Assembly: GCA_964597345.1 (NCBI GenBank)
Contig: CAZQXK010000001.1
Coordinates: 94,777 to 158,776, forward strand
Origin: an uncultured Thermodesulfobacteriota bacterium
Lineage (GTDB): Bacteria > Desulfobacterota > Desulfarculia > JACQYL01
Length of the DNA stretch: 64,000 bases
Direction of reading: 5' to 3'
Under the pieces are notes generated by a model. It was not told where the DNA came from, made no database searches, and was given only the letters and a program-made list of their open reading frames with translations. Positions 1-64,000 of the stretch are shown here, piece after piece. Each line of letters opens with the position of its first letter. Positions within the stretch are counted from its first letter, which is position 1. Made by a program: the position numbers and the translations under genes.

Positions 1-2
1 CC

Positions 3-161
3 TTGAACCATCTCAGGAACGATCATGAATTCCTGCTCAAGGGGGATGTATTCACCATGGACGTCATCGACACCTGGATCAATTACAAACTGAAAAACGA
101 AGTGACCCAGGTGGAGCTGCGACCCAATCCCTGGGAGTTCGCACTGTACTTCGACATCTGA
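3..161 (+). CDS. glnA: glutamine synthetase type I, 3' end (5'-truncated by window start)
   Basis: Frame-3 translation [52 protein letters not shown] aligns with the conserved GSI C-terminus of E. coli GlnA (...[46 protein letters not shown]). TGA at 159-161. glnE follows, consistent with a nitrogen-control neighbourhood. Confidence 0.75.
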
Positions 162-327
162 TCCGTTTCGGCGGAAACCGATGCATCCGGGGGAACGCTC
201 CGCTTCGGGGGTTCCCCCGTTGTTTGGAGGGAAGCCGGCGGTTGTGGTATGCTCGGGCTTTGCCGGAGAAATCGGATTCATACCGGTGGTTCGTTGGAGA
301 TATCGGCATGCCGAAGGATGGGGAGAC

Positions 328-3300
328 ATGAAACCTCTTGTGGAAGCACTGCGCGCCCTCTGCCCGGATGTGGAGCAAGCGTTTATCGCCGAGCATCTGG
401 CGCGTTTGGGAGACCGCTATTTCGAAAGCTTTTCCCGGGAACGGATAGCGGTTCACATTGCGGGACTCCATCGCCTGAGCGCCAGCCGTCCCGTGGAGGT
501 GATTCTGGAAGAGCGGGGGCCGGATCACGTGGATTGCACCGTGCTGGGGTTCGATTATCCGAGAGTGTTCTCGTTCCTGACGGGGATTCTGGCGGGCACC
601 GGATTCAATATCCTGTTCGGAGAGGTGTTCACCTACAGCCGCGGTGAGGCTCATGGAATGCGGGCGGCCGGGGACACGGAACTCCCGGAGGGTGAGCAGG
701 CGGAACCCCGAGTCCGCCGTCGCATCGTGGATCATTTCTCGGGCGTGGCGCCTGCGGCCCGGCAGTTCGAGTCCTGGGCCGCGGAATTCAAGGAACGCGT
801 GGAGGAAGTATTCCATCTGTTGGAGCAGGGAGATGACGAGTCGCTGAATCGAGCCGCCTCCCGAGTGAACGATCTGGTGATCAAGCGATTGGCCGCGCAC
901 AAGTTGGGAACGGATCGAGTGTTGTATCCCGTGTCTATCGAAATGGACAACGAAAGCGGACCAAACACGCGCATGAAGGTGGTCGGGCAGGATACGTTCG
1001 CTTTCCTGTACATGCTTACGAATGCGCTGTCGTTGCACAACCTGTCCATCGAACGGGTCCGAATCCGAACACCCCAGGGGCGGGTTGAAGACGAAATCGA
1101 GTTCGTGGACTCCCGGGGTCGTAAAATCGAAGATCCGGAAACCATCCGGCAGATCAAACTGTCCGTTCTGCTGACCAAGCAGTTCTCCTATTTTCTGGAG
1201 AAAGCTCCGGATCCGTACGCGGCCGTACGCCGTTTCCGGTTTTTGGTGGAAGACGTTCTGCGGCTGCCCAAGGAAGGACGATGGATGGACCTGTTGTCCA
1301 ATCCGGAAACGCTGAGGGACCTGGCGCGCGTCCTGGGGACCAGCGACGTGCTCTGGGAGGAATTCGTCCGGCTTCAGTACGAAACCTTGCTGCCCATGCT
1401 GGATTCCCAGGTGAACGGTCACCGGTTCAGCACGCCCCCGGAGAGCCTTGCCGAGAAGCTCCGTCGGAGTCTGGAAGGAGCGGAGGACTTCCAAGACCTG
1501 CACAACCGGCTGAACCGGTTCAAGGATCGGGAGATTTTTCTGATCGACCTGGACCACATTCTGGGCGGAATCGATTTCAGGACCCTGTCCAAAAGACTCA
1601 CGCGCTTGGCGGAGCTTGTGGTCAATGCCGCGGTGCAAGCCGTGTACGGGTATCTGGTGGAGCGATACGGTGTTCCCAGAAGCGTGGGGGACCTGGAAGG
1701 CCGTTTCGCGGTGCTGGGCTTGGGCAAGCTGGGGGGGGCGGCCCTGGGATATGCGTCGGATATCGAGATTCTGTTCGTCTACAGCGACAACGGGGCGACG
1801 GATGGAGACCGTTCCATATCGAATTCCGAGTTCTTCGATCGCCTGGTGCGTGAAGTCATTCGATTCATCGAATCGAAACGGCAGGGGATCTTTCGGATCG
1901 ATCTCCGCTTGAGGCCCTATGGAAGCGGAGGCCCTCTGGCGTGCAGCCTGGAAACGTTCTGCCGATACTACGGTAAGGACGGCCAGGCCCACTCGTATGA
2001 ACGCCTGGCATTGGTGCGCCTCCGTGCCATTGGAGGCGATGCGGAACTGGGGTCCCGAATCGAGCGATTGCGGGACGGAATGGTGTATGCGTCCCGGAGC
2101 ATCGATCCGGCCGAAATTCTGGATCTCCGGAAACGGCAATTTGCCGAAAAGGTGAAAGACCAGCGACTCAACGCCAAATTCAGCCCGGGAGGGCTCGTGG
2201 ATCTGGAATACGACGTTCAGATTCTCCAGGTGATCCACGGGCGGAACCTGCCCCGACTCAGGACTCCCCGCATCCATGAAGCCTTGTCCGCGCTGGAGGA
2301 GGGAGGGATCCTGTCCCCCTCGGAAGCGGAACGCCTCACCGCCGCCTATGACTTCCTGCGCAACCTGATCAATGGACTGCGGATGCTTCGGGGGTCCGCG
2401 GAGGATTTGTTTCTGCCGGACAAGGACTCGCTGGAGTTCGGCCATCTGGCCCGGCGCATGGGCTATCAGCGGGGACACGGGCTGGATGCGGCCCAACGGC
2501 TCTATCTCGACTTCGAGACGCACACCGCGGCCGTGCGGGCTTTCGTGGAGCAGCATTTCGGCAGGGATTCCCTTCCCGGCGGGGACACGGGCACCGTGGC
2601 GGACCTGGTTCTTTCCGAGGATATCTCGGAGACGGCCCGCCGGAAGATTCTGGCCGAGGCCGGGTTCCGGGATCCGGAAAGAGCCTACGTGAATCTCCGC
2701 TTTCTGGCCGGAACCGGAAGTTCCAGAACCGTCTTCGCCCGGTTGGCTGTGCTGGCCGCGGACATTCTGGCGGGAACTCCGGATCCCGACATGGCGTTGA
2801 ATAATTTGGAACGATTCATGCGCATGACGGCGGCCGCCGACTACCAGTACAACATGCTGCTGGCGCAGCCCATGCGATTGGAAATGATGTTGACCCTGTT
2901 CGCGGGAAGCCAATTTCTCTCGGATACGTTGATCCGCCATCCCGGTTTTCTGGACTGGCTCATTCTCCCGGAAAATCTGCACGGCGCCAAGGAGAGACCC
3001 GACCTGGAAGACGAACTGGGGGCGTTCCTGGAAGGCGGACCGGGGGAGACGGTGTGGCTGAACGAACTCAGAAGATTCCGCAGAAGAGAGATCCTGCGGA
3101 TCGGCGCCCGGGACATGTATCTGAATGTTCCCTGCCGTCGCATTACCCATGAATTGTCCTGCCTTGCGGAAGCCCTGACGGGCAAAGCCCTGGAGAAAGT
3201 GTGGCGCACCCTGCGGGAAGAAGGGAAGGAGTACGCGCAGGCGCCGGAACCGGAGAACCGCCTCTGCGTCTTCGCCATGGGCAAACTGGGAGGCGATGAA

Positions 3301-4137
3301 CTCAACTACAGCTCGGACATCGATCTGGTGGCCGCCTTCGATGACGGGCTTCCGGCGGGTTCCTCCGCCGCGAAGGCCCAGAGCCCCGACAAGGTCCTCT
3401 TCACCCGCGCCGTGGAACGGCTCCGGGCCGATTTATCCGTGCATACGGAAGCCGGCTATGTGTACCGGGTGGACTTGCGGTTAAGGCCTTACGGAACTGC
3501 GGGCGATCTGGTTCCCTCCCTGTCCGCGCTGATACGCTATTATGAGGAAAAGGCGTCCTTGTGGGAAATCCAGGCGTTGCTCAAAATGAGACCCGTGGCC
3601 GGAAACCTGGAACTGGGACGGGCCTTTCTCCATCGCATGCGACCGGTGATCCTCAAGCCGAGAATCGGGGATCACATTGTTCAGAATATCGAAAGGATGC
3701 GGGAACAAGGAGTCCGGAGGATCGTCCGGAGCGCCGCGCCTTCCACGGATGTGAAGGACGGGCTGGGGGGATTGAGGGACGTGGAGTTTCTGGTGCAGGG
3801 ACTTCAATTGCTGCATGGAGGGGAACACCCGGAGGTGGTCACGGGGAACACCCTGGCCGCCCTGGATGCATTCCGGGCCTCGGCGCTGTTACCCGGGCCC
3901 GTGGCGGAGCAACTGTCTCAGGATTATACCTTTCTCCGGAAAGTGGAGCATGCGCTTCAGTTGTTGGAGGACCGGCAGATCCACGCCATACCCTCCAAGC
4001 CCGCCGAACTTTCGGCTCTCGCCAAGCGGGTGCTGGGTGTCTCGGCGGATGCGGACACGTTTGTGTCGCGATTGGACGAATGCCTGGAGCGGGTGCGGCG
4101 CGCCTTTAAGGAATGGGCGGCGAACCCCGTGGGTTGA
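328..4137 (+). CDS. glnE: bifunctional glutamine synthetase adenylyltransferase/adenylyl-removing enzyme GlnE, with an unusually long N-terminal extension
   Basis: Two nucleotidyltransferase domains, each with a GxGxLGGxxLxYxSDIDL-type motif (GLGKLGGAALGYASDIEILFVY; AMGKLGGDELNYSSDIDLVAAF) and a DLRLRPYG motif (twice). ORF is open from 181. The ATG at 328 has a GGATGGGGAG Shine-Dalgarno-like sequence. Start at 181 not excluded. Confidence 0.85.
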   Translation: MKPLVEALRALCPDVEQAFIAEHLARLGDRYFESFSRERIAVHIAGLHRLSASRPVEVILEERGPDHVDCTVLGFDYPRVFSFLTGILAGTGFNILFGEVFTYSRGEAHGMRAAGDTELPEGEQAEPRVRRRIVDHFSGVAPAARQFESWAAEFKERVEEVFHLLEQGDDESLNRAASRVNDLVIKRLAAHKLGTDRVLYPVSIEMDNESGPNTRMKVVGQDTFAFLYMLTNALSLHNLSIERVRIRTPQGRVEDEIEFVDSRGRKIEDPETIRQIKLSVLLTKQFSYFLEKAPDPYAAVRRFRFLVEDVLRLPKEGRWMDLLSNPETLRDLARVLGTSDVLWEEFVRLQYETLLPMLDSQVNGHRFSTPPESLAEKLRRSLEGAEDFQDLHNRLNRFKDREIFLIDLDHILGGIDFRTLSKRLTRLAELVVNAAVQAVYGYLVERYGVPRSVGDLEGRFAVLGLGKLGGAALGYASDIEILFVYSDNGATDGDRSISNSEFFDRLVREVIRFIESKRQGIFRIDLRLRPYGSGGPLACSLETFCRYYGKDGQAHSYERLALVRLRAIGGDAELGSRIERLRDGMVYASRSIDPAEILDLRKRQFAEKVKDQRLNAKFSPGGLVDLEYDVQILQVIHGRNLPRLRTPRIHEALSALEEGGILSPSEAERLTAAYDFLRNLINGLRMLRGSAEDLFLPDKDSLEFGHLARRMGYQRGHGLDAAQRLYLDFETHTAAVRAFVEQHFGRDSLPGGDTGTVADLVLSEDISETARRKILAEAGFRDPERAYVNLRFLAGTGSSRTVFARLAVLAADILAGTPDPDMALNNLERFMRMTAAADYQYNMLLAQPMRLEMMLTLFAGSQFLSDTLIRHPGFLDWLILPENLHGAKERPDLEDELGAFLEGGPGETVWLNELRRFRRREILRIGARDMYLNVPCRRITHELSCLAEALTGKALEKVWRTLREEGKEYAQAPEPENRLCVFAMGKLGGDELNYSSDIDLVAAFDDGLPAGSSAAKAQSPDKVLFTRAVERLRADLSVHTEAGYVYRVDLRLRPYGTAGDLVPSLSALIRYYEEKASLWEIQALLKMRPVAGNLELGRAFLHRMRPVILKPRIGDHIVQNIERMREQGVRRIVRSAAPSTDVKDGLGGLRDVEFLVQGLQLLHGGEHPEVVTGNTLAALDAFRASALLPGPVAEQLSQDYTFLRKVEHALQLLEDRQIHAIPSKPAELSALAKRVLGVSADADTFVSRLDECLERVRRAFKEWAANPVG

Positions 4138-4259
4138 AGGTCCGCCGCTCTTCGCCTTCCGTTCGGGCGCCCTCGCCCACGCCTTATTTCAGCCGGTGCT
4201 GTTACCGGCCTGTTACGGAAAAACAGCGGAGAACAACGGAAGGAGCCGCCTTTCCGGAT

Positions 4260-5177
4260 TCAGGTCCACCGGATTCCCTGACGGGAGTTCCGGCGTTCCA
4301 GTTCGCGGAGGATCCCGTTTCGCGTGCCGGCTTTGTCCAGGGACCATTCGGGGGCGATCAGCTCCGCGGGGTCCGGGTCGCCGGACAGACGCTGAATCAC
4401 CGTGGACGGAGGAAGCATTTCCATAAAATCGACCACCCACCGTACATAGAGGTCCTGGGGAAGGGGATGGTATTCCCCTGAACGGTGCACCTCTTCCAGG
4501 GGAGTGTTCCGGACGACGTACAGGTGATGGAACTTGATTCCGTCGATGCCGCATCGGGCGCAAAAGCCGGCGGTGTGGAGCACGTGTTCGCGGGTTTCCC
4601 CCGGGAGACCCAGAATCACGTGGGCGCAGACCAGGAGTCCCCGTTGGCGGGTGAGACGCACGGCTTGGGAAAAATCCTCCACCTTGTGCCCCCGCCCGAT
4701 GGCGTTCAGAGTGTGATCCCAGGCGGACTGAAGACCGTACTCCATCCAGATCATCCGGTCGCGGCCCACTTCCCCGATGAGGTCCAGTACGCCCTCGTCG
4801 ACGCAGTCGGGACGGGTGCCGATGCACAATCCCACCACGTCCGGCTCGCTCAACGCCTGTTCGTAAAGGTCCCGCAGAACGGGAAGCGGGGCGTACGTAT
4901 TGGAGAAGGATTGGAAGTAGGCCAGAAACTTGACGGCCTTGTATCGCCTCCGTCCGAAGCGGATTCCCTCCCGCAGCTGCTCGCGGATGGAGGGTTGGTC
5001 TCGGTGTCTCCCGGTACCCGAGCCTCGGGCGTTACAGTAGGCGCAGCCATGGATGCCTTTGGTTCCGTCCCGATTGGGGCAGGTGAGCCCGGCGTCCAGG
5101 GGGACCTTCTGGACCCGGCATCCGAAACGGCTCCTCAGATACGTGTTCAGATCCAGGTACCGCGGGTCGGATTTCAT
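4260..5177 (-). CDS. TIGR01212-family radical SAM protein (YhcC-like)
   Basis: N-terminus MKSDPRYLDLNTYLRSRFGCRVQKVPLDAGLTCPNRDGTKGIHGCAYCN contains the CxxxxxxxxxxCxxC spacing typical of the TIGR01212 family. The start ATG overlaps the upstream stop (ATGA). Confidence 0.7.
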   Translation of the reverse strand: MKSDPRYLDLNTYLRSRFGCRVQKVPLDAGLTCPNRDGTKGIHGCAYCNARGSGTGRHRDQPSIREQLREGIRFGRRRYKAVKFLAYFQSFSNTYAPLPVLRDLYEQALSEPDVVGLCIGTRPDCVDEGVLDLIGEVGRDRMIWMEYGLQSAWDHTLNAIGRGHKVEDFSQAVRLTRQRGLLVCAHVILGLPGETREHVLHTAGFCARCGIDGIKFHHLYVVRNTPLEEVHRSGEYHPLPQDLYVRWVVDFMEMLPPSTVIQRLSGDPDPAELIAPEWSLDKAGTRNGILRELERRNSRQGIRWT

Positions 5178-6046
5178 GGCTCGACGGCGGGCTCCCCGGC
5201 CACCCTGCGGGCCAGTTCCAGAATGGTGTCCGCATAGGGTCCGCTGCGGTTGTAACACAGAAGCGCTTTTCGGCGTTCCGCCCTGTCCATGTCCTTCTTC
5301 CAGCCGCAGGCCGTCAGGATATGGGCCGCGCTGTGCAACGCATCTTCATGGGAGAACAGGTCCACTTTCCCGTCCCCGTCCCCGTCCTTGCCGTAACGCA
5401 GTACATTGGACGGAATGAACTGGGGAATGCCGATGGCTCCGGCCAGGGAGCCCTGGATATCGTGGGGGGTGGAGTTCACGGCCCGGGTATATCCGAGGAA
5501 CGCCACGAGTTCCTTATACGCCCAATCCGATTTCCGGGCGCAGAAGGATTGGAAGTCCTCGAAGGTGGTTTGTTCCCGTTCCTCCGGCTTGAGCTGGTCG
5601 AAGAGATCCTTCATGGTCTCGGGATGATGGGAGACGGACAGGCTGCTCAGGATGTTGAGCACATTGAACCGTCCCGTATACGTACCCAGGCGGGTTTCCA
5701 CCATGAAGAGCGCGGCCAGCAGAGCGGGGGGGACGTGCGTGCGCTTTTCGACGGCCTCCAGCGTCTCCCGGTGTCGATCCACATACTCTCTGCACAATTG
5801 GACCGATGAAGGTTCCAGAAACTGGTTGTAGTTGAGTCTGGATTCGCGGATGGTGAAGTAGCTCAGAACGGGTCTGGGCTCGAACCGCACCGACGGAGAC
5901 TCGTAAACGCCGCGGATGAATTCCTCCTCGAATCCCTCCTGGATCAAGCGGGCCTGCAGGTCGACGAATACGGACCCATAAACCCGGGTCTGTGCGGCAA
6001 AACCCAATGCCAGGAACATCATCGAGGCGGCGATTACTCGGTGCAC
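5174..6046 (-). CDS. lytic murein transglycosylase (MltB/SLT family), secreted
   Basis: N-terminal signal peptide (MHRVIAASMMFLALGFAAQT). Conserved lytic transglycosylase segments (ALLAALFMVETRLG, GAIGIPQFIPSN, DGDGDGKVDLFS). Confidence 0.7.
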   Translation of the reverse strand: MHRVIAASMMFLALGFAAQTRVYGSVFVDLQARLIQEGFEEEFIRGVYESPSVRFEPRPVLSYFTIRESRLNYNQFLEPSSVQLCREYVDRHRETLEAVEKRTHVPPALLAALFMVETRLGTYTGRFNVLNILSSLSVSHHPETMKDLFDQLKPEEREQTTFEDFQSFCARKSDWAYKELVAFLGYTRAVNSTPHDIQGSLAGAIGIPQFIPSNVLRYGKDGDGDGKVDLFSHEDALHSAAHILTACGWKKDMDRAERRKALLCYNRSGPYADTILELARRVAGEPAVEP

Positions 6047-6084
6047 GGCGGTTCTCCTTTCCGGAAGTCGGCGGTTTCCAACGC

Positions 6085-6849
6085 TTACAGGGTGATCGTC
6101 ATCAGGTCTTCGGCGGCGATTATCTCGCCGGCGAAACGGTCTCTACAAGATTGTACCACGTCCACCCGATCACAGGGAGGGTAGAAATGAGTCAACACGA
6201 GCCGGCGGGCCTGGGCCCGGGCGGCGATGTGCGCCGCCAGAGAAGGGGTCAGATGTCCCGGGATGCGCTGATCGTCGGGCATGGAGCAGTCCAGGAAGAA
6301 GACGTCCACGCCCCGGCCCAAATCCACCAGGGAGTCGCATACGTCCGTGTCGCCGCTGTAGGCCATGGTGCGGCCCTTGCTGTCCCGGAGCCGGAATCCC
6401 AAACTTTGGGGTGTATGATCCACGGGTACGGCATGCAACGTCAAGCCCGGCGTCAGGGTATGCCGGCCTCCGGCCTGCGGGAATTCGCGGATGCGGCAGG
6501 TCCCCTGAGCGGGCGCCACCCAGTCCCCGTACAAATCCCGGGCCCGTTGCAGCCAGGCCTCGAGTCCGGCGGGTCCCAGGATCTCGAAGGGTCGGTCCCG
6601 GCGGGGTTGAAGCGGGTTCCGGGAAGCGAACAGAAATGCGAGAAGATCCAAAGTATGATCCGGATGGAAATGGGTGTAACACAGGAAGTCCAATTGGTGG
6701 CAACCGACGCCGATCCGGGACAATTGGCGGAGGGTCCCGGGTCCCGAATCCAGGAGGATGAACCGGTTTTCCGCTTCCACGAGAATGCCCGGAGAAGCCC
6801 TCCGGATTGAAGGTATGCCGGTACCGGATCCCAGGATGGTGATGTTCAT
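6085..6849 (-). CDS. MBL-fold metallo-hydrolase (RNase Z / beta-lactamase-like)
   Basis: Metal-binding HxHxDH motif (THFHPDHTLD). Also ILGSGTG, DSGPGT, YSGDT, and a C-terminal LTHFY motif. Confidence 0.75.
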   Translation of the reverse strand: MNITILGSGTGIPSIRRASPGILVEAENRFILLDSGPGTLRQLSRIGVGCHQLDFLCYTHFHPDHTLDLLAFLFASRNPLQPRRDRPFEILGPAGLEAWLQRARDLYGDWVAPAQGTCRIREFPQAGGRHTLTPGLTLHAVPVDHTPQSLGFRLRDSKGRTMAYSGDTDVCDSLVDLGRGVDVFFLDCSMPDDQRIPGHLTPSLAAHIAARAQARRLVLTHFYPPCDRVDVVQSCRDRFAGEIIAAEDLMTITL

Positions 6850-6992
6850 GAACGCCGTCCGAACTTGGGGTTGCGTGAAGGATGGCCGCAGTCACCGTCC
6901 GAAGCGCCGTGTGTTTTCCATCCCCCGGGGGTCGCGGGTCTGCCTGACGCGCCGGTTCGCCGGCATCGGTTCTGTTGAAGGGCCGGTTCGCC

Positions 6993-7136
6993 GACAAACA
7001 GCTTTGCGGGCAGGCCGGTGAACAACGATGAGATGCCAGGAGCGCGAACCCTGAGGAATGAGGCGTACATAGAGAGTACGCCGCAATGACGAAGGGTGAT
7101 GCGCAACGCCGCGGATCGCGTTTTTCACCGGCCTGC
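6993..7136 (-). repeat. intergenic imperfect-palindromic repeat, copy 1 (about 145 bp family)
   Basis: Shares the core ...TTGCGGGCAGGCCGGTGAA(c/a)AACGATGAGATGC(a/c)AGG(c/a)GCGCGAA(t/c)CCTGAGGAATGAGGCGTACA...GTACGCCGCAATGACGAAGG(a/g)TGA(a/t)GCGCAAC(a/g)C(c/g)GC(a/g)GATCGCGTTTTTCA with the other copies. Coordinates approximate. Confidence 0.8.
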
Positions 7137-7535
7137 TATGCAAGCAGACCCTGGAAGGCGGCCCCAGGTTTATTGGAGGCGGACGATTTTCGGATAGGCC
7201 GGGGAAAAAAGGGGCGCCGAGGCGGTGGGTTTCATACCTGGTCGCTCTATTGTGCAGCCCAGAGTTGCAGCGGTACGCGGCTCGAAGCCCCGTAGTTCCT
7301 CGGTGCGGATCGTTGTTTCCACCGCCAGACGACGGTGCGTGGGGTTCGGTCTTCAGCTACGGACCAACGGCCGGGTTTCCGTGCGCGCTGCTTTGCGATG
7401 ATTGGGTGATGCATACGGGGGATAGGAGGAAACCGCATACCGATTGTGGGTCGCTTTCCGAGTCCAGGCGCCGATTCTATTGCAATCTATCGGATTTCCT
7501 TATATCGTGAAGTCATCCATGGGGAAGGGGGATCC

Positions 7536-7850
7536 ATGAAGAAGGCCGCTACTAAGGAAGATATCATTACGCGCGTCCTGAAAGAACGAGATCGGCTTGT
7601 TTTCTTGGGCGTCATCAGTATTGGATTGTTTGGGTCCTTCGTGCGGGGTGACCAGAAGCTCTCAAGTGATATTGACATTCTGGTGGAATTCAGGCCTGAA
7701 AAGCATACCTTCGATAATTTTATGGAAGTTTCGTTTCTTCTGGAAGCAATCCTGGAGCGCAAGGTGGAAGTGGTTACCCCGGAGGGGCTCAGTCCTCATA
7801 TCGGACCGCACATTCTCAAGGAGGTGGAGCGTGTCCTTCTCATCGGCTGA
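7536..7850 (+). CDS. nucleotidyltransferase-domain antitoxin (MntA-like, minimal NTase)
   Basis: LFGSFVRGDQKLSSDIDILVEF matches the GS...DxD minimal nucleotidyltransferase motif. GGGGAAGGGGGA ribosome-binding site before the ATG. Followed 14 nt later by a HepT/DUF86 partner. GC content is lower than flanking DNA. Confidence 0.75.
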   Translation: MKKAATKEDIITRVLKERDRLVFLGVISIGLFGSFVRGDQKLSSDIDILVEFRPEKHTFDNFMEVSFLLEAILERKVEVVTPEGLSPHIGPHILKEVERVLLIG

Positions 7851-7863
7851 GTAAATCCGCCAC

Positions 7864-8172
7864 ATGCTCGACGAGATAGAATTCATCCTGAGCCGGACTT
7901 TAGATACGGATTACGAATCGTTTGTCAGGGACGAGACCCTCAAGAGAGCCTTTGTCCGAGGTATGGAAATCATTGGGGAGGCTGCGAAGAAAGTTTCTGA
8001 AGATGTGAAAAGGATGCAACAGGATATTGAGTGGCGGAAGGTGTCCGGAATGCGGGACAGGCTGATTCACGACTATTTTGGTGTCGACTACAAGATTGTC
8101 TGGGACGTTGCCACAAACAAACTGCCTGAGCTTCGAATGAAGCTCAATGCCCTGATTGGCATGATGGATTAA
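7864..8172 (+). CDS. HepT-like (DUF86) RNase toxin, partner of the MntA-like NTase
   Basis: RDRLIHDYFGVDYKIVW contains the Rx4HxY HEPN motif characteristic of HepT/DUF86. Size and pairing typical of type VII-like MntA/HepT modules. Confidence 0.75.
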   Translation: MLDEIEFILSRTLDTDYESFVRDETLKRAFVRGMEIIGEAAKKVSEDVKRMQQDIEWRKVSGMRDRLIHDYFGVDYKIVWDVATNKLPELRMKLNALIGMMD

Positions 8173-8334
8173 TGCCGACCATCCGTTCAACCGAACGCGG
8201 AAACAGCGATTTTCTTTTGAATCAGTTCCTGACGGTGTGCGGCGTTGTGTTCGGTGCAGTCGAGAATGGGGTAACAGGGAAGGAGAGTATGTCTCCTACT
8301 GTTCTGTAAACGGGACCGTGGAGAGTCTATTTTC

Positions 8335-8562
8335 GTGAGTCGCGACATACACGAACCGCCTCATGTCCACATCGATCGTGACGTTTTTTCAGCCAAGTTT
8401 GGCTTAACTCGTTGGCCATGGAAAATGTCCTATAAAACACTTTCCAGCAGATCTACTCGTGCCAAAATAATCATACAAACAGTGAGTTATGAAAATGCGT
8501 GTAATGAGAAAAATTTGACTTCTGAAGGTCGTACAGGTTATTTTAAAATAACTTTTTACTGA
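8335..8562 (+). pseudogene. DUF4160-like gene remnant (only the N-terminal motif conserved)
   Basis: GTG-start ORF. HEPPHVHIDRDVFSAKFGL resembles the DUF4160 N-terminal PPHFHxxY signature. The rest is unrelated low-complexity sequence. Lies in the AT-rich island. Confidence 0.25.
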
Positions 8563-8615
8563 GGAGGAGTTCAAAACGACCGGGAATAGCCAGATGATTC
8601 TGGAGGGGGTAGTAT

Positions 8616-8873
8616 ATGAAAGAATTACAAGTCAGATGCCAAACTCAAGATGGTATGTTCAGAGATGAAAAGGTTGTTACAGTTCGAGGAGAATCCGGAG
8701 AAAGAAGTTTTTTTGTTGATAAATCGCAACTAAGTCAAAATTTTGTTAGGGCAGTCGTTTTGCAAGAAGAGGAGTCACGATCTTTTATAGCAATTCCTGG
8801 CATGCCGGCCGATAGCGTCCCTACAAGACTTTGGATAGATAAGCAAAATATAACTTCCAAAAAACAAGTATAA
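8616..8873 (+). CDS. hypothetical small protein (85 aa) in the low-GC island
   Basis: Strong GGAGGGGG Shine-Dalgarno sequence 7 nt upstream of the ATG. No recognisable family. Confidence 0.4.
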   Translation: MKELQVRCQTQDGMFRDEKVVTVRGESGERSFFVDKSQLSQNFVRAVVLQEEESRSFIAIPGMPADSVPTRLWIDKQNITSKKQV

Positions 8874-8897
8874 ACTACTTTTTTGGATTATAAGAGC

Positions 8898-9496
8898 ATG
8901 ATTCTATCTGATGTAGATATTCAAAAGGCAATAGAGAGTGGCAGTTTCAAAATAGAACCGCGTCCTATTTATCCTGATGATTACGATACAACCTCTGTAA
9001 ACCTTCATCTCCATGATGAATTTCTGTCCTGGGAGTTAGATGACATAAAAAAGCGCTTGGTAAATCATTTAGCATACATGTTGGATCCTTCGATTATAGG
9101 ACGTTTGCCGATATTGCTGCTAAGTTAAAGAAGGAAGTCGATTATGAAGGTGCCGTAATCCTGAATCCAGGACAATTTATTCTGGCACAAACAATGGAAA
9201 TAGTGGGCAATAAAGATCCAAGCTGTTGCTTGGCCGCTCGCGTAGAGGGACGGAGTAGTTTGGCCAGGATAGGGCTAATGGTTCATATGACCGCTCCAAC
9301 CATACACGCTGGATTTGAAGGAAAAGTTACCCTCGAATTATTCAATACCGGCCCTATACCTTTACGGATGTGCCCAGGCGACAGCATTTGTCAGTTGATA
9401 ATAGAAAAGGTTAGCAGTCCACCAGGTGGTTCGATGGATGGAACACAGTTCCAGGGTCAGCAATCTCCTCGTGGATGCACACCGTCACCTACATGA
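8898..9496 (+). pseudogene. dcd: dCTP deaminase (dcd/dUTPase-fold), interrupted by one frameshift near 9060-9110
   Basis: N-terminal half in frame 0 (MILSDVDIQKAIESGSFKIEPRP...) ends at TAA 9126-9128. C-terminal half continues in the -1 frame, open from 9050: ...FADIAAKLKKEVDYEGAVILNPGQFILAQTMEIVG...GRSSLARIGLMVHMTAPTIHAGFEGKVTLELFNTGPIPLRMCPGDSICQLI. It aligns with E. coli Dcd ([26 protein letters not shown]...[35 protein letters not shown]). Combined length is about 200 aa, equal to an intact Dcd. Confidence 0.6.
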
Positions 9497-9593
9497 GGTG
9501 TAACAAGGCAGGATGGGGTCATGGCACCCCTAATGGCGGTCGGATGGCGGCCTGCGCGTGCGCTTCCCGCAGCCTCCCGCTGGAAGAACAGGA

Positions 9594-10295
9594 ATGAAAT
9601 TGGATAAAGTCAAAGAAATAGCGCAGCGGCGAATATGGACGGAAATTTTTTTGGGGCACAATGCAAGTTCTATGTATTTGTCATTATCTGAACATGCCGA
9701 AAGATTGAATCAATCGGACTCAAAAATTGTGTTCGGGTTGATGCAGCGGCACGCTCTTGATTCGCTTATACTATCTATAGGCAAGATTTATGACAAACCT
9801 TCTATAAAATATCCAAATTATAGCATTCCAACGGCCATAGAATGTATTAAAAAAGAGATGTCAAAAATAAGCAATCAAGCCAGTACCAAGATAAATCTCA
9901 TACAATTCATTCAAAAGCATATTGATCCTGGCTTCAATGAAGCCAGTAAAACGGACTTAGATCGAGTTCCGGAAATAATCGTCAACTGGTTAGATAAGAA
10001 CTGCCCTCGGACCCCTAAACGTTGCGGCTCTCAACTTGACCATGACCTTGAAGCCGTGAAGGTTTTGCGGGATAAACGTGTGGCCCATTCGGAGGATCAT
10101 GATCTTCAAGGGTTAAGCACGACAGATCTTGACGGTCCTCTCCGTCTACTGGCATTTGCCGGAACGTTTGTTAACCTTATCGGATATGGGTTCTTTGGGT
10201 CCTGCTCGGAATGTTTCGCGGATCCTGCAATGTTTGCTCCAGACAAGAGCGAGGTTTGGCCTCAGATGCAAAAACTGCTGAAAATGGTCAAATAA
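9594..10295 (+). CDS. Rx4-6H HEPN-like protein (AbiU2-like?), in the low-GC island
   Basis: 234-aa low-GC ORF with an R-x5-H motif (RDKRVAHSEDHD) that fits the HEPN RNase signature. Family assignment from memory only. Confidence 0.45.
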   Translation: MKLDKVKEIAQRRIWTEIFLGHNASSMYLSLSEHAERLNQSDSKIVFGLMQRHALDSLILSIGKIYDKPSIKYPNYSIPTAIECIKKEMSKISNQASTKINLIQFIQKHIDPGFNEASKTDLDRVPEIIVNWLDKNCPRTPKRCGSQLDHDLEAVKVLRDKRVAHSEDHDLQGLSTTDLDGPLRLLAFAGTFVNLIGYGFFGSCSECFADPAMFAPDKSEVWPQMQKLLKMVK

Positions 10296-10471
10296 GGCCC
10301 ATCACCGATCTGCAGGAGTGCTGATGGCTTAGCATGCAATTCGCCGGGCAGTGTTCAAAACTGTGCCAATCCGTTTCCATCTCCCTCGCCTTGCTCATTC
10401 ACCCACACCCCCCAATACATCCTCCCCATGCCCTCCCAAATCTACCACCGGCGTCTCGTCCCCCATCCTCT

Positions 10472-11509
10472 CTATTCCGCTCCCACGGTCCGCGACCAGT
10501 CCCGGCGGACATAGTCCAGCAGGCGCTTCGCCCGATCGTAGTGGAGCTGGATGGAGTCCCAGCACGGCGTTCCCGACCGTTTCTGAAGAAGCAACCCGTC
10601 GTCGTCGAACCATCTGAGGAGCGCGCCGCCAAAGAAATACCCTCGATTCCGTAACGCGTCCACCGCCTGACCGATCCACGGGCAGGACGCCTTGAGCCAC
10701 ACCTGAATCACGAGCACGCCCTCGCTGAATAGCTTTTGCTCCGCCTCCCCGATCACCCGGGCCAGGTCCGCCCCCGTTTCGTGCACGGCCAACCGGGCCA
10801 CTTGCGCGAAGGCAAACACCTGCGTAGTCACGACCGTCTGGACATGGGGCGGCGCCGTTTCCCGGGAAACGACCCACTCCCGCTCGTCGTCCAGGTTTTC
10901 ATAGGCGAACCGGAGGGCTTCTTCGTACGCTTCGGGCGTATAGATCCGATGGGGCCGCGGCCGAAGCGTCCTGAAGTCCAGAAGCGTGGTCACCCTGCCC
11001 GGAGCGCTCTTTTCCTGCACGTAGGCCGCCGCGGGCATCAGATCCACCTCCACGGCGCGGGTGATCCACTTTTGTTTGGCCGTGGCCTTCTGGGCAAAGG
11101 GGTGGTTGCATACCGGCTCGCCGAAGATCACTTCCACTCCGAATCGGGGCGCGGCCGTTTCCTGCCCGTGAACTCCCATGGCGGTGAAAACACCGGCGCC
11201 TCCCCGGTAGGCGGGGTGCACCAATCCCGCCCCGGACTCGTAGATCCCGGTATAGGGCGCGCTGTGGAACAGGGCGTTGTGACCCACGATGTCCCCCTTG
11301 GGAGTCCGGACCACGCTGGAAATCACGCGGCCCGCCGCGTTTTCCTCGATGAGTCGGGCGGCGTCCAGGAAGGTCCGGATGGGGTAGCCTTCCCCGTACA
11401 CGGTGCGGAACAACCGCACCACGCCCTCGGCGTCTTCGGGGCGAAACAGATCCACTTCCCAGGATTGCCCCGGTTCGATATCCGTCTGATGTTTCCGGTC
11501 CGGATTCAT
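10472..11509 (-). CDS. GNAT-family acetyltransferase-like protein
   Basis: N-terminal region (FRPEDAEGVVRLFRTVYGEGYP...RVISSVVRTPKGDIVGHNALFH) resembles a GNAT fold. 345 aa, possibly two-domain. Confidence 0.45.
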   Translation of the reverse strand: MNPDRKHQTDIEPGQSWEVDLFRPEDAEGVVRLFRTVYGEGYPIRTFLDAARLIEENAAGRVISSVVRTPKGDIVGHNALFHSAPYTGIYESGAGLVHPAYRGGAGVFTAMGVHGQETAAPRFGVEVIFGEPVCNHPFAQKATAKQKWITRAVEVDLMPAAAYVQEKSAPGRVTTLLDFRTLRPRPHRIYTPEAYEEALRFAYENLDDEREWVVSRETAPPHVQTVVTTQVFAFAQVARLAVHETGADLARVIGEAEQKLFSEGVLVIQVWLKASCPWIGQAVDALRNRGYFFGGALLRWFDDDGLLLQKRSGTPCWDSIQLHYDRAKRLLDYVRRDWSRTVGAE

Positions 11510-11515
11510 GGGTGA

Positions 11516-12784
11516 TCATACTCCTTTCTTTTCGGCAAGCAGGGAGTCCGATGCGGCGACGTGCGCATTCCTCCCCGGATGGACTCTGTTCAACAGGACC
11601 AGTAGGACTACGGAGAAAAGGCTCAGCAGCGCGCATACGGAAAACAGCGCCGTGAATCCCGCATGAGCCACTAGAAATCCGCCCGCAAAGGGACCCAGGA
11701 AGAAACCGCCCTGGTACATCTGAAGCCCCAGGTTCACATTGAGCGCCCGAAACCGGGGAGGCGACACGTCGAACATGAGGGCGTTCAGCATGGGCATGAT
11801 GACCCCCCAACCCAGACCCAGAAACGCCCCCAGGAAAAAGAAGCCCGCGGGGGAGTCGACATGGGGCAGCACGGCGTATCCCACGGCGGCGGCGCCCATG
11901 GCCGCGGCGCACATGCGGGCTTTATCCCACCGGTCGAATTGCGATCCCAGCACCACCCGGACCCCGATTTCGCTCACGGAGGAGAGCGTGAAAAAGAAGC
12001 CCACCCCGGCCAGGCCGATGCTGTGGCCGAACCCGGCCAGAAAGTAGAACACCAGGGCATAGCCGCTGAAGAACAACAGCATGATCGAGAGGAGCAGGAG
12101 CACCTTGGGATCCTTGAGGTCCTGGGCGTACTCCCGCCGGGACAAGGCGCCATTCCAGGAAGGCGCCCGAGATCCGCGGGGTTCGCCGGAAGAAGACCCC
12201 ATCCGGGTGAAGGGGAACACAAAGAGCATGACGGCGGCGAAAACCAGGAGCACCCGGTCGTAGCCTCCGAGCCACGCGGTGAGAACCGGAAGGGCCGGAG
12301 GGACCACGGCGTACGGGAGCAACGTGACGATGGAAATGAGGCCGAAGGCCTGACCGCTCCGTTCCTGGGGGATGTGTTCCACCAGGAGGGTCATGAGCCC
12401 GGTGGCCAGGATCACGTGGGCCAGCCCGTGGATCGTGCGCAGCAGAAACATGGACCAGAACCCGTCCGCCAGGCCGTAGGAGGCCAGGCACAGCAGGGCC
12501 CCGGTGTTGCCCGCGGCGATCCACCGCGCCGCGTTCCCCGCGTGGAGCAGGGGACTGATCACCGGTCTCAGGACCAGCGCCACGCCGGAAAACACGCCCA
12601 TGAGCACGCCGAACCACCGGACATCGATATCCAGCGTGTGCAGGTAATCGTAGTATTGGAAGAACGCGGCGATATTGGCGAATGCGAGAAACACGGCTCC
12701 GTTCAGCGCCAGGAACCGCCGGTTCCAGAGGAAGCCTGCGTCGTTGCCGGATGCCGGGGTCTCCGGGGACTTCCGCCGGGTCAC
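11516..12784 (-). CDS. MFS transporter
   Basis: About 12 predicted TM helices. Hydrophobic repetitive architecture with conserved G/P-rich loops. Confidence 0.75.
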   Translation of the reverse strand: MTRRKSPETPASGNDAGFLWNRRFLALNGAVFLAFANIAAFFQYYDYLHTLDIDVRWFGVLMGVFSGVALVLRPVISPLLHAGNAARWIAAGNTGALLCLASYGLADGFWSMFLLRTIHGLAHVILATGLMTLLVEHIPQERSGQAFGLISIVTLLPYAVVPPALPVLTAWLGGYDRVLLVFAAVMLFVFPFTRMGSSSGEPRGSRAPSWNGALSRREYAQDLKDPKVLLLLSIMLLFFSGYALVFYFLAGFGHSIGLAGVGFFFTLSSVSEIGVRVVLGSQFDRWDKARMCAAAMGAAAVGYAVLPHVDSPAGFFFLGAFLGLGWGVIMPMLNALMFDVSPPRFRALNVNLGLQMYQGGFFLGPFAGGFLVAHAGFTALFSVCALLSLFSVVLLVLLNRVHPGRNAHVAASDSLLAEKKGV

Positions 12785-13641
12785 GATGCACCCCTCGCCG
12801 GGATACAGGCTTCAAGCCGCAGCACCAGGTTTCCCGCTACTTGGCGCCGGTACGCGGCGCCGGCCCGGAGATCGTCTATGGGCCGGACGGCGTTGCTGGC
12901 CTCCTCGGCGGCTTCCTCCAGCGCCCGGTGGGAGATGGGGTGCCCTTCCAGGCGGCGTTCCGCCTCCGGGGACGTGATTACCGTGGGTCCCACGCTGCCC
13001 CAGGCGAGCCGGGCTCTCTCGACGACGCCGGATTCGGAAACCTGAAGCACGGCGGCCATGCTCACCAGGGCGATGGCCAACGCGTTCCGTTGGCCCACTT
13101 TTTCGAAATACTGGAGGGTGCGGCGGGTGTCCATTTTCAGACGGACTCCGGCCACGATTTCGCCCGGGTTCAATACGGTGTTTCCCGGACCCCGGATGAA
13201 TTCCGGTACGGAAACCCGCCGGGAGCCTTGGCGGGTTCTCAATTCCAGTTCCGCATCCAGTACGGTCAGAGGAGGCAGGGTGTCGCCCGCCGGGGAAGCA
13301 GTGACCAGATTGCCTCCCAGAGTGCCCATATGTCGCACCGGCGGCGAACCCAGGACGCGCAGGGCCTGTTCCAGGACCGGAAAAAACCGCTTTACCGGGG
13401 AGGAAGCCAGGAGTCGGGAGTGGGAAACCCCGGACCCCACGAACAGCCGTGGACCCTCCTCCCGCAGGACTCGAAGCTCCTCGATCCGTTCCAGGCCGAT
13501 CAGGCTAGGAGAGGACGCGGGATCCCGGCGCAGGCGGACGAACAGGTCCGTTCCGCCGGCGAACACCCGGCCCTCAGGGTGTTCGTCCAGAACGTCCCAG
13601 AGTTCGTCCGGCGTTCGGGGGAGAAACACGGCCCGGATCAC
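12781..13641 (-). CDS. xanthine dehydrogenase/CO dehydrogenase family FAD-binding subunit (CoxM/XdhB-like)
   Basis: VFAGGTDLFV...MGTLGGNL FAD-binding motifs. GTG start overlapping the upstream stop (GTGA), fourfold overlap with the MFS start. About 287 aa, typical for CoxM. Confidence 0.75.
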   Translation of the reverse strand: MIRAVFLPRTPDELWDVLDEHPEGRVFAGGTDLFVRLRRDPASSPSLIGLERIEELRVLREEGPRLFVGSGVSHSRLLASSPVKRFFPVLEQALRVLGSPPVRHMGTLGGNLVTASPAGDTLPPLTVLDAELELRTRQGSRRVSVPEFIRGPGNTVLNPGEIVAGVRLKMDTRRTLQYFEKVGQRNALAIALVSMAAVLQVSESGVVERARLAWGSVGPTVITSPEAERRLEGHPISHRALEEAAEEASNAVRPIDDLRAGAAYRRQVAGNLVLRLEACIPARGAS

Positions 13642-14111
13642 CGCACGCCTCGCGGAATGCGGGCCGCCGCGTGCTCCACGGCGTCCACGATTTTCGCGTA
13701 CCCCGTGCAACGGCACAGGTTGCCGCTCAATCCCTCCCGGATATCCTCCCGGGTGGGTTCCGGGTTCCGGGCCAGGAGGTCCGCCGAAGCCAGCACCATT
13801 CCGGGCATGCAGTATCCGCATTGAACGGCCCCGCATTCGATGAAGGATTCCTGGATGGTTCGATAAGAAGAGTCCTCCTCCGCCCCTTCAATGGTGAGGA
13901 TTCGGCGTCCCTCCAGTTGAGCCGCGATCATGAGACAGGACAGCCGGCTTTCTCCATCCGCCAAGATGGTGCACGCCCCGCATTCCCCGGAACCGCAGCA
14001 TTCCTTGGTCCCCGTGAGTCCGAGATCTTCCCGCAGGAGATCCACCACGCGGCGGTCCGGCGGGGATTCCACAGTGATCCGCTTTCCGTTCAAAACAAAA
14101 GAGATCTTCAT
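13638..14111 (-). CDS. (2Fe-2S)-binding small subunit of a molybdenum hydroxylase (CoxS/XdhC-like)
   Basis: MKISFVLNGKRI...CGSGECGACTIL...CGYCMPGMV...NLCRCTGY carries both canonical [2Fe-2S] cysteine clusters. The longer ORF-track N-terminus reads through repeat copy 2 and is rejected. Confidence 0.8.
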   Translation of the reverse strand: MKISFVLNGKRITVESPPDRRVVDLLREDLGLTGTKECCGSGECGACTILADGESRLSCLMIAAQLEGRRILTIEGAEEDSSYRTIQESFIECGAVQCGYCMPGMVLASADLLARNPEPTREDIREGLSGNLCRCTGYAKIVDAVEHAAARIPRGVR

Positions 14112-14119
14112 AACATCCC

Positions 14120-14260
14120 GTTGAAAAACAGCATTTCGGACAGGCTGTTCCAAAACGATCAGATGCAAGGCGCGCGAATCCCGAGGAATGAAGCGTACAA
14201 CCCCTACGTTGCAATGACGCAGGATGAAGCGCAACACAGCAGATCGCTTTTTTCAACAGC
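14120..14260 (-). repeat. intergenic palindromic repeat, copy 2 (inside the Mo-hydroxylase operon, between L and S subunit genes)
   Basis: GTTGAAAAACAGC...GATGCAAGGCGCGCGAATCCCGAGGAATGAAGCGTACA...GTTGCAATGACGCAGGATGAAGCGCAAC...GATCGCTTTTTTCAAC. Confidence 0.8.
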
Positions 14261-16586
14261 CTGATGAGTTCTCCCGAAACTCGATTCGGTCCAGGGCGGA
14301 CAGCACCCGTTCCGGAGTCAGGGGTAATCGCCGGATGCGTATTCCGGCGGCGTCCGCCAGTGCGTTGGCCACGGCGGGCAACGGGGCGTTGATGGAGATC
14401 TCCCCCACCCCCTTGAGGCCGAAGGGCCCCGTCTCCTCATAGGTTTCCACCCGCCGGGATTCCATGTCCGGCGCGTCCTTGGCCGTGGGCAAAATGTACG
14501 TGGCGAAATTCAGGGTGCGGCCTTCTCCTTGGTCCACCACGTAGTCTTCATACAATGCGTATCCCAAACCCTGGACGATGCCTCCCTGGACCTGCTGGTC
14601 GTAGAGCTGGGGATTGATGACGCTTCCCGCGTCCGTGACCGCCAGGTATCGCACCACCTGAATGCGACCCGTGAGTTCGTCCACCTCGATGTACGCCAGG
14701 TGGGCCGCGTAGGAAAAAAGAAGGTGAGGCAGGCCGAAAACCGGGGAATTGCTTTCCATCCGGATGCGTTCCCGGCACGCGGGAGCCCGCCACTGATACG
14801 TGCATTCCCGCTGGGAAGGGGACATGGAGCGGGCTACCGAGGCCAGCGGCGCATCCCTTCCCGAAGGAAGATGGCGGACGATGCCCGGCAGCAAGTGAAA
14901 TTCCTCGGGCGAGGGAGCCATAATCATGAGGGCGGCCTGGTCCAGGATCCGCTTCTTGAGCAGACGGGCGGCTCCCGTCAGGGCCTGGGCGTAGGTGTAC
15001 GTGGTGCGGCTGGCTGCGGACGTACAGGAGGGAAGGGTGCGGTCCGTATCCGGAAGCACCAGGTCCAGGCGTTCCGCGTCCTGATTCAACAGGTGGCCCG
15101 CCACCTGAAGGCAGGTGGACGCGTTGCCTTGACCCATGTCCGGAACCCCGCAGGTAACCGTGATACGGCCTTCGGGGGTCAGGCGGATGAGCGCCTGGGC
15201 GAAGTCCGGAATGATCGGGCCGTACCCGGCGCCGTGGGCCGTACAGGCCAACCCCGCTCCGCGCTTCTTGAAAGGGGCCGCACCGTTCTTCCAGCCTTCC
15301 CGTTCCTTCCAGAGGGGATGCCGTTCCACTTGCTCCAAACATTCCAGCAGGCCCGTGGACTGGGTCAGCGTGACGCCCACGGGGTTGCGGTCGCCTTTCC
15401 GGACGGCGTTCCGCATCCGAAATCGCAGCGGGTCCACCTGAAGCCGGGCGGCCAACAGGTCCATGACCTGCTCGAGGGCCGCGGTGACCTGCGGCGCCCC
15501 GAATCCCCGGAAAGGACCGCCGGCCGGGTTGTTCGTGTACACGCACCGGCCGTGTATCCGGACATGGGGAATTCGGTAGGGACCGCCCGCGTGCTCCACG
15601 GCCAGCGCCAGGATTTCTCCTCCCAGGTGTTCATAAGGCCCGTTGTCCAGATCCAGGGAGCATTGAAGCGCATGCAGGAGGCCGTCGCTTCCGGCTCCCA
15701 GGCGGTATCGGACGCGGCCGCACAGGCGTTTCACCCCGGCCAGAAAGCTTTCTTCCCGGTCCCACCACATTTTCACGGGACGCCCTCCGGAATGCAGAAC
15801 GGCGAGACCCAGAAGGCACTGGACCGTGCACCCGTCTTTGCCTCCGAAAGCGCCCCCCAGGTAAGGAGCCACGATACGCACCCGATCCCTTTCCAGTCCC
15901 AGCGCTTCGGCCGCCTCGGTCCGATCGCGGAAGGGCGACTGGGTGGAGGCTACAATGACGATCCTTCCGTCCTCGTCCGCATAGGCCCAACCCGCTTCCG
16001 TTTCCAGGTAGGCATGTTCCTGTCGGGGTAATTCAAACTCGGCGTCCACCATGGTGACGGAGGGTTCCATGTCCTCCAGGCCGTTTCCCTTGCATACGGT
16101 GAGTTCGGCCAGGATGTTTCCCGAAGGATGATCCTCGTGGATCCGCGGAGCCCCCTCCGCCAGAGCCTCATCCACCGAAAACACCGGCGGCAGGGGTTCC
16201 AGCCGGACGCGCACGGCGTCCAGCCCCCGGGCCAAAGCCTCCCGGCTTTCCGCAAGGACCAACGCCAGGGCGTCGCCGCGTCGCCGCACCTTCCGGTCCA
16301 CCAGCACGGGTTGATCCTTGATCACGATGCCCTGCCGGTTGGAACCCTTCACGTCCCGGTGCGTCAACACCGCCGTCACGCCGGGGGCGGTCCGGGCCGA
16401 TTCCACCTCCAGCCCCAGCAGCAGGGCGTGCGATTCCTCGGACCGTTTGACTCCGGCCCACAGGAAATCGGAGCCGTAATAGTCCGCGGCGAAACGCTCC
16501 CGTCCGGTGATCTTGCTCCAGCCGTCCGCCCTCGGAAAGGGGACGCCGATCTGAAGCGGCCCGGCGGGGCGGTCAGTTCCGGCCAT
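14253..16586 (-). CDS. molybdopterin-binding large subunit of a xanthine dehydrogenase/aldehyde oxidase family enzyme (CoxL-like)
   Basis: About 777 aa. Ald_Xan_dh N-terminal and Mo-cofactor-binding C-terminal regions (GGAFGGK, GPFRGFGAPQ-type motifs). Start taken as MAGTDRPAG. Confidence 0.8.
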   Translation of the reverse strand: MAGTDRPAGPLQIGVPFPRADGWSKITGRERFAADYYGSDFLWAGVKRSEESHALLLGLEVESARTAPGVTAVLTHRDVKGSNRQGIVIKDQPVLVDRKVRRRGDALALVLAESREALARGLDAVRVRLEPLPPVFSVDEALAEGAPRIHEDHPSGNILAELTVCKGNGLEDMEPSVTMVDAEFELPRQEHAYLETEAGWAYADEDGRIVIVASTQSPFRDRTEAAEALGLERDRVRIVAPYLGGAFGGKDGCTVQCLLGLAVLHSGGRPVKMWWDREESFLAGVKRLCGRVRYRLGAGSDGLLHALQCSLDLDNGPYEHLGGEILALAVEHAGGPYRIPHVRIHGRCVYTNNPAGGPFRGFGAPQVTAALEQVMDLLAARLQVDPLRFRMRNAVRKGDRNPVGVTLTQSTGLLECLEQVERHPLWKEREGWKNGAAPFKKRGAGLACTAHGAGYGPIIPDFAQALIRLTPEGRITVTCGVPDMGQGNASTCLQVAGHLLNQDAERLDLVLPDTDRTLPSCTSAASRTTYTYAQALTGAARLLKKRILDQAALMIMAPSPEEFHLLPGIVRHLPSGRDAPLASVARSMSPSQRECTYQWRAPACRERIRMESNSPVFGLPHLLFSYAAHLAYIEVDELTGRIQVVRYLAVTDAGSVINPQLYDQQVQGGIVQGLGYALYEDYVVDQGEGRTLNFATYILPTAKDAPDMESRRVETYEETGPFGLKGVGEISINAPLPAVANALADAAGIRIRRLPLTPERVLSALDRIEFRENSSGC

Positions 16587-18582
16587 GCTCTCTCCTTTCG
16601 GATGGAAGCGGCGCCGCATCCGCCGGGGAACTCTCACGATCCCGGCCCTCTTCGCCGTAGTAGGTCAGGGCTAGCAGGGTGATGTCGTCCGCCTGTTCCG
16701 CGGCTCCCGCGAAAGCCCGCACCTCGTCCAGGATCCGGGCCGTTTTTTCCCTCAAGGGTTTTTCCCGGACGGCCGTCAATGCAGATTTCAGCCGCGCGTC
16801 CGTGAAGAGTTCCAGTCTCTCGTTCTGGGCTTCCGTCACGCCGTCCGTAAACAGAAAGAGCGTATCTCCCGGCTTCAAGGCGATGCTCCCGGTCTCGAAG
16901 CGCAGTCCTTCCATGGCTCCCAGGAGGGCCCCCGCCACCCGCGGCGGGACGGAGATCGCTCCGTGTCGGGGCAGAACCAGGGGAGGATTGTGCCCGCCGT
17001 TGGCGTATTCCACCCGGCCGGTTCTCAGGTCGATCATGCCCAGAAAAACCGTCACGAACATGCAGGATTCGTTCTCTACGGCCAATTCGTCGTTCACCCG
17101 GCGCAAGGTTTCCGCCGGTCCGGCGCCCCCCGCGGCCACGGCCTTGATCAGGGTTTTGGCTACGGCCATAAACAGGGACGCCGGCACCCCTTTTCCGGAA
17201 ACGTCCCCGATGGCGAAGCAGATCCGGTCCGCGTCCACCCGGTAGAAATCATAGAAGTCTCCGCCCACTTCCCGGGCGGGAACGATCACGGCGTGGATGT
17301 CGAATTGAGGCTCATCCGGGAAGGGGGGAAACAGCTTGGGCAGGATTCCCATCTGGATGTCCCGGGCGATATGGAGTTCGCTCTCGATGCGTTCTTTGGC
17401 GCGGGTGGTTTCGGTAAGCCGGCGTATGTGTTCCTTGAGGGCGCGGGTCATATGTTCGAAGGCCCGGGTCAGGCGCCCGATTTCATCCCCGGATCGCACC
17501 CGTGGCAGCGGGGCGTCGAGATTTCCGGCGGCGATGTCCACCGTGCTCCGGGCCAGCGCCCTCAAGGGTTTTGTGGTGGAATGGGCCGCGAGGTACACGA
17601 TGCCCAGGAGCGCCAGGAACCCTCCCGCCCCCAGAAAGAGCACATTCCGCGTCAGGCGGGATGCGCCTTCCATGAGTTCTTCTTCCGGAAGAAACACACC
17701 GAGAGACCAGCCGCCGAATCCCAGGGGAGCAAAGGCAAGCCATCCTTCTTCTTCCGTGACGATGCTTTTCCACCGGACAAATCCGCTTTCACCGCGCACC
17801 ATGGCGCGCCCCACGGTCCGGATACGGGTGTCGCCCAGCATTTCGGCGACGCCGAACAACGTCTCGTTCATGACCAAGTCCCGCCGGGGATGGGTAATCA
17901 GGGTTCCGTTTCCGGAAAGCAGAAACCCATACCCGGTTTTCTCGACCCGTATGGAAGACACTACATCCTGCAACCAGTCCAGGGCGATGTCGGCGGTGAC
18001 GATGCCGGCGAAACGGCGTTGCCCCTGGTCGGTTCGGTGGAAGGGGACGGAGTATGTAGCCATCAAGGTATCGCCTCCCCCTTCGTCGAAATACGGCTCG
18101 CTCCATACGGGCTGTTCCAGGTGTTTAGGAATCTGGTACCAATCCGTTTCGGGGTAGTGGTAGGTATCGCAGTCCAGAAACATCGTATGGACTCCGTCCG
18201 AGCCTCGGTAGGCATAGGGTGCAAAGCAGTCGGGTGTCCCGGCGAAGGCGTGGGGTTCCAAGGCGACGGCGGAACCGAACAGGTTCGGATGGTCCGTGAC
18301 CACGCCTTGCACCAGCCGCGGCAGGTCGTCCGGCTCCAGGGAGAAGCGTTCCAGCAGGCCGCTCATGGTTTGAACCACGGTCTCCACCGTCGAAAGCATC
18401 ATGCCTATCCGATTCGAGGTGGATTGAGTCAGAAGGCTCGCGTTGGCCTGGACACTCTCGAGAACAATTCCTCGAGATATTTCGTAATTGTTGGCCAAGA
18501 CCAGGAAAAACACCAGGAAGCTGCCTGCAAACAGAAGCAGGAAAAGCTTGAAGGCGACGCCCCGGTTTCTAATCCCTTTCAC
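16573..18582 (-). CDS. sensor phosphatase: TM + Cache-like periplasmic domain + HAMP + PP2C/SpoIIE domain (RsbU-like)
   Basis: N-terminal TM helix, about 280-aa extracytoplasmic segment, second TM, HAMP (EIGRLTRAFEHMTRAL). C-terminal SpoIIE motifs (GDVSGKGVPASLFMA, DLRTGRVEYANGGHNPP, FTDGVTEA). Confidence 0.75.
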   Translation of the reverse strand: MKGIRNRGVAFKLFLLLFAGSFLVFFLVLANNYEISRGIVLESVQANASLLTQSTSNRIGMMLSTVETVVQTMSGLLERFSLEPDDLPRLVQGVVTDHPNLFGSAVALEPHAFAGTPDCFAPYAYRGSDGVHTMFLDCDTYHYPETDWYQIPKHLEQPVWSEPYFDEGGGDTLMATYSVPFHRTDQGQRRFAGIVTADIALDWLQDVVSSIRVEKTGYGFLLSGNGTLITHPRRDLVMNETLFGVAEMLGDTRIRTVGRAMVRGESGFVRWKSIVTEEEGWLAFAPLGFGGWSLGVFLPEEELMEGASRLTRNVLFLGAGGFLALLGIVYLAAHSTTKPLRALARSTVDIAAGNLDAPLPRVRSGDEIGRLTRAFEHMTRALKEHIRRLTETTRAKERIESELHIARDIQMGILPKLFPPFPDEPQFDIHAVIVPAREVGGDFYDFYRVDADRICFAIGDVSGKGVPASLFMAVAKTLIKAVAAGGAGPAETLRRVNDELAVENESCMFVTVFLGMIDLRTGRVEYANGGHNPPLVLPRHGAISVPPRVAGALLGAMEGLRFETGSIALKPGDTLFLFTDGVTEAQNERLELFTDARLKSALTAVREKPLREKTARILDEVRAFAGAAEQADDITLLALTYYGEEGRDRESSPADAAPLPSERREHGRN

Positions 18583-19549
18583 AGAAGCTCCGGTGGAAGA
18601 CCGAGTATTCGGGTGCGCGGCGAATCAGGCCTTCTTCGGTCATCACGGAAGTCACGCGTTCGAAATCCTCCTGGGAGAGACGCCCCAGCGCGTCGAAATT
18701 TCCATCGGGAGCCATGAGTTCCAGAATGCGCGAAAGCATCCAGCTCTGGTGAACCCGACTGGCCGGAATATGGGCCCGTTTCATGTATGCGAGGACGATG
18801 TCCAAAGACTCCTCGCGATGGGCGAACGCGTAGCGCCAACCTTCCAGGGACGCGCGAACGAACGCCCTGCACAGGAGAGGGTGTTCGTAAAGCATCTTCT
18901 CTGTGGTGTAGATTCCGTCTTCCGGGAAGTTCAATCCGTACTCATGAAAGAAGAAGGTCGTGAGTTCATCGGGGTTCAGGCCGGAGTTCAGGAGGGTATG
19001 GTATTCGTTGTACCACATGGCCGAAGCCGCATGGACCCCGTCCTTTAGGAACAGGTTGATGGTGGAGGATTGGGGCGCGACATGAACCGAGATCCCGCGC
19101 CTTCGGAAAAACGCATTGGGTTGGATCTGGAAGAGGGGGCCCCACAGGCTCACCTTCCGGCCGTTCAGATCCGCGGGCGTCCAGATGCCCGACGCCTTCT
19201 TGGCCACAAGCATAAGAGCGGACCGCTGGATCATTTGGGCGATGTTTACGATGTCGTGGCCTTCGGAACGAAGCTGGATGCCCCGGGAAAGCCACAGGGT
19301 GGCGAACTGCGATTCCCCCGCGAGCAGGGAACGGTCGGATGGGTGCTTGGGTCCGCCCGTGGACAGGGTCACATCGAGACCTTCACGGGCATAGAAGCCT
19401 TTTTCGTAAGCCGTGTAGTATCCCGCGAACTGCGCCTGAGGCGCCCATTGGGGCAGAAACGACACGGTTACCGTGGATTCCTCCTGCGCGTGTACGGTTC
19501 CCGCCCACAGGAAAAGGAACACCGGAAGCAGCGTGATGAAAAGACGCAT
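18569..19549 (-). CDS. ABC transporter substrate-binding protein, NMT1/THI5-like (nitrate/sulfonate/bicarbonate family)
   Basis: Signal peptide (MRLFITLLPVFLFLWAGTVHA) and periplasmic-binding-protein fold features (QWAPQAQFAGYYTAYEKGFY). Confidence 0.6.
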   Translation of the reverse strand: MRLFITLLPVFLFLWAGTVHAQEESTVTVSFLPQWAPQAQFAGYYTAYEKGFYAREGLDVTLSTGGPKHPSDRSLLAGESQFATLWLSRGIQLRSEGHDIVNIAQMIQRSALMLVAKKASGIWTPADLNGRKVSLWGPLFQIQPNAFFRRRGISVHVAPQSSTINLFLKDGVHAASAMWYNEYHTLLNSGLNPDELTTFFFHEYGLNFPEDGIYTTEKMLYEHPLLCRAFVRASLEGWRYAFAHREESLDIVLAYMKRAHIPASRVHQSWMLSRILELMAPDGNFDALGRLSQEDFERVTSVMTEEGLIRRAPEYSVFHRSFCERD

Positions 19550-19969
19550 TCATCCTCCGGAGACGCCGGAAAATTCCAGGGTCAAGAAGTTCCGGTCGCC
19601 GGATCTTCGATACGTGACGCGGTCCGCCGTGTTCCGGATGAACAGGATGCCCAGGCCTCCCGGTTTCCGGTCCGACAGGGGCGCGGACACATCGGGAGCG
19701 GCAACGGCCAGGGGATCGAAAGGGATCCCGTGGTCCTCGAAACGGAGGATGCAGAGCCCTTCGCCGGTGACATCCACGGCCACCGCCACATCCCCGGGAG
19801 TCTCCGGATAGGCATGGAGGAAGATGTTCACCAGGACTTCTTCCGTCGCGAGTTCCACCTGCGCTCTTCGGGATTCCGGAAAGCGGCGCTTCGTTATGTG
19901 GTCGGATACGAATTGCACCAGGTCTCTCAGCTGATCCATTCGGGCGGGAGTGCGTTTTTCCGGCATCAT
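19550..19969 (-). CDS. anti-sigma regulatory factor / serine-protein kinase (RsbW/SpoIIAB-like, HATPase_c_2)
   Basis: MMPEKRTPARMDQLRDL... with HATPase_c motifs (GGLGILFIRNTADRV). The N-terminal extension in the ORF track is repeat-derived and is removed. Confidence 0.6.
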   Translation of the reverse strand: MMPEKRTPARMDQLRDLVQFVSDHITKRRFPESRRAQVELATEEVLVNIFLHAYPETPGDVAVAVDVTGEGLCILRFEDHGIPFDPLAVAAPDVSAPLSDRKPGGLGILFIRNTADRVTYRRSGDRNFLTLEFSGVSGG

Positions 19970-20003
19970 GTATCCACGTGGGACCGAACCCGGTGTGGTG
20001 TTA

Positions 20004-20166
20004 TCAGGCCGTTGAAAAACGCGATCCGCCGTGTTGCTCTTCATCCTTGGTTATTGCGGCGTACGGGGTTGTACGCCTCATTCCTCAGGATTCGCCCCAC
20101 GCCTTCGGCGTGGCTTGCATCTCACCGTTTTGCACCGGCCTGCCCGTAATACGGTTTATCAATTGT
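20004..20166 (+). repeat. intergenic palindromic repeat, copy 3 (between the RsbV-like and RsbW-like genes)
   Basis: GTTGAAAAACGCGATCCGCCGTGTTGCTCTTCATCCTTGGTTATTGCGGCGTACGGGGTTGTACGCCTCATTCCTCAGGATTCGC...GGCCTGCCCGTAATACGGTTTATCAATTG. Confidence 0.8.
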
Positions 20167-20255
20167 TATGGGAAGAAGCCGGATCGAGCCATGCGCAACC
20201 CCGCCGGCGCCGAAAAGGTTCCGCCCGGCGGGCGGGGATTCCATGCCGCCGCATG

Positions 20256-20582
20256 TCAGTCCGGACCGGCATCCACGGAATCATGAATGGAAATGATGGA
20301 GGCGAAACCGGACAGGTCGAAGACCTCCTTGACGGCTCCTCTCAGCGAGGCGATGAACAGGCTTCCGTTTACGGCTTTCAGTTTCTTGGCCGTGGTGAGA
20401 ATGACCCTCAGCCCGGCGCTGCTGATGTAGTCGAGACGGGAGAAATCCATGGCGAAATCCCGTCGCCCCTCGCCGATCCATTGGCTCATGTGCTTTTCAA
20501 AGTCCGGCGCGGTAACGGCGTCCATGCGTCCCGTCACCGTGACGACATGGGTCCGGTCCCGCGTTTCAACGGATATTTCCAT
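20256..20582 (-). CDS. STAS-domain anti-sigma-factor antagonist (RsbV/SpoIIAA-like)
   Basis: MEISVETRDRTHVVTVTGRMDAVTAPDFEKHM...DFSRLDYISSAGLRVIL contains the phosphorylatable Ser in the DYISSAGL context. GGGAG ribosome-binding site before the M5 ATG. Confidence 0.7.
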   Translation of the reverse strand: MEISVETRDRTHVVTVTGRMDAVTAPDFEKHMSQWIGEGRRDFAMDFSRLDYISSAGLRVILTTAKKLKAVNGSLFIASLRGAVKEVFDLSGFASIISIHDSVDAGPD

Positions 20583-20840
20583 GGGAACTCCCATCGGTTC
20601 GGTTTCGGAGATGCGTGTTTCAGGATGCGGAACGCTCCTTGTGAACTATCGTCCGGGGCGGAAAAAACTTTACAGCTTCCATGGCGGAGTGGGGCGGATC
20701 TCCCGTCGGGCGAATCCGGCGCGAAAGCCGCATGCGGCGCGGACGGGCCGCGACGCGCGGGCGGTAAGGACGAAAGGCCGCATACGGCGTCCGTCCCTGC
20801 TCTGCTGACGGATTCTTGCTACTCAGTGCGCCGACAACCC

Positions 20841-20985
20841 GCTGATAAACATTGTTTCGAGCAGGCTGATCAAGAAGGATGATAGGCAAGGCGCACGAAT
20901 CCGGAGGAATGAGGCGTACAACCGCTACGCCGCAATGACCAAGGATGAAGTGTAACGCAGCAGATCGCGTTTTTGATCCGCCTGC
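20841..20985 (-). repeat. intergenic palindromic repeat, copy 4
   Basis: GCTGATAAACATTG...GATAGGCAAGGCGCACGAATCCGGAGGAATGAGGCGTACAACCGCTACGCCGCAATGACCAAGGATGAAGTGTAACGCAGCAGATCGCGTTTTTGATCCGCCTGC. Confidence 0.8.
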
Positions 20986-21401
20986 TAAAGCTCGAACGTA
21001 CCCTTGAAGTACGTGTTCTTAACCGATCTCGCCTTGGTTTCGGCCCACTCCTGCAGCCCCATTTTGCGGATCAGACAGAGGTTGAACACCTTGGTGTTGT
21101 GGGGGACCTCCGCGGCCCGGTCCGCGTAAGGATGCAGATGATCGCACGGGAAATCGGCGCATTCGCTGCACAGAGACAGGCCCTTGCCGGAAATGCAGCG
21201 GAATACCTTGCAGGGCTGTTCCATGTTCATGAACTCGATGCACCCTCCTTCGTCCCGGCAGCCTCTGCACACGGCTTTTTCAAAGGGAATGTCCAATCGC
21301 GCGGCGATCTTGGTCCTCAAGGATTCGTTTTCGCGAGCCTGAAACATGGCGCAATTGAAACAATCCAAACCGCAGGGTGCGGTCATATGGGCGTAATCCA
21401 T
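20985..21401 (-). CDS. DUF3795-like cysteine-rich protein (paralogue 1)
   Basis: MDYAHMTAPCGLDCFNCAMF...CRGCRDEGGC...CSECADFPCDHL shows the multi-CxxC pattern. Paralogous to 23292-23768 (APCGLYCGVCAI...CRGC...CAQC...CHQCAEFPC). Confidence 0.5.
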   Translation of the reverse strand: MDYAHMTAPCGLDCFNCAMFQARENESLRTKIAARLDIPFEKAVCRGCRDEGGCIEFMNMEQPCKVFRCISGKGLSLCSECADFPCDHLHPYADRAAEVPHNTKVFNLCLIRKMGLQEWAETKARSVKNTYFKGTFEL

Positions 21402-21757
21402 GAGTGTCTCCCGTTGATGATGTTTGTGAAAAGTTCCCACCGGTTTTGAAGCGCCGGGATTCCTGCCGTCCCTTGACACGTTGGGAGTGGCCGCAGATCC
21501 TCCATAGCCGGCTCGAACACGCACGGGGAGGACAGGACGCTGCGCTCTCCATGACGGAACACAGACGGTCGGGCGAAGCCGTGAATCCGATTTCAGAGGG
21601 GCGGTTCCGAGCGCATCGCCGCAATGCGGGGTTCCCGGTGGCGGAGTATAGCTCTCCGCGCCATGCTGTCATCGGATATCATATTCCGTTTTCGGAGTCA
21701 TCCCTTCGGAACGGTAAGGAGTTCTTCCGGTTATGGTCGGGTACTTGGGGCTTTCCG

Positions 21758-21905
21758 TTATCAGGCCGTCGAAAAACGCGATCCGCCGTGTTGCGCTTCA
21801 TCCTTCGTCATTGCGGCGTACGGGTTGTACGCCTTACTCCTCAAGATTCGCGCGCCTTGCATTTCATCGTTTTTCACCCGCCTGCCCGAAATACGGTTTG
21901 GCGAT
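21758..21905 (+). repeat. intergenic palindromic repeat, copy 5
   Basis: TCAGGCCGTCGAAAAACGCGATCCGCCGTGTTGCGCTTCATCCTTCGTCATTGCGGCGTACGGGTTGTACGCCTTACTCCTCAAGATTCGCGCGCCTTGCATTTCATCGTTTTTCACCCGCCTGCCCGAAATACGGTTTGGCGATG. Confidence 0.85.
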
Positions 21906-22073
21906 GTTATCCGACGCGGGGTGGTGGAGGATCCTGACGCGCCTGTGGTTCGCGGAAGGCCCGGTATCTTGCTGCGGGCGTGGTCGCCGATGCCGCTTTT
22001 CCATGGGCCCGCCGTACCGCTTTGTCTTCTCAAGTGGGGACGGAGTTTGTTAGGATGACCCTGTGGGCAGGCG

Positions 22074-22212
22074 GGTGATAAACGCGATCTGCGGCGTTGG
22101 ACTTCATCCTTCGTCGTTGCGGCGTACTGTAGTACGCCTCATTCCTCAGGATTCGCGCGCCTTGCATCTCATCGTTTTTCACCCGCCTGCCCGCAATACG
22201 GCTTGTCAACGG
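22074..22212 (+). repeat. intergenic palindromic repeat, copy 6 (tandem with copy 5, about 170 bp apart)
   Basis: GGTGATAAACGCGATCTGCGGCGTTGGACTTCATCCTTCGTCGTTGCGGCGTACTGTAGTACGCCTCATTCCTCAGGATTCGCGCGCCTTGCATCTCATCGTTTTTCACCCGCCTGCCCGCAATACGGCTTGTCAACGG. Confidence 0.85.
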
Positions 22213-22258
22213 GCTGGTAGCGTGCTCCGGAACTTTGGGTCTGCAAAAGGAGTGTTTC

Positions 22259-23212
22259 ATGATCCGAATTGTGGGTGGAACGGTTTTTTTCTTTTCCGTG
22301 TTCCTGTTGATCGCTTCGAGCACGGGAGTCACGGCGGGGTTCGCGGCGCCTGGTGAGACCGACGAGGCCGGCGTGCTGGGAACGGCTCAATTCACACCAA
22401 CCGCCTCGGAGGTGATCCCGGCGGGAAAGGAACCTCAAGCGGGCGACGTCTGGGTCGAGGATAGTACTCTTATGGAGTTCGTATGGATTCCCGGGGGATG
22501 CTTTCAAATGGGGAGTCCGGAGGACGAAGAGGGCCGGAAGTGGGACGAGGGCCCCGTACACGAAGTCTGCGTGGACGGTTTCTGGATGGGCCGATATGAA
22601 GTAACGAACGCACAGTACCGATTGTTTGCCTCCCATCATGATTCGGGGGAATGGAGGGGGCATTCGCTGAATTGGGACGACCAGCCTGCGGTCAACGTTT
22701 CCTGGGAGGATGCCCGGGCCTTCGCCCGCTGGATGGGGGAGGTTCACAACGGGACGGTTACATTCCGCTTGCCTACGGAGGCCGAATGGGAATATGCCTG
22801 CCGGGCCGGGACCCAAACGGCCCGCCATTGGGGAGAGGATCCCGACGAAGCATGCGGGTATGCCAACACCCACGACCGGTCCATGAAGGAAGCCCTGGAT
22901 TTCTTCTGGCCTCACCATGACTGCGACGACGGGTATGTGCTCACGGCGCCGGTGGGCCGATTCCGGCCCAACCCCTTCGGATTGTACGACATGTTGGGGA
23001 ACGTCTACGAGTGGTGCCGGGATCGGTATATGGGGGACGCGTATTCACGGCGCGAACGGTTCAATCCCGTGGTGGAGGAGGGTATCCAGCGGGTGATCCG
23101 CGGGGGGAGTTTCCGGGACGGCCCCAAGCAGGTCCGATGCGCCGCCCGTGACAGAAATCCGGAAAATGATCGGAAAGCGCTTGTGGGTTTCCGCCTGGTC
23201 CGTAATCCGTGA
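22259..23212 (+). CDS. formylglycine-generating-enzyme (FGE/SUMF1) family protein, secreted or membrane-anchored
   Basis: N-terminal hydrophobic segment (MIRIVGGTVFFFSVFLLIASSTG). FGE-sulfatase domain motifs (RLPTEAEWEYACRAG, YDMLGNVYEWC, RGGSF). Confidence 0.75.
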   Translation: MIRIVGGTVFFFSVFLLIASSTGVTAGFAAPGETDEAGVLGTAQFTPTASEVIPAGKEPQAGDVWVEDSTLMEFVWIPGGCFQMGSPEDEEGRKWDEGPVHEVCVDGFWMGRYEVTNAQYRLFASHHDSGEWRGHSLNWDDQPAVNVSWEDARAFARWMGEVHNGTVTFRLPTEAEWEYACRAGTQTARHWGEDPDEACGYANTHDRSMKEALDFFWPHHDCDDGYVLTAPVGRFRPNPFGLYDMLGNVYEWCRDRYMGDAYSRRERFNPVVEEGIQRVIRGGSFRDGPKQVRCAARDRNPENDRKALVGFRLVRNP

Positions 23213-23291
23213 ACCGGGTTGTACCCGCTCGGCGCAGGCCGATTCCCAGTGCGGGTCCGTGCGGGTTCGGACCGGGTCTCTTGCCGGTTTG

Positions 23292-23768
23292 TCAGCCGTC
23301 CAGATCCAATTCCGTTTTGCACCGGTTGCACCGCCGGACTCCTCGAAACACCTTGTGGCCGCACTGAGGGCAGAGGTATCGGGCTTCCTCGTCGCGCACC
23401 CATTGTTCCGCGCCCACGTTCCTCCAGTGGGGAACGGCGCGAAGGATGACCCGTTTTCCCACTTCCATGGGAAAGGTATCGATGAGGGTGCAGGGAAACT
23501 CGGCGCACTGATGGCAGCCCTGGTAGCCTCTGGCCTGCGTGCAGTCGCGGATATCGCATTGAGCGCAATACAGGAAGCGTGTATCGGAGAGGCATCCCCG
23601 GCATCGGATGTCGTTGGCGGACAACCGGTCGCTGTCGGGCAGTTTTCCCTGGTAGACGTCCACGAGGCGTTCCTTCAACTTCCGGTTGTCGTCCCGGTCC
23701 GCGTACCATATGGCGCACACGCCGCAGTAGAGTCCGCAAGGGGCCAAATGATGGGGATTCATGGTCAT
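23292..23768 (-). CDS. DUF3795-like cysteine-rich protein (paralogue 2)
   Basis: MTMNPHHLAPCGLYCGVCAIW...CRGCLSDTRFLYCAQCDIRDCTQARGYQGCHQCAEFPC...CPQCGHKVFRGVRRCNRC. Confidence 0.55.
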   Translation of the reverse strand: MTMNPHHLAPCGLYCGVCAIWYADRDDNRKLKERLVDVYQGKLPDSDRLSANDIRCRGCLSDTRFLYCAQCDIRDCTQARGYQGCHQCAEFPCTLIDTFPMEVGKRVILRAVPHWRNVGAEQWVRDEEARYLCPQCGHKVFRGVRRCNRCKTELDLDG

Positions 23769-23885
23769 GAGTCGTCTCCCGGCCTCCGGAGGTGTTCGTC
23801 GTCGGCCGCTGAAAGGTTCCGCCCGCCGTGGGATTCCGGGACATGAAGATGAGTCGCCGGCGTGTCGGTTCTCTCCGGATCGCTG

Positions 23886-24791
23886 TCAGTCGTGCATGAT
23901 ACGAAACAGGGGATGGTCGTCCGTCCGAGGCTGGACTCGATCCAGACGAGCCTGATAGGCCAGCAGGGCATCCGTGGATGCGCATGCCGGGTAGACCCAG
24001 GGGGCGTTGGCGAGTGATCCGTACAGCAGAAAGTCGGCGCCGCAACACAGGGGCAGACCGAGCACCGCCGAACCCGCCGCCGCGAACGGCAAAGCTCCTT
24101 TCTCCCGGATTCCCCACTGGTACAGCGAATTGGCCGGGGCGCATCCCGCCGGCAGGCCGAGAGCGTTCTTCACCTCCCAAATGCTCCGGGCGGCCCATCC
24201 CACCCCGGCCACCCCCAGCACTCCGACGTCCACGAGGACTTGTTCCACCCCGGCCCGTTGGGCTGCGGGGAGCAGCTTTTCACGGAGCAACGCCAGCACG
24301 CCCTGGGGTTTCATGGCCCTGGGGCTGAAGGCCAATACGACGGCGGTCTTGACGCCCGATTCGCGAATACACGCCAGTTCTTCTTCGGTGAAGTCCTCGG
24401 CGATGGAATTGTAAATCAGCCGGGAAGCGGTTTCCGAGCCGGCAAACCTCCGGAGAATCGCCATGCGGACCCCGGGGTCCGGGGAATCCACCAGCATGGG
24501 GGCGTCCGTATGGTCGGCCACGAATTCGAGATACCGGATCAGAGCCTCCCGGGTTTCCCCGATTACATCGATGATCCGGGGGTTACCGCTCCATTGGGAC
24601 CATGCGGCTTCCCGGTCCAGCAGTTCCCGGGCCGCCGCCGCGTCGAACAATCCCCGTTCCGGGTCGGACACGATGCGGTGGCCGCGGAAGAACAAGCTCC
24701 CGACGAGGGCCGTGGGGTATTCTCCGATACGTCCTCCCAGGGTGACCTTCCCCACTCGCACCAACTTCTGTTCCGCGTGGAATTCAGGCAT
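23886..24791 (-). CDS. MtrH-like (pterin-binding) methyltransferase, probable methylcorrinoid:tetrahydrofolate/H4MPT methyltransferase
   Basis: MPEFHAEQKLVRVGKVTLGGRIGEYPTALVGSLFF aligns with the MtrH N-terminus ([34 protein letters not shown]). Start overlaps the upstream URO-D stop by 8 nt. Confidence 0.7.
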   Translation of the reverse strand: MPEFHAEQKLVRVGKVTLGGRIGEYPTALVGSLFFRGHRIVSDPERGLFDAAAARELLDREAAWSQWSGNPRIIDVIGETREALIRYLEFVADHTDAPMLVDSPDPGVRMAILRRFAGSETASRLIYNSIAEDFTEEELACIRESGVKTAVVLAFSPRAMKPQGVLALLREKLLPAAQRAGVEQVLVDVGVLGVAGVGWAARSIWEVKNALGLPAGCAPANSLYQWGIREKGALPFAAAGSAVLGLPLCCGADFLLYGSLANAPWVYPACASTDALLAYQARLDRVQPRTDDHPLFRIMHD

Positions 24792-25902
24792 CCAGCGTCT
24801 CCCTTTTTTCCCTGAGAAATTCCGCAAAGGATTCTCTTTGGGTAACCCGCACCGGGATGGTGTCCAAATGGTCCGGAATGGGAAGACGGCCCAGGGTTCG
24901 GCATGCGGCCACCGCCGCGTGGACATGCTCCGGCGGGGTGTCCACGGGGATTTGATTGAGATACAGGATGAGTCGTCCGTCCCGCCCCATGCCGTCGATG
25001 TAGTTCCGGATGCGTTCGACGACGGCGTCCGCCGGGCCGTCCATAATCAGGGCTGCATCCACGCCTGCGGTGACGGTGACGTCGTGCTTCCGGGCGAAGG
25101 CTTTCACGCGTTCCGGGCCCAACAAATTCAGGTCGGGATCCAGGACACTCAGGAATATGGGACAGGTTTGGAGCTTCTGGGTCATGTATCGTTCCGGATC
25201 GTGGCTCTTGGATTCCCCCCATTGGCCGAGCGTGACCACGGCGCCTCCCACGAGTTCCCTCAGGCGTTGGGTGTAAGGAAGAACGAATTCGTCGAACAGG
25301 TCCAGGCTCACATTGGGTGGTGACGCCCAGGCATCGGCCCCGAAAGCGGCTTGATCGGGCCGGCCGATCTCCTCCCGCATGGCCCGGATGTAAGGAGCGA
25401 GCACCTGCTCGCACAGAAATTCCAGGAGCCTGTGGGCGAAAGCGGGATCCGTTTTCATGTCCTTCACGAAAGGCACATATCCGCGGATGTTAAGGGCCAG
25501 GCTGAAAGGAGCGCAGAAATATACCCGGGCGGGCCGTCCGGTACGTTCCATGTACAGGCGGTTGATGCGATGGATATAGGGCATACGCCCGGATCGATGG
25601 GGATCCGGAATACGCAGGCGGTCCAAATCGGCCGGCTCGCGGATGAGCGGCTGCCGGCGGTCGATGTCCGGCATGGCGTAATCCGTGTAAATCATCTTCT
25701 GGCCCAAGGCTTCCGCCTCGATGTTGTACATGTCCCAGGAATCGTTGGGGGCGTCGAAACCGTAATATTCCGTGACCAGAAACTGGACTTGCGTGAACAA
25801 GTCCGAATCCGTGTAAAAGCGGCGAAAAGGAACTTCGGCCAGGCGGGCGGAATGATCGTGGCACTGGGCGGCAATGCGGATGCGCTGCGGTTTCGCGGTC
25901 AT
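24784..25902 (-). CDS. uroporphyrinogen-decarboxylase (URO-D) family methyltransferase (MtaA/MT-I-like)
   Basis: URO-D/MtaA-family length (372 aa) and fold signatures. ATGA overlap with the corrinoid protein gene upstream. Confidence 0.65.
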   Translation of the reverse strand: MTAKPQRIRIAAQCHDHSARLAEVPFRRFYTDSDLFTQVQFLVTEYYGFDAPNDSWDMYNIEAEALGQKMIYTDYAMPDIDRRQPLIREPADLDRLRIPDPHRSGRMPYIHRINRLYMERTGRPARVYFCAPFSLALNIRGYVPFVKDMKTDPAFAHRLLEFLCEQVLAPYIRAMREEIGRPDQAAFGADAWASPPNVSLDLFDEFVLPYTQRLRELVGGAVVTLGQWGESKSHDPERYMTQKLQTCPIFLSVLDPDLNLLGPERVKAFARKHDVTVTAGVDAALIMDGPADAVVERIRNYIDGMGRDGRLILYLNQIPVDTPPEHVHAAVAACRTLGRLPIPDHLDTIPVRVTQRESFAEFLREKRETLDA

Positions 25903-26543
25903 TCTTTTCCCCCTCTTATCCAGGCTTCGGCAATGCGTACGGCTGCAAAGGCGTCTTCCCCGTAAGCGTCGGCCCCCGCCTCGGATGCAAACTTCGAGGT
26001 CACGGGAATGCCCCCGACCATGATGCGCATCCGGGGTCGCAATTGCTGTTCGTCGACGAGTCGGATGATCTTAGGAATGCTTCGCATGGTAGTGGACATA
26101 TACGCCCCGATGCCCAGGACGTCCGGTTCGAGTTCCATCGCCTTTTCGATAAACACGTGATCCGGTACATCCACCCCCAGATCCGTCACCTGGAACCCTG
26201 CGCCCACCAACATGGCCGCCACGATGTTCTTCCCCAAGTCGTGCAGGTCTCCTTGGACGGTTCCCAGCAGCACCCTTCCTGTTTCGCTTTGGGCGTCTTC
26301 CGAAAGTCGGGATCTTAATTGGGCGGTCACTTCGTTGAATGCCTCGGAACTCATGACGACTTCCGGGAGAAAGTATCGCCCCCGGTTCCACAGGTTTCCC
26401 ACCTCCCGGATGGCGGGCAGGGCGGCGTTGTGGAGTATGTCGGCGGCCGGAGTCGCATCCCCCACGGCCCGGCGGGTCTTTTCTCCCGCTCCGAGGATGT
26501 CTCCGTCGATGATGGCCTCTTTGATTTCCTCAATGATGGACAT
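25899..26543 (-). CDS. cobalamin-binding corrinoid protein (MtbC/MtmC/OdmA-like)
   Basis: B12-binding DxHxxG motif (GTVQGDLHDLGKNIV) followed by a Rossmann-like B12-binding domain (GFQVTDLGVDVP...GIGAYMSTTM), after an N-terminal helical cap. Confidence 0.8.
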   Translation of the reverse strand: MSIIEEIKEAIIDGDILGAGEKTRRAVGDATPAADILHNAALPAIREVGNLWNRGRYFLPEVVMSSEAFNEVTAQLRSRLSEDAQSETGRVLLGTVQGDLHDLGKNIVAAMLVGAGFQVTDLGVDVPDHVFIEKAMELEPDVLGIGAYMSTTMRSIPKIIRLVDEQQLRPRMRIMVGGIPVTSKFASEAGADAYGEDAFAAVRIAEAWIRGGKE

Positions 26544-26854
26544 GTGGACCCTTTCCGGAAGCAGTGAAGCATGATTCGGATCCGTTCTCCTCTTCGGGAG
26601 GAAGATCGGGCCGACAGGGTTTCAGGATGGACTCCGCTTTTCGTGCCAGATTTTGCCCGATTTGTAAACCCCGCGTTGCAGGCGGCGGGCTTTCGTGCGT
26701 GCATGCATGCGAATCACGAAAAGGCAGGGAGACGAAACAGGGCGTGATGCAGTACAATAAGACAGTCGGTCCGGTACGGACGCGGAGAGAAGCGCACCGC
26801 GATGGGTCTACCGTGAATGGAGGCAGGATGTTTGCCGGAAAGGGGGGGACGCAC

Positions 26855-27838
26855 ATGAACGAGTACAGGAGAGTTTCGGAGTCATGGGGCGCCCGGGTGA
26901 AGGGCGCCGTGCTGGGACACGCCCTGGGGGATGCGTTGGGTATGCCTGTGGAGTTTGTTCCCAAACAGATTCTTCGATCCGATCCGGTGACGGGCATGCG
27001 GGGATTCGGGATGTTTCACCAGCCTCCGGGCACATGGTCCGACAATACCTCTCTCATGCTGTGCCTTTTGGAGACGCTTGTCGAGAAATGGGATCCGGAT
27101 CGATTGGCCGAGCGTCTTGTCTCCTGGCTGAATGAAGGCGTGTGGACCCCGCACGGCGTTGTTTTCGATGTGGGCGCTACCACCATGCGCGCCTTGTCCC
27201 GGATGCGGGAAGGCGCACGGCCTCTTCAGGCGGGTGAGCCCCATGAGAAGAGCAATCAGAACGGATCGCTGAAACGGGTTCTTCCGGTGGCGTTTCTGGA
27301 TCGATTATCCGATGAAGAGGCGGCGGATCTGGCGGATCAGGTGTCCTGTCTGACGCACCGGCATCCTCGGGCCCGAATGGCGTGCGGGTTGATGGTGCTC
27401 TTATGCAGGCGCCTCCTCCGGGGGGATTCGCCGGCGCAGGCGTATCGGGACGCGGTGGCCGCGGCGGATCCCATCTACGACAGAGCGCCGTATGCGGAGG
27501 AAAGATCCCATTTTGCGCGGTTTCTCGACGGGAAACTCGGGGAAATCGAGGAGCGCGGCATACGCTCCACGAATTACGTGGTGCATACGCTGGAGGCGTC
27601 CGTGTGGTGCATGCTTCAAACGGAGTCCTTCCGTGATGCCGTGCTGAAAGCGGTGAACCTGGGAAACGATACGGATTCCACGGGTTCGCTGACCGGAGGG
27701 TTGGCTGGTGCGACGTATGGATACTCCGCGCTCCCGACTTCCTGGCTGGAAGTCCTGGCCCGCAGGGAAGACCTGGAGGAACTGGTGGAGCGGTTCATTA
27801 GGGCTCGGAACGGAGGTGGGGACGAGGCGGCATCGTGA
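26855..27838 (+). CDS. ADP-ribosylglycohydrolase family protein (DraG-like)
   Basis: GAVLGHALGDALGMPVEF...DNTSLMLC...DTDSTGSLTGGLAGATYG are metal-binding ADP-ribosylglycohydrolase signatures. GGGGGGAC ribosome-binding site before the ATG. Confidence 0.75.
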   Translation: MNEYRRVSESWGARVKGAVLGHALGDALGMPVEFVPKQILRSDPVTGMRGFGMFHQPPGTWSDNTSLMLCLLETLVEKWDPDRLAERLVSWLNEGVWTPHGVVFDVGATTMRALSRMREGARPLQAGEPHEKSNQNGSLKRVLPVAFLDRLSDEEAADLADQVSCLTHRHPRARMACGLMVLLCRRLLRGDSPAQAYRDAVAAADPIYDRAPYAEERSHFARFLDGKLGEIEERGIRSTNYVVHTLEASVWCMLQTESFRDAVLKAVNLGNDTDSTGSLTGGLAGATYGYSALPTSWLEVLARREDLEELVERFIRARNGGGDEAAS

Positions 27839-27975
27839 CGGTGAAGGCGCCTGTCGGGCATTAAGCCGATGAGATGCGATGGATGCCCGGGGTGGGCTGG
27901 ATGGCTCCCCGGGGTTTTTGGGGTGGTATATAAAACGCTTGTTTGATGTGAACGTTCGGCCAAAAGGAGGCCTCC

Positions 27976-28062
27976 ATGACTCCGGTCCGCCCACGCGCCC
28001 TGAAAGACCGGTTCCGAAAAGGCCGGTACACGAAGGAAAGAGACGAGGATCACGATCCCTGA
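27976..28062 (+). CDS. candidate small basic protein (28 aa)
   Basis: ATG preceded at 6 nt by a perfect AAGGAGG ribosome-binding site. Product MTPVRPRALKDRFRKGRYTKERDEDHDP. No homology inference possible. Confidence 0.25.
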   Translation: MTPVRPRALKDRFRKGRYTKERDEDHDP

Positions 28063-28114
28063 TGAGGTAGGCCGGCGCCGCATAACCCGGAGGGGCGGGT
28101 TTTCCGGCAGGCCG

Positions 28115-28658
28115 CTATCGTGCGTGTTCGAAGGCGGACACCATGCCTTCATATTTCTTGTGGATCATCATCCGATCGAATTCCCACATCTCGCTGAGCA
28201 TGGATTCCTTCTCGGACTCGGTGAAAGCGTCCATGCATGGAAGGAAGAAGTGCTTATCTTCCTTGAAAATGTGTTTGGGATAAAACTCGATCAGCTTGTG
28301 GAGCATCTCTACGATATCTTTGCCGGCTTCCGGAATGCCTTCAAGGTGCCGCTTTTGGGCCTCTACCAGAGATTGAACCAACCTGCGCCCGACCCGGTGC
28401 TCTTCGATGAGTTGGTCCATGATGGCCGCCAAGTCATGCCCGAGAGGTTTCAGAGCCAAGTCTCTGAACAGGATGTCTTCTTCTTTGCCGTGATGGCACT
28501 GGTCCGCGTAGGTGCGGATGAAATCCACCGCGGAATCCAGGAACACGTGGTCAGGCGTTGCGCCCGCCGTCATGTTCCGTATCTCCCGGTCCATGAGAGC
28601 GATCATGCGTTCGATCAATCGGTGTTCATGCATGAGGGGTCCGATGGGCCACATCATG
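28115..28658 (-). CDS. hemerythrin-like metal-binding domain protein
   Basis: MMWPIGPLMHEHRLIERMIALM...HHGKEEDILF...HIFKEDKHFF has multiple H/E iron ligands in hemerythrin spacing. AAAGGAG ribosome-binding site. The upstream ORF-track extension lies in repeat copy 7 and is rejected. Confidence 0.7.
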
Positions 28659-28685
28659 ATCTCCTTTCTAACAGCCCGTTGATAC

Positions 28686-28846
28686 CCCGTATTTCGGGCG
28701 GACTGATGGAAAGCGCTGAAATAGACGCCGAACCTCGGCGCGGCGAATCCTGAGGAATGAGGCGTAAGTACGCCACACCGCCATGACGAGAGGGGAAGTG
28801 TCACGCCGTTGGCGTCACCGCAGATCGCGCTTTTCAACAGCCTGCA
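28686..28846 (-). repeat. intergenic palindromic repeat, copy 7 (degenerate left arm)
   Basis: ...CGGCGAATCCTGAGGAATGAGGCGTAAGTACGCCACACCGCCATGACGAGAGGGGAAGTGTCACGCCGTTGGCGTCACCGCAGATCGCGCTTTTCAACAGCCTGC. Confidence 0.7.
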
Positions 28847-28939
28847 AAGGACTCCCGGGTCATGTACGGTAGGTCGCCGTCCTCGTGCGTTCTCTACCGA
28901 CGAACCCGGGATTGTCAAAGGAGAGGCAGGCTCGAAGAG

Positions 28940-29434
28940 TTACCGCTGTTCCTCCTGAAAGCGGGCAAGAATGCCGGCATAGCTTTCTTCGAGGTCCGTC
29001 ATGGCGCCGTCCATGGCGGTCTTTAAATCCGCCCACGTCATTTCGGAGGCCTCACGAAGCTGCGCCAGCCCGCCCTCTGCGGCTTCCTTCTTTTCCTGAA
29101 GTTGGCTCAACTGCTCCTCAAACTCCTGCCGGGTTTCCTCTTCCAGAGATTCGGAAAATTCCTTCAGATCGTTCGTCAGTTCGTTGAATTCGGCAAGGCG
29201 CTCCTCCATGCGCGCGAGCAGCATCCCTTTTTGTTCCTCCGTGTATTCGGAAACCGCTTCCATGGTTTCCTGAAGGTCTTCTTTCATCTCCTCTTCCGTT
29301 ACGGGAAGCTGGGGAGTTTCCGCTGGTGCAACCGTTACTTCGGGAGGTTTGGGTTCTTCCTGCTTACGTTCACAGGCCGTCCATACGGTTACCAGAAACG
29401 CGATCGCCAGAACATGGCACAGTACCCGAATCAT
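28940..29434 (-). CDS. acidic coiled-coil lipoprotein (hypothetical)
   Basis: Signal peptide with lipobox (LAIAFLVTVWTAC). AAGGAG ribosome-binding site. E/K/Q-rich helical remainder. Confidence 0.5.
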   Translation of the reverse strand: MIRVLCHVLAIAFLVTVWTACERKQEEPKPPEVTVAPAETPQLPVTEEEMKEDLQETMEAVSEYTEEQKGMLLARMEERLAEFNELTNDLKEFSESLEEETRQEFEEQLSQLQEKKEAAEGGLAQLREASEMTWADLKTAMDGAMTDLEESYAGILARFQEEQR

Positions 29435-29708
29435 TACGGAATCTCCTTTTCGGTCTAAATCCGATTAGGTAAGTGTGAAGAAAATGGTAAAACGACTTCC
29501 ATCCCTGAGCAAAGGGATGAACATCACTCATCGGGTTTGTAATGTAATCTGACGTACACTGTCAAGTACCCAAAAATTCACAGACGCGCCGCCTGCCATC
29601 ACCAAAAACTCGCAAAGGGGTCACGCAAACGGAACGGAACCTATCTATGGAGATGCGTGCATTGTTGATCTAGAAAGGGACTTTTACGGAATCGCGGGTT
29701 GGAAGAGG

Positions 29709-31058
29709 GTGTACGGCAGTCCAGTGGAGAAGCACGGAGAAGATTGTTGTATGCGTGGATTGGGAATTCCTGGAGGTTTCTCTGAATGGGTATATCGCCG
29801 GATTCCCGGGCAACTTGTCATCCAGCTTACGGACCGGTGTAACGGCGCCTGTCCCCAGTGTGGGATGCGTGTCGGCGGGAAATATCCGAGATGCACGCTG
29901 TCCGTGGATGAAGGGAAACGCATCCTGGATGAAGCTGCAAGGCGGGGAGTTCGGGTCGTTTCTTTTACAGGGGGAGAGCCTCTCCTGGTTCTTCGAGAAC
30001 TCATTTCCTTGATTCGCCATGCCGGGCGCTTGGGCATTCCGTACATCCGCACCGGCACCAACGGGTTCGTGTTCATGAATTCGGAGCATCCCGGGTTTGA
30101 AACCCGAATCCAACGTATCGGGGAAGCACTCGCCGATACTCCCCTGAGGAATTTCTGGATCAGTCTGGATTCTTCGGTTCCCGGGATCCATGAACAGATG
30201 AGGGGCTTTCCCGGAATTATCCGAGGGATGGAAAAGGCTCTGAAGATTTTCCACGACCATGGGATCTACCCTTCGGCCAACTTGGGTATAAACCGCAACA
30301 TGGCGGGTGAGAAAACGGCGTCGGTCGGAATACCATGGCGGCCGGAAGACGGCGAGAGGCCAAGACGTTTCTATGAGCGTTATCGGGAAGCGTTCCGCCG
30401 GTTTTACCGATTTGTCATCCAATTGGGGTTTACCATGGTGAGCAGCTGTTATCCCATGAGCATGGAAGAATACGATGAGGGTGAGAAAAGGCTTGCCGTC
30501 TATGCGGCCGCTTCCACCGATTCAATCGTACGGTACACTCGATGGGAGAAGGCGCTGCTGTTCAAGGCCCTGCTGGAAACGGCGCCGGAATACCGGCCCC
30601 ACATCCGGGTGTTCTCTCCCTTGAGTTCCCTGCATGCCTTGTACAGACAGTACGCATACGGGAGAGAGCCCTATCCCTGTCTTGGAGGAAAAGCGTTCTT
30701 CTTCATTTCGGCGCGAGACGGTGACACCTACCCCTGCGGCTTTCGAGGTTCGGATAATCTGGGCAAATTCCAGGATGTCCCCTGGGGCTCTCTTAAGGAT
30801 TCCCCGCGATGTTCCCGCTGCGATTGGGAGTGTTTTCGGGACCCGTCGGAATTTATGGGCCTCCCGCTGGAACTTCTGACCGATCCTCTTTCTTTGTTAA
30901 AAAACTGGGGACGGAGATCGGTGTGCTTTCGCCTTTGGATTCGTGACCTGATGTATAGTCGCGCCTGCGACTTCTTCAACGGCCGAAAAGCGCCGAATTT
31001 GGATCGAATGCGCCGATTTACAACGGCGAAAGAGGAAAACGAAAAAACGGATGGGTGA
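29709..31058 (+). CDS. radical SAM protein with C-terminal SPASM-like Cys-rich domain
   Basis: CNGACPQC radical SAM cluster motif followed by a SAM-binding GGEPLL. C-terminal cysteines (CLGGKAFFFISARDGDTYPCGF...CSRCDWEC) resemble a SPASM/twitch domain. True start may be the internal M at 29751. Confidence 0.65.
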   Translation: MYGSPVEKHGEDCCMRGLGIPGGFSEWVYRRIPGQLVIQLTDRCNGACPQCGMRVGGKYPRCTLSVDEGKRILDEAARRGVRVVSFTGGEPLLVLRELISLIRHAGRLGIPYIRTGTNGFVFMNSEHPGFETRIQRIGEALADTPLRNFWISLDSSVPGIHEQMRGFPGIIRGMEKALKIFHDHGIYPSANLGINRNMAGEKTASVGIPWRPEDGERPRRFYERYREAFRRFYRFVIQLGFTMVSSCYPMSMEEYDEGEKRLAVYAAASTDSIVRYTRWEKALLFKALLETAPEYRPHIRVFSPLSSLHALYRQYAYGREPYPCLGGKAFFFISARDGDTYPCGFRGSDNLGKFQDVPWGSLKDSPRCSRCDWECFRDPSEFMGLPLELLTDPLSLLKNWGRRSVCFRLWIRDLMYSRACDFFNGRKAPNLDRMRRFTTAKEENEKTDG

Positions 31059-31194
31059 TCGAGCGGTCCGCGGTTGAAATTCCCCAACACACGAACTCCG
31101 GCTTGCCGCTTTGAGAACCCCGTTGAACTCTCCGAGTACCTCATCCGCCTGTCCGTTGAATGGGACGGCCCCCCGAGGGAGTCTGCAGGGTTCG

Positions 31195-32496
31195 TTAAAG
31201 CAGACGGGCGCCCATCTCGGCCACCTTGGAACGTTCCCCTTTGACCAATGTCACGTGCCCGGCAAGGTCGCTTTCCTTGAACTTTTCGACCAGATAACAC
31301 AAACCGTTGCTGGAAGCGTCTAGATAAGGGTGATCGATCTGATCGGGGTCGCCGGTAAAGACAATCTTACTGCCATCTCCAACGCGAGTGACCAACGTCT
31401 TGATCATGTTGGGGGAAAGGTTCTGAGCCTCATCGCATAGAATGAATTGGCCGGGAATGCTCCGCCCGCGGATGTACGTCAACGCTTCCATCTCCACCAG
31501 ACCCCTTCTCATGAAATCGTCCAGAATGCCTAACGGTTCGTGGCATCCGTGAAACAGGTATTCCAAATTGTCGTAGATCGGCTGCATCCATGGCCGAAGT
31601 TTCTCTTCTTTGGACCCCGGCAAGTATCCGAGATCATTTCCCATAGGGATCACCGGCCGGGTGATCAACAAACGGGAGTAGACGCGTTTTTCCAGGACCT
31701 TTTCGAGACCTGCGGCCAAGGCGAACAGCGTCTTGCCGGTTCCCGCGGGGCCGACCAGGGTGACAATTTTGACGGAATCGTCCAAGAGCAGGTCCAGAGC
31801 AAACTTCTGTTCCTTGTTTCGAGGGCTGATACCCCAAGCGGAAGATCGTTCCGGAGACAACAAGAGAAGCCTCTGGTCGGCATATCGACCGAGGGCGGAC
31901 TGGGAGGGGTTTGTCATGTTTTTGAGCACTATGAACGTGTGTGGGTAGAGATGTGGCTCCGAGTTCCAGGGAATCTCGTGGTGTTCGAACAGGGCGTTCA
32001 TCCGTTCTCGATCCAGGAGGTGTTCGGTAACGCCCGCGTACAAACGGTCCGGGTCCACCTTGTCTGCACGGAAGTCCTCGGCCTGAATACCCAGAACGTC
32101 GGCTTTGATACGGAGGTTCAGGTCCTTTGTAACCACAATGATGGGGTGTGGATGTTCCTGCTTCAGATTACAGGCCACGGCCAGGATACGATTGTCGCTT
32201 TTTGAGGGATCAAGACCCTTTGGGAAAGAAACGACCTCCTGATGATTCAGTTCCACCCGCAGGAGGCCTCCTGAAGGAAGGCGGACGCCTTCGGAAAGCC
32301 GCCCTGAGGAACGCAGGTCGTCCAGGTGGCGGGATACCATTCGGGCGTGGCGTCCGATTTCATCCTGCTTCCTTTTGCAGTTATCGATTTCTTCGACAAC
32401 TGCAAAAGGAAGCACTATGAGGTTATCTGAAAAGGCAAACAGCGCACCGGGATTGTGAAGCAATACGTTGGTATCCAGAACATACGTTTTGGGCAT
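31195..32496 (-). CDS. PIN-domain + PhoH-like ATPase (YlaK family)
   Basis: N-terminal PIN (MPKTYVLDTNVLLHNP) and C-terminal PhoH Walker A (LVGPAGTGKTLFALAAG). Confidence 0.8.
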   Translation of the reverse strand: MPKTYVLDTNVLLHNPGALFAFSDNLIVLPFAVVEEIDNCKRKQDEIGRHARMVSRHLDDLRSSGRLSEGVRLPSGGLLRVELNHQEVVSFPKGLDPSKSDNRILAVACNLKQEHPHPIIVVTKDLNLRIKADVLGIQAEDFRADKVDPDRLYAGVTEHLLDRERMNALFEHHEIPWNSEPHLYPHTFIVLKNMTNPSQSALGRYADQRLLLLSPERSSAWGISPRNKEQKFALDLLLDDSVKIVTLVGPAGTGKTLFALAAGLEKVLEKRVYSRLLITRPVIPMGNDLGYLPGSKEEKLRPWMQPIYDNLEYLFHGCHEPLGILDDFMRRGLVEMEALTYIRGRSIPGQFILCDEAQNLSPNMIKTLVTRVGDGSKIVFTGDPDQIDHPYLDASSNGLCYLVEKFKESDLAGHVTLVKGERSKVAEMGARLL

Positions 32497-32531
32497 CTGG
32501 CGTGCTCTCCCTGTTCGGCGGAAAAGCGGAG

Positions 32532-34994
32532 TCACACGGCGGAGGAAAAGCCGTGCATGTCCTTGGCGTGCGGCGCCGTGTTTTCATAGTACATTTTCCA
32601 GGTTTCATTGAAGGCGTGTTCAAAGGAGCGGTCTTCCATATAGGCGCGGGCCATGCTTCCCATCCTGCGGAGCATGTCCGGATCACGAATCAGGGAATCT
32701 ATGGCTTCCCTCATGCTGCGGACGTCATGAGCGGAAACCACAAGACCCGTACGACGGGGGATCAGGTTTTCCTGGGGTCCTCCGAGATCCGTCACCACTA
32801 CGGGCAGACCCGAGGCTTGAGCTTCCAGCACGACATTTCCGAATGTATCCGTGCTGCTCGGGAAAACAAACAAATCGCAAGACGCATACAGTTTTGCCAA
32901 TGCTTCCCCCGCCAGGTATCCTGTAAAGCAATGAGGCGTACCCTCCAGTTTCTCCTGCAACAGGCTTTGATAGGGTCCTTCCCCGGCCAAAAGGAGAGAT
33001 ACGCGATTCCCGGAATCCAGGAGGCTTTTGAATACGGACACGAGCAAGTCCAGGTCCTTTTCCTTGGATATCCTCCCCACGTACAACAGTTTGAAGCTTT
33101 CCAGGTCCGTGTAGCGGCGGATGAATTGGTCATCCCGCTTGTCCGGGTGGAAACGAACGATATCGATACCCCGAGGGAACAGGCGTATCTTTTCGGGAGC
33201 GATGCCCTTGTCCGCGAGTTCCCGGCCGGTGCTTTGAGAAGGTACGTATATGGCATCCAGTTGGTCGTAGTACCAGATGACGTACTTCCACATGAGTTCT
33301 TCCAGAGAATGGTCACGCGTCAAGTACGCCGTGTATTGGGGAAGTGAGGTATGGTACGTGCCGCTGATGGGGAGCTTGAGGATCTTGGAGACGGCCAGTC
33401 CGGCCAGCCCGACCGGTCCCGGGGTCGCCGTACTGATATGGGTGAAACCCTGAACGTGACAGAATTGCAGGATATCCAGGAAAGGGGGACAGAACAGCTT
33501 CAGGAGGGGGTATTCGGGCAGATCGTACATTCCGATGGGCCTGAAATTGCGTACCCCCGGGGAGTCAAGAGATGGATCCGCGCTGCACGTGATTACGGTG
33601 AACTGTTTATGGGTTTTTCGCGCCAACGCGAGTTGCTGTTGAAGGGTCAGCGCGACTCCATTGACTTCGTAATAGGTGTCCGTGAAGTGCGCCACGTTCA
33701 TGGGCCGTATGTTTTCTCGTACAGGAGAAGAGTGCACCCCGAAACGTTCGGCCATGGTATGAGCCATCCGACGATCCCCGGCGAACAGGGAAAAGGACAC
33801 GAAGTACGGTGAAAGCAGCACGAATAAAGCACCGGCGGAGCTTGCGGACTGCAAGAGGTTAAGCAGGTTCCCTCCCGAGATCTGTCGGATCAGGTTCTCG
33901 CCGAAATGCAACAGCACGCGGTTCGATACCCTGTTCACGAATTCAAACCATGTCGATTCCGGCTCTTCTTGTTCCTGGTACCCCCAGCGGATGATACGGC
34001 GAAGCTCGGGGTCGTCTTGAATGAGCCTCTGGCCCTCCCGGCGCAACAGATGTTGAACACTGGAAGTATGGTGCGGTTCCTCGAAGTGTTTTCGAGGTTT
34101 CCAGAGCCCATAGATCTTGGACCATACGCCGCTGCGGCCCGGAGAATCTTCTTGAACCAGGAATCGGTCCAGAAACCGTAGAAACAGGTCTCTGTGCAGA
34201 TGTTTGGAGAGGTGAAATCGCTGCTTGTAGAATTGGTACGCAATGCTGTACAAATTATGGGACATTCGCAAGGGAGATGAAGGTTCTCCGTGGATTTGCG
34301 CAGTGCCTGATTGGACACCCAGGAGAAAGTCATTCAGGTCTCGAGCTCCGGGAACTTCCGTGTAGACGCGAGCCACATCCAGAGAACTGTGATCGTCGGA
34401 TCCTCCCACGAGATGTTTCATCCACGGTTCCGGAAATGCAGGCTCCAGACGATGCTTTTCGGCCAGTTTCTCGATGTGCGATGGTGTCAATGTACGAAGA
34501 ATGACATCCAGAACCTGGTTCAATAACGCCTCTCGCGCACCGTTGAGTTCAAAAGTCTTGAATAGAAGCAGGAAACGTTCAAAGTGATGAACGGTCAACC
34601 GTTCATTAATCGAGTAGAGAGGATGCGCAAGAGCGTGAACTATATTCTGAGATTGGAGATAAGTTACAAGATCTAAAATATTGTGGCGTAATTTTTGGAT
34701 CTCTGGCACGTGGTCTTCGCGGATGTCGTAGATAAGTACATGCGCTTTACATTGATCCTCGGGAAAGTATGTCGTGGTCTCCATGCTTAAGAAAGTGTCG
34801 GGCAAATGAGCGATTTCTAATGCCCCGGCTATGGTGTTGTGATCCGTTATGGTTAGCAGAGACATGCCTCTTTCCCTGGCGCGTTTCACAATACGCTTGG
34901 GTTCCGTGAAGCTTTCCGGGCAACCTAGTTTCTGAAGCACCCATGAGTTCGGCCTCTTGGAGAACTTGGAATGAACATGAAGATCCGCTTTCAT
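32532..34994 (-). CDS. fusion protein: N-terminal PHP-family phosphoesterase domain + C-terminal GT4 (group 1) glycosyltransferase
   Basis: MKADLHVHSKFS...ITDHNTIAG...HPLY are PHP metal-binding motifs. C-terminal retaining GT4 signature (EGFGNVVLEAQASGLPVVVTDLGG). 820 aa. Confidence 0.75.
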   Translation of the reverse strand: MKADLHVHSKFSKRPNSWVLQKLGCPESFTEPKRIVKRARERGMSLLTITDHNTIAGALEIAHLPDTFLSMETTTYFPEDQCKAHVLIYDIREDHVPEIQKLRHNILDLVTYLQSQNIVHALAHPLYSINERLTVHHFERFLLLFKTFELNGAREALLNQVLDVILRTLTPSHIEKLAEKHRLEPAFPEPWMKHLVGGSDDHSSLDVARVYTEVPGARDLNDFLLGVQSGTAQIHGEPSSPLRMSHNLYSIAYQFYKQRFHLSKHLHRDLFLRFLDRFLVQEDSPGRSGVWSKIYGLWKPRKHFEEPHHTSSVQHLLRREGQRLIQDDPELRRIIRWGYQEQEEPESTWFEFVNRVSNRVLLHFGENLIRQISGGNLLNLLQSASSAGALFVLLSPYFVSFSLFAGDRRMAHTMAERFGVHSSPVRENIRPMNVAHFTDTYYEVNGVALTLQQQLALARKTHKQFTVITCSADPSLDSPGVRNFRPIGMYDLPEYPLLKLFCPPFLDILQFCHVQGFTHISTATPGPVGLAGLAVSKILKLPISGTYHTSLPQYTAYLTRDHSLEELMWKYVIWYYDQLDAIYVPSQSTGRELADKGIAPEKIRLFPRGIDIVRFHPDKRDDQFIRRYTDLESFKLLYVGRISKEKDLDLLVSVFKSLLDSGNRVSLLLAGEGPYQSLLQEKLEGTPHCFTGYLAGEALAKLYASCDLFVFPSSTDTFGNVVLEAQASGLPVVVTDLGGPQENLIPRRTGLVVSAHDVRSMREAIDSLIRDPDMLRRMGSMARAYMEDRSFEHAFNETWKMYYENTAPHAKDMHGFSSAV

Positions 34995-35330
34995 GATATA
35001 GCTCCTGTGATTGAATAGCCTTGATACGAATGATTTGGATTTGTCCGGGGAAGGCTGCAGATTCCGGCCGGGAATTTCTGTTCAGTGGTCAGAGGATTGG
35101 ATTCTATAGAGTTATTGTATTTATGGATAATTAATAAGTAGTTTAGGTGACATAAATTATGTAGAAGTATAAGATTAGTTGTCTTAGAATAAGTGTAATA
35201 GAAATATATATGTGCTGTAGCGCTATTGATGTGCTTTGTCGGTATTATTAGCAACATATAGGAATTATAAGTCCACATAAATGGATAAAAGGTGTCTGCT
35301 TGAAACTATTGACCGGCTATATGCTATGAA
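34995..35330. promoter_or_regulatory. about 335-bp strongly AT-rich divergent intergenic region (likely promoter/curved DNA) upstream of the PHP-GT4 gene, preceding a further about 300-nt GC-normal leader before the CysS-like gene
   Basis: Local GC about 30% against about 62% genome background. Runs of A/T tracts (TATTTATGGATAATTAATAAGTAGTTTAGG...). Confidence 0.4.
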
Positions 35331-35626
35331 TGTATCATTCGGCGTATTCATGTTGCCCTATCGATAGGCAAAACCCTGCGTATATTCGGACGAATCGTTT
35401 GACGAAAGTATTTCGATTTTCAGAAATCATGGTAACGAACCGATTTCGTTTCGCCGGCCTTCCGGTACGCCTTAATCCCCGGAACTTCCGGCGGGGCCTC
35501 GACCGTGAACGGGTGGAGGGACGCGGACTTGACAGCGAAAGAAGGCCGGAACATAAAGGAAAGACTCGGACCGGCGAACGGTTTGGCCACGATCGGTGAC
35601 GGCGGATCGGGAAGGAGGCGGAATTC

Positions 35627-36889
35627 GTGGAGAAGCGTTCAGAAAGACCATTCAACCTGCATCTTACCAATACCATGAGTCGCAAGAAAGAGCCGTTTCG
35701 TCCCCGGCAGGACGTGGTGAAGATGTTCACCTGCGGGCCGTCCGTGTATCGGAAACCGCATGTGGGCAACTATCGTACCTTCCTGTTTGAGGACGTTCTT
35801 CAGAGATACCTGGAATACCTTGGGTTTCGCGTGGATCGGGTGATCAATTTCACGGATGTGGAGGATAAATCCCTGGCGGAGGCCATGACGCAGGGGATTG
35901 CCCTGAGAAACGTGACTCACCCTATGGAAAGGGAATTTTTCGAGGACTCCAAAAGGCTTTCCATCAAATTGCCCGAAGTGATTCCTCGCGCCTCCGACTG
36001 CGTCGAAGAGGCGGTGGAACTCATTCAAAGACTACTGAAGGAGGGGAATGCCTATTGGTATGGACCGGACGTCTTTTTCGATCCCCTAACCTTTCCCGGA
36101 TTCGGCAAACTGTTCCGGCTGGATATGAGCCGATGGCCCAAGGAAAAACGGCGCTACCGAAAAGATACGTATCCGGGAGAGCGTTGGAACCTGGGCGATT
36201 TTATCTTGTGGCACGGCTACAGGGAGGAATCCCCGGTCTATTGGGAAACCGATATCGGCAGAGGCCGGCCCGCATGGAACATCCAGGACCCGGCCATCAT
36301 AGCCAAACACCTGGGATATGAGGTCGACATTTGTTGCGGAGGCGCGGACAATCTGTACCGTCACCATGATTACACCATAGCGGTTATGGAAAGCCTTTCG
36401 AAAAAGGATCTGGCCCGGTATTGGCTGCACGGGCAGCACCTCCTGGTGGATGGGACGAAAATGTCCAAGAGCAAAGGGAACATCGTATACCTGGAGGAGC
36501 TGATCCGGCAGGGGATAACCCCCGCGCAGGCGCGCTTTTTCTTGATTTACGGTCATTATGGAAAACGGATGAGCCTCACTATGCCCGATGTCCGGAATGC
36601 GGCCGGTCGGTTGGATGCCTTCCAGGAGAGACTGCGTGTTTTACTGGGAGATGTGAAATCGACGTCGGCGCCCCGGGAGCCTTCGGCCAGAGAGGAAGAG
36701 CTTCTGCGAGCGTTCGAAGAATCCATGAACGACGACTTGAACGTGGAGAACGCCTTTGACGCCGTGGATCATCGCGTGTGCAGGCTCCTTTCCCTCAAGG
36801 AGTCCGGAGAGTTGGACGGGCGTGATTCGGCCTCCATCCGTCGTGCCTTGGCCCGAATCAATTCCGTGCTGCAGGTGTTGTCTTTATAG
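35627..36889 (+). CDS. cysteinyl-tRNA-synthetase paralogue (class I, KMSKS present, HIGH degenerated to HVGN, C-terminal anticodon-binding extension absent): MshC-like cysteine ligase candidate
   Basis: Aligns with E. coli CysS along the catalytic domain (LHLTNTMSRKKEPFRP / LKIFNTLTRQKEEFKP; CGPSVYRKPHVGNYRTF / CGITVYDLCHIGHGRTF; KMSKSKGN). Only about 138 aa after KMSKS (420 aa total against 461). WNIQDPA replaces WHIECSA, which carries the Zn-ligand Cys in E. coli. AGGAGG ribosome-binding site before the GTG start. Confidence 0.7.
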   Translation: MEKRSERPFNLHLTNTMSRKKEPFRPRQDVVKMFTCGPSVYRKPHVGNYRTFLFEDVLQRYLEYLGFRVDRVINFTDVEDKSLAEAMTQGIALRNVTHPMEREFFEDSKRLSIKLPEVIPRASDCVEEAVELIQRLLKEGNAYWYGPDVFFDPLTFPGFGKLFRLDMSRWPKEKRRYRKDTYPGERWNLGDFILWHGYREESPVYWETDIGRGRPAWNIQDPAIIAKHLGYEVDICCGGADNLYRHHDYTIAVMESLSKKDLARYWLHGQHLLVDGTKMSKSKGNIVYLEELIRQGITPAQARFFLIYGHYGKRMSLTMPDVRNAAGRLDAFQERLRVLLGDVKSTSAPREPSAREEELLRAFEESMNDDLNVENAFDAVDHRVCRLLSLKESGELDGRDSASIRRALARINSVLQVLSL

Positions 36890-36995
36890 GCGCTCTGCCC
36901 CTTCGGGAATCGGTCCGCTTTCTCCGGGCGCACGGTTTTCGAAACGCTTCATGCCCGCCGGATTCGGGCGCCCGCTTGAGCAGTGAGGATCCTTC

Positions 36996-39257
36996 ATGCG
37001 CCTTCGATGGCTTCCCTGGAAATTCATACTTCGTCAGGCCGCCCGAGCCCACGGGTTCCTGGATCCTTTGCGGATCTTTTCACAGCTCACGAAGTTCGCG
37101 CAACCTTCGGAAGTAGCGGCTCCCGTGGAGTTGATCCGGGCCGGGCTCGTCTTCCACGCACGGGGTCTGCTCAACACCAAAGCCATTCAGAATAACCTGG
37201 ACTGGATATGGCCCTTCTGGGTGCGCCGCCAGTTTGATCCCCGGGATCGAGCCTTTGTCCCGAGGGCTTTTTCCATCACACATGTAAATCTGACCAACAG
37301 AAATTGGACCGCCGTCGGGGTTCCGGATGTTCCGGTATTTCCTTTGGTGGATCCTCGAGGACTCGTGACGCCGTTCTTTGATGGTTGGTCTCTGGATTCC
37401 TGGATCGTGTCCCCGGCGGATGGGATGCTGGTTCCTTCCCAGTTGCATGACCTGGAGCAAACCCTTCAGTATGATGCGGGTCGACTGGCCGTTTGTACGC
37501 GGTGTCGCACGAAGGAATTTCAATTGGAGTCCGTCGTGGAAACGGAAATACGCGGCAACAGGCCCTATTGCAGAGTACGGTACGGCATCCGGGCGGAAGG
37601 TCTTCGTGGAGCCTGGTTTGCCCTGGCAGTGCGGCCTTATAATCCCGAAGGGGTCAGTTTTGTACATCACATCTCCGCGTCGCCCGATGGGAGGGCGTGG
37701 ACCGTGAACCATATTCCATGCATGCAGTTGGAGCCCGCCATGAAGCGTCATGTGTGCTCCACCTACAAACAGGGTGATGTCTTTCTGAGACTGCTGGAGC
37801 ACCGGGAACGTCTCGAAACGGAGTGCCATGTGGGCATGGCGTCCGGAGCGGCCCTGTACGAACTGCCGCCCCAGGGCTCCTTGGATGTCCAGGTCCGTGT
37901 GGACTTGTGTGCGGACCCTCAGACGAAGATCCCCGTTTCAACGAGAAGGGCGAACCGGAGCTGGAAGGAGGCCCTGGAAGGGATATGCGCGTTGACGGTT
38001 CCGGATCATCGAATGCGGTTTTTGTACGAGGCGGCGGTTCGGTTTATGATTCTTCATACTCCTCTGGACGTGTATCCGGGACCCTTCACGTACAAAAGGT
38101 TCTGGTTTCGGGATGCGGTTCTAATCCTCCATGCGTTGCTTTGCGTCGGTGCGCATGAACGGGTGGAGCGGGCCGTGAACCGGTTTCCCCGGCGACAGAG
38201 CGTGGCCGGCTACTTCCATTCCCAGGAAGGAGAGTGGGACTCCAATGGGCAGGTGCTCTGGTTCATGCGCAGGTTCTGCGAAGTGACCGGGCGTCCGTGC
38301 CCCACGGAATGGTTTAAGGCCTTGAAAAAAGGGGCTGCGTGGATTCTCCGCAAGAGGCTTCCGGCGGATTCGGAAGAACTCCATGCGGGGCTTCTTCCGG
38401 CGGGTTTCAGTGCGGAGCATTTCGGGAACAACGATTACTATTATTGGGATGACTATTGGGCTGTTGCCGGGTTGCGGTCTGCGGCCGCCGTCTGCGAAGA
38501 GGAAGGAAATGAACGGGAGGCGATGCGATTCCAGAAGGAGGCGGATCGGTTCATGGAAAGTGTGGAGAGATCTTTGGAACGCTCCAAGACGATTCGGCGC
38601 CACGAGGGCATCCCGGCATCTCCCTATCGCAGAATGGATTCGGGGGCCGTGGGCTCTATGGTGGCGAGCTACCCCCTCCAGTTGTTGCCCGCGGAAGAGC
38701 CGAGGCTTCTGAGTACCATCGAATATCTGCTGGAGCACTGCTTCGTCTCCGATGCATTTTTTCAGGACATGATTCATTCGGGAATGAACGTATATCTTTC
38801 GCTGCACTGCGCCCAAGTGCTTTTGAGGGCCGGAGATCCGCGATTCTATCCCATCGTGATGCGGGTGGTCGAATTGGCCTCCCCCACGGGGCAATGGCCC
38901 GAGGCCATTCACCCGCAAACGTTGGGTGGCTGCATGGGAGACGGCCAACATATGTGGGCCGCGGCGGAATGGGTCATGATGATGCGTAACCTGTTCGTGC
39001 GGGAGGAAGATCGGAAGTTGGTTCTGCTTCAAGGAATTCCGGAATCCTGGTGGAGGGCGGGGCAACTCATGGAGATCGGACCGGTGCACACCCGTTTTGG
39101 CTCACTGCACCTGAAAGTTCAACCCGGTTCGGAGGGTTTCCAAGCCTCTTGGGAGGCTTCCTGGCATTCTCCTCCCGAAGCAATGGAAATTTGTTGCATG
39201 GATGGAAAGAAGCTTTCTTTGCCGGGATTGAACCAGGGGAGTGTCTCCGTCGCTTAG
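36996..39257 (+). CDS. large six-hairpin-type glycoside hydrolase-like protein (GH63/GDE-like?), function unknown
   Basis: 753-aa soluble protein. Weak recognition only (aromatic/acidic-rich C-terminal half, e.g. GDGQHMWAAAEW). Ribosome-binding site before the ATG at 36996. Confidence 0.35.
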   Translation: MRLRWLPWKFILRQAARAHGFLDPLRIFSQLTKFAQPSEVAAPVELIRAGLVFHARGLLNTKAIQNNLDWIWPFWVRRQFDPRDRAFVPRAFSITHVNLTNRNWTAVGVPDVPVFPLVDPRGLVTPFFDGWSLDSWIVSPADGMLVPSQLHDLEQTLQYDAGRLAVCTRCRTKEFQLESVVETEIRGNRPYCRVRYGIRAEGLRGAWFALAVRPYNPEGVSFVHHISASPDGRAWTVNHIPCMQLEPAMKRHVCSTYKQGDVFLRLLEHRERLETECHVGMASGAALYELPPQGSLDVQVRVDLCADPQTKIPVSTRRANRSWKEALEGICALTVPDHRMRFLYEAAVRFMILHTPLDVYPGPFTYKRFWFRDAVLILHALLCVGAHERVERAVNRFPRRQSVAGYFHSQEGEWDSNGQVLWFMRRFCEVTGRPCPTEWFKALKKGAAWILRKRLPADSEELHAGLLPAGFSAEHFGNNDYYYWDDYWAVAGLRSAAAVCEEEGNEREAMRFQKEADRFMESVERSLERSKTIRRHEGIPASPYRRMDSGAVGSMVASYPLQLLPAEEPRLLSTIEYLLEHCFVSDAFFQDMIHSGMNVYLSLHCAQVLLRAGDPRFYPIVMRVVELASPTGQWPEAIHPQTLGGCMGDGQHMWAAAEWVMMMRNLFVREEDRKLVLLQGIPESWWRAGQLMEIGPVHTRFGSLHLKVQPGSEGFQASWEASWHSPPEAMEICCMDGKKLSLPGLNQGSVSVA

Positions 39258-39263
39258 CCGCCC

Positions 39264-39447
39264 GTTGATAACCGTATTGCGGGCAGGCCGGTACAAAAGA
39301 TGAGATGCAAGCCAGGCCCTCGACCACGCCGCCGGCGTGGCGAATCCTGAGGAACGCGCCGTACTACAACAGTACGCCGCAATGACGAAGGAGGAAGCGT
39401 CGCGCCGAGGGCGTGAAAGCAGATCGCATTTTTAAACGGCCTGTTGA
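39264..39447 (-). repeat. intergenic palindromic repeat, copy 8 (about 35-bp internal insertion)
   Basis: GTTGATAACCGTATTGCGGGCAGGCCGGTACAAAAGATGAGATGCAAGCC...GCGAATCCTGAGGAACGCGCCGTACTACAACAGTACGCCGCAATGACGAAGGAGGAAGCGTCGCGCC...GCAGATCGCATTTTTAAACGGCCTG. Confidence 0.8.
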
Positions 39448-39544
39448 CCAGCCGATCGTTCGAGAGCGGGTACACCGGGAGAGGGGCGCAAGATGCCGCC
39501 GGTTTCTTCCCTGGAGCCCTGTTTGCTCGCGACAGGAGGCCGGC

Positions 39545-40855
39545 ATGAAGATCATGATGTTCACCAATACGTTTACGCCTCACGTAGGCGGAGTGGCCCG
39601 CTCCGTGGAGCGGTTTTCCGAGGAATTTCGCGAACTGGGTCACTCCGTGGTAGTGGTGGCTCCGGAATTTGAAGACCAGCCGGAACTCGATCGGAACGTC
39701 ATCCGAGTCCCCGCCATTCAGAAATTCCACGGAGGCGACTTCTCGGTGAGCCTCCCGTTGGTTACGCTGGAAAAACTGCTCCAACACACGCGCAGACCCG
39801 ATATCATCCATTCCCACCATCCATATCTTCTCGGAGACACGGCACTGCGGCTGAGCGCCAAGATCGGAGTTCCGGTGGTATTCACCCACCACACCATGTA
39901 CGAGCAGTATACCCATTACGTGCCGGGGGACTCACCGGCCATGAAGCGGTTCGTAGTCGAACTGGCTACACGATACGCCAATATGTGTTCCCGTGTCATT
40001 GCCCCCAGTGAAAGCGTAAGAACCGTGTTGAGGGGTCGAGGAGTAGATGCTCCCATTGCGATTATTCCCACGGGAGTGGACGTGGACCGTTTTGCCGCGG
40101 GGGACGGGGAAAGGGTGCGGTTACGATACGGTATACCTCGTGGAGCCTTCGTCGTGGGCTATCTCGGTCGCCTCGCTCCTGAAAAGAACCTGGATTTTTT
40201 GGCTCGAGCCGTGGCTCACTTCCTGAGGTTGCGCGCCGATGCCCGGTTTCTCGTGGGAGGATACGGTCCGTCCTCGAAACACATTCAAACGGCATGCGCG
40301 AAAGAAGGCGTTCTGCATCGCGTGCATTTTGCGGGACGTCTAAAGGGTGGAGATGTGGTGGATGCGTATCATGCCATGGATGTGTTCGCCTTCGCGTCCA
40401 AAACGGAAACCCAGGGTATGGTTTTGGCGGAAGCCATGGCGGCGGGGATACCCGTCGTGGCTCTGGATGCTCCCGGCGTACGGGAAGTGGTGCAAAGCGG
40501 TCGGACCGGCGTCTTGTTGCGCTCGGAGGGCCTGAAGGAGTTCCGTGATGCGCTGGGATGGGTGGAAGAATGCCTTGCGCGGAATCCGAAAGCTTTCAAA
40601 AAGGCCTGTGTGGATACGGCGCGGTCCTTTTCCATGCGGAACTGTGCTCTTGCCGCAATAGCCTTGTATCATGAGGCCATCAGCCGGGGCGCCGCCGAAA
40701 GGCCGTTCGACATGAGCCGTTGGGAGTCCTTGTTGCGTTCCCTCCGGAGAGAATGGGAATTGTGGAACAGCCGGTTGTTGTCTCTGGCCGATGCCCTGCT
40801 GAGCGACGAGGCGCGTCTCGGTGAGGATGAGGAGCAACGGGAGGATGATTCGTGA
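39545..40855 (+). CDS. GT4 (group 1) glycosyltransferase
   Basis: Two-Rossmann GT-B layout. C-terminal EX7E-type motif region (TETQGMVLAEAMAAGIPVVALDAPGVREVV). Confidence 0.75.
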   Translation: MKIMMFTNTFTPHVGGVARSVERFSEEFRELGHSVVVVAPEFEDQPELDRNVIRVPAIQKFHGGDFSVSLPLVTLEKLLQHTRRPDIIHSHHPYLLGDTALRLSAKIGVPVVFTHHTMYEQYTHYVPGDSPAMKRFVVELATRYANMCSRVIAPSESVRTVLRGRGVDAPIAIIPTGVDVDRFAAGDGERVRLRYGIPRGAFVVGYLGRLAPEKNLDFLARAVAHFLRLRADARFLVGGYGPSSKHIQTACAKEGVLHRVHFAGRLKGGDVVDAYHAMDVFAFASKTETQGMVLAEAMAAGIPVVALDAPGVREVVQSGRTGVLLRSEGLKEFRDALGWVEECLARNPKAFKKACVDTARSFSMRNCALAAIALYHEAISRGAAERPFDMSRWESLLRSLRREWELWNSRLLSLADALLSDEARLGEDEEQREDDS

Positions 40856-40885
40856 TACGCCGCGAGAGCCTCCTCTTACCAACCC

Positions 40886-40975
40886 GTTGAAAAAGCGTAT
40901 TTCGCGCAGGCCGGCGAAAAACGCGATCTGCCGTCACGCCGACGGCGTCAGTGTGCATGCCGGTTTTCAACCGGC
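40886..40975. repeat. degenerate, shortened copy 9 of the palindromic repeat
   Basis: GTTGAAAAAGCGTATTTCGCGCAGGCCGGCGAAAAACGCGATCTGCCGTCACGCCGACGGCGTCAG...GGTTTTCAACCGGCC retains both terminal motifs but lacks most of the arms. Confidence 0.5.
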
Positions 40976-40978
40976 CCG

Positions 40979-41926
40979 TTAAGGGTGTTGTTCCAAATAG
41001 CACAGCAGCCGCCGATACAGGCGTTCCGTGTCTTCTTTACGGCACAATTCGGAGCCCGGAGTCATGACGGCGGCGGAACCGGCGGCAAGGCCGTAACATG
41101 CGGCCTCGTGCACGGAAGCTCCCCGGGCCAAGTGGAAGACGATACCGGCCACCATACTGTCGCCAGCGCCCACCTTGCTCCGAATGGGAACGGTGGGGGC
41201 CCGCAATCGCCGCACGCCTTCGTTCGAAGCCAGGATGATTCCAGCGGCTCCCAGGGAGACCACCACCACTTCGGTACTCCCGCGATTCACCAGTTCCAGG
41301 GCGGCTCGTTCCTGATCCGTCTCCTCGGAAAGCGGATCTCCCACGAGTTCCTTCAGTTCTCTCAGGTTCGGTTTGATCAGGAACACCGCCTCCCGAAGTG
41401 TTTCACCGAAGGCTTTCCCCGAGGTGTCCAGTACGACCCGAATTCCCTTGCTTCGAATCCCGCGTACGGCTTGCGCATAGAAATCCGCCGGCGCGTTGCG
41501 GGGGAGACTTCCGCTCAGCACCAGGATCCCCCCGTGCTGAAGATTCTTGGGAAGCAGGTCCAGGCAGGCCTTCCACTCGGCCTCCTGAAGCACCGGCCCC
41601 GGAGTTCCGAAACGAAATTGCCGCTCGCTGGATCGTTCGAACACGATGAAGTTTTCACGGGTCCAGCTCTCCGTTGGCACGGATGCCCGGCTAATGCGCT
41701 CCTCGTCCAGAAGCGCCCCGAGAATTCCGCCGGTGGGACCACCTGTGGGGTAAAGGGCCATGGATTCGCCGCCGAGCTTGCGGATGGCCCTGGACACATT
41801 GATGCCGCCCCCTCCGGGCTCGTAAACGGCTTCGTCACAACGCAATTTCCGTTCAGCCACCACCTGGTCGATGGCCGTATTAATGTCCACGGCCGGGTTC
41901 ATGGTGAGCGTCACTATGGTTTCCAT
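40979..41926 (-). CDS. PfkB-family carbohydrate kinase (1-phosphofructokinase/tagatose-6-phosphate kinase-like)
   Basis: DTSGKAF...PNLRELKEL...GAGDSMVAGIV (PfkB signature 2). Confidence 0.8.
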   Translation of the reverse strand: METIVTLTMNPAVDINTAIDQVVAERKLRCDEAVYEPGGGGINVSRAIRKLGGESMALYPTGGPTGGILGALLDEERISRASVPTESWTRENFIVFERSSERQFRFGTPGPVLQEAEWKACLDLLPKNLQHGGILVLSGSLPRNAPADFYAQAVRGIRSKGIRVVLDTSGKAFGETLREAVFLIKPNLRELKELVGDPLSEETDQERAALELVNRGSTEVVVVSLGAAGIILASNEGVRRLRAPTVPIRSKVGAGDSMVAGIVFHLARGASVHEAACYGLAAGSAAVMTPGSELCRKEDTERLYRRLLCYLEQHP

Positions 41927-42348
41927 CCTGCCCTACCCCTTTCTCAAACGGAGATTCCGGTCCCCATTCAGGGGCGGATCCCCATCTCCTGTTCACTCTG
42001 GGCGATCCGAAGAGATCCTGTCACGGGTATATGAATCCGCTTCCGCCCATGATACGGGATGGGAGTCCGCAAGGCAAACGCCCCTGGGGTCCGCCTAAAA
42101 GAACACACAAACGATCATGCACTCCGCCGGAAGGAACGCGGCGGGACCCTGCGAAGAAACTCTTATGCAATGCGCATGGGTTTTCAAAGGGCGGTTGCGG
42201 GATTATAATAAAAAAGATCATAGTCGGCCGCAGAGGCGCTGAGCTGGAAGCCGCCCGGGCCAATCTATCGGGCGCGAGGCGTGTGCGGTGCGGAGCGGCC
42301 ACTGGAACTCGATCAACCCAATCCATTTTGAATGAGAGGAGGATTCCC

Positions 42349-42795
42349 ATGGATCTTACCACTAGAAAGAGACGGCCTTCGTGGATGACTCCCTTCGGCG
42401 GTGAGGGATGGGGCGATGCCTGGATGGACCGTTTGTGGCCGGAATGGGCTCGCTGGCAGGGTGGAGAAGTACGGGTGAATATGAACGTCTCCGAAAAAGA
42501 AGGAAAGTATGTCCTGAATGCCGAATTACCCGGTATCGATAAGGACAATCTCTCCATTTCCATCGATAACAATGTGGTCACCATTACCGGCAAGAAGGAA
42601 GAAAGTAAAGAAGAGCAGGGTGCGACGTTCTATCTGAAAGAATCCACGTACGGGGCGTTTTCCCGGTCGATACGGCTGCCTTCCGAAGTGGATGAAGACA
42701 AGGTCGAGGCGTCTTTCAAAGACGGGGTCCTGAAGTTGATCATGCCTCACAAAGAAGAGCAGAAAAAGCGCCGCATAGAAATCAAAGCGGAGTGA
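42349..42795 (+). CDS. Hsp20/alpha-crystallin family small heat-shock protein
   Basis: Alpha-crystallin domain (VNMNVSEKEGKYVLNAELPGIDKDNLSISIDNNVVTITGKK...AFSRSIRLP...ASFKDGVLKLIMPH). GAGAGGAGG ribosome-binding site. Confidence 0.8.
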   Translation: MDLTTRKRRPSWMTPFGGEGWGDAWMDRLWPEWARWQGGEVRVNMNVSEKEGKYVLNAELPGIDKDNLSISIDNNVVTITGKKEESKEEQGATFYLKESTYGAFSRSIRLPSEVDEDKVEASFKDGVLKLIMPHKEEQKKRRIEIKAE

Positions 42796-42992
42796 TTGAA
42801 AACCGGGTTATGCAAGGGCGCGGAGGCGGGAAGAGCCTCCGCGCCCTACGAAGTGCGCCTTTTGGGCGTGAACGCGCGTCCAAGCGAATTGGAAAGATGG
42901 CGCCCGCCGGGGGAAAGGGAAAAGCAGCCTCAGGGCGATGCCTCCCTGCGTCAGCGCCTTTGGCGGTAAGAAGGGTTGAGACGCCGGAGTGC

Positions 42993-44156
42993 TCAGGCTT
43001 TGGGGTTTTCCGGTTCCAGAATATGTTTCACTTCGATGAATCGGAGCAGGCCCGTTTTGGTCAGAATGCCGGCCATTTTACCGTGTTCCATGATGACGAG
43101 CAGACCGGCGCCGGTCTGGGTCATCCGCTTGAGAGAATCCGCCAGCGAATCTTCGGGCCTTGCCTGTGCGGCCGTATCCGCGGTTTTCATGATGTCCCGA
43201 ACGTAGGTGGTTTCGCGCCGCTCCACAGGGATGTCCTTGACCTGGCCGATGGAGACGACACCCCGGAAGACGCCCCCCTCCATTACGGGAAACGCATGGT
43301 ACCCGAACTTCAGGAAATAGTCCTCCGCCAATTCCTTCAGTGAGAGGCCGGGAGAGACCGTGACGGGATTCCGGAGCATGATTTCCCGAACCTGGATCCC
43401 CTCCAGCGCCTGACGAACGATCAGTTCCTGATACCCGCCCCGGGCGATGCCTCTCAAAAACATCCCGATGAAAAACAGCCAGAGACCTCCCACCAAGTTT
43501 CCCATAAAAAACTGGAATCCTCCCAGAATCATCAAAGTCAGAGCAAATCCCTTTCCGACGTCCGATGCGATGCGCGTGGCCCGGGTCAAGGACCCGCTCT
43601 TAAGCCAGACGGCGGCTCTGAGAATGCGGCCGCCGTCCAGTGGAAAGCCGGGGACGAGATTGAACACCCCCAGGGCCACGTTGATCCAGGTCAGGTACAC
43701 CAGCACCTCCACCGCAATGGGGGGAATCACTCCCTGGACCACGAGTCGGATCACCCAGAAGAGGAACGCGATGGCGAAACTGGTGGCGGGACCCACGGCG
43801 GCGATGAAAATCTCGGTCTTGGGATCCTTGGCCTCCTGGGAGATCTTGGAGATTCCTCCGAACAGGAACAGGCGGATCTCATGGATTCCTATACCCGAGA
43901 GCAGTGCGGCGACGGAATGGGCCAGCTCATGGACCAGGATGGACCCGAAAAACAACAACGTGGCCAAAAAGCCGGCCGTCCAGTACACGTGTGCAGGCTC
44001 ATCCGGGAATTTCCGCGGAAAGTACCCGGCGGACAAACCCAGGATGACGATGGCAAAGATGATGAACCACGATAAATCCAATGAGATTTGAATCCCGAAG
44101 ATCTTGAACAGCCGGATTCCGTTGTCGGGCCGATTCTTTTCGGTTGTCGGATCCAT
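42993..44156 (-). CDS. site-2 protease (M50) family metalloprotease with tandem CBS domains
   Basis: HELAH zinc motif within a polytopic membrane region. LDG motif. C-terminal CBS pair. Confidence 0.8.
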   Translation of the reverse strand: MDPTTEKNRPDNGIRLFKIFGIQISLDLSWFIIFAIVILGLSAGYFPRKFPDEPAHVYWTAGFLATLLFFGSILVHELAHSVAALLSGIGIHEIRLFLFGGISKISQEAKDPKTEIFIAAVGPATSFAIAFLFWVIRLVVQGVIPPIAVEVLVYLTWINVALGVFNLVPGFPLDGGRILRAAVWLKSGSLTRATRIASDVGKGFALTLMILGGFQFFMGNLVGGLWLFFIGMFLRGIARGGYQELIVRQALEGIQVREIMLRNPVTVSPGLSLKELAEDYFLKFGYHAFPVMEGGVFRGVVSIGQVKDIPVERRETTYVRDIMKTADTAAQARPEDSLADSLKRMTQTGAGLLVIMEHGKMAGILTKTGLLRFIEVKHILEPENPKA

Positions 44157-44901
44157 TCAGAACTCCTGCGGTATAAGGGCGTCGTAGGCTTGGCGGCCAA
44201 AAGAAAGCCGTTTGAATAAACTATACTCTTCCACCCGGAAACGGGTGTTTCGGGTGCATGCAAGGACAACGAGACCCCGGCGTCCGGATTCCACCAACGG
44301 CATTCGGGATGCCGATATTGCCGGGCGCGGAAACATTCCCCCGGGACGATGCGGCGCGAACGTCACATGATTCCGGGAAATTAACCTTCTTCGCGTATGA
44401 TGAAACGCTCTTGAGTGTGGGGTCAAGGGAAAAAACCACGTCCGTTCTTGCATCGCCCGTAGGGAAATGAGCAATCGCCGGCCTGCTAAAGGACTCCGAA
44501 AGAGAGGCCCCGTGATCCCTGGGCCATACAGTGTAGAGGATTGCTTCTTGCCGGGGAATATCTTATAGAATTCCGGTAACCGTCCGTGAGCCGTCTATCC
44601 GGAATTCGGGAACCCCGTGCGGTCCATAACGTGGAACCGGGAACACGAAACCCGGCTCCGGTATTGAGTTGCAACCGATTCACACGCTGTTCTTTATATA
44701 GGTTTCACTAGAGACGATCCGCGCTGCAGCGCCCCATCCTGCATCGTCATGGCGCATTCCGGATGCCGCTTGTTCCTCAGGATGGGCGTCCGGCCTCTCG
44801 TGGTTGTGTATCGACCTGCCGGCGGATCCGGCTTTCACCGGGCTCCAGGCGTCCGGGACCTGTGTGTGGTATTCGGAAGGTGAGGATTCGGGGGAACGGG
44901 C

Positions 44902-45558
44902 ATGAGTGAGAAGAAGAGCATTCTCATCGTGGAAGATCATACGATCATCCGGGAAGGGCTCCGGCAGATCCTGGCGAGAGTGCCGTCCTACGAAGTCGTG
45001 GCGGAAGCTTCCGACGGGCTGGAAGCCGTCCGATGCGTGGATCAGATGGAGCCGGATCTGGTGCTCATGGATCTTTCCATGCCTCGGATGAACGGGTTGC
45101 AGGCTACGCGGGAGATCAAGTCCCGGCACCCGCGCACCAAGGTGCTTATTCTGACCGTGCACAAGACCGAGGAACACGTACTGGAGGCGTTTAAATCAGG
45201 GGCCGACGGCTTTGTTCTGAAGTACGCCACCAAAGATGAATTGCTGCTGGCCCTGGAAAGCGTGTTCAACGGGGAGACCTTCATCAGCCCCATGATCAGC
45301 GGCAAGGTCATTGAAGGATACCTGGGAGGCGTGCAGGCGGTGAAGGAGACGTCCTCGTGGGATACGTTGACGCCCCGCGAACGCCAGGTACTGAAGCTGA
45401 TCGCCGAGGGACACACGAACAAGGAAATCGCGGATTACCTGTTCCTGAGCGTAAAGACCGTGGAAACCCATCGCTCCAACATCATGCGGAAGCTCGACCT
45501 GCATAACGCTTCGGAACTCACCGCCTATGCCATGAAGCGCGGGTTGGTGGATCTTTGA
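44902..45558 (+). CDS. NarL/FixJ-family response regulator (REC + LuxR-type HTH)
   Basis: ILIVEDH...DLVLMDLSMP...K motif receiver. C-terminal LTPRERQVLKLIAEGHTNKEIADYLFLSVKTVETHRSNIMRKL. Confidence 0.85.
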   Translation: MSEKKSILIVEDHTIIREGLRQILARVPSYEVVAEASDGLEAVRCVDQMEPDLVLMDLSMPRMNGLQATREIKSRHPRTKVLILTVHKTEEHVLEAFKSGADGFVLKYATKDELLLALESVFNGETFISPMISGKVIEGYLGGVQAVKETSSWDTLTPRERQVLKLIAEGHTNKEIADYLFLSVKTVETHRSNIMRKLDLHNASELTAYAMKRGLVDL

Positions 45559-45561
45559 CGG

Positions 45562-45705
45562 ACCGTTGAAAAACGGGATCTGCGTCGTTGGGCTTCATCC
45601 TTCGTCATTGCCGCGTACTGGTTGTACGCCTCATTCGTCAAAATTCGCCCGCCTTGCATCTCTTCATTTTACACCGGCCTGCCCGCAACACTGTTTATCG
45701 ACAGG
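45562..45705 (+). repeat. intergenic palindromic repeat, copy 10
   Basis: GTTGAAAAACGGGATCTGCGTCGTTGGGCTTCATCCTTCGTCATTGCCGCGTACTGGTTGTACGCCTCATTCGTCAAAATTCGCCCGCCTTGCATCTCTTCATTTTACACCGGCCTGCCCGCAACACTGTTTATCGACAGG. Confidence 0.85.
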
Positions 45706-45826
45706 TTGTCAAGAAACCACGTCCGAAGTCCCGCCCACTCCCAACGGAGTTTCCCGAACCCGTCGGTGGACGCCGTCGGAGCACCGTTCTCCGCGGCGCG
45801 TTCATGTCCGCTCAGACGGGACATGC

Positions 45827-47064
45827 TTACAGTTCAATACGGTCGCCCGCTCCATAGAGCACGGCGAGCATCAGGGTCAGGTACTCGCGCAGGTGCCTCG
45901 TCAGGAGGAAGTTCTCGCGGACGAATTGCTTCGCCTTGCTTCCCATTTCTTCCAGTTTGTCCCGGTGTTTCAAGAGATACCGGATGCGGAGGGCCGCACC
46001 CTCCGGAGTGCTTGCCAGGAATCCCGTGTGGTGATTGATCACCTGCAACCGGATTCCCCCGGTGTTGCCTCCGATGACGGGTTTTCCCTTCCACATGGCT
46101 TCGGTGACGGTGAGTCCGAAGCCTTCCCGGATGGATTTCTGGAGCACAATGTCGGAAGCCCGTTGGAGGGCATTGACCGTCACGTGGGCATCCGGCGGCA
46201 GTAGGAGCAGGTGAATGTCGGGATCGTCTCCGGCGGCGGCTTTGACCTCACGGAAGACTTCTTCTCCTTCGGGATCGTCGGAAGCTCCTCCCCCCGCCAG
46301 CACCAATTGGGCGGGTACGTATTCCTTGATCAGGCGGTAAGCCTGTACGACGCCCAAGGGATCCTTGAACCGGTCGAAGCGGGAAATCTGCGTGAGAATG
46401 GGACGATCGGGATCCAATTTCCACTGGGTGTACGCCGCGTCCATTTCGTTCGGTTGCAGGTCCCGGTTCTTGTCACTCAGTGGGTCGATGCTGGGAGCGA
46501 TGAGGTACAATGGATGCGGCAAAGGTTGGGCAAACGCGGACAAAGACCAGATGCTCGCGTCGTATTCGATCACAAACCGGCGCAGATATTTCCACACCTG
46601 CCGGTACGGGCGACTCACGTCGATGTGGCAACGCCAGATCCATTTGCCTTTCCGTTTGGGAAAGTGGGAAAGCAGCGGGGCGGGTTGGGGATCGTGGATG
46701 AACACCATGTCCGCCTGTTCGAGACATTCGCCGAGCCGCCCGGCGTTTTCACGGACGGTGCTTTCATAGACGTCCAGGAGATGTGCGGGAATATCCACCA
46801 CGTTTCCCTGAAGCGCGTTGTGGAAGTTTTTGGTGCACTGATAGAACTCCGCTTCACCCGTAATGATTTCCCATACCGCGCGAAGGCCGAGTTCCTCCTT
46901 GAGGGGGATGAGACGGTGCAGGATTTCCGCCACGCCGCCCCCTTCACGGGTGGAGTTGATATGCACCACCTTCTTGCCTTCCAACGGCTTGGCCAGCTGC
47001 CTCAGGTGTTCGATGACCGCTTTTCCGACAATTTCCGCGTATTGCTCCAGCAGAGTGGTCATTA
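45827..47064 (-). CDS. treT: trehalose synthase TreT-like GT4 glycosyltransferase (nucleotide-sugar:glucose trehalose-forming)
   Basis: N-terminus MTTLLEQYAEIVGKAVIEHLRQLAKPLEGKKVVHINSTREGGGVAEIL and FHNALQGN match the TreT family pattern. GT4 C-terminal domain. Start overlaps the upstream stop. Confidence 0.6.
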
Positions 47065-47718
47065 CGGAATGCCTTTCTGATTGAATGCCCGGATGATGCC
47101 TTCGAGGTCCCGCCGCATCTCCGAAAGCGAAGTGAAATAGGGATCCAGCGCCGCTATACGCTTGGCCAGGGGCGCGTATTCCTCTCCAAGTCCCATGAGC
47201 CATTCGCTGAAATCGTTGTTGCCGTGCTCGGTTCTTCTCCGAGCGTCGATGAAATGGTAGAAAATGCTTCCCAGGGACATCCGGCCTATAAACTCGGACA
47301 GGTCGCCGGGATGGGTAATCTGTACGGCGGTATCCAGCACCACGATCTGGGAGCGAATGAAATGAAAGCGCTGACTCGCACGCATCCAGCCCAGGATTTC
47401 ACTTTCATCCAGAACTTCCTCGATCACCTCCACCAATTCGTGTCGGAGATCCTCCAGATCCGGATATTCCGTGGGATCGATGATTCCCAGGCGCTCGGCC
47501 AGGCGCGCTTCATGCAAGCCGTGCCATGCCCAGGAGGCGAAATCGTTCTGGTATTCCGGATCGTCGAACCGCGGTTCCAGCAGCCCGCCCCAGAAATGGT
47601 AATAAATGCACCCCGGATGGGTGCTTTCCAATCGATCCCTCAATTCACGCAGGGTTTGCGCGCGTTCCCCCGTGGCTACGGCAATGAGGGCGCAGTCTTT
47701 GATAGCGAAAGGTTCCAT
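47062..47718 (-). CDS. conserved hypothetical protein co-transcribed with treT (DUF5752-like?)
   Basis: 218-aa soluble ORF, translationally coupled to treT (TAATGA). Family recollection uncertain. Confidence 0.4.
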   Translation of the reverse strand: MEPFAIKDCALIAVATGERAQTLRELRDRLESTHPGCIYYHFWGGLLEPRFDDPEYQNDFASWAWHGLHEARLAERLGIIDPTEYPDLEDLRHELVEVIEEVLDESEILGWMRASQRFHFIRSQIVVLDTAVQITHPGDLSEFIGRMSLGSIFYHFIDARRRTEHGNNDFSEWLMGLGEEYAPLAKRIAALDPYFTSLSEMRRDLEGIIRAFNQKGIP

Positions 47719-47891
47719 AACGGACTCCCGGGATGGGTCATGGGTTTGCCCGGTTCAACCCGAAGGCGCGGGTGTTCCTGTGGAGTTCGAGGTTCTTTTC
47801 TGAAATTCGGGGACAGGCGGCGTCGGATCGGTCCCTTGCTGTTGAGAATTCCTTGCGTCTCATTCAACCTCCGGAAACCCCATCGGCCATC

Positions 47892-50684
47892 CTATTCGCT
47901 GAGCAGCAACGCTACCGGAAAGTGCGTCAGCACATCCGAGACCGGTAACGGGTGTTTGTGGAGCACGATCCGACCCGTGATCGCATCCCGCCATCGGCTG
48001 GGTGGGCCTCCGGATAAAACCAGCTCCGTGTCTTCCCAAACACGGGGACCCAAAGGAAAGTCGCCGGACTCCACCAATGCCGTGCAGAACCGGGGCGCCG
48101 CCGTGACGGCCATTTCTCCTCCGTAGTTTCGGGCGAAGGCGATAATGTGCCCCGCTTTTGCTCCCTGAGCCTCGATGGGAAGATAGGCCCCTTGGAGAAA
48201 CAGCTCTGGCCTCTCGCGGCGCGCCGACAGGACCCGGTGGATCAGGAACATCTTGATTCGCCCATCGTCCGGATGCGCGAGCACCGTTTCGATGAGTTCG
48301 AGGAGATCCGTTTCAGCGCCGCGCATCAGTTCCTTCAAGTGGCGCCGGCGGAGTTCAAAATCCACGGGCCTGCGATTGTCCGGATCCACGAGGCTCAAAT
48401 CCCACAATTCAGTGCCCTGGTACACATCAGGAATCCCCGGGCACGTGGATTTGAGAAGCGTCTGGGAAAGGGAGTTCAACATGCCGTAAAAGGAGATCTT
48501 GGCCTGAAACGGCTGGAATTCCTTCAAAAAAGGGTTGTCTTCCCGTTCATCGAGGAGCTTGTCCAAAAAATTCAAGAAGGCCTGTTCGTATTCGGAATCC
48601 GGTTTCAGCCAGGCGGTGTGTACCTTGGCTTCCCGCACGGCCTTGATGACATATTCCTTCATGCGCTCCACGAATTCGCGAGAGGCCTTCCCTTCCAGAG
48701 GATAGGCCCCCAACAGATTCTGGTAGAAGGCATACTCGTCGTTGCGATCCGGAGCCTTGGCCCCGTGGACCGTCTTCTTTTTCCGTGCGGCGAATGCGCC
48801 CCATTTCTTGAGCTGCTGGCTCCACTCCGAAGGGATCTCAGACAACACATGAATTCGAGCCCGCACATCCTCGCTTCGCTTGGTATCGTGCGTGGAGGTG
48901 GCATTCATGGTGTAAGGCCACTGTTCCAAACGGCCTATGTTGAATTGGTGAAAACGTTCCAAAGAAATCCCAAAAACACCGGGATTTCCGCCCACATCGT
49001 TGAGCGAGAGAAGTCTGTTATAGCAATAAAGTAGTGTATCTTCGAAAGACTTGGCCATTAACGGCCCCGTGAATTGCTGGAACCGCATGGCGAAGTGGAG
49101 CCATTTGTTCTTTTCATCATCAGAAAAGTATTCTCCGAATGTCAAAGTAAGGAACTTTTCCAGGAAATCCAATTCATAGAGCAATGCTGCGTTATTTTCC
49201 ATGGCCTTTTGCACGGCCTTCTTAATAATTTCCTTGTCCTGTTCAGGAGAGTGTGCGGCGTTGATGTAGGTTCTATATACCGGGAAATGGCACATGAGTT
49301 CGACAATGGCGCTCTTGAGTCCCTGGAGGGTTATATCGCTGCCGTGACGGTAGCGTCCGGAAATGCCTTTGAGCAGTGTCGCCAGATCATCCACGTCTCC
49401 CGCCATTTCTTTGCGAACGATCAGACGTTTCTTTTCATATACCAGGTGGGGAAAGGAAAGAGGATGGGGAGTGAAGCGGGCGTAGACGCCGGTAAACCGC
49501 TTTTCATTTCGCGAATGACAAAACACGCCGTTTACGTGATTCAGAAAATCGTAACCCGTGGTGCCTTGCACGGGCCAGAACTCCGGCAGACGCTCTTCTT
49601 GTTCCAGAATCTTTTCAACAACCAGGTACGCGTCCCCAATCCGGCTCCTCAAGCGTTTCAGGTAGCTCGAGGGATCATAAAGACCGTCGATGTGATCGAT
49701 TCGCACACCCGTGATTCGACCGGAGTCGATGAGATCCAGAAGCAGACCGTGGACGTGCTTGAACACCTCGTCGTTCTCGATCCGCAAGCAAATCAATTCG
49801 TTGATGTTGAAAAAACGCCGGTAGTTGATCTCTTCCGTGGCCACTTTCCAGAAAGACAAACGGAAATGCTGCTCGGCCAATAGATTCTCGAGATGCAGAA
49901 AACTCTCCGGGTCTCCTTTTTCTCCATTTATAGTCCGTATGTTTCTGTCCAGATGATCCCTTATAGTGAGATTATTGGCGTATAATTCGTAAAGAAGTCT
50001 TTTAATAAACTGAATTTGCGTATATCTTTCATCCACTTCATCATGGGTCGATATAGTCTTTAAGACATATAATATTCCAAGAAATTTAATAAAGTCGGGG
50101 TGAGTATCGCCTATTATTCGCTTCAGGCGATTGATATCGAATGTTAATACGTCCAAATACGATTCCAGCCTTAGTGGGAACATGAGCTGGTAATAGTTGA
50201 ACCTCATTCCATACTGGTCATACTTAAGCTGTATTTCCTGGTCCTCGAGACACTCGCCGTAAAAACGTCCCAGAAATGGCGCCAGGAGGCGTTGTCCGGG
50301 TTCGTGGTACGGAAGGGTCCATTCGATATCGAAAAACTCATAATATTTGGAATATGGACCGTTCTCGAGGATATCCATAAGGATCGTATTGTCGTGGTCG
50401 TAGGCCATGTGATTGGGAACGAAGTCCTGAATCCATCCCAATCGCAGTTCCGCGGCTTTCCGAAGCAACTCCTGGAACTCCTCGGCGGTTCCGAGTTCCG
50501 GGTTCAGCTGAAGGGGGTCCACCACGTCATACCCGTGGGTGCTGCCCTTCCGGGCTCTAAAGACGGGGGATGCGTAAACATCGGAGACGCCCAGATCGGA
50601 CAAATAGTCCAGGACGGCCCATGCCTGCCGGAACCCGAAAGACGGTCCGAACTGGAGTCTGTAGATGCCGGTGGGTATTTTCAT
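47892..50684 (-). CDS. treY: malto-oligosyltrehalose synthase (TreY), GH13 family
   Basis: MKIPTGIYRLQFGPSFGFRQAWAVLDYLSDLGVSDVYASPVF...GSTHGYDVVD is the canonical TreY N-terminus. About 930 aa. 1-nt overlap with the upstream gene. Confidence 0.85.
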   Translation of the reverse strand: MKIPTGIYRLQFGPSFGFRQAWAVLDYLSDLGVSDVYASPVFRARKGSTHGYDVVDPLQLNPELGTAEEFQELLRKAAELRLGWIQDFVPNHMAYDHDNTILMDILENGPYSKYYEFFDIEWTLPYHEPGQRLLAPFLGRFYGECLEDQEIQLKYDQYGMRFNYYQLMFPLRLESYLDVLTFDINRLKRIIGDTHPDFIKFLGILYVLKTISTHDEVDERYTQIQFIKRLLYELYANNLTIRDHLDRNIRTINGEKGDPESFLHLENLLAEQHFRLSFWKVATEEINYRRFFNINELICLRIENDEVFKHVHGLLLDLIDSGRITGVRIDHIDGLYDPSSYLKRLRSRIGDAYLVVEKILEQEERLPEFWPVQGTTGYDFLNHVNGVFCHSRNEKRFTGVYARFTPHPLSFPHLVYEKKRLIVRKEMAGDVDDLATLLKGISGRYRHGSDITLQGLKSAIVELMCHFPVYRTYINAAHSPEQDKEIIKKAVQKAMENNAALLYELDFLEKFLTLTFGEYFSDDEKNKWLHFAMRFQQFTGPLMAKSFEDTLLYCYNRLLSLNDVGGNPGVFGISLERFHQFNIGRLEQWPYTMNATSTHDTKRSEDVRARIHVLSEIPSEWSQQLKKWGAFAARKKKTVHGAKAPDRNDEYAFYQNLLGAYPLEGKASREFVERMKEYVIKAVREAKVHTAWLKPDSEYEQAFLNFLDKLLDEREDNPFLKEFQPFQAKISFYGMLNSLSQTLLKSTCPGIPDVYQGTELWDLSLVDPDNRRPVDFELRRRHLKELMRGAETDLLELIETVLAHPDDGRIKMFLIHRVLSARRERPELFLQGAYLPIEAQGAKAGHIIAFARNYGGEMAVTAAPRFCTALVESGDFPLGPRVWEDTELVLSGGPPSRWRDAITGRIVLHKHPLPVSDVLTHFPVALLLSE

Positions 50685-53113
50685 CACAGTACCTTTATGC
50701 GGAGATGGCCGCCGATTCTCCGAAATGTCTCGACCCATGCCTCGGCTCCGGCATCCCCGTTGGCGGCTTTTCCGGAAACTGCAGGATAGGCGTCGCCGGT
50801 CATGAGAAAATACAGGTTCTGGGCCTTCCAGAGGTTTATCGGGAGATCCAAAGGGGCCAGTAGAACAAAAACCTGCTCCAGCCGTCTCAGGGATTCCGTG
50901 TCCTGGAGATGTTGGGAGGCCCGGGTCAGCAAATCGGTGATGCGGCACTCCACCAGATAGGTCAGCGGATCCCGTTCCACGGAGATATTCCACCTTCGAA
51001 CATCCGCCATGGTCTTCTGCAGGCGTTCGGTATCCGTATCGGGTTCTTCGAAGATATTTCGCAGATCCATGTTCAGCACGAATTCGGTGGTCACGGCCAG
51101 GGGTTTCGGTAATGTGGACTGGATTTCATTGAAGAAATTGATAACCATATAATTGTTCTCCACAAAACGGCGGAAGGAAAATTCGATTTCGTCCGTGGCG
51201 TTTCGGAGGATTTCTTTCAAGACCTTGGTCTGTTCATCCTTGAACAGGTGCCACAACGTGAAACTGTGGCTCCCGAAATGCTTGTCCATAAGGCGCACGA
51301 TTTCCAAAGTATCGCCCAAACGGAACGCGCTTTTGATTTCTTCCTGCATGGTGTGAAAAAAGTCCGGATCCGTGTCCGCGCGTACGCAACAGCTCACATT
51401 ATGATCTCCCAGGTGAAGAGCCGTGAAGGTGACGCCCCCCTCCTCCCAGGTGATATCCGACACGATCCGGCTGCGCCCGACGGCCAGCTTGAGTGCGCCC
51501 GCCTCAAACCGTTCATAGGATTCGTTCCGGACGGAATAGCAGTAGGAGCCGATATCTTCCAGATGTTCTTCGAAGAGGGACGAAATGGCGTAATGGGCCC
51601 CCACGCGGTCCAGATCAATGCCGGAGGGCTTCACGAACCGCTGGTACACGTCCTTTCCGTTCCGGAATTCCGACAGATTGCTCGGTGCGTGCTGGAGCAT
51701 ATCCGTGAACGCGGGCTCCAGGGCCTCGCCGTTTTCCTGTTCCGCCAATTGAATGGCTCTGGCCGCATATTTCAGGACCTGGGTGGTTTCAAGGCCGGAG
51801 ATTTCATCAAAAAACCAGCCGCAACTGGTGTACATGAGCATGGCGTGACGCTGCATCTCCAGGAGGCGCAGGACCCGGATCTTTTCTTCAGCGGAAAGAT
51901 TCCGGGCGCTGTGTCTGGCCATGAACGCATCGATGTTTCGTGGTGAACGATCCAGGATCACGTCGATATAGTCGTTGCGGGCCTCCCAGGGGTTTTTCAG
52001 GAACCCCGAGGCCCGTTCTTCGAAAAGGGGGATCAGGCGGTCCCGCAGATTGTCTAGAGCATCCCGCAGAGGCCTGCGCCATTCCTGGCGCCACCCGGGG
52101 CGCATGCCGCTGTTGCATCCGCAGTTTCCACGCCAGCGTTCCACGCCGTGGATACAACTCCACGAGGAATTGCTGTGGATTTCCACTTCATGCGTCGGGG
52201 GATGTCGCTCCAGGTACTCGCCGTATATCGTGATCCTGGCCAGCTGGTGGGATTCGATGAAATGGAGGCAATAGGAGAGAGCCATTTCCCCTTGTCGGTG
52301 ATGATGCCCGTAGGTTTCTCCGTCCGTGGCGATATGAACCATACGCGGCCGGTCATTGTCGGCGGGCAACGCGCTCATGAGTCGATGGGCGAAGGCTTCG
52401 CCGTTTTCAAGAATTCCGCCGAAGGCGGTATCCTGGGATATAGGACCGTCGTAAAAGAAGAGGGCGATGCTGCGGCCGGACGGTAAACGGCAGCGGTACG
52501 GCATGGTGGGATCGATGCGGCCGCCCTGTACGTCCCACCAGGGGTCCCGGCCGTGCAGGGGACGGACCCGCATGGCCTGGCGAGGCGCCAGGATGGTGAA
52601 GGCGATGCCCTGCTCGGCCAGAATACTCAGGGTCTCCAAATCCACAGCCGTTTCGGCCAGCCACATGCCCTCGGGGGAACGTCCGAATCGTTTCTGGAAA
52701 TCCCGAATTCCCCACAGCACCTGGGTGTACTTGTCCTTTCCGTTGGCCAAGGGCATGATCATATGATTGTACACTTGCGCCAACGCGGCGCCATGCCCCG
52801 AAAACCGTTCCTGGCTCAGGTTATCGGCCTCCTGAATGGATTCGTACACGTCGCGGTGATGCGCTTCCATCCAGGACAGCAGCGTGGGGCCGAAGTTGAA
52901 ACTGATCCGGGTGTAGTTATTGATGATATCGATAATACGCCGCTCGTCGTCCAGTATGCGGGACGCCGTGTTGGGTGCGTAACATTCCATGGTGATCCGC
53001 TCGTTCCAGTCGTGATAGGGCGAAGCGGAATCTTGAAGTTCGACCGCTTCCAGCCACGGATTTTCCCGAGGGGGCTGATAAAAATGCCCATGAATGCAGA
53101 CGTACCGTTCCAT
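50684..53113 (-). CDS. GH57-family glycoside hydrolase with C-terminal DUF3536-like region (alpha-amylase/branching/4-alpha-glucanotransferase-like)
   Basis: MERYVCIHGHFYQPPRENPW is the GH57 N-terminal signature. ...HIATDGETYGHH catalytic region. An alternative earlier start exists. Confidence 0.7.
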   Translation of the reverse strand: MERYVCIHGHFYQPPRENPWLEAVELQDSASPYHDWNERITMECYAPNTASRILDDERRIIDIINNYTRISFNFGPTLLSWMEAHHRDVYESIQEADNLSQERFSGHGAALAQVYNHMIMPLANGKDKYTQVLWGIRDFQKRFGRSPEGMWLAETAVDLETLSILAEQGIAFTILAPRQAMRVRPLHGRDPWWDVQGGRIDPTMPYRCRLPSGRSIALFFYDGPISQDTAFGGILENGEAFAHRLMSALPADNDRPRMVHIATDGETYGHHHRQGEMALSYCLHFIESHQLARITIYGEYLERHPPTHEVEIHSNSSWSCIHGVERWRGNCGCNSGMRPGWRQEWRRPLRDALDNLRDRLIPLFEERASGFLKNPWEARNDYIDVILDRSPRNIDAFMARHSARNLSAEEKIRVLRLLEMQRHAMLMYTSCGWFFDEISGLETTQVLKYAARAIQLAEQENGEALEPAFTDMLQHAPSNLSEFRNGKDVYQRFVKPSGIDLDRVGAHYAISSLFEEHLEDIGSYCYSVRNESYERFEAGALKLAVGRSRIVSDITWEEGGVTFTALHLGDHNVSCCVRADTDPDFFHTMQEEIKSAFRLGDTLEIVRLMDKHFGSHSFTLWHLFKDEQTKVLKEILRNATDEIEFSFRRFVENNYMVINFFNEIQSTLPKPLAVTTEFVLNMDLRNIFEEPDTDTERLQKTMADVRRWNISVERDPLTYLVECRITDLLTRASQHLQDTESLRRLEQVFVLLAPLDLPINLWKAQNLYFLMTGDAYPAVSGKAANGDAGAEAWVETFRRIGGHLRIKVL

Positions 53114-53114
53114 A

Positions 53115-54949
53115 TCAAACCTCCGATGCGTACAGTGCCAAGCTCCATGCCCCCGGGGTGACTTCGTTTCCATCCCACAATCGTTCCGGCAGCCGAGTAC
53201 CGGGACCACCCCAGGTTTCCGCGGAGGAATCCAGAATTTTACGCCACTCCCCATCGGGAAGGGACACGAGGAACGGGACCGGTGTGTCGTTGAAGTTGAA
53301 AAGAATGAAACTCTGAGCGCCCGCTCGATACCATCGGCGTAATGTAAGTATTCGTTCCACTTCGTACGTTGTTACCTCAATAGCGTGTTTGTCGGGATGT
53401 TGCAAGGCGGGCAGGGTCTTTCGGATTCGAATGAGTTCTTTATAGAAGCGAAACAGCATTCCATGTTTTCCTTGATCACGGAGGCGCAGGTTCAGCCGGG
53501 ATTTCCGCATAGTGTCGGGATCTTGTGGATCTGGCGGCGTATCATGCCAGTTGAAGGCCTGGAATTCCTGCCTGCGGCCTTTCCGGACCGCGGCCACGAG
53601 ATCCGCATCGGAGTGATCCACAAAATACAGGAAAGGGGCTTCTTCTCCGTATTCCTCGCCCATGAACAGCAACGGGACGAAGGGAGACAACAGAAGGGCC
53701 CCCGCGGCCAGCTTCAACGCTTCAAACGGAACCAGCAGGGAAAGCCGTTCCCCGAGCATCCGGTTACCCACCTGATCGTGATTCTGAATACACACGACGA
53801 ACTGCCGGCCCGGCCGATCCAGGGAGGAACGTCCGTGGCGGCGGCGGCGATAGGCGGAGTAATCCCATGAATACACGAAACCTTCGGAATAGGCCTTGCC
53901 GAGATGTTCCATTTTCCCGAAGTCCAGATAATACCCGGAGGTCTCTCCGGTCAGCAACGTGTGGACGGCATGGTGGAAATCGTCGCTCCACTGGGCGTCC
54001 AGTCCGAACCCGCCGACTTCTCTGGGCCGCAGGATTCGGGGGTCGTTCAGATCGCTTTCCGCGATCAGAAGCCAGGACTTGTTTTCGGCCCGGGAGACTT
54101 CGGACACTTTTTCGGCCAACTCCTCCAGAAAGGGTTTAGCACTGGAATCGAAGATGCCGTGAACGGCGTCGAGTCGCAACGCGTCCACGTGGTAACGGCG
54201 GAACCAATGCAGGGCGTTCTCGATGAAGAAATTCCGGACATGATCCGAAAGAGGACCGTCGAAATTGAGGGCTTCCCCCCAGGGCGTCCGGTACGTCTCG
54301 GTAAAGTAGGGACCGAATTCCCTGAGGTAGTTCCCTTCAGGACCCAAGTGGTTGTATACGACATCCAGAATTACGGCGAGGTCGAGCGCATGGCATGCGT
54401 TGACAAGACGTTTGAGACCCGAGGGACCTCCGTATGAGTCTTGAACGGCGAAAGGATACACGCCGTCGTAACCCCAGTTTCGTATGCCTGGGAACTGAGC
54501 CACCGGCATGAGTTCCACGGAGTTAACCCCCAGTTCTCTCAGCTCCTCGAGGTGGTCGATCACGGCGTCGAACGTACCTTCTGGGGTGAAGGTCCCCACA
54601 TGCAATTCGTAGGCGATCATGTGGTCCAGGGAGGAGATCCCCTTCCAATGGCCGTCCGTCCAGTGGAATTCAGCATGATCCACCACCCGGGATTCCCGGT
54701 GCACGCCGTAGGGCTGTTCATGGGAAGCGGGATCCGGCCGTTCCCCTTCGTCGTCCAGTACGTACCGGTATGTGGCCCCGGGAAAGACGTTATCCAGTAG
54801 AATCCGCCAGTACCCCTTTGGATCCCGGTTCATGGGCGCCCTGCGCGCTTCCGGTTCCAGGATCTTGAGAGTAACATTCCGGCAGGAAGGCGCCCATACG
54901 GTGAATTGACAATTTCCCTTTCCAAAATAGTCGGTTCCGATGTTCATGC
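53115..54949 (-). CDS. treZ: malto-oligosyltrehalose trehalohydrolase (TreZ), GH13 with N-terminal CBM48
   Basis: FTVWAPS...YELHVGTFT...GYDGVY...DVVYNH...LRLDAVH...GFGLDAQWSDDFHH...QNHDQVGNR GH13/TreZ motifs. Confidence 0.8.
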
Positions 54950-55110
54950 GTAGGTTCCCATTCGGTAGCCGGTTCCGTCGCACAAAGACGCCGCACTGAC
55001 CGCGCACGTGCTTCGACGTCGACCCACCGGTTTGTTGAGCAATTGCGTAAGGCATTCCCAAAAGCGAAGATTCAAGGCGTATCCACGGGCTCTGCCCCAC
55101 GGCGCGTTCA

Positions 55111-56832
55111 TCAAGGTCGTTTCAACAGATTTTTAAGGTCAGCCAGGCATCGTGTGTTGATGACGTCGCCGGGTTCGAGCCACCCCCGCCTCGCCTGAAA
55201 TACGCCGAATCGCATAAACTCCAGATCCGTGATGCTGTGCGCATCCGTGGAAACCGCCACCTTGACTCCCATTTGTTTCGCAAGCCGGCAGTGGCTATCC
55301 GTAAGATCCAGCCGATCCGGATGGCTGTTGAGTTCCATGAAGCAGCCGCGTTTCCGGGCGGCCTCCAGAAGGAACTCCATATCCACGTCGTAGGGATCGC
55401 GTTCGTTGATGAGGCGTCCTGTGGGATGAGCCAGGATGCGGAAATACGGGTTGTCCATGGCTCGCACGATCCGTTCCGTTTGCTTTTCTCGAGACAGGTT
55501 GAAGTGGTAATGAACGGCGCACACCGTAAGATCCAATTCCCGCAGAATGTCGTCGGGCAAGTCCAGGGAGCCGTCTTCCAGGATGTCCACCTCAACAGCC
55601 TTGAGCAGTGTGAATCCATTCAATGTTCCGTTCAATCGGTCAATCCGGTCCATGACCGCCGCCAGCCGCCGGGCGTCCAATCCCCGCGCCACGGCCACGC
55701 GCCGGGAATGCTCCGTAACGGCCATGTACTCGTATCCCAGTCTTTGGGCGGCCTCCGCCATTTCCTCCAGGGTATGGCGGCCGTCCGTCTCCCGAGTGTG
55801 AATATGCAAATCTCCCCGCAAATCCTCAAGCCGGATGAGTTCAGGCAAGCATCTCTGTTGGGCCGCTTCGATCTCTCCCGTGTCTTCACGCAGCTCCGGC
55901 TCGATGAACGGGAGACCCACACGGCCGTATACGTCCTCCTCCGTGGTTCCACCAATACGCCGTTCCCCTTGGAACACTCCGTATTCGTTGATCTTCAGGT
56001 TTTTCTTCTGCCCGAGTTTCCGTACGGCGATGTTATGAGCCTTGGAGCCCGTAAAATAATGGAGCGCGGCGCCGTAGCTCTCCTCGGGGACGGTACGGAC
56101 ATCCACCTGGATGCCGCAACGCAACACTACCGTGGATCGTGTTTCGCCGTGGGACACCACTTCGGCCACATCTTCGTACCCCACAAATCGGTTCATCACA
56201 TCGGCGGAATGGGTGGCAATAACCAGAATATCCAGGTCTCCCACGGTTTCCTTTCTGCGGCGGTAGCTTCCCGCAACCTGGACGCGCTGCACTCCGAAAA
56301 CCTGCTCGAGGCGGGTGGTAAGGGCCGAAGCCAGGTCTTGGGCTTCCACGAGCTTGGTTCGGCTTTCCCGCGACTTCAGCCGTTCGATTTCCTGGAGGAT
56401 CTTTTGTTCCAGCTTCACGCCGAACCCTTTAAGACGTTGGATTTTTCCGGAAGCGGCGGCTTCCCTCACATCCGTTGCGGTGCGGATGCCCAGTTCGTCG
56501 TGGAGCGTCTTGACCCGTTTGGGACCGAGGCCCGCGACATGCATGAGGGCCCGTAGCTCCGGAGAAGTCCGCTCCCGGATGTCCTCCAACTGGGCCAGGG
56601 TCCCGGTTCGTACGATTTCCTGGATCTTCTCCGCCAGATCTCTGCCGATGCCGGGAAGTTCCTCGAGATCTTCCCCTCGCCGGACCATGTCCGCCACGGA
56701 CGGGGCGAGATCCCCCAGGAATCGGGCCGCGTTCCGGTACGCCCGGACCCGGAACGGATTCGCCCCCTCGATTTCCAGAAGGTCCGCCGTTTCGTCGAAC
56801 AATTCGGCTACGGTCCTATTGGTGACGGCCAT
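55111..56832 (-). CDS. polX: DNA polymerase X family protein with C-terminal PHP 3'-5' exonuclease/phosphoesterase domain
   Basis: N-terminal HhH/pol beta-like (GIGRDLAEKI...GVGPKRV...GSYRRRKETVGDLDILV). C-terminal PHP (GDLHIHT...HS...AHP...DAH). Confidence 0.85.
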   Translation of the reverse strand: MAVTNRTVAELFDETADLLEIEGANPFRVRAYRNAARFLGDLAPSVADMVRRGEDLEELPGIGRDLAEKIQEIVRTGTLAQLEDIRERTSPELRALMHVAGLGPKRVKTLHDELGIRTATDVREAAASGKIQRLKGFGVKLEQKILQEIERLKSRESRTKLVEAQDLASALTTRLEQVFGVQRVQVAGSYRRRKETVGDLDILVIATHSADVMNRFVGYEDVAEVVSHGETRSTVVLRCGIQVDVRTVPEESYGAALHYFTGSKAHNIAVRKLGQKKNLKINEYGVFQGERRIGGTTEEDVYGRVGLPFIEPELREDTGEIEAAQQRCLPELIRLEDLRGDLHIHTRETDGRHTLEEMAEAAQRLGYEYMAVTEHSRRVAVARGLDARRLAAVMDRIDRLNGTLNGFTLLKAVEVDILEDGSLDLPDDILRELDLTVCAVHYHFNLSREKQTERIVRAMDNPYFRILAHPTGRLINERDPYDVDMEFLLEAARKRGCFMELNSHPDRLDLTDSHCRLAKQMGVKVAVSTDAHSITDLEFMRFGVFQARRGWLEPGDVINTRCLADLKNLLKRP

Positions 56833-57571
56833 AGATCGTTTCCCTCAACATCCGGGTCAGGCGTAGGGCATCCCGCGCGGCGTATCCTGCCTGGTCGTTG
56901 TCGAAATAACAGAAAATCTCCTTTCCGGCTCCGGCCCAGTCCAGAATCTTTCGGGTCCAAACCTCAAGCCCGGAATCGCCGTATTCTCCCTGATAGGCGG
57001 TACCGGGTCCATGAAGCCGGATATAGACGAAATCGGCTGTGACCACATCCGGAGCCATTCTGCCGTCCAGTTCATAGATACAAAAGGAAAGGCTGCGTGT
57101 TTTCAGTATCTCATACACGGAAGGATGAAACCAGGAGCCGTCACGAAATTCGAACGCAAAGCGGAACCCTTCCGGGAGCGCCTCGACGAAGGTCGCGAGC
57201 CGATCCCGATTGAGAGACCAGTGGGGCGGAAGTTGCAGTAAAACGGGCCCCAACCTGGGTTTCAACAGCTCGATGCGGCTTAAGAATGGATGCAGCGTAT
57301 TCCGGGGATCCTTGAGTTTCTTCATGTGGGTGATATATCGGCCGGCTTTGACGCAGAAGATGAATCCCCCGGATACCGCTTCCCGCCAGCCGCTCAGGGT
57401 GTCGGCGGAAGGCAGGCGATAAAACGAATGGTTGATTTCCACGGTATGGAAGCGAGCGGAGTAATACGATAGAAAGTCGGCGCGGGCCATGGAATTCGGA
57501 TAGAAAGGCCCCTTCCAGTGATCGTAATGCCATCCCGAGGTACCGACGTGAACCCGGTCTTGAAGATCCAT
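56816..57571 (-). CDS. DUF72 family protein
   Basis: VGTSGWHYDHWKGPFYP...FHTVEINHSFYR are canonical DUF72 opening motifs. Confidence 0.75.
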   Translation of the reverse strand: MDLQDRVHVGTSGWHYDHWKGPFYPNSMARADFLSYYSARFHTVEINHSFYRLPSADTLSGWREAVSGGFIFCVKAGRYITHMKKLKDPRNTLHPFLSRIELLKPRLGPVLLQLPPHWSLNRDRLATFVEALPEGFRFAFEFRDGSWFHPSVYEILKTRSLSFCIYELDGRMAPDVVTADFVYIRLHGPGTAYQGEYGDSGLEVWTRKILDWAGAGKEIFCYFDNDQAGYAARDALRLTRMLRETIYGRHQ

Positions 57572-57650
57572 GTTTCGCCCGAATCCGTTGTCCCGCCCAC
57601 ACCAAACCCAGCATCTCCGGACCCATCGCCGCGAGGTCGTTCCCTGGCGG

Positions 57651-57735
57651 GCTTATGAAAGACGGAATCCACCGTGTTGCGCTTCACTCTTTGCGTCGGC
57701 GATTCGTACGTAATCCTGTCTTTCCACCGGCTGCC
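57651..57735 (+). repeat. partial (half) copy 11 of the palindromic repeat
   Basis: ...GACGGAATCCACCGTGTTGCGCTTCACTCTTTGCGTCGGCGATTCGTACG... matches the left arm only. Confidence 0.5.
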
Positions 57736-58149
57736 ATGGGTCCCAGCGTAATTCCAACTTAGCATGCCGATGGAGTCATGACAAACAGAAGGTCTGACAG
57801 TCCGTCAATAAACAGCATTGCAGGCAGGGCCGTCCATGAACACCGTGTGCGATGGGACCCTTATAGGCCACACTCGCAGGCCCTCGCCGGCTCCACACTC
57901 CGTCGCCCCCGAAAGACCCTCCGGCAACCCTTTTTCCCCTCGAAACGAAGGACCCCTCTTCGATTCCACGGAATCTCTTCACAATGGTCACACTCCCGAA
58001 ACCCTTAATTCGGACAGTTACGGTATAGGAAAGCCGTTGGGCCGGGGAGCGATTCATGCTCCCATCCAGTGGAAGTCCGCGTTTCCGGGGAAAAGGGTGG
58101 CTGGAAGAAGCGGTCGGACTCGAACATTCCCACGGAATACAGCTTGGAT

Positions 58150-60585
58150 ATGGGAGGGAGAACGCATTTGGAGCATCATCGGTCGTTGGCGCACCTTCTT
58201 CGCATTGCTTCGGGGAACGGGCGGATTCTTTCGATGCCGTTTTCAGGCGAGGATGTGACTGCGGGGGGGGAAGATGAAATGCAGGCGGCGGTGGAAGGAG
58301 ACCGGGCGGCGGTGGATCTTTCCTGCGCCATCGAATCCTCCGGTTTTTTCCGGAACCTGGTCAAGAGGCATCGTCGGGGAGAGATGCCCAAATGCGCCAT
58401 AACGGATCTGGAGGAATTCCTCAACAACAACCCGTCCCAAGTCTGGGAAAACAGTTGGGTGCGTTTTCCCGCCGGCGTCCTGAGCCGTTTCGCGGAAGAG
58501 ACGTTTCGGGAGGACCTGGCGGCCGACAAGCGAACCCCGCATGGTGGATCACGAAGAGACGCAGAGCAATTCGTGTTTCAACGAAATCAGGAAACCTGGT
58601 ACCGGCTTCCCGTAAGCTACCTCATGAAACTCGCCCTGGCGGAGCTTGTGGGTTGTGATCCCGGGATGCCCGTTCTAGTCCGGCAAACGGCCCGGACCGT
58701 CATGGCCCATTTCGTCAACGACAACACATCGCCCGAAACGGTTTCATTTTACGTGGCGCCGTTCCGGGCGGCGGAAGGTTTAGGCCGTGGGTTGGCTCGG
58801 GAGGCGGCCGAGCGGTATCTCTTGAGTCAGTTGCTCGTTCAGTACGCCGCCATACGATTCCGTCTCAGCGAAAACGGACAGACTCCCCTAGTCTACTATG
58901 CTCCTTTACCTCCCTTGAGGCAGAAGCGCCTCAATGAGTTGATCTCGGACAGCTTCTATCGTGAGTTGTTCATGAGCCCGTGCCTGAGCGGGTGGGATCG
59001 GGGCGAGGAAAAACACAGGTATATGCATTTGTGTCATATGGTGCTGAGCCGAAGTCAGTTGAACGCCGTAGCCAAGTTGCGGGAAGCCGGGATCATCACC
59101 AGCAATTTGGTAGTGTTGCCCAATATCTCCAACGTAAGCCTGGCCAACAACGGAACGCACATCAGTTTAGGAAGCCGGATGTTGGGAGCCCTGCTGTCCG
59201 ATCCTTCTTCCGGGTTTACGAGCCGGCATGAGAAGTACTTTGGGGACCTTGCCATCAAAATCATGGAGCATTTTGTCCCTCTGTTCGTCGGAACGTATAC
59301 GGCGGCCCCCTTTCGGTTGGCTTTCGAGGATTTTCATCCGGAGCGCGTCCTGGGATTTCTTCCTCATGAGTTGGATTATACGCATGTGCGCATGATCTGG
59401 CGTCGATGGCGGAAGAAGGCGTCCATAAGCGTCCTGGGAAGACCGCTTACCCCCTTCGGCCCTCCGGTGCTGGACCGTTGGGTGAGCCGGATTTTGGGCC
59501 TCACAGGGGACTGGGTGGCGGACTTCCGTTTGATGGACTACCTGGTGTGTCTGTTAAGTACGGACCGGTGTCCCGCATTGAATGGCGAGGTCGGGAATCA
59601 GGAGCGTTTGAAAAAGGATCTTTCGGATCAGGGCGTTTTCGATACGCAGATGGCCATGTATCTCCTTGTTCGCCAACGACTGTTTGCCGAGAAAGGGTTT
59701 TCGGGGTTTGAAGGCAGGTACTACAGTTCCTTTGTTTCTTTCTTCGAGGATTTGGGAAGAGCGGTTGAAATGCAGGCTATACTAACGGCCTTGTGCTTCA
59801 AGTATATGGTCTCTGGACGCGTCTCCCATGCCTTGATTCCGGACGCGCCCTGGGTGGAAAGCGAACGAAGGCAAGTGGTTTTCGGCACCGCCGTCGGCAT
59901 TCCTACTTTCTTTGTACGCAAGAACACGGGAAATCTGTTTCTGAAACGCATCATCGGAAAAACGCCTCAAGTGCGTTCCAGCACGCGGTATCCAGGCGCT
60001 TGGAGAGTGCGCAACCTGGAGTACCGGAAGGCCCTGGTGGACCTCCTCGACGAGGAAGCATCCGATTTGGCGGAGACTTTCGGGATTCAAGAAGGGTTTC
60101 AAGACCTGAGGCGACGTCTGGAGCGTCCCCATGAATACTCGGTAGCGGGAAGAATCACCCAACACATTCTGGAGGAGTTGAACGTCCGGGATCCGTTGGA
60201 CAGCTCTGCCGCCGAATTCAATCAAGCCGCGGAGCGAGTGTATCGGGAAATCCTCCGAAGAACACACCTTCGGGAAGCCTTTGAATTTTTCAAATCGGAT
60301 GTTCGAAAGTTGCAGGCGTCTCAATTCACCGGCGGCTCGTCTTTACGGGAGACACTCCGACATATTCTGGGTGAGCGGGACGGCGTCCGGATGGTGGAGG
60401 ATGCTGTACGGGTCGTCGAAGAAGGAAGGTGTCCGGAAGCGGATTTAGCCCGACTGATTCAATTACTGCTCCTGGCGGTTCATATGCACGCATCAAGGAC
60501 TAAGCGATGGAGAGAGGACTTCCTTGGAGGCAGATCGAGTGAAACATCAGTATATCGAGAGGAACTCCAACTCCGTACGGGATGA
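58150..60585 (+). CDS. large conserved hypothetical protein (about 812 aa), upstream of psd. Start uncertain (ORF open from 58069)
   Basis: Long uninterrupted ORF with codon usage typical of the window. No motif recognised. Confidence 0.5.
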   Translation: MGGRTHLEHHRSLAHLLRIASGNGRILSMPFSGEDVTAGGEDEMQAAVEGDRAAVDLSCAIESSGFFRNLVKRHRRGEMPKCAITDLEEFLNNNPSQVWENSWVRFPAGVLSRFAEETFREDLAADKRTPHGGSRRDAEQFVFQRNQETWYRLPVSYLMKLALAELVGCDPGMPVLVRQTARTVMAHFVNDNTSPETVSFYVAPFRAAEGLGRGLAREAAERYLLSQLLVQYAAIRFRLSENGQTPLVYYAPLPPLRQKRLNELISDSFYRELFMSPCLSGWDRGEEKHRYMHLCHMVLSRSQLNAVAKLREAGIITSNLVVLPNISNVSLANNGTHISLGSRMLGALLSDPSSGFTSRHEKYFGDLAIKIMEHFVPLFVGTYTAAPFRLAFEDFHPERVLGFLPHELDYTHVRMIWRRWRKKASISVLGRPLTPFGPPVLDRWVSRILGLTGDWVADFRLMDYLVCLLSTDRCPALNGEVGNQERLKKDLSDQGVFDTQMAMYLLVRQRLFAEKGFSGFEGRYYSSFVSFFEDLGRAVEMQAILTALCFKYMVSGRVSHALIPDAPWVESERRQVVFGTAVGIPTFFVRKNTGNLFLKRIIGKTPQVRSSTRYPGAWRVRNLEYRKALVDLLDEEASDLAETFGIQEGFQDLRRRLERPHEYSVAGRITQHILEELNVRDPLDSSAAEFNQAAERVYREILRRTHLREAFEFFKSDVRKLQASQFTGGSSLRETLRHILGERDGVRMVEDAVRVVEEGRCPEADLARLIQLLLLAVHMHASRTKRWREDFLGGRSSETSVYREELQLRTG

Positions 60586-60604
60586 ACGCCTTTTCGGAGA
60601 CGGA

Positions 60605-61561
60605 ATGGTTCGACTACTCTACTCCGGCCGGTTCGAAGACACGCATTTTGTCATGAAGGCGCTTTCCGGGGTACGGATGACCCGCTTGCTGGCCCTGCTC
60701 AATTTTGATTCGACCCTGACGACCCGGTTCACGGGGAGCCGCAGGTTCATGGAAGGGTTGGGGGTGAATTGCGAGGAATGTCTGGAAAGCGTGCGTACCC
60801 TGAACACGGCCAGAAAAATCTTCGAGCGGAAGATCCGCTATTGGGAATGTCGTCCCATGGCGCCGGATGCCGAGCACGTGACGGCCCCCGCGGACTCGCG
60901 TCTCTTGTTCGGTTCCTTTAGGGAAACCTCGCTGGTGTATGTGAAAGAGAAATTCTTCGACGTGGGGGAACTGGTCGGAGCGGATAATCCTCTTTGGGTG
61001 GACGCGTTCAATGCAGGTGATTTTGCCGTATTCCGACTGACCCCGGATAAGTACCACTACACGCACACCCCGGTGGCGGGCCGAGTATTGGATGTATATG
61101 AACTTCCGGGAGGATACCATTCCTGCAATCCGGGCGCCGTGCTCTCCTCCGTCCGGCCGTTTTCGAAAAACCGGCGTCTGGTGACCGTTTTGGACACGGA
61201 TGTGGCGGCGGGGACGTGCGTGGGTCTCGTGGCCATGGTGGAAATCGTTGCTTTGATGGTCGGAGGCATCCAGCAATGCTACAGTCCGACCCGGTATGAC
61301 ATGCCCCGAACGGTAAGACCCGGCATGTTCCTGCAAAAGGGATGCCCCAGGAGCCTGTTTCGGCCTGGTTCAAGTACGGTGGTGGTGCTGTTTCAGCCCG
61401 GCCGGATGGAATTCTGCGAAGATCTTCGATCCAACCGGCGTGCCGCCCACGTCTCCAGTCGGTTCAGTCTGGGGCTGGGGGAACCTCTGGTGGAAACCGA
61501 AGTACGGGTGCGCTCTACTATCGGAAGGGCGATACGGATGGGGGATAAGCGTGAGCAATGA
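60605..61561 (+). CDS. psd: phosphatidylserine decarboxylase proenzyme
   Basis: FRLTPDKYHYTHTPVAGRVLDVYELPGGYHSCNPGAVL / E. coli Psd [41 protein letters not shown]. Pyruvoyl-forming cleavage motif GSST(V) (KGCPRSLFRPGSSTVVVLF / KGQEMGRFKLGSTVINLF). Alternative ATG at 60524 would overlap the upstream gene by 62 nt. Confidence 0.8.
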   Translation: MVRLLYSGRFEDTHFVMKALSGVRMTRLLALLNFDSTLTTRFTGSRRFMEGLGVNCEECLESVRTLNTARKIFERKIRYWECRPMAPDAEHVTAPADSRLLFGSFRETSLVYVKEKFFDVGELVGADNPLWVDAFNAGDFAVFRLTPDKYHYTHTPVAGRVLDVYELPGGYHSCNPGAVLSSVRPFSKNRRLVTVLDTDVAAGTCVGLVAMVEIVALMVGGIQQCYSPTRYDMPRTVRPGMFLQKGCPRSLFRPGSSTVVVLFQPGRMEFCEDLRSNRRAAHVSSRFSLGLGEPLVETEVRVRSTIGRAIRMGDKREQ

Positions 61562-62591
61562 GGGATTTGTTCTCACCTTGGCGGTGTTGTTTGCGGTGGT
61601 TCTCCCCGTGGGGTTCCGGATGTTGCCCCGGGAGCGCTGGCAGATTCTGGCCTCCATCCCGATAAGGAAAGAGACCGGGGAACACTGGCACGGGATCAAT
61701 GTAACCTTTTACGGTGTTTTGACCGCCACGGCGTGCACGGGGGCTTCCGGGTTGTTTGTCCTGATGACCGCTGCGTGCGGGATCCAAGCCCGTGAAGTGA
61801 TCTGGTTTCTCATTCCGCTGCTGGCGGTCTGCATACCTTCATCCCGTTGGGTGGCCCGTATGGTGGAGGGCAAAGGGGATACGTTCACCGTCCAGGGGGC
61901 CATACTGACGGGTACGATCCTGGCTCCCCTGCTTTTTCTCGGGCTGGATCATGCCGCGGGACTTGCATTACCCGTAATTCCCCTTCTATCCGCGGCTTCC
62001 GTATCCCTGGTTATGGGAGAGGGACTGGGACGTCTGGCGTGCATCAGTTATGGATGCTGCTATGGGAAGCCCCTGAGCGCCTTTTCTCTCCCGTTAAGGA
62101 AGGTCCTTCGCCCTCTTGGGTGCACCTTCTACGGGAAGCGGAAGAAGATCGCTTATGAAGGGCGTCTGGAGGGAGAGAAAGTCGTGGCCGTTCAGGCGAT
62201 CACTTCGGTCTTATACGTCTGCACGGCCCTGGCTACGCTGTACCTCTTCCTGGAAGGCCGGTTTCTTCTCTCCTGGGTCGTGGCCGTGTTCGTATCCCAG
62301 GTTTGGAGACTCTTTTGCGAATTTCTCAGGGCTGATTACCGTGGGGAAGGGCGCTTTTCGGGGTACCAGATCATGGCGCTTTTTTTGTGCGCCGCAACGT
62401 GTGCGGCGGCCGCGCTTCTTCCTAACGAAAGTTACGGAAACCCCGTGGCGGCGTTCGGGCTTCGCACTCTGTTCAGCTTGGGACCGCTGATAGCTCTCCA
62501 GGGGCTCTGGGTCCTGGTGCTGTTGTACACGGGGTTAAGCCGGGCGACCTTTTCGGGGCTGACGTTCCATGTGCGTCCCGATCGGACGTGA
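61551..62591 (+). CDS. polytopic membrane protein, prolipoprotein diacylglyceryl transferase (Lgt)-like
   Basis: GTG start overlapping the psd stop (GTGAGCAATGA). Seven or more TM helices. GRLACISYGCCYGKP resembles the Lgt signature G-R-x-[GA]-N-x-x-N-x-E/C-x-x-G region. Assignment tentative. Confidence 0.4.
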   Translation: MSNEGFVLTLAVLFAVVLPVGFRMLPRERWQILASIPIRKETGEHWHGINVTFYGVLTATACTGASGLFVLMTAACGIQAREVIWFLIPLLAVCIPSSRWVARMVEGKGDTFTVQGAILTGTILAPLLFLGLDHAAGLALPVIPLLSAASVSLVMGEGLGRLACISYGCCYGKPLSAFSLPLRKVLRPLGCTFYGKRKKIAYEGRLEGEKVVAVQAITSVLYVCTALATLYLFLEGRFLLSWVVAVFVSQVWRLFCEFLRADYRGEGRFSGYQIMALFLCAATCAAAALLPNESYGNPVAAFGLRTLFSLGPLIALQGLWVLVLLYTGLSRATFSGLTFHVRPDRT

Positions 62592-62717
62592 TGTAAGGGG
62601 TGGTGCGTCGGCACGGGCGCAGGGTCCTGCAGGTCTCCAGGAACGCCGGCTGCGCGCCTGAGCCCGCGGAAGGCGGAAAGACATTCGAAGGAAAAAGGGA
62701 TCGCCGGTGGTGAGATA

Positions 62718-64000
62718 TCAATGCTCTGGGAAGGACAGGACTCTCCGTAAGGTATTGGCGAGCTGTTCCATGGAATACGGTTTTGCCAGGGATGCGCGGA
62801 ACCCGTAATCCTCGAAATGGTCCATAAGCGGGTCCGTGGCATATCCGCTGCACACGACGGCCCGCACCTCGGGGTCCAATTCCAGTAAATGCCGCAATGT
62901 GTCTTCTCCCCCCATGCCCCCAGTCACCGTGAGGTCCAGGATCACTGCATCAAAAGGGCGGCCCTCGATGCGGGCTTTCCGAAACAGATCAACGGCTTCT
63001 TCGCCGTTGCGGGCGGCAACGGCTTCAAATCCCAAGCGGGCCAGCATTTCGACCAGAAGGTGGCGGAGCATTTCCTCATCGTCCATGCAGAGGAGGCGCT
63101 TTTTCCACAGCTCCGTCTTTGGAAGAAGGCACGGATCGGATACCGGGCGGGGAAGGGCGGCGGGAAGGAACAATGCGAGTTCGGTGCCTGTTCCCACCCT
63201 TGATTCTACATGAATGGTTCCGCCATGCTTCTTGATCACGGAGTAAGCCATGGCGAGCCCCAAACCCAGACCCTTTACGCTCCCCCGTTCGTGGGTGGAA
63301 AAATACGGGTCGAAAATCCTGGACAGATGCTCCTCCGGTATCCCCACTCCACGATCCCGGATGGATATCCTCACGTAGTCATGATGTTTCGAGGCGACGC
63401 CGGTCAACGAATCTCTCTGTTCCCCGCTGAGGTTTTCCGCTTTCACGTGAATGGTACCGCCCATGGGCATGGACTGTCGTGCATTCTTGGTGATTTCATA
63501 CAGGACTTGGACCATCTGCCCCCAATCCACTTCGACGGGCCGGAGATCCGGGTCGAAGGAGAACTCGCTCCGTATGTCGGAGTCCGACAGAGCCATGGCC
63601 ACAGAGTCCTCGATCAACTTACGGGTGAGAACCGGTCGTCGTACCGGAGCCCCTCCCGTGGCGAATGTGATGAATTTCCGGGTAAGGTCTCGGGCCTTGT
63701 GCACGGCCTGCTCGGCCCCACTCAGCATCCGGAGCACTTGTGGGTCGTGGTTCAAAGAGAGGCGGGCCACTTCCACATTCCCCAGGATGATGGACAAGAG
63801 ATTGTTGAAGTCGTGCGCGATGCCTCCCGCCAGGGTCCCCACGGCCTCCAGCTTTCGGGTGTTGGCGAGCTGACGCTCCATGTTTCTTTGGAAGGTTATG
63901 TCGCGGACCATGACCAGCAACCGATCCACACCCCCGATACGCGCCTTTCTCAGGCTGAGTTCCACCCAGATGATATGTCCTTCGCGGTTCCGCAGAGTCC
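62718..64000 (-). CDS. hybrid sensor histidine kinase/response regulator (PAS-HisKA-HATPase-REC), 5'-truncated by window end
   Basis: H-box (GGIAHDFNNLL), N/G boxes (RDRGVGIP, GLGLGL) and C-terminal receiver (LLCMDDEEMLRHL...DLTVTGGMGGED). The reading frame is still open at position 64000 (upstream sequence reads ...HIIWVELSLRKA). Confidence 0.75.
   Translation of the reverse strand, partial: TLRNREGHIIWVELSLRKARIGGVDRLLVMVRDITFQRNMERQLANTRKLEAVGTLAGGIAHDFNNLLSIILGNVEVARLSLNHDPQVLRMLSGAEQAVHKARDLTRKFITFATGGAPVRRPVLTRKLIEDSVAMALSDSDIRSEFSFDPDLRPVEVDWGQMVQVLYEITKNARQSMPMGGTIHVKAENLSGEQRDSLTGVASKHHDYVRISIRDRGVGIPEEHLSRIFDPYFSTHERGSVKGLGLGLAMAYSVIKKHGGTIHVESRVGTGTELALFLPAALPRPVSDPCLLPKTELWKKRLLCMDDEEMLRHLLVEMLARLGFEAVAARNGEEAVDLFRKARIEGRPFDAVILDLTVTGGMGGEDTLRHLLELDPEVRAVVCSGYATDPLMDHFEDYGFRASLAKPYSMEQLANTLRRVLSFPEH

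Follow-up and report, generated by a model that had tools for sequence, protein, structure and literature searches.

The 64-kb window (the whole stretch of DNA analysed, from an uncultured bacterium resembling sulfate reducers) carries nine clear copies, one decayed copy and two fragments of a repeat of about 148 bp, present on both strands and intergenic in all cases. Copies were recovered in three ways, by repeat finding, with an nhmmer profile and with a covariance model (CM) run with its filters off, and the strands given below are those of the seed model; nhmmer E-values across the nine clear copies ranged from 1e-25 to 1e-51. All of the copies listed in an earlier note on this DNA, two degenerate pieces included, were recovered by these means, and its description of copies in both orientations held, but a decayed copy at 44694-44823 (CM E = 1e-4) had been missed.

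The canonical element is 147-148 bp long, close to the roughly 145 bp first proposed, and has a GC content of about 55-60% in the window. The greater length of copies 3, 7 and 8 comes from additional CACGCC-N3-4-GGCGTG mini-hairpins; small CACGCC-N4-GGCGTG hairpins occupy differing places in copies 3, 7, 8 and 9. The termini are AGGCCGTTGAAAAAC on the left and GTTTATCAACGGGCT on the right, the former matching the reverse complement of the latter at 13 of 15 positions. The left terminal repeat is followed by an imperfect hairpin of about 100 nt, with a conserved core around GGCGTAC-loop-GTACGCC, and then by an inner copy of the right repeat, a tail of about 25 nt and the outer right repeat. The left motif pairs with the third, internal terminal-repeat copy CGTTTTTCACCGGCCTG, beyond which the outer GTTTATCAACGGGCT lies at about 25 nt. 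The GTTGAWAAAC and GTTTWTCAAC motifs described earlier as inverted termini are present in the window copies, but with three terminal-repeat copies in the element they are not each other's pairing partners; similarly, the central palindrome GGCGTAC/GTACGCC was found, but with a spacer of N4-7 instead of N2-4. Across the element family, terminal repeats measure about 15-17 bp and target-site duplications 5-8 bp.

Copy 1 (6985-7141, - strand; nhmmer E = 3.5e-47) lies in intergenic DNA separating divergent genes, with a metallo-beta-lactamase-fold gene (6085-6849, -) on one side and an MNT/HEPN toxin-antitoxin pair on the other. Its hairpin part (7006-7140) is intact, with a fold z of -7.8 on the favoured strand, and its outer right end is degenerate; element orientation is well defined, the CM scoring 121.6 bits on one strand and 18 on the other at 7006-7140. 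Copy 2 (14111-14270, element proper about 14115-14262, -; E = 2e-50) was found, as had been claimed, inside a molybdoenzyme operon, between the L subunit gene (14253-16637, -; Pfam MoCoBD_1/2) and the S subunit gene (13638-14102, -; Pfam Fer2_2). The TGA stop of the L gene falls within the left terminal repeat of this copy, and the ATG of the S gene comes directly after its right end (...ENSSGC* at the end of L, MKISFVLNGK at the start of S). Pfam matches also bore out the position of copy 3 (19997-20168, element about 20006-20163, +; E = 1.2e-47) between an RsbW-like HATPase_c_2 gene (19550-20044, -) and the RsbV-like STAS gene, an anti-sigma antagonist gene (20256-20594, -). This copy has an extra mini-hairpin, CACGCCTTCGGCGTG, at 20098-20112, and is flanked by GTTATC and GTTATG. 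Copy 4 (20833-20992, element about 20836-20983, -; E = 3.3e-49) stands between the same STAS gene and a DUF3795 gene (20985-21524, -). Copy 5 (21756-21910, +) consists of an insertion at 21763-21905 plus a duplicated GTTATC, and 153 nt downstream, in identical orientation, lies copy 6 (22063-22219, element about 22069-22215, +; E = 6.8e-50; fold z = -9.2), just upstream of the start of an FGE-sulfatase gene (22235-23212, +).

Further along, copy 7 (28668-28851, element about 28673-28843, -; E = 8.4e-25; CM 36.5 bits) carries mini-hairpin insertions and adjoins a hemerythrin-domain gene. Copy 8 (39258-39449, element about 39259-39442, -; E = 3.5e-31; CM core match at 39340-39398) has two such insertions, at 39325-39339 and 39402-39415, and is neighboured by two + strand genes, one of 753 aa without a Pfam match and one encoding a GT4 glycosyltransferase. 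The degenerate derivative termed copy 9 (40876-40983, -; partial nhmmer match, E = 1e-6; CM E = 0.087) lies between convergent genes and retains the tail and terminal repeats around a mini-hairpin at 40935-40948, without the conserved core. The decayed full-length copy at 44694-44823 (+; nhmmer E = 3.9e-6; CM 28.5 bits, E = 1.2e-4, matched on the - strand in the model's 'rev' orientation) is located upstream of a response-regulator gene (44902-45558, +). Copy 10 (45550-45712, element about 45560-45707, +; E = 3.6e-49; CM 107.3 bits) separates this response regulator from a convergent gene for a trehalose-synthase-like glycosyltransferase, both recognised by Pfam. Finally, a left-half remnant (57643-57738; nhmmer E = 2.7e-6) and an isolated terminal-repeat-like piece (57795-57836; E = 1.4e-3), both unassigned as to strand, share a divergent intergenic region, with a CM E of 0.12 for the fragments at 57643-57836.

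Comparison with a relative of about 94% identity, whose contigs L091-L093 were aligned across positions 20164-22700 of the window, revealed that it lacks exactly copies 5 and 6 but has copy 4. Where L091 reads GTCGGATAACGGAAAG, the window reads GTCGGATAAC, the element and ATAACGGAAAG, so that GTTATC appears on both sides of copy 5 and once in the empty site, indicating a target-site duplication of 5-6 bp. Copy 5 is a recent insertion, because the relative has an empty site there. Copy 4 is an older one, common to both genomes; its orthologue in L091 (1471-1630) is 93.8% identical and has diverged at the rate of its flanks. At copy 6, L091 lacks a segment equivalent to 22000-22219, and the target-site duplication has decayed. 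Within the window, clean duplications were seen at copy 5 and, nearly so, at copy 3, the flanks of the others having decayed. In the genomes of relatives, 36 of 60 copies had exact direct repeats of 6 nt or more at their flanks, when about 1 in 60 would be expected from a control that paired flanks between different copies.

These precise empty sites and duplicated targets indicate insertion events, and make it very unlikely that the repeats were selected by the host as regulatory sequences (bidirectional intrinsic terminators or mRNA stabilisers, for example) and multiplied through duplication or recombination instead of transposition. Such a role would fit the long stable hairpin with an A-run on one side and a T-run on the other, the 24 convergent against 9 divergent intergenic settings counted in a crude survey, and the tail of copy 2, which matches a terminator-like pattern. 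However, a longer helix encloses the T-run, and a simple pattern scan called none of the main hairpins a terminator. Copies 1, 5 and 6 occupy divergent promoter regions, termination at copies 2 and 3 would be harmful because these lie within operons, and no consistent bias was seen in orientation relative to genes.

The same duplications bear on the suggestion that the repeats are REP/REPIN or IS200/IS605-derived palindromes, moved as single-stranded hairpins by a tyrosine transposase (Y1/HUH, RAYT, TnpA). The repeats do resemble REPINs in their hairpin architecture, in the pairing asymmetry between strands described below and in their high intergenic density. Nevertheless, Y1 transposases, in both RAYT and IS200/IS605 TnpA systems, make no target-site duplications, and here the copies are flanked by them; in addition, the element has terminal inverted repeats and greatly exceeds a REP in size, its arms are not themselves REP-like palindromes, and the window ORFs scanned yielded neither a Y1_Tnp nor a RAYT domain. 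We regard this origin as extremely unlikely, and the earlier proposal of a RAYT or TnpA-Y1 substrate was not supported. Of its "MITE/REP-like" label, only the MITE half stands, on the empty sites, target-site duplications, terminal inverted repeats and more than 89 loci elsewhere.

The repeats are therefore very probably a MITE, a non-coding, non-autonomous DNA transposon of about 148 bp. A transposase encoded elsewhere in the genome, probably of the DDE type and acting in trans, would cut or copy the element at its terminal inverted repeats and insert it into intergenic DNA, preferentially at GTTAT-like targets, with duplication of 5-6 bp. Insertions inside operons may be tolerated because the element brings a stop codon and does not disturb the start codon that follows it. 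The repeats have no coding capacity: ORFs of at least 100 aa do run through copies, as had been warned, but a Pfam search of these ORFs returned no family, and a database search with one of their peptides gave no match and hence no instance of contaminated public annotation. The absence of such families, and of transposase domains among the approximately 56 window ORFs, fits a non-autonomous element. The window showed no autonomous insertion sequence whose ends match, and the 89 genome and 120 metagenome loci listed showed no pair of terminal repeats 0.6-4 kb apart with matching flanks; ORFs beside solo terminal repeats resemble ordinary genes, judging from their sequences alone.

A 23-mer from the core, GTACGCYTCATTCCTCNGGRTTC, matched more than 89 loci in many Desulfobacterota genomes, several per genome, which confirmed a dispersed family and not a local duplication. 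Matches fell in Desulfosarcina, Desulfococcus, Syntrophales, Syntrophobacteraceae, Desulfobulbaceae and Geobacteraceae, the last including a MAG that carries the core; searches found no Rfam family (E up to 10) and no plasmid or viral match. The core of about 90 nt is some 81% identical between relatives and window copies, a conservation inflated by the gathering of loci with a 23-mer lying within it, and identity of the terminal arms between families is lower, at 36-42%. The window elements belong to one lineage-specific, Syntrophobacteraceae-like branch, family B, of a superfamily that spans Desulfobacterota and keeps the core while its terminal arms differ. Family A relatives, of about 205-215 bp, have the arms GACGGNTTCGTAAAAAG ... 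CTTTTTACGAGTNCATC, and their terminal repeat is found around other hairpin cargos too, and in mini-elements made of terminal repeats only, which is what a shared transposase acting on end sequences would produce. A typical MITE would show the reverse of this pattern, in which the core is more conserved than the terminal repeats. Although elements of this kind are ordinary, the conservation of the roughly 90-base centre across several classes of Desulfobacterota is unusual.

The hairpin showed strong covariation, with compensatory changes in 23 of 35 pairs, 96.1% of cells paired (85.3% in shuffles) and a covariation score of 0.329, compared with 0.136 in shuffles and 0.04-0.07 in slid controls. 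Covariation also links the left repeat with the inner right one. Pairs of G·U valid only on the 'rev' strand outnumbered A·C pairs, which would be G·U on the opposite strand, by 149 to 20 in family A and 39 to 9 in family B, favouring one strand; the same strand gave the better fold in five of six window copies. In addition, conservation across classes reaches at least 90% in the purine-rich internal loops, where UGAGGAAUGAGG faces GCAAUGACGAAGG. Since core conservation and covariation between the left and inner repeats are dispensable for transposase recognition, the constraint on the sequence goes beyond simple transposition.

Several of these features could suggest that the core is a functional structured RNA or single-stranded DNA motif, read from one particular strand, with the MITE as its vehicle and the copies serving as RNA elements, for instance protein-binding hairpins or processing or stability determinants of transcripts. 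The mobilisation of other cargos by identical terminal repeats, which implies that the core is dispensable for transposition, points the same way. Yet we consider this reading rather unlikely. Demonstrated mobility and target-site duplications mean that selfish spread alone accounts for the copy number, no promoter was evident, copies lie in both orientations relative to neighbouring genes, and an orientation bias of 24 against 7 became 21 against 21 by a second measure. Moreover, the 23-mer sampling favours the core, the G·U counts owe most to a few states passed down within subfamilies, the divergence of orthologous copy 4 is that of its flanks, and covariation would also be expected of a long DNA palindrome.

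As a MITE, the element compares well with the bacterial examples Correia (Neisseria), RUP, Nezha and MITEAba12, with which it shares a non-coding sequence below 300 bp, terminal inverted repeats, target-site duplications, many dispersed intergenic copies, insertion polymorphism between close relatives, a long hairpin and tolerated insertion next to or inside operons. Unlike them, its arms diverge between lineages around a nearly constant centre, a third, internal terminal repeat pairs with the left end, and the search found no parent insertion sequence. Nearly all prokaryotic MITE clusters in a 2024 survey were restricted to a single genus (PMC11602168); the present core, by contrast, extends over several classes.

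REP/REPIN systems with RAYT share dense intergenic hairpin repeats and a hairpin kept by compensatory change; REPINs are built of two REPs of about 25 nt without such terminal inverted repeats or target-site duplication, and the window element differs in these respects. A modular make-up, here mini-hairpins inserted at differing places and the same terminal repeats around different cargos, recalls the BIMEs of E. coli and the RIMEs of rhizobia, which lack bounding target-site duplications and show no sequence relationship with the window element; a RIME identity was ruled out by the taxonomy of the 23-mer matches. The ERIC/IRU sequences of Enterobacteriaceae and Vibrio are likewise imperfect palindromes (about 127-150 bp; ERIC itself is put at about 127 bp in the table of PMC3184786) that occur between genes and within transcription units, in either orientation, and are conserved well past one genus. 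Their host phylum is unrelated and their sequence presumably so, and the likeness drawn here is one of description.

Another deltaproteobacterial (Desulfobacterota) case is the MITE Chunjie, from Geobacter uraniireducens Rf4 (Chen et al. 2008). According to the summaries in PMC3184786 and PMC10969869, it folds into a very stable hairpin and mostly occupies intergenic DNA, and one of its copies lies within an operon that it does not break. Those summaries describe it as A+T-rich and 178-235 bp long, with 21-bp terminal repeats and 9-bp direct repeats. By that description alone, our element differs in its terminal repeats (about 15-17 bp), duplications (5-8 bp), length (148 bp) and GC content (about 55-60%), and shares with Chunjie the host group, the stable hairpin and the operon insertion, and the length range given for Chunjie covers that of the family A relatives.

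Three independent methods (repeat search, nhmmer, and covariance model) agreed on the coordinates of the repeats reported in the earlier note, which are therefore real. The repeat search over the whole window yielded nine families of direct repeats and sixteen pairs of inverted ones, every one of which maps to the coordinates already noted. An nhmmer profile built from a seven-copy alignment detected nine full-length copies in the window (E from 1e-25 to 1e-51) plus partial matches at 40876-40940, 57644-57693, 57795-57836, and 44714-44821. A covariance model, built later and run with its filters off, returned the same nine copies, two fragments, and a tenth, decayed copy at 44694-44823 (E = 1e-4); all the copies listed earlier were thus recovered, but this decayed one had been overlooked. 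The copy alignment also contained the central palindrome, here GGCGTAC-N4-7-GTACGCC, and the GTTGAWAAAC-type motifs. According to the gene map of the window, every copy is intergenic. No tRNA genes were found in the window, and no Rfam family matched at gathering thresholds over its whole length, or within 19900-22300 when the limit was relaxed to E = 10.

Evidence for mobility came from a relative traced through the STAS protein of the window: public metagenomes contain a single relative of this protein at 94% identity, on contigs L091-L093. The samples JGI 3300005254 and SRR5506739 contain the relative. These contigs align with window positions 20164-22700 at about 94% identity, sharing copy 4 and showing two clean gaps that correspond to copies 5 and 6. 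At the site of copy 5, the relative reads GTCGGATAACGGAAAG and the window reads GTCGGATAAC, the element, and ATAACGGAAAG, with GTTATC (element orientation) on both sides of the copy and only once in the empty site, a target-site duplication of 5-6 bp. Copy 6 showed the same geometry with a decayed duplication, and copy 3 is flanked by GTTATC and GTTATG; the flanks of the older window copies are eroded, and most copies besides copy 5 have decayed flanks. Among type A copies, which belong to Desulfobacterota relatives and share the core with the window branch (type B) but carry other terminal arms, 36 of 60 are flanked by exact direct repeats 6 nt or longer, against about 1 of 60 when flanks were shuffled between copies; the repeats have a modal length of 6 nt, and many reach 7-9 nt. 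Empty sites and duplicated targets together exclude local duplication, which the earlier note had set against a dispersed family, as well as recombination systems that do not duplicate their target. As copies 5 and 6 are absent from the relative, the element has been active since the two ~94%-identical lineages split, and so still generates variation in this uncultured syntroph-like lineage. The contigs of the relative end at element copies, and such elements break metagenome assemblies. Exactly at the position of copy 3 (window ~20160), the relative carries different DNA (L091:2300-2414), ending in an ORF start, MSKVSVIGIDLAKN, where the contig stops; this peptide is a candidate N-terminus of an IS110-family transposase, and the element to which it belongs may occupy the same target or lie inside a MITE end.

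The canonical element is 147-148 bp long (copies 2, 4, 6, and 10). Its outer motifs had been taken as the pairing partners of a plain palindrome; folding instead paired (C)AGGCCGTTGAAAAACG, at the left end, with CGTTTTTCACCGGCCTG, inside the element, the two enclosing an imperfect hairpin of about 100 nt. Past this internal partner there is a tail of about 25 nt (CCCGAAATACG), after which the motif occurs a third time, as GTTTATCAACGGGCT, which is the true right terminus. The terminal inverted repeats of type B, AGGCCGTTGAAAAAC against the reverse complement of the right end, AGCCCGTTGATAAAC, match at 13 of 15 positions; those of type A are GACGGATTCGTAAAAAG and GATGAACTCGTAAAAAG. The element has a definite polarity: for the copy at 7006-7140, the covariance model gives 121.6 bits on the better strand and 18 on its complement. 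Small, GC-rich CACGCC-N3-4-GGCGTG mini-hairpins were found in addition at various internal positions of copies 3, 7, and 8 and of fragment 9 (20098-20112, 28802-28815, 39325-39339, 39402-39415, and 40935-40948), as well as within a copy at the genome locus L004; they seem to form another repeated module, smaller than the MITE and nested in it.

ORFs running through the copies matched no Pfam family, and the open frame differs from copy to copy. A coding mini-gene was ruled out, as frames differ between copies and changes in the stem compensate for one another instead of following a codon period. Contamination of annotations by spurious ORFs had also been anticipated: ORFs of 100 aa or more do arise in the copies, but a census of spurious proteins gave no candidates. 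High-GC sequence in the window readily gives long spurious ORFs with or without a MITE; three plus-strand ORFs of 269-300 aa at 47224-49883, lacking Pfam matches and lying opposite a 1033-aa alpha-amylase-family gene (47892-50993, minus strand), are probably shadow ORFs. Two other long ORFs, at 36996-39257 (753 aa) and 58069-60585 (838 aa), have coding-like GC3 and, with an E cutoff of 0.001, match no Pfam family.

Pfam assignments and reading frames placed copy 2, as first described, between the L and S genes of the molybdoenzyme, namely a molybdopterin large subunit (14253-16637, minus strand, MoCoBD_1/2) and a [2Fe-2S] small subunit (13638-14102, minus strand, Fer2_2), followed by the FAD subunit. 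The large-subunit frame ends in ENSSGC with its TGA stop inside the left repeat of copy 2, and the small subunit begins (MKISFVLNGK) directly after the right end of the copy. Elements can thus give genes a stop codon; they also sit within operons, and annotators of Desulfobacterota genomes should mask them. Gene map and Pfam likewise agreed that copy 3 separates the STAS gene from the RsbW-like one. DUF3795 and STAS genes flank copy 4, the divergent region upstream of an FGE-sulfatase gene holds copies 5 and 6, copy 8 lies between co-directional genes, and copies 9 and 10 lie between convergent ones. Copies 3 and 4 bracket the STAS gene of a minus-strand cluster for regulation by partner switching (16573-20594), made up of a Cache/HAMP-SpoIIE (PP2C) phosphatase (16573-18582), an NMT1-like protein (18569-19549), an RsbW-like kinase (19550-20044), and the STAS antagonist (20256-20594); in a more distant homologue (locus L094), the gap between STAS and kinase genes is just 61 nt. 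Beside copy 1, a low-GC stretch at 7446-10295 (GC 0.43 at 8001-10000 against ~0.6 around) encodes a nucleotidyltransferase/HepT (MNT-HEPN) toxin-antitoxin pair (7446-7850 and 7864-8172), a truncated dCTP-deaminase-like ORF (9194-9496), and an AbiU2-type HEPN protein (9558-10295), and looks like a small acquired defence island.

RNAalifold predicted 35 pairs, 23 of them with compensatory changes, from an alignment of 85 sequences (A1). The fraction of paired cells was 96.1%, against 85.3% in 500 shuffles, none of which reached the observed value, and 33-47% in slid controls; the covariation score was 0.329, against 0.136 and 0.04-0.07, respectively. Pairing was better on the "rev" strand, complementary to the orientation of the seed model, with ratios of G·U to A·C of 149:20 in family A and 39:9 in family B, an excess that comes partly from a few states fixed in subfamilies and partly from ascertainment; for this reason, we regard as moderate the evidence that the asymmetry reflects a strand-specific single-stranded phase, either RNA or DNA. 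The same strand folded more stably in five of six window copies, with z values of -7.8, -4.0, -5.3, -3.3, -2.1, and -9.2, against -6.0, -0.7, -2.3, -2.8, +0.1, and -7.7 on the other strand. Between the window and the relative, no selective constraint was visible on the orthologous copy 4, whose identity (93.8%) falls within that of its flanks (91-96%). Orientation with respect to neighbouring genes was 24:7 in one crude test and 21:21 by a second measure, which leaves an orientation bias unproven. Intrinsic terminators have a GC-rich stem directly before a free U-tract, at gene 3' ends, in the transcribed orientation. Here, a T-run does follow the inner stem, yet it is itself paired in the full hairpin; a simple terminator pattern scan flagged the tail of copy 2 only and none of the main hairpins, and copies also sit in divergent regions and inside operons. 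Hammerhead or other small ribozymes, K-turns, and CsrA sites, considered by eye for the core, were discarded, the topology being unlike a hammerhead and Rfam giving no match.

An exact 23-mer from the core, scanned against one genome per species, matched at least 89 loci, with many matches in several genomes; copies therefore exist outside the window, as expected of a dispersed family. Among the matches listed are Desulfosarcina (variabilis, cetonica, alkanivorans), Desulfococcus, Desulforapulum, Syntrophus, Smithella, and other Syntrophales, Syntrophobacteraceae, Desulfofustis, Desulfobulbaceae, one Geobacteraceae MAG, and one MAG labelled Nitrospirota. Complete genomes rich in the element include those of Desulfosarcina variabilis (CP159846) and D. 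alkanivorans (AP021874) and of Syntrophus and Syntrophobacter isolates. Only one Syntrophobacteraceae MAG among these matches (loci L004, L014, L028, and L062) fitted the window profile end to end. Type A copies have the same centre as type B, a left arm (T)GACGGNTTCGTAAAAAG with its exact complement internally, and an outer right arm CTTTTTACGAGTNCATC, so the three-repeat layout is common to both. Plasmids gave no match for 20 kb of the window nor for two element copies, and a plasmid origin or plasmid-borne copies were rejected on this ground; a search for phage carriage as a spreading vector gave no match in 2.9 million viral contigs.

Types A and B share 0.81 identity in the core, variable loop included, against 0.36 in the 5' arm and 0.42 in the 3' arm; within type A, the values are 0.86, 0.65, and 0.74. 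The 23-mer used for ascertainment lies inside one core arm and inflates the conservation of that arm, but the opposite arm, free of this selection, is equally conserved. In MITEs, the ends are usually more conserved than the centre; a core far more conserved across several classes than the ends recognised by the transposase is the reverse of that pattern and, if it survives an unbiased census, points to a selected function, RNA- or protein-binding. In the genome loci and in a core-avoiding metagenome scan, the type A terminal repeat was also found to bound other hairpin cargos and repeat-only mini-elements, which implies that the core is unnecessary for mobilisation. In other Desulfobacterota genomes and metagenomes, the (T)GACGRNNTCGTAAAAAG repeat bounds different cargos, such as ATGCCGCGCTGCGGCA, CCCCTCCCC...GGGAGGGG, and GTCATTCCnGCGAAnGCnGGAATGAC (L018:~690-830, L084:~3550-3610, L121:274 and 2690, L108, L195, L116, L198, and L180), and among these loci there are elements of ~50 nt consisting of two terminal repeats alone, an arrangement that suggests a modular MITE "chassis". 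In three metagenome loci (L113, L155, and L216), a diverged core, CAAGGCGTGCAAATTTTGTAATCATGAGGCGTAC, replaces ...GCGAATCCTGAGGAATGAGGCGTAC behind the same terminal repeat; the core is thus not invariant everywhere, and variants of this type would escape the ascertainment 23-mer. It is conceivable, albeit improbable, that the core of ~90 nt (on the favoured strand, CAAGGCGCGCGAAUCCUGAGGAAUGAGGCGUAC-loop-GUACGCCGCAAUGACGAAGGAUGAAGCGCAACGC), conserved in at least five Desulfobacterota classes, is an undescribed structured RNA or single-stranded DNA module with a function of its own. The core would then ride as cargo on the MITE chassis, with terminal repeats that would have diverged along with lineage-specific transposases, and it would be a bacterial counterpart of functional non-coding modules spread by transposons.

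The small size, non-coding nature, terminal inverted repeats, target-site duplication, dispersal, and insertion polymorphism of the repeats are features of MITEs. The MITE reading of the earlier note is borne out by the terminal repeats, the duplications, and the empty sites, and we conclude that the uncultured, Syntrophobacteraceae-like genome carries in these repeats a new family of MITEs. The sole defining feature without a match in the window or the 209 loci (89 from genomes and 120 from metagenomes) is an autonomous partner. No transposase domain was detected by Pfam in about 56 window ORFs, no Y1 transposase domain was detected in the window ORFs examined, and neither the window (Pfam) nor the 209 loci yielded an autonomous insertion sequence bearing the same ends. 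The search covered solo terminal repeats in the 89 genome loci, a metagenome scan for terminal repeats next to non-core sequence, terminal-repeat pairs 0.6-4 kb apart with a check of their flanks, and ORFs beside solo repeats, and it turned up just ordinary genes and further cargos of MITEs. A candidate parent would be an element of the ISDol1 group (ISNCY) or an IS21-like one.

Other families of palindromic repeats fit less well. REP/REPIN elements are short palindromes with a conserved head and no target-site duplication, associated with a RAYT (Y1) gene flanked by REPs; here, duplications are present and the arms are not REP-like. Palindromic elements derived from IS200/IS605 (PATE) have subterminal hairpins, lack terminal inverted repeats, and insert on the 3' side of a fixed tetra- or pentanucleotide, with no duplication, whereas the present elements have both such repeats and duplicated flanks, the latter varying in sequence; the REP/Y1 reading proposed at first is excluded on both counts. 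The layout rules out integron attC sites, which form one-orientation arrays beside an integrase, with R''/L''-L'/R' boxes and a GTTRRRY core; the copies described here are dispersed on both strands among unrelated housekeeping genes, and their ends do not fit GTTRRRY. Rhizobial RIME and Brucella Bru-RS elements were dropped, since the matches listed fall in Desulfobacterota, one MAG labelled Nitrospirota aside. The breadth of the core is unusual, as nearly all prokaryotic MITE clusters were restricted to a single genus in a large survey (PMC11602168); ERIC elements are a precedent for conservation past one genus. Finally, Chunjie, a MITE of Geobacter and a possible member of the same superfamily, is reported to be A+T-rich and 178-235 bp long, with 21-bp terminal repeats and 9-bp direct repeats (PMC3184786, PMC10969869). 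Its size range overlaps that of type A, but the other reported properties differ, and from the window copies it differs in both reported sizes and repeat lengths.

Follow-up and report, generated by a model that had tools for sequence, protein, structure and literature searches.

Gene organization of the locus

The window, meaning the whole 64-kb stretch of DNA that was analyzed, contains three overlapping genes on the minus strand. The first encodes a corrinoid (B12-binding) protein (CP) of 214 amino acids, the presumed methyl carrier (25899-26543). This is followed by a UroD-superfamily protein of 372 amino acids, the URO-D protein, which is the proposed substrate-side methyltransferase, MT-I (24784-25902). 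The third gene encodes a putative MtrH/MtgA-type methyl-corrinoid:tetrahydrofolate methyltransferase, MT-II, of 301 amino acids (23886-24791). The CP stop and the URO-D start share an ATGA, and the end of the URO-D gene overlaps the start of the MtrH-like gene by 8 nt (ATGCCTGA). Both overlaps can be read directly from the sequence, and a Shine-Dalgarno-like motif precedes each overlapping start. These overlaps, together with the domain matches below, bear out the initial annotation of a corrinoid methyltransferase operon with three components. The JGI annotation of near-identical contigs, made independently, has the same gene set.

Upstream of CP, a 284-nt intergenic region (26544-26827) separates the CP start from a divergently transcribed ADP-ribosylglycohydrolase gene (JGI calls) and presumably holds promoter or regulatory elements. 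Rfam returned no cobalamin riboswitch in this region, a sigma-70-like consensus was not found there, and no riboswitch was found within the 64-kb window. As annotated initially, the window contains no RACE/RamA gene, by Pfam scans of 39 ORFs and by tblastn with the RACE protein of a related locus (L022). Reductive re-activation of the corrinoid would have to depend on an activase encoded beyond the window. Genes for acsE, CODH/ACS, and Wood-Ljungdahl or other C1 pathways are also absent from the window, and the acsE-type context that had been raised as an objection to the operon was not found.

The corrinoid protein and the MtrH-like protein

CP matches Pfam B12-binding (5e-28) and B12-binding_2 (1.3e-16). 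The DxHxxG motif reported for this protein is present as DLHDLG at residues 99-104. Among the NCBIfam models, MtgC and MtbC come closest (165-176 bits), and all matches fall below the curated cut-offs.

The MtrH-like protein matches PF02007 (4.3e-65). Over residues 4-298 it matches MtgA of Desulfitobacterium hafniense (PDB 6sj8; E = 4.3e-93), and the active-site Asp that was mutated in the crystallized MtgA (LVDS) is kept. Because it is ~50% identical to this crystallized methylcorrinoid:tetrahydrofolate methyltransferase, the MtrH-like protein is, as judged from sequence, the MT-II that acts on the tetrahydrofolate (THF) side. This would leave the substrate side to the URO-D protein, which we infer by elimination to be the MT-I. 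The initial annotation had allowed either role for the URO-D protein, and the MtgA match settles the choice on MT-I. It had also listed no MttB/MtmB/MtgB-type MT-I, and none is encoded within the operon.

The UroD-superfamily protein

The URO-D protein matches PF01208 (1.9e-27), and its predicted model (pLDDT 90) has the UroD/MtaA fold. All 63 genome matches to it are MAGs. By sequence comparison, it belongs to a discrete, uncharacterized clade that is nearly confined to MAGs of Desulfobacterota, and conservation within this clade is high (55-63% identity). A profile built from the extended clade scores MtaA at 1e-32, UroD at 1.7e-24, and CdmB at 1e-12 over a partial stretch, placing the clade farther from CdmB than from MtaA or UroD; this is an indirect comparison with the O-demethylase/Cdm clade, which is represented by CdmB alone, its only solved member. 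The NCBIfam matches are MtaA/CmuA-type models in 58 of the 62 clade representatives. By both sequence and structure, the closest characterized relative is MtaA, an MT-II.

Identity with HemE was considered and rejected. The URO-D protein has no hemE NCBIfam match, lacks the RQAGR arginines of UroD, and belongs to a clade whose profile matches MtaA better than UroD. These comparisons do not bear out the clustering with HemE that had been named as a possible refutation. The His-Cys-Cys zinc site of MtaA/MtbA is also missing; the MtaA zinc ligands align to non-ligand residues, and the protein has no His-x-Cys motif. Within the UroD superfamily, His-Cys-Cys marks the S-methyltransferases (PMC10418091), and zinc-free MT-I enzymes have precedents in CdmB and MtvB (PMC13222342). 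In the profile alignment, D57 and H326 of the URO-D protein align with D86 and H339 of human UroD, residues that are missing from MtaA.

Gene neighborhoods of URO-D relatives

The same triad of genes is found at L001/L005 (73% identity), where an MFS transporter follows, and at L006 (63% identity). At L158 (47% identity), the order is MtrH-CP-URO-D, with an IclR gene before the triad and two SCFA_trans genes after it. The transporters that follow the L001 and L158 triads are of the uptake type and lie on the triad strand. At four other loci (L156, L022, L037, and L054), the URO-D family member and CP occur with a Pterin_bind MT-II, a THF-type enzyme that is non-homologous to MtrH. At L156 this arrangement is on the same strand, and at L022 a RACE gene is also present. 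L022 contains a second, short UroD-like gene, and the CP, Pterin_bind, and RACE genes there may serve this gene rather than the family described here. That the MT-II is exchanged for a non-homologous type while CP and URO-D remain speaks for URO-D as the enzyme of the half-reaction that does not involve folate.

CP-URO-D pairs occur at L153, where a non-homologous Fe-S/CCG protein follows, and at L157. Most homologues are lone genes in varied contexts and have no adjoining corrinoid gene. Within the large Desulfobacterales sub-clade, a corrinoid gene adjoins in 4 of the 29 loci whose two flanks each reach 5 kb or more. One relative has a CP-MtmB pair close by, and hemL lies near the homologue in three loci examined in detail (L017, L022, and L046). 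Carboxylate-type transporters (MFS, SCFA_trans, and LctP) adjoin some relatives; the LctP permeases are 80-85% identical to each other, belong to one lineage, and count as one observation.

The DUF3795 and FGE genes

DUF3795-1 (23292-23768, minus strand; 158 amino acids; PF12675, 4.9e-17) starts 117 nt after the MtrH-like gene on the same strand, and no terminator-like site was found between the two. Its conserved Cys residues are arranged as Cx3Cx2C...Cx2C...Cx2Cx4C...Cx2Cx4C plus Cx2C...Cx2C, and a C-terminal CxxC...CxxC zinc-ribbon is found in this protein only. DUF3795-2 (20985-21401, minus strand; 138 amino acids; PF12675, 8.6e-19) lies ~1.9 kb beyond DUF3795-1, separated from it by the FGE gene and a repeat element in two copies, and is flanked by repeat copies at 20826-20997 and 21757-21904. 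It is a separate gene outside the operon. The initial annotation described two Cys-rich DUF3795 paralogues with about 12 Cys each that bracket the locus. Both do match PF12675, but they have 15 and 12 Cys, share 25% identity, and both lie 3′ of the methyltransferase genes.

The FGE-sulfatase-domain protein (22259-23212, plus strand; PF03781, 1.2e-60) has an N-terminal hydrophobic signal-like segment, and all of its NCBIfam matches are far below cut-off. The FGE domain and the signal-like segment fit the secreted protein described initially, but its gene lies outside the operon, towards which it runs convergently on the opposite strand.

Among 80 metagenome loci with DUF3795-1 orthologues (61-68% identity), none has a corrinoid, URO-D, or MtrH gene nearby, and these neighborhoods are not conserved. 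Likewise, neither DUF3795 type is near a URO-D homologue in any of the 63 genome loci, and none of the triads at L001/L005, L006, and L158 is accompanied by DUF3795-1. DUF3795-1 is possibly co-transcribed with the operon, but the linkage is unconserved. Like the FGE gene, the genes for the Cys-rich proteins are probably bystanders.

Proposed function and alternatives

The operon probably encodes a corrinoid-dependent methyl transfer system in which URO-D serves as MT-I, the MtrH/MtgA-type protein serves as MT-II, and the methyl group passes to THF. Most likely, the system serves an anaerobic bacterium of the sulfate-reducer type in removing a methyl group from a small compound. The UroD-fold MT-I would bind X-CH3 and present it to the Co(I) corrinoid of CP, generating CH3-Co(III), and the MT-II would then transfer the methyl group to THF. 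The resulting CH3-THF would enter C1 metabolism, either for oxidation via the Wood-Ljungdahl methyl branch or for assimilation. The initial annotation found the methyl donor not obvious, and we agree. As a low-confidence working guess, the substrate could be a small carboxylic acid with a methyl group that needs no activation by a metal, perhaps an onium or otherwise activated S-, O-, or N-methyl acid of the DMSP type or a related one. Methoxylated aromatics seem less likely.

The flow could also run in reverse, as in a split methionine synthase, with the MtrH-type protein loading the corrinoid from CH3-THF and URO-D, as an MT-II like MtaA, methylating an acceptor; this would imply biosynthetic or detoxifying methylation. 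Folate-side methyltransferases, such as MeTr and MetH, are reversible in principle. The clade's best structural and profile match is itself an MT-II, and a well-conserved family of mostly lone genes in varied contexts looks housekeeping-like rather than like a catabolic island. The CP-MtmB pair near one homologue also recalls MtmBC with MtbA, where the UroD-family protein is the MT-II. We nevertheless consider this direction unlikely, because the URO-D protein has no His-Cys-Cys zinc site by which a thiol or selenol acceptor could be activated (PMC10418091), the uptake-type transporters after the L001 and L158 triads suggest an imported substrate, and the characterized bacterial CP and MtrH-type systems (MtgABC and Mto) all run towards the pterin (PMC8630106). 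An aryl methyl-ether O-demethylase of the Mtv/Odm/Vdm/Mto type, acting on methoxylated aromatics, would share the Mto architecture of CP, UroD-family MT-I, and MtrH-family MT-II (PMC8630106). Some such MT-I enzymes lack zinc (PMC13222342), and the L001 MFS transporter could carry aromatic acids. The O-demethylase analogy put forward initially thus holds for the architecture but not for the clade, which is farther from CdmB than from MtaA or UroD and matches MtaA/CmuA-type models. The LctP and SCFA_trans neighbors are typical for small aliphatic acids, and an O-demethylase acting on methoxylated aromatics is distinctly unlikely.

Two further readings detach or extend the operon. The DUF3795 proteins could be functional partners, either by themselves or together with the FGE protein, for example as Fe-S electron donors in place of the RACE activase missing from the window. 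The position of DUF3795-1 just behind the MtrH-like gene would fit this role, as would the 11 conserved Cys of its domain, which include Cx3Cx2C and suggest Fe-S clusters, and the Fe-S/CCG protein at L153. Going by gene content, the unlinked DUF3795-1 orthologues and URO-D relatives, the DUF3795-1-free triads, the opposite strand of the FGE gene, and the repeats isolating DUF3795-2 largely refute the redox-partner role suggested initially, making it very unlikely. Finally, URO-D could be some UroD-like enzyme, such as a decarboxylase, rather than a corrinoid methyltransferase, and lie next to a corrinoid gene incidentally. The UroD-like D57 and H326, the many homologues without an adjoining corrinoid gene, and hemL at three loci would agree with this. 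It is hard to reconcile with translational coupling on both sides of the gene in the window, with the recurrent and often overlapping CP adjacency among 47-73% identical homologues and two MT-II types, or with the missing HemE features, and is highly improbable.

Comparison with known systems

The coenzyme M methyltransferases MtaA, MtbA, and MtsA, as well as Mlp, differ from the URO-D protein in having the His-Cys-Cys zinc site, and TIGR01463 scores the URO-D protein at 42.6 bits against a cut-off of 235. The mlp clusters lack a folate-type MT-II (PMC10418091), whereas the URO-D protein is partnered with one.

The glycine-betaine:THF methyltransferase MtgABC of D. hafniense includes MtgA, the crystallized MT-II to which the MtrH-like protein is ~50% identical, and MtgC is the nearest NCBIfam model of CP. 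By NCBI criteria the proteins are not orthologues (353 bits against an equivalog cut-off of 550 for MtgA, and 176 against 370 for MtgC). MtgB, the MT-I of that system, belongs to the MttB superfamily, whereas the MT-I here has a UroD fold.

The methoxydotrophy system MtoABCD of Methermicoccus shengliensis, also found in Archaeoglobus fulgidus, groups genes of these three families in one cluster, with a CP, an MT-I of the UroD superfamily, and a soluble MT-II of the MtrH family whose methyl acceptor is a pterin (PMC8630106). Its MT-I is from another clade, that of the URO-D protein being nearer to MtaA/UroD than to the CdmB/O-demethylase group. The acceptor of MtoABCD is H4MPT, and here it is presumably THF. 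MtoABCD also has its own activase, MtoD, whereas none is close by here.

The chloromethane system CdmBCA of Acetobacterium dehalogenans likewise combines a zinc-free UroD-superfamily MT-I, a CP, and an MT-II (PMC13222342). Its MT-II, CdmA, is of the Pterin_bind type and related to MtqA, whereas the MT-II here is of the MtrH type. The match of CdmB to the clade profile is weak, and CdmB homologues are mainly from Bacillota and Asgard archaea, not Desulfobacterota. As CdmB nonetheless demonstrates, a UroD-fold protein without zinc can be a substrate-channelling MT-I (PMC13222342), the role proposed here for the URO-D protein.

A three-gene methyltransferase operon

Three genes run without gaps on the minus strand from 26543 to 23886. 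The first (25899-26543) encodes a corrinoid protein (CP) of 214 aa with B12-binding_2 and B12-binding domains and the DxHxxG motif, which reads DLHDLG at residue 99. The second (24784-25902) encodes a UroD-superfamily protein of 372 aa (PF01208, 1.9e-27), here called the URO-D protein. The third (23886-24791) encodes an MtrH-family protein of 301 aa (PF02007, 4.3e-65). Read from the sequence, the CP stop and the URO-D start overlap as ATGA, and the URO-D stop and the MtrH start overlap by 8 nt (ATGCCTGA). A purine-rich Shine-Dalgarno-like motif precedes each start, and the JGI calls on the near-identical metagenome contigs 3300027592 and 3300005145 give an identical gene set. The domain matches and overlaps confirm the initial annotation, which had reported these three overlapping genes. 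Two components sought in a three-component system are present, namely a CP with both B12-binding domains and the DxHxxG motif, and a predicted pterin/THF-side methyltransferase (MT-II) encoded alongside it, the latter assigned to the MtrH family by sequence. Promoter and terminator scans at the locus gave no signal above shuffle expectation. Neither a cobalamin riboswitch nor any other Rfam RNA was found there, the sole sub-threshold match being a spurious eukaryotic Vault RNA.

The same annotation had described one operon that included an FGE-sulfatase gene and was bracketed by two DUF3795 paralogues. The genes are real, but this description is wrong. Lying on the plus strand and convergent with the operon, the FGE gene (22259-23212) does not belong to it, and both DUF3795 genes lie downstream.

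An MtgA-type candidate for MT-II

The MtrH-like protein matches MtgA of Desulfitobacterium hafniense over its whole length (E = 4.3e-93, ~50% identity). This crystallised enzyme is a methylcorrinoid:tetrahydrofolate methyltransferase (PDB 6sj8). The MtrH-like protein keeps the Asp (LVDS) whose replacement by Ala gave the mutant in entry 6sjo. Matches to the MtrH subunits of methanogen Mtr complexes are weaker (1e-38 to 4e-51). Against the MtgA equivalog model NF047990 the protein scores 353 bits, below the cut-off of 550, yet it resembles 6sj8 closely. As to which METHYLTRANSFERASE is which, we therefore call the MtrH-like protein a putative MtgA-type MT-II and not an MtgA orthologue. By its similarity to 6sj8, it is a member of the broader bacterial group of soluble MtrH/MtgA-type proteins. 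If it is the MT-II, the URO-D protein is left for the other half-reaction.

The URO-D family and its active site

The URO-D protein has at least 746 matches. Among those listed, two are closer relatives, at 99% and 73% identity, and the remainder are 55-63% identical; the named ones come from Desulfobacterales, Desulfarculaceae and Thermodesulfobacteriota MAGs and from Olavius symbionts. In the species-representative genome set, all 63 URO-D loci come from MAGs. A search of 1.84 billion representative proteins returned 1,037 matches at E ≤ 1e-3 and 93 at E ≤ 1e-30, and the core family is a single representative in that set. By sequence, the family appears to be a discrete clade.

In the PDB, neither the protein itself nor a narrow family profile found a match. 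Only a broad profile of 62 sequences from the extended clade reached MtaA (4ay7, 1e-32), UroD (1.7e-24 or weaker) and CdmB (9rui, 1e-12, a partial match). The protein also falls far under every NCBIfam cut-off, with 42.6 bits against 235.4 for mtaA_cmuA (TIGR01463). The hemE model TIGR01464 does not match it at E ≤ 0.01. The initial annotation had raised the prospect that the protein clusters with bona fide HemE. This identity is rejected, given the missing hemE match, the higher score of MtaA than of UroD and the absence of the RQAGR arginines.

These substrate-carboxylate-binding arginines belong to the N-terminal RQAGR segment of UroD, where the aligned URO-D segment reads AAQCHDH. In the profile alignment, D57 and H326 of the URO-D protein fall where UroD has its active-site residues D86 and H339, both missing from MtaA. 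W56, Y59, W192, W228 and N316 are likewise conserved. The MtaA zinc ligands His-x-Cys...Cys (LHICGN, PGCGIA) align to non-ligands, and no HxC motif occurs anywhere in the URO-D protein. Adding MtaA to the family alignments with MAFFT --add is unreliable at 19% identity, so the reading of the zinc site rests on the HMMER profile alignment and the lack of HxC. The clade thus carries a mixed signature in which the UroD Asp and His are kept and the UroD arginines and MtaA zinc ligands are both absent. An MtaA/MtbA/CmuA S-methyltransferase (TIGR01463) was also considered and rejected, as the score is below the cut-off and the His-x-Cys...Cys site is lacking. Within the superfamily, His-Cys-Cys is the mark of the S-methyltransferases, and the Cys residues are replaced in the O-methyltransferases (Kountz and Balskus, PMC10418091). 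Zinc-free substrate-side methyltransferases (MT-I) have precedents in CdmB and MtvB (PMC13222342).

Loci of URO-D homologues

Comparison loci around homologues are designated by L numbers. The CP, URO-D and MtrH order recurs in L001/L005 (URO-D 73% identical), where an MFS transporter follows, and in L006 (63%). L158, whose URO-D protein is 47% identical and outside the core family, carries IclR, MtrH, CP and URO-D (8-nt overlap), followed by two SCFA_trans genes. CP-URO-D pairs are found in L153 (62%) and L157 (63%). Other homologues are accompanied by a Pterin_bind protein and a CP: on the same strand in the order URO-D, CP, Pterin_bind in L156 (61%), and also in L022 (56%), L037 (53%) and L054 (45%), with a RACE activase additionally in L022. 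The family therefore accompanies a CP and a folate-type MT-II, whose fold is one of two that are unrelated; this company is the strongest argument for the URO-D protein performing the non-folate step. In a neighbour-joining tree, the sequences included from loci with all three genes (the window and L006) take a basal position in the core family. A major caveat is that the URO-D gene is usually alone in the large Desulfobacterales sub-clade, where only 4 of the 29 loci with flanks of 5 kb or more on either side have a corrinoid gene nearby. Another is that a CP-MtmB pair is nearby in one context, as in the archaeal MtmBC and MtbA system.

Two of these loci hold further genes. L022:5215-9709, divergent from the URO-D homologue, is a complete second corrinoid module of RACE, a short UroD-like protein, Pterin_bind and CP. 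The short protein (320 aa) reads FHSDGN at the LHICGN of MtaA, a His/Asp, O-methyltransferase-like site. As a further caveat, the corrinoid module of L022 may serve this gene instead. In L153:1-6912, four tandem paralogues of ~500 aa with lipoprotein-like N-termini and no Pfam domain lie directly upstream of the CP-URO-D pair, and an HdrD-like Fer4+CCG protein and a C_GCAxxG_C_C redox protein follow it. The four paralogues were rejected as candidate MT-I, being lipoprotein-like and without a domain match.

Proposed reaction and substrate

The URO-D protein is the probable MT-I, a role given to it by elimination and because its family is repeatedly found with a CP and one of two alternative types of MT-II. 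It would transfer the methyl group of a donor to the corrinoid (X-CH3 + Co(I)-CP -> CH3-Co(III)-CP), and the MtgA-type MT-II would pass it to THF (CH3-Co(III)-CP + THF -> CH3-THF + Co(I)-CP). The activase for the corrinoid would be encoded elsewhere. No RACo domains occur among the 39 scanned ORFs of the window, and a tblastn query with the RACE protein of L022 gave no match in the 64 kb, which bears out the earlier statement that the window has no RACE-type activase. A Wood-Ljungdahl acsE-type context, which had been named as a competing setting, is likewise not present within the window. CODH/ACS, AcsE (Pterin_bind), CFeSP and other C1-pathway genes are missing from its scanned ORFs, and tblastn with a Pterin_bind protein gave no match there.

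This transfer from X-CH3 through the CP to THF, with the activase elsewhere, is the most likely reading and is held with moderate confidence. The main rival uses the same machinery in reverse, methylating an acceptor, and we consider it unlikely. A narrower reading takes the donor to be a methoxylated aromatic, so that the URO-D protein would be an aryl O-demethylase. It agrees with the lack of a zinc site, but the sequence relationships available do not favour it. The O-demethylase/Cdm clade (MtvB, OdmB, VdmB, MtoB, CdmB), compared through CdmB alone, gives a partial match of 1e-12 against 1e-32 for MtaA, and we judge this reading quite improbable.

Clues to X come from the neighbours. Same-strand transporters of three types stand beside URO-D homologues: MFS (L001), the two SCFA_trans (L158) and LctP (12 loci). 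The LctP loci also carry a GntR/FCD regulator. With permeases that share 80-85% identity, these 12 loci count as one lineage, and the LctP and GntR/FCD neighbours were down-weighted as a substrate clue for that reason. The window has no LctP homologues. Thiol- or sulfur-flavoured neighbours include the HdrD-like and C_GCAxxG_C_C proteins of L153, a CoA-disulfide-reductase-like protein with a rhodanese domain and a beta-elimination-type PLP enzyme in L156, and a Cys/Met PLP enzyme in L017. Combined with the lack of a zinc site, the transporters and these neighbours point weakly to a class of substrate, a small methylated carboxylic acid, rather than to the compound itself.

Work of the late 1990s reportedly measured DMSP:THF methyl transfer in cell extracts from marine sulfate reducers. 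Anaerobic DMSP pathways have been described as uncharacterised, with no gene assigned (PMC12596276). As a long shot, the clade could be a zinc-free MT-I for a novel class of substrate, through which sulfate reducers and related bacteria, gutless-worm symbionts among them, would pass a methyl group to THF from a small methylated acid, for example an organosulfur acid of the DMSP/methylmercaptopropionate type.

DUF3795 proteins

DUF3795-1, which also has a zinc-ribbon (23292-23768), follows the MtrH gene after a 117-nt gap, and DUF3795-2 (20985-21401) lies a further ~1.9 kb downstream. The two match PF12675 (62.6 and 68.2 bits, gathering cut-off 22.6) and are 25% identical. The initial annotation gave about 12 Cys for each, which holds for DUF3795-2 (12) and is too low for DUF3795-1 (15). 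The Cys pattern of DUF3795-1 (Cx3Cx2C, Cx2C, two Cx2Cx4C and the zinc-ribbon) suggests Fe-S or metal binding. Its AF2 model is poor (pLDDT 67), and a fold search with this model found nothing significant, only a zinc-ribbon resemblance.

The DUF3795-1 family is common and well conserved, with 1,116 matches, of which the best 120 are 62-70% identical, one identical copy apart. All 15 Cys are invariant in 13 of 13 aligned members with DUF3795 and zinc-ribbon (62-70% identical to the window protein), and named members include Desulfobacterota and Bathyarchaeia. Neighbourhoods of DUF3795-1 orthologues are not conserved across 80 metagenome loci (L072-L151). The gene is mostly solitary, with a few copies beside HdrA-, MvhD- or HdrD-like genes, and none of the 80 loci has a corrinoid, URO-D or MtrH gene. 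Conversely, neither DUF3795 type occurs in any of the 63 URO-D loci. With linkage tested in both directions, DUF3795 as a partner of the methyltransferase system is rejected, and the functional link implied by the earlier suggestion of metal or redox partners is unsupported. In the literature searched, DUF3795 receives a passing mention in one paper only.

Other features of the window

An intergenic repeat of ~150-160 nt is present in at least nine copies in both orientations, at approximately 6989-7148, 14105-14276, 20000-20160, 20826-20997, 21757-21904, 22063-22219, 28663-28857, 39340-39456 and 45550-45715, with a partial copy at 40871-40923. Copies flank the DUF3795-2 gene and a STAS gene, and upstream of the FGE gene there are two in tandem. 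Within the repeat, the central hairpin (GCGGCGTAC...GTACGCC) is conserved and there are terminal inverted pairs (CAGGCCG...CGGCCTG); copies of opposite orientation show arm-to-arm complementarity of ~70-89%. No Rfam family matches the repeat, which resembles a REP/MITE-like element and yields spurious "conserved" ORF translations.

Directly downstream of the DUF3795-2 gene is a partner-switching module (16573-20594, minus strand). It comprises a STAS anti-anti-sigma-like protein (20256-20594), an RsbW-like HATPase_c_2 kinase (19550-20044), an NMT1/THI5-like binding protein (18569-19549) and a Cache-HAMP-SpoIIE (PP2C) sensor phosphatase (16573-18582), all on the minus strand. The minus-strand region 11516-16637 holds molybdoenzyme genes of the xanthine-dehydrogenase/CO-dehydrogenase family (MoCoBD large and FAD/CO_deh_flav subunits, with a small 2Fe-2S subunit between them per the JGI calls), then an MFS transporter. 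A trehalose/alpha-glucan cluster at 45827-55100 encodes a TreT-type trehalose synthase, two alpha-amylase-family proteins (1033 and 661 aa) and a GH57 + DUF3536 protein. GC content is low at 8001-10000 (0.43) and 34001-36000 (0.48), compared with ~0.6 elsewhere; the former stretch, with several short ORFs, may be foreign or mobile DNA.

Comparison with known systems

Corrinoid methyltransferase systems set which methylated compounds anaerobes can convert to C1 units, and they thereby influence how carbon and sulfur flow through anoxic sediments. Their specificity resides in MT-I. The URO-D clade, which has no characterised or cultured member, occurs widely in Desulfobacterota MAGs of sediment and Olavius-symbiont origin. 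A substrate assignment would give sulfate reducers an added methylotrophic route and would also supply metagenomics with a marker gene. We regard the locus as a well-founded candidate and no surprise. Its operon has the architecture of the Mto, Mtg and Cdm systems, and the putative MT-I belongs to an uncharacterised clade.

Follow-up and report, generated by a model that had tools for sequence, protein, structure and literature searches.

Several paralogues of aminoacyl-tRNA synthetases have lost anticodon reading and gained new chemistry, such as MshC (mycothiol), Glu-Q-RS (tRNA modification), PoxA (EF-P modification) and CysRS* (UGA recoding). For example, Glu-Q-RS, also called YadB, is a truncated paralogue of GluRS and adds glutamate to queuosine in tRNA(Asp). 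The structure of MshC retains the cysteine-binding Zn site, and mshC is a solitary gene. In cysteinyl-tRNA synthetase (CysRS) itself, the zinc site consists of Cys28, Cys209, His234 and Glu238 in E. coli numbering (PMC7563103), and the CP1 motif, which is MSGA164-167 in Dt CysRS, reads the first acceptor-stem base pair (PMC5389517). The CysRS* of Desulfobacterales is the published precedent for an extra CysRS copy without the anticodon-binding domain, with an altered CP1 and a proposed tRNA substrate. It is defined by the selC*-selB*-cysS* locus and a PTVS CP1 motif and was proposed to charge selC* tRNA(Cys); CysRS* itself was inactive in E. coli, and an engineered variant of D. tiedjei CysRS was used to reproduce the function proposed for it (PMC5389517). 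Another paralogue, the zinc-starvation-induced CysS2 of Cupriavidus metallidurans, belongs to the Zur regulon and sits in the Zur-repressed cobW1 operon (PMC10882993). In this study, we analysed a stretch of DNA of 64,000 nt (the window), in which one gene encodes a protein that its alignments place in a distinct monophyletic family descended from CysRS.

The CysRS-derived paralogue gene lies at 35627..36889 on the + strand, as do all features given below, and in the ORF list it encodes 420 aa with a GTG start and a TAG stop. The ORF is real and intact. A Shine-Dalgarno sequence, AGGAGG (35613..35618), was read off the sequence 8 nt 5' of the GTG. Because the residues kept across the family already begin at residue 11, Met17 was ruled out as the start. 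Compared with a 96%-identical relative, the dN/dS was 0.20 and no signature residue was changed; the ORF is under purifying selection. Further upstream, a consensus scan found a promoter-like site, TTGACC-18-TATCAT, followed by the 19-bp palindrome TTGCCCTATCGATAGGCAA (35309..35371). This palindrome is kept in the close relative L086 and was not found at the other family loci, and from its sequence it is a possible local operator. In the 632-bp AT-rich leader, Rfam found no RNA element, T-box or riboswitch, even at E<=1.

The protein matched Pfam tRNA-synt_1e (E=4e-69) and, in a HMMER search against the PDB, CysRS (3e-64), with an identity to canonical CysRS of 30-38%. Its AF2 model had a pLDDT of 88 and a pTM of 0.90, and the best Foldseek matches of the model were CysRS structures (TM 0.82-0.85), with a TM of 0.79 to MshC. 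We are confident, on the basis of this model, that the 420-aa protein has the CysRS fold. The C-terminal region (36581..36886) is helical, and the protein stops there, without the alpha/beta anticodon-binding domain; it includes a weak DALR_2 match (E=0.0019, residues 362-420) and the helices 319-415 of the AF2 model. The sequence-only reading of this DNA had claimed a missing C-terminal domain of ~60 aa, and this was borne out. A total of 101 canonical representatives run at least 50 residues (typically 55-70) past the last residue of the query, and PF23493, the anticodon-binding domain that reads GCA, was listed for canonical matches and never for family matches. No domain fusion gave a clue to the acceptor: the family is uniform in length, and its single long member has a low-complexity tail.

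Residues were mapped by aligning the protein with HMMER to E. coli CysRS (1li5); here, HVGN 45-48 corresponds to HIGH, WNIQD 217-221 to WHIEC, RHHDYT 245-250 to PHHENE and KMSKS 278-282 to KMSKS. The segment HVGN (35759..35770) had been called a degenerate HIGH, which our comparison contradicts, because HxGN is the usual form of the signature: Asn stands at the fourth position in 86 of the 102 closest canonical full-length CysRSs, a set in which the Zn site and the C-terminal domain are intact. A degenerate HIGH as a mark of lost function is therefore ruled out, HxGN being the majority canonical state. An indel could have placed a genuine HxGH elsewhere. As HxGH occurs nowhere in the query, nor within residues 1-120 of 120 homologues, an artefact at HIGH is ruled out and the alignment of HVGN on HIGH stands. 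The KMSKS signature (36458..36472) is intact, as had been noted. The other kept catalytic residues, in E. coli numbering, are C28, G29, H37, G39, T68, D69, W205, D229, H234 and H235, and the KMSKS segment corresponds to K266-S270. Aligned in this way, the protein was shown to keep the class I fold and all elements for ATP binding and aminoacyl-adenylate formation.

The zinc and amino-acid pocket, judged from the alignment, is systematically rebuilt: C209 has become Asp and E238 Asn or Thr, the second-shell residues H206, E208 and H224 are gone, and Arg245, Tyr249 and Cys237 are new and invariant. Two of the four Zn ligands (C209 and E238) are thus lost, and two (C28 and H234) are kept. Cys36 (35732..35734), which corresponds to the Zn ligand Cys28 of E. 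coli CysRS, shows no variation in either the family or canonical CysRS. In WNIQD (36275..36289), which stands for WHIEC, the changes are H206N, E208Q and the ligand swap C209D; these three positions are H, E and C in 100% of the canonical sequences and N, Q and D in 98-100% of the family. The Asp at the C209 position had been claimed before, and Asp221 was found in 100% of the family. In RHHDYT (36359..36376), which stands for PHHENE, the changes are P233R, E236D, N237Y and E238T, so that the second Zn ligand is lost while H234 and H235 are kept; residue 250, the E238 equivalent, is Thr or Asn in 100% of the family. Canonical enzymes have C209 and E238 in 102/102 each. Cys236-Cys237 (36332..36337) takes the place of canonical His224-Gly225, with loss of a conserved His (H224 in 101/102 canonical sequences) and gain of a family-conserved Cys; the family has A, S or C at 236 and Cys at 237 in 63/66. 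The sequence-only reading had overlooked E238 to T/N, H206N, E208Q, P233R, N237Y, the loss of H224 and the gain of Cys237. In total, 15 positions are conserved within each group yet different between them, mostly in segments 206-210 and 233-238 and in the CP domain. Because the remodelled states are nearly invariant in 121 family sequences and the dN/dS is low, they reflect neither chance nor decay. A pseudogene was ruled out by the invariant signature residues, the dN/dS and the intact ORF with its Shine-Dalgarno sequence.

A site of this kind may still serve cysteine, because Asp is a competent zinc ligand and full-length CysRSs with WHIED exist (P0152 and P0267). One explanation is a zinc-sparing or alternative-metal CysRS, that is, a true Cys-tRNA(Cys) synthetase with a Cys/Asp/His site for sulfidic, zinc-poor habitats, acting as the backup or the main enzyme. 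The family is limited to strict anaerobes of sulfidic settings, C28, W205, H234 and T68 are kept, and CysRS forms without the anticodon-binding domain are found in DPANN archaea and as CysRS*. CysS2 provides a precedent: it is a second CysRS-type gene tied to zinc and suggests that metal-site variants are selectable under zinc scarcity. However, the anticodon-binding domain and the CP1 motif, the major readers of tRNA(Cys) identity, are both gone, and the family has replaced E238, H206, E208 and H224, each of which is kept in 101-102 of 102 canonical enzymes. In E. coli CysRS, the single engineered change C209D is enough to cripple the enzyme in translation, its activity there being greatly reduced (PMC10655014; PMC7563103). 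Upstream of the family genes at 84 loci, we found no common palindrome, k-mer or Zur/Fur-like operator motif, and no CobW, FUR/Zur or Znu genes were found in ten Pfam-annotated family loci, which is a weak negative. The family differs from CysS2, compared here by its published description, in that no Zur-type context or operator was found. We consider a zinc-sparing CysRS unlikely.

The E. coli mutant also bears on a non-ligase role, either of the cysteine persulfide synthase type, as in CARS, or as a regulatory or binding pseudoenzyme. In C209D, the persulfide synthase activity was kept and the translation activity was lost (PMC10655014). Of the lysines proposed to bind PLP, K73 and the two of the KMSK motif, K266 and K269, are invariant in the family, and the host organisms have a sulfur-centred metabolism. 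The offshoot P0160 has lost C28, HIGH and KMSKS, which indicates that catalytic decay does occur in the clade. However, at the K76 equivalent the family has A, E or S; this position of the KIIK motif varies in canonical CysRS too (R 31, K 27 and A 21 of 102). The HIGH His and Gly, KMSKS, D229 and T68/D69 are strictly kept in the core family, which favours ATP-dependent adenylation, a function unneeded for persulfide synthesis. In addition, the pocket has changed in a coordinated way and gained invariant Arg, Tyr and Cys residues, which resembles re-specification rather than relaxation. A non-ligase role is, in our view, very improbable.

The family has members in at least 495 species genomes of bacteria and archaea, all of them anaerobes; examples are Desulforhabdus amnigena, which has an orthologue of the gene, Desulfoferrobacter suflitae DRH4, OY762941.1 and CAXXLZ010000002.1. 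The hosts include Thermodesulfobacteriota, Nitrospirota, spirochaetes, methanogens and ANME-1, and also Desulfobacterales and Syntrophobacteria. In the NJ tree, the family clade had a bootstrap of 36/40 and a stem branch 5x the median internal branch. The query scored 282.4 bits on the cysS model TIGR00435 (cut-off 340) and 188.7 bits on the MshC model TIGR03447 (cut-off 485); other CysRS-like proteins without the anticodon-binding domain, short DPANN forms among them, reached 352-408 bits on cysS, above the cut-off. All features of our working family definition were found in the query, namely W-N-[IV]-Q-D, R-H-H-D-Y-[NT], D-I-x-C-G-G, the basic W-P-K-x-K-R-R loop, a length of ~400-430 aa and no PF23493. 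The NJ sister of the family is a Micrarchaeota protein, P0184 (MCX6769407.1, "class I tRNA ligase family protein"). It resembles the family in its length of 405 aa, in N206, Q208 and T238 and in a score under the cysS cut-off (278 bits), but it is 34% identical, keeps Cys209 (WNVQC) and has no Arg245 or Tyr249 (NHHENT). We found no description of the family in the literature, and in databases its members are labelled "class I tRNA ligase family protein" or mislabelled as cysteinyl-tRNA synthetase.

The architecture of the protein, a CysRS core with a helical domain, no anticodon-binding domain and ~410-420 aa, is that of MshC. MshC, the Cys:GlcN-Ins ligase of mycothiol synthesis (TIGR03447, PDB 3C8Z/8HFM), is likewise CysRS-derived, adenylate-forming and usually encoded by a solitary gene. 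An MshC-like enzyme would join an adenylated amino acid through an amide to a small amine, for example an amino sugar, and so make a low-molecular-weight thiol or another anaerobe metabolite. To our knowledge, anaerobic sulfate reducers and methanogens are generally without glutathione, which would suit such a product. The TM of 0.79 to MshC fits this explanation, as do the neighbours that flank the gene in the window, namely two GT4 glycosyltransferases and a weak GH15-like protein. On the MshA model, however, the GT4 neighbours scored 82-121 against a cut-off of 462, and this context was common only to the 96%-identical relative and to none of the other ~80 loci. A function read from the flanking glycosyltransferases or the GH15-like gene is therefore ruled out family-wide. 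No conserved operon or partner gene was found across the family loci, and no deacetylase, acetyltransferase or other MshC-like pathway partner recurs. This lack is also compatible with a small-molecule acceptor, because mshC is solitary too. Unlike MshC, the family has hosts outside Actinobacteria, no conserved Zn site and no mycothiol-type partners (mshA, mshB, mshD). The MshC score of 189 is far from the cut-off of 485, the cysteine-binding Zn site that MshC keeps is altered, and the large gain of positive charge described below is not obviously accounted for by a neutral sugar acceptor. Taken together, we regard an MshC-like ligase as possible but doubtful.

In the CP domain, the family-specific basic loop FRLDMSRWPKEKRRYRKDTYPGER (36113..36184) stands in place of the CP1 motif. 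The loop has a net charge of +6 in the family and -1 in canonical CysRS, and the median pI is 9.0 in the family and 6.0 in the canonical enzymes. Residues W170, P171, D180, T181, Y182 and G184 of the loop are invariant or nearly so. The loop is probably flexible, because its pLDDT in the AF2 model is low. We inferred the CP1 position by matching QAGA164-167 of E. coli to MSGA164-167 of Dt CysRS (PMC5389517). At this position, the family has W-P-K-(K/E)-K-R-R. PTVS or MSGA was found there in no representative, and their sole occurrences were at residues 16 and 1 of two canonical sequences. Canonical CysRS (TIGR00435, PDB 1LI5/1U0B/8QHP) and the family share the fold, HxGN, KMSKS, the SC-fold and the helical domain, whereas the family has no PF23493, has replaced the Zn ligands C209 and E238, and carries the +6 loop in place of CP1 and a pI of ~9 instead of ~6. 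Given the basic loop and the raised pI, a polyanionic acceptor such as RNA is no worse a fit than a small molecule. Canonical tRNA-binding CysRSs are themselves acidic, which weakens this argument.

Translation-linked neighbours were found in separate lineages: an ArfB-like gene in 6/80 species, in three arrangements, and also IF-1, HPF and EngB. The basic charge and these scattered neighbours speak for an RNA acceptor weakly and indirectly. There were no tRNA genes in the 64,000-nt window and no Rfam match near the gene even at E<=1, and a tRNA scan of 58 family loci found unrelated tRNAs in 2/58 only. A solitary gene without an operon partner is what would be expected if the partner were a tRNA encoded elsewhere.

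The published enzyme of this type is CysRS* (Mukai et al. 2017), which lacks the anticodon-binding domain and would charge a selC*-type tRNA(Cys)UCA for insertion of Cys at UGA. The family protein also has no anticodon-binding domain, its altered CP1 starts with Pro (PKxK compared with PTVS), and the family is present in Desulfobacterales and Syntrophobacteria. However, no selC*-like tRNA or conserved selB*-like neighbour was found beside the gene, either in the window or at the family loci covered (58 in the tRNA scan). The family, which includes archaea, extends far beyond "a subgroup of Desulfobacterales", and its remodelled Zn pocket is unexpected for a cysteine-charging enzyme. With no selC*/selB* operon, no PTVS, a much wider spread and a remodelled pocket, membership in the CysRS* group is extremely improbable; the genomic context and the CP1 motif both speak against identity with CysRS*, which we reject.

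We believe, tentatively, that the best explanation as a whole is a CysRS-derived, anticodon-independent aminoacyl ligase with an altered substrate specificity, possibly directed to RNA. The ATP chemistry is kept, the pocket is rebuilt and the anticodon domain is missing; together, these indicate that an amino acid is probably joined to a non-standard target. In this proposal, the CysRS-derived enzyme would activate an amino acid as the adenylate. The substrate may be cysteine, held on a metal site of different construction, or else a relative of cysteine, possibly one that is anionic or carries sulfur. It would then be transferred to a polyanionic acceptor without anticodon reading. By analogy with Glu-Q-RS/YadB, which is derived from GluRS and homologous to the family only in the class I core, and with CysRS*, the likeliest acceptor would be tRNA or another RNA, at its 3' end or at a modified nucleoside. 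Such a reaction would differ from the standard route to Cys-tRNA(Cys). The sequence-only reading had described a non-standard CysRS with retained adenylation, and this agrees with the aligned protein, in which the adenylate-forming apparatus is kept, the anticodon-binding domain is absent and 2/4 Zn ligands are lost. It had also proposed an amino-acid ligase acting on a non-tRNA acceptor. The adenylation part of this proposal is supported, but the step from a missing anticodon domain to a non-tRNA acceptor does not follow, because there are CysRS forms lacking that domain that have tRNA as a substrate or bear the annotation of the cell's own CysRS.

A related explanation is a switched specificity, in which cysteine persulfide, S-sulfocysteine, cysteine sulfinate or phosphoserine would be recognised through Arg245, Tyr249 and the Cys/Asp/His site and loaded on tRNA without anticodon reading. 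We think this improbable. As to the SepRS/SepCysS pathway, the bacterial hosts of SepRS are reportedly Parcubacteria and Chloroflexi; the SepRS papers examined describe only one SepRS-like homologue group, tentatively assigned to Deltaproteobacteria, and mention no CysRS-like partner. If the specificity switch were true, it would be a new natural aminoacylation that feeds translation or tRNA-dependent biosynthesis, and the activity would be common to sulfate reducers, syntrophs, methanogens and ANME archaea.

The family is large and strongly conserved in Bacteria and Archaea, and all its hosts are strict anaerobes with a driving part in the sulfur and methane cycles. For automated annotation, its genes are not to be counted as cysS when genome completeness or cysteine-coding pathways are assessed. 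Because the changes hit the residues behind the zinc-based cysteine selectivity of CysRS, the family is a natural experiment on how a metal-dependent amino-acid site is re-specified. Its study may bring to light a new conjugate of an amino acid, a tRNA or RNA modification not yet described, or a way of making Cys-tRNA that spares zinc.

The CysRS-like gene (35627-36889, + strand) starts with GTG, 8 nt downstream of a Shine-Dalgarno AGGAGG read from the sequence, and encodes 420 aa up to a TAG stop, the same ORF as in the sequence-only reading. Pfam assigned the protein to tRNA-synt_1e, the CysRS catalytic family (E=4e-69); the DALR_2 match was weak and limited to the extreme C-terminus. HMMER comparison with solved CysRS structures gave 3e-64 for 8qhp and 3e-57 for E. 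coli 1li5, and the aligned pairs were HVGN/HIGH, WNIQD/WHIEC, RHHDYT/PHHENE and KMSKS/KMSKS, the last of which bears out the claim of an intact KMSKS. The AlphaFold2 model, with a 31-sequence alignment as input, was confident (pLDDT 88, pTM 0.90) and superposed with TM 0.82-0.85 on CysRS structures and TM 0.79 on MshC, the ligase of mycothiol synthesis. Compared with a close relative (L086; 96% identical), dN/dS was 0.20, and all 16 substitutions lay outside the signature residues. The protein is intact, is under selection and has a CysRS fold.

Cluster representatives numbering 1.84 billion were searched exhaustively with phmmer and a motif table was drawn up; 66 members of the family, namely the CysRS-derived homologues with a remodelled pocket, were then compared with 102 canonical sequences. 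HVGN had been read as a degenerate HIGH. This was not borne out, because Asn at position 4 is the majority state (86/102) among the closest canonical full-length CysRSs, which keep intact WHIEC, PHHENE and KMSKS and the tail of ~60 residues. The alignment itself stands: no HxGH was found anywhere in the protein or in residues 1-120 of 120 homologues, and therefore an indel does not hide a true motif. The finding is real and in detail more interesting than first described, and HVGN is its ordinary feature.

The diagnostic changes of the family group on the amino-acid/zinc pocket (H206N, E208Q, C209D, S210P, P233R, E236D, N237Y and E238N/T in E. coli numbering; 66 versus 102 sequences). His224, present in 101/102 canonical sequences, is lost, and a new Cys is conserved at the next position (63/66). 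The Zn ligands of CysRS are C28, C209, H234 and E238 (PMC7563103), so two of the four are replaced in the family by C209D and E238N/T. The proposed Cys209 to Asp change was correct and is a family-wide state. The elements of adenylate formation are all kept (HIGH His and Gly, T68/D69, W205, D229, H234/H235 and KMSKS). The engineered C209D in E. coli CysRS greatly reduced translation activity and kept persulfide synthesis (PMC10655014), but a non-ligase role, such as that of the CARS persulfide synthase, is very unlikely here, and adenylation chemistry is favoured, because the ATP motifs are strictly kept and persulfide synthesis has no need of adenylation. We also consider a zinc-sparing true CysRS unlikely: Zur-regulated CysS2, a zinc-linked CysRS paralogue, is a precedent (PMC10882993), but no such zinc-regulon context was found around family genes.

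The missing C-terminal domain was confirmed, since canonical CysRSs extend 55-70 residues past the family C-terminus and PF23493 was listed for canonical sequences and for no family member. On the cysS model the CysRS-like protein scored 282 bits, under the cut-off of 340, whereas other naturally truncated CysRS-like proteins reached 352-408 bits; it is therefore pocket remodelling, not truncation, that sets the family apart. The protein resembles canonical CysRS in fold and catalytic signatures but departs from it in the Zn site, lacks the anticodon domain and falls short of the curated cut-off. Several further CysRS-like groups (about 400-416 aa) naturally lack an anticodon-binding domain and were represented by P0133, P0135, P0151, P0166, P0197, P0210, P0238, P0251, P0257 and P0260, at least one of them from a DPANN archaeon (Ca. 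Ainarchaeum). Their Zn site is canonical in some and has C209 changed to Asp in others (WHIED/WHIQD). Nine were scanned with cysS (all but P0260); eight were above 340 bits and P0257 was just under (334.7). WHIED was also seen in the full-length CysRSs P0152 and P0267.

More than 120 homologues (55-60% identity, about 415-430 aa) share the signature states almost invariantly, and family-specific peptide patterns showed the family in at least 495 GTDB species genomes. The main hosts are Syntrophobacteraceae, Desulfobacterales and other Thermodesulfobacteriota; Nitrospiraceae, Spirochaetaceae, Chitinivibrionales and the archaeal Methanomicrobiales, ANME-1 Methanophagales and Bathyarchaeota also carry it, and all hosts are strict anaerobes. 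Neighbour-joining with 132 near-full-length representatives recovered the family as monophyletic (bootstrap 36/40), on a stem branch 5 times the median internal branch. A frameshifted member and a degenerate offshoot fall inside the clade, whose sister was a short Micrarchaeota protein with the intermediate motif state WNVQC/NHHENT. The offshoot, P0160 (430 aa, nested in the clade), has Cys28 changed to Ser, HIGH to HLGQ and KMSKS to RMTAR, has lost RHHDY, and is probably a family-derived pseudoenzyme. Canonical cysS is found in Desulfobacterales at the order level (PMC5389517) and canonical CysRS in Chitinivibrionia at the class level (P0512). Some Desulfobacterales possess CysRS*, an extra CysRS that also lacks the anticodon-binding domain and whose defining marks are a selC*-selB*-cysS* locus and the motif PTVS (PMC5389517), but membership in this group is extremely improbable, since both marks are absent here and the family is far more widespread.

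A visibly AT-rich spacer of 632 bp (34995-35626; GC of the 34-36 kb block 0.48 versus ~0.58 in its neighbours) separates the CysRS-like gene from a divergently oriented PHP-GT4 fusion gene. A promoter-like site (35309-35338) is immediately followed by the perfect 19-bp palindrome TTGCCCTATCGATAGGCAA (35353-35371), which is kept in L086, where the spacer is 88% identical. Rfam gave no match in the spacer at E<=1 and no family near the gene. The 820-aa PHP-GT4 protein (32532-34994, - strand), also adjoining in L086, has a PHP-like N-terminus (weak, E=4.5e-4), a long middle without Pfam match and a C-terminal GT4. Directly downstream, a 753-aa protein (36996-39257, + strand) without Pfam match has faint glucoamylase/oligosaccharide amylase (GH15-like) similarity (NCBIfam models, E about 3e-3); its gene and the CysRS-like gene may share a transcript, judging from the 107-bp gap with no terminator-like site detected, and a second GT4 gene comes next. 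These neighbours hinted at an MshC-type pathway but were rejected as evidence for the family as a whole, because the arrangement recurs only in the 96%-identical relative. We regard an MshC-like small-molecule ligase as rather doubtful: the architecture is common to both, but score (189 bits, under the MshC cut-off of 485), taxon, pathway partners and Zn site differ. Upstream lie genes for an ADP-ribosylglycohydrolase (26564-27838, + strand, E=8e-78) and for a radical SAM protein and a PIN-PhoH ATPase (29709-32535; both syntenic in L086). A low-GC islet (7000-10300; GC 0.43 versus ~0.60 in the flanks), without notable repeats, holds a run of small + strand ORFs (7446-10295, about 75-245 aa) and may be a horizontally acquired cassette.

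Neighbour clustering in ~80 loci showed lineage-level synteny in Syntrophobacteraceae (abhydrolase-OsmC, HPF-CSD, CNNM-type transporter, EngB) and no family-wide conserved partner gene. Co-directional and close neighbours occurred in 18/75 cases upstream and 14/74 downstream, and no upstream motif shared by family genes was found across 84 loci. The window holds no tRNA gene at all, and unrelated tRNAs were seen in 2/58 loci. An ArfB-like peptidyl-tRNA hydrolase of about 140 aa, with a GGQ motif, an RF-1 domain and a basic tail, is encoded no more than 2.5 kb from the family gene in 6/80 species, in three arrangements (loci L003/L004/L007, L035, L040, L046, L047 and L055). IF-1 is directly upstream in L087, one divergent member, and HPF-CSD and EngB flank the family gene in Syntrophobacteraceae. 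This recurrence of translation-linked genes in separate lineages is weak evidence.

A family-specific basic insertion lies in the CP domain (consensus L-D-M-S-R-W-P-K-K-K-R-R-F-R-K-D-T-Y-P-G-x-R-W-N-L-G); the net charge of this loop is +6 versus -1 in canonical CysRSs, and the median pI of the whole protein is 9.0 versus 6.0. The basic loop sits where CysRS touches the acceptor stem, and the anticodon reader is absent. The reading we favour, though it is less likely than not, is that the family performs an anticodon-independent transfer of an amino acid. The amino acid would be activated as an adenylate and could be cysteine, in a site made of Cys, Asp and His, or else a related sulfur amino acid, perhaps anionic, bound via the new Arg and Tyr; it would then be passed to an acceptor that is polyanionic and, most plausibly, RNA. 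In NCBI the family has no name beyond 'class I tRNA ligase family protein', in JGI it is called cysteinyl-tRNA synthetase, and full-text literature searches found no description of it. The family is an uncharacterised and widespread synthetase paralogue.
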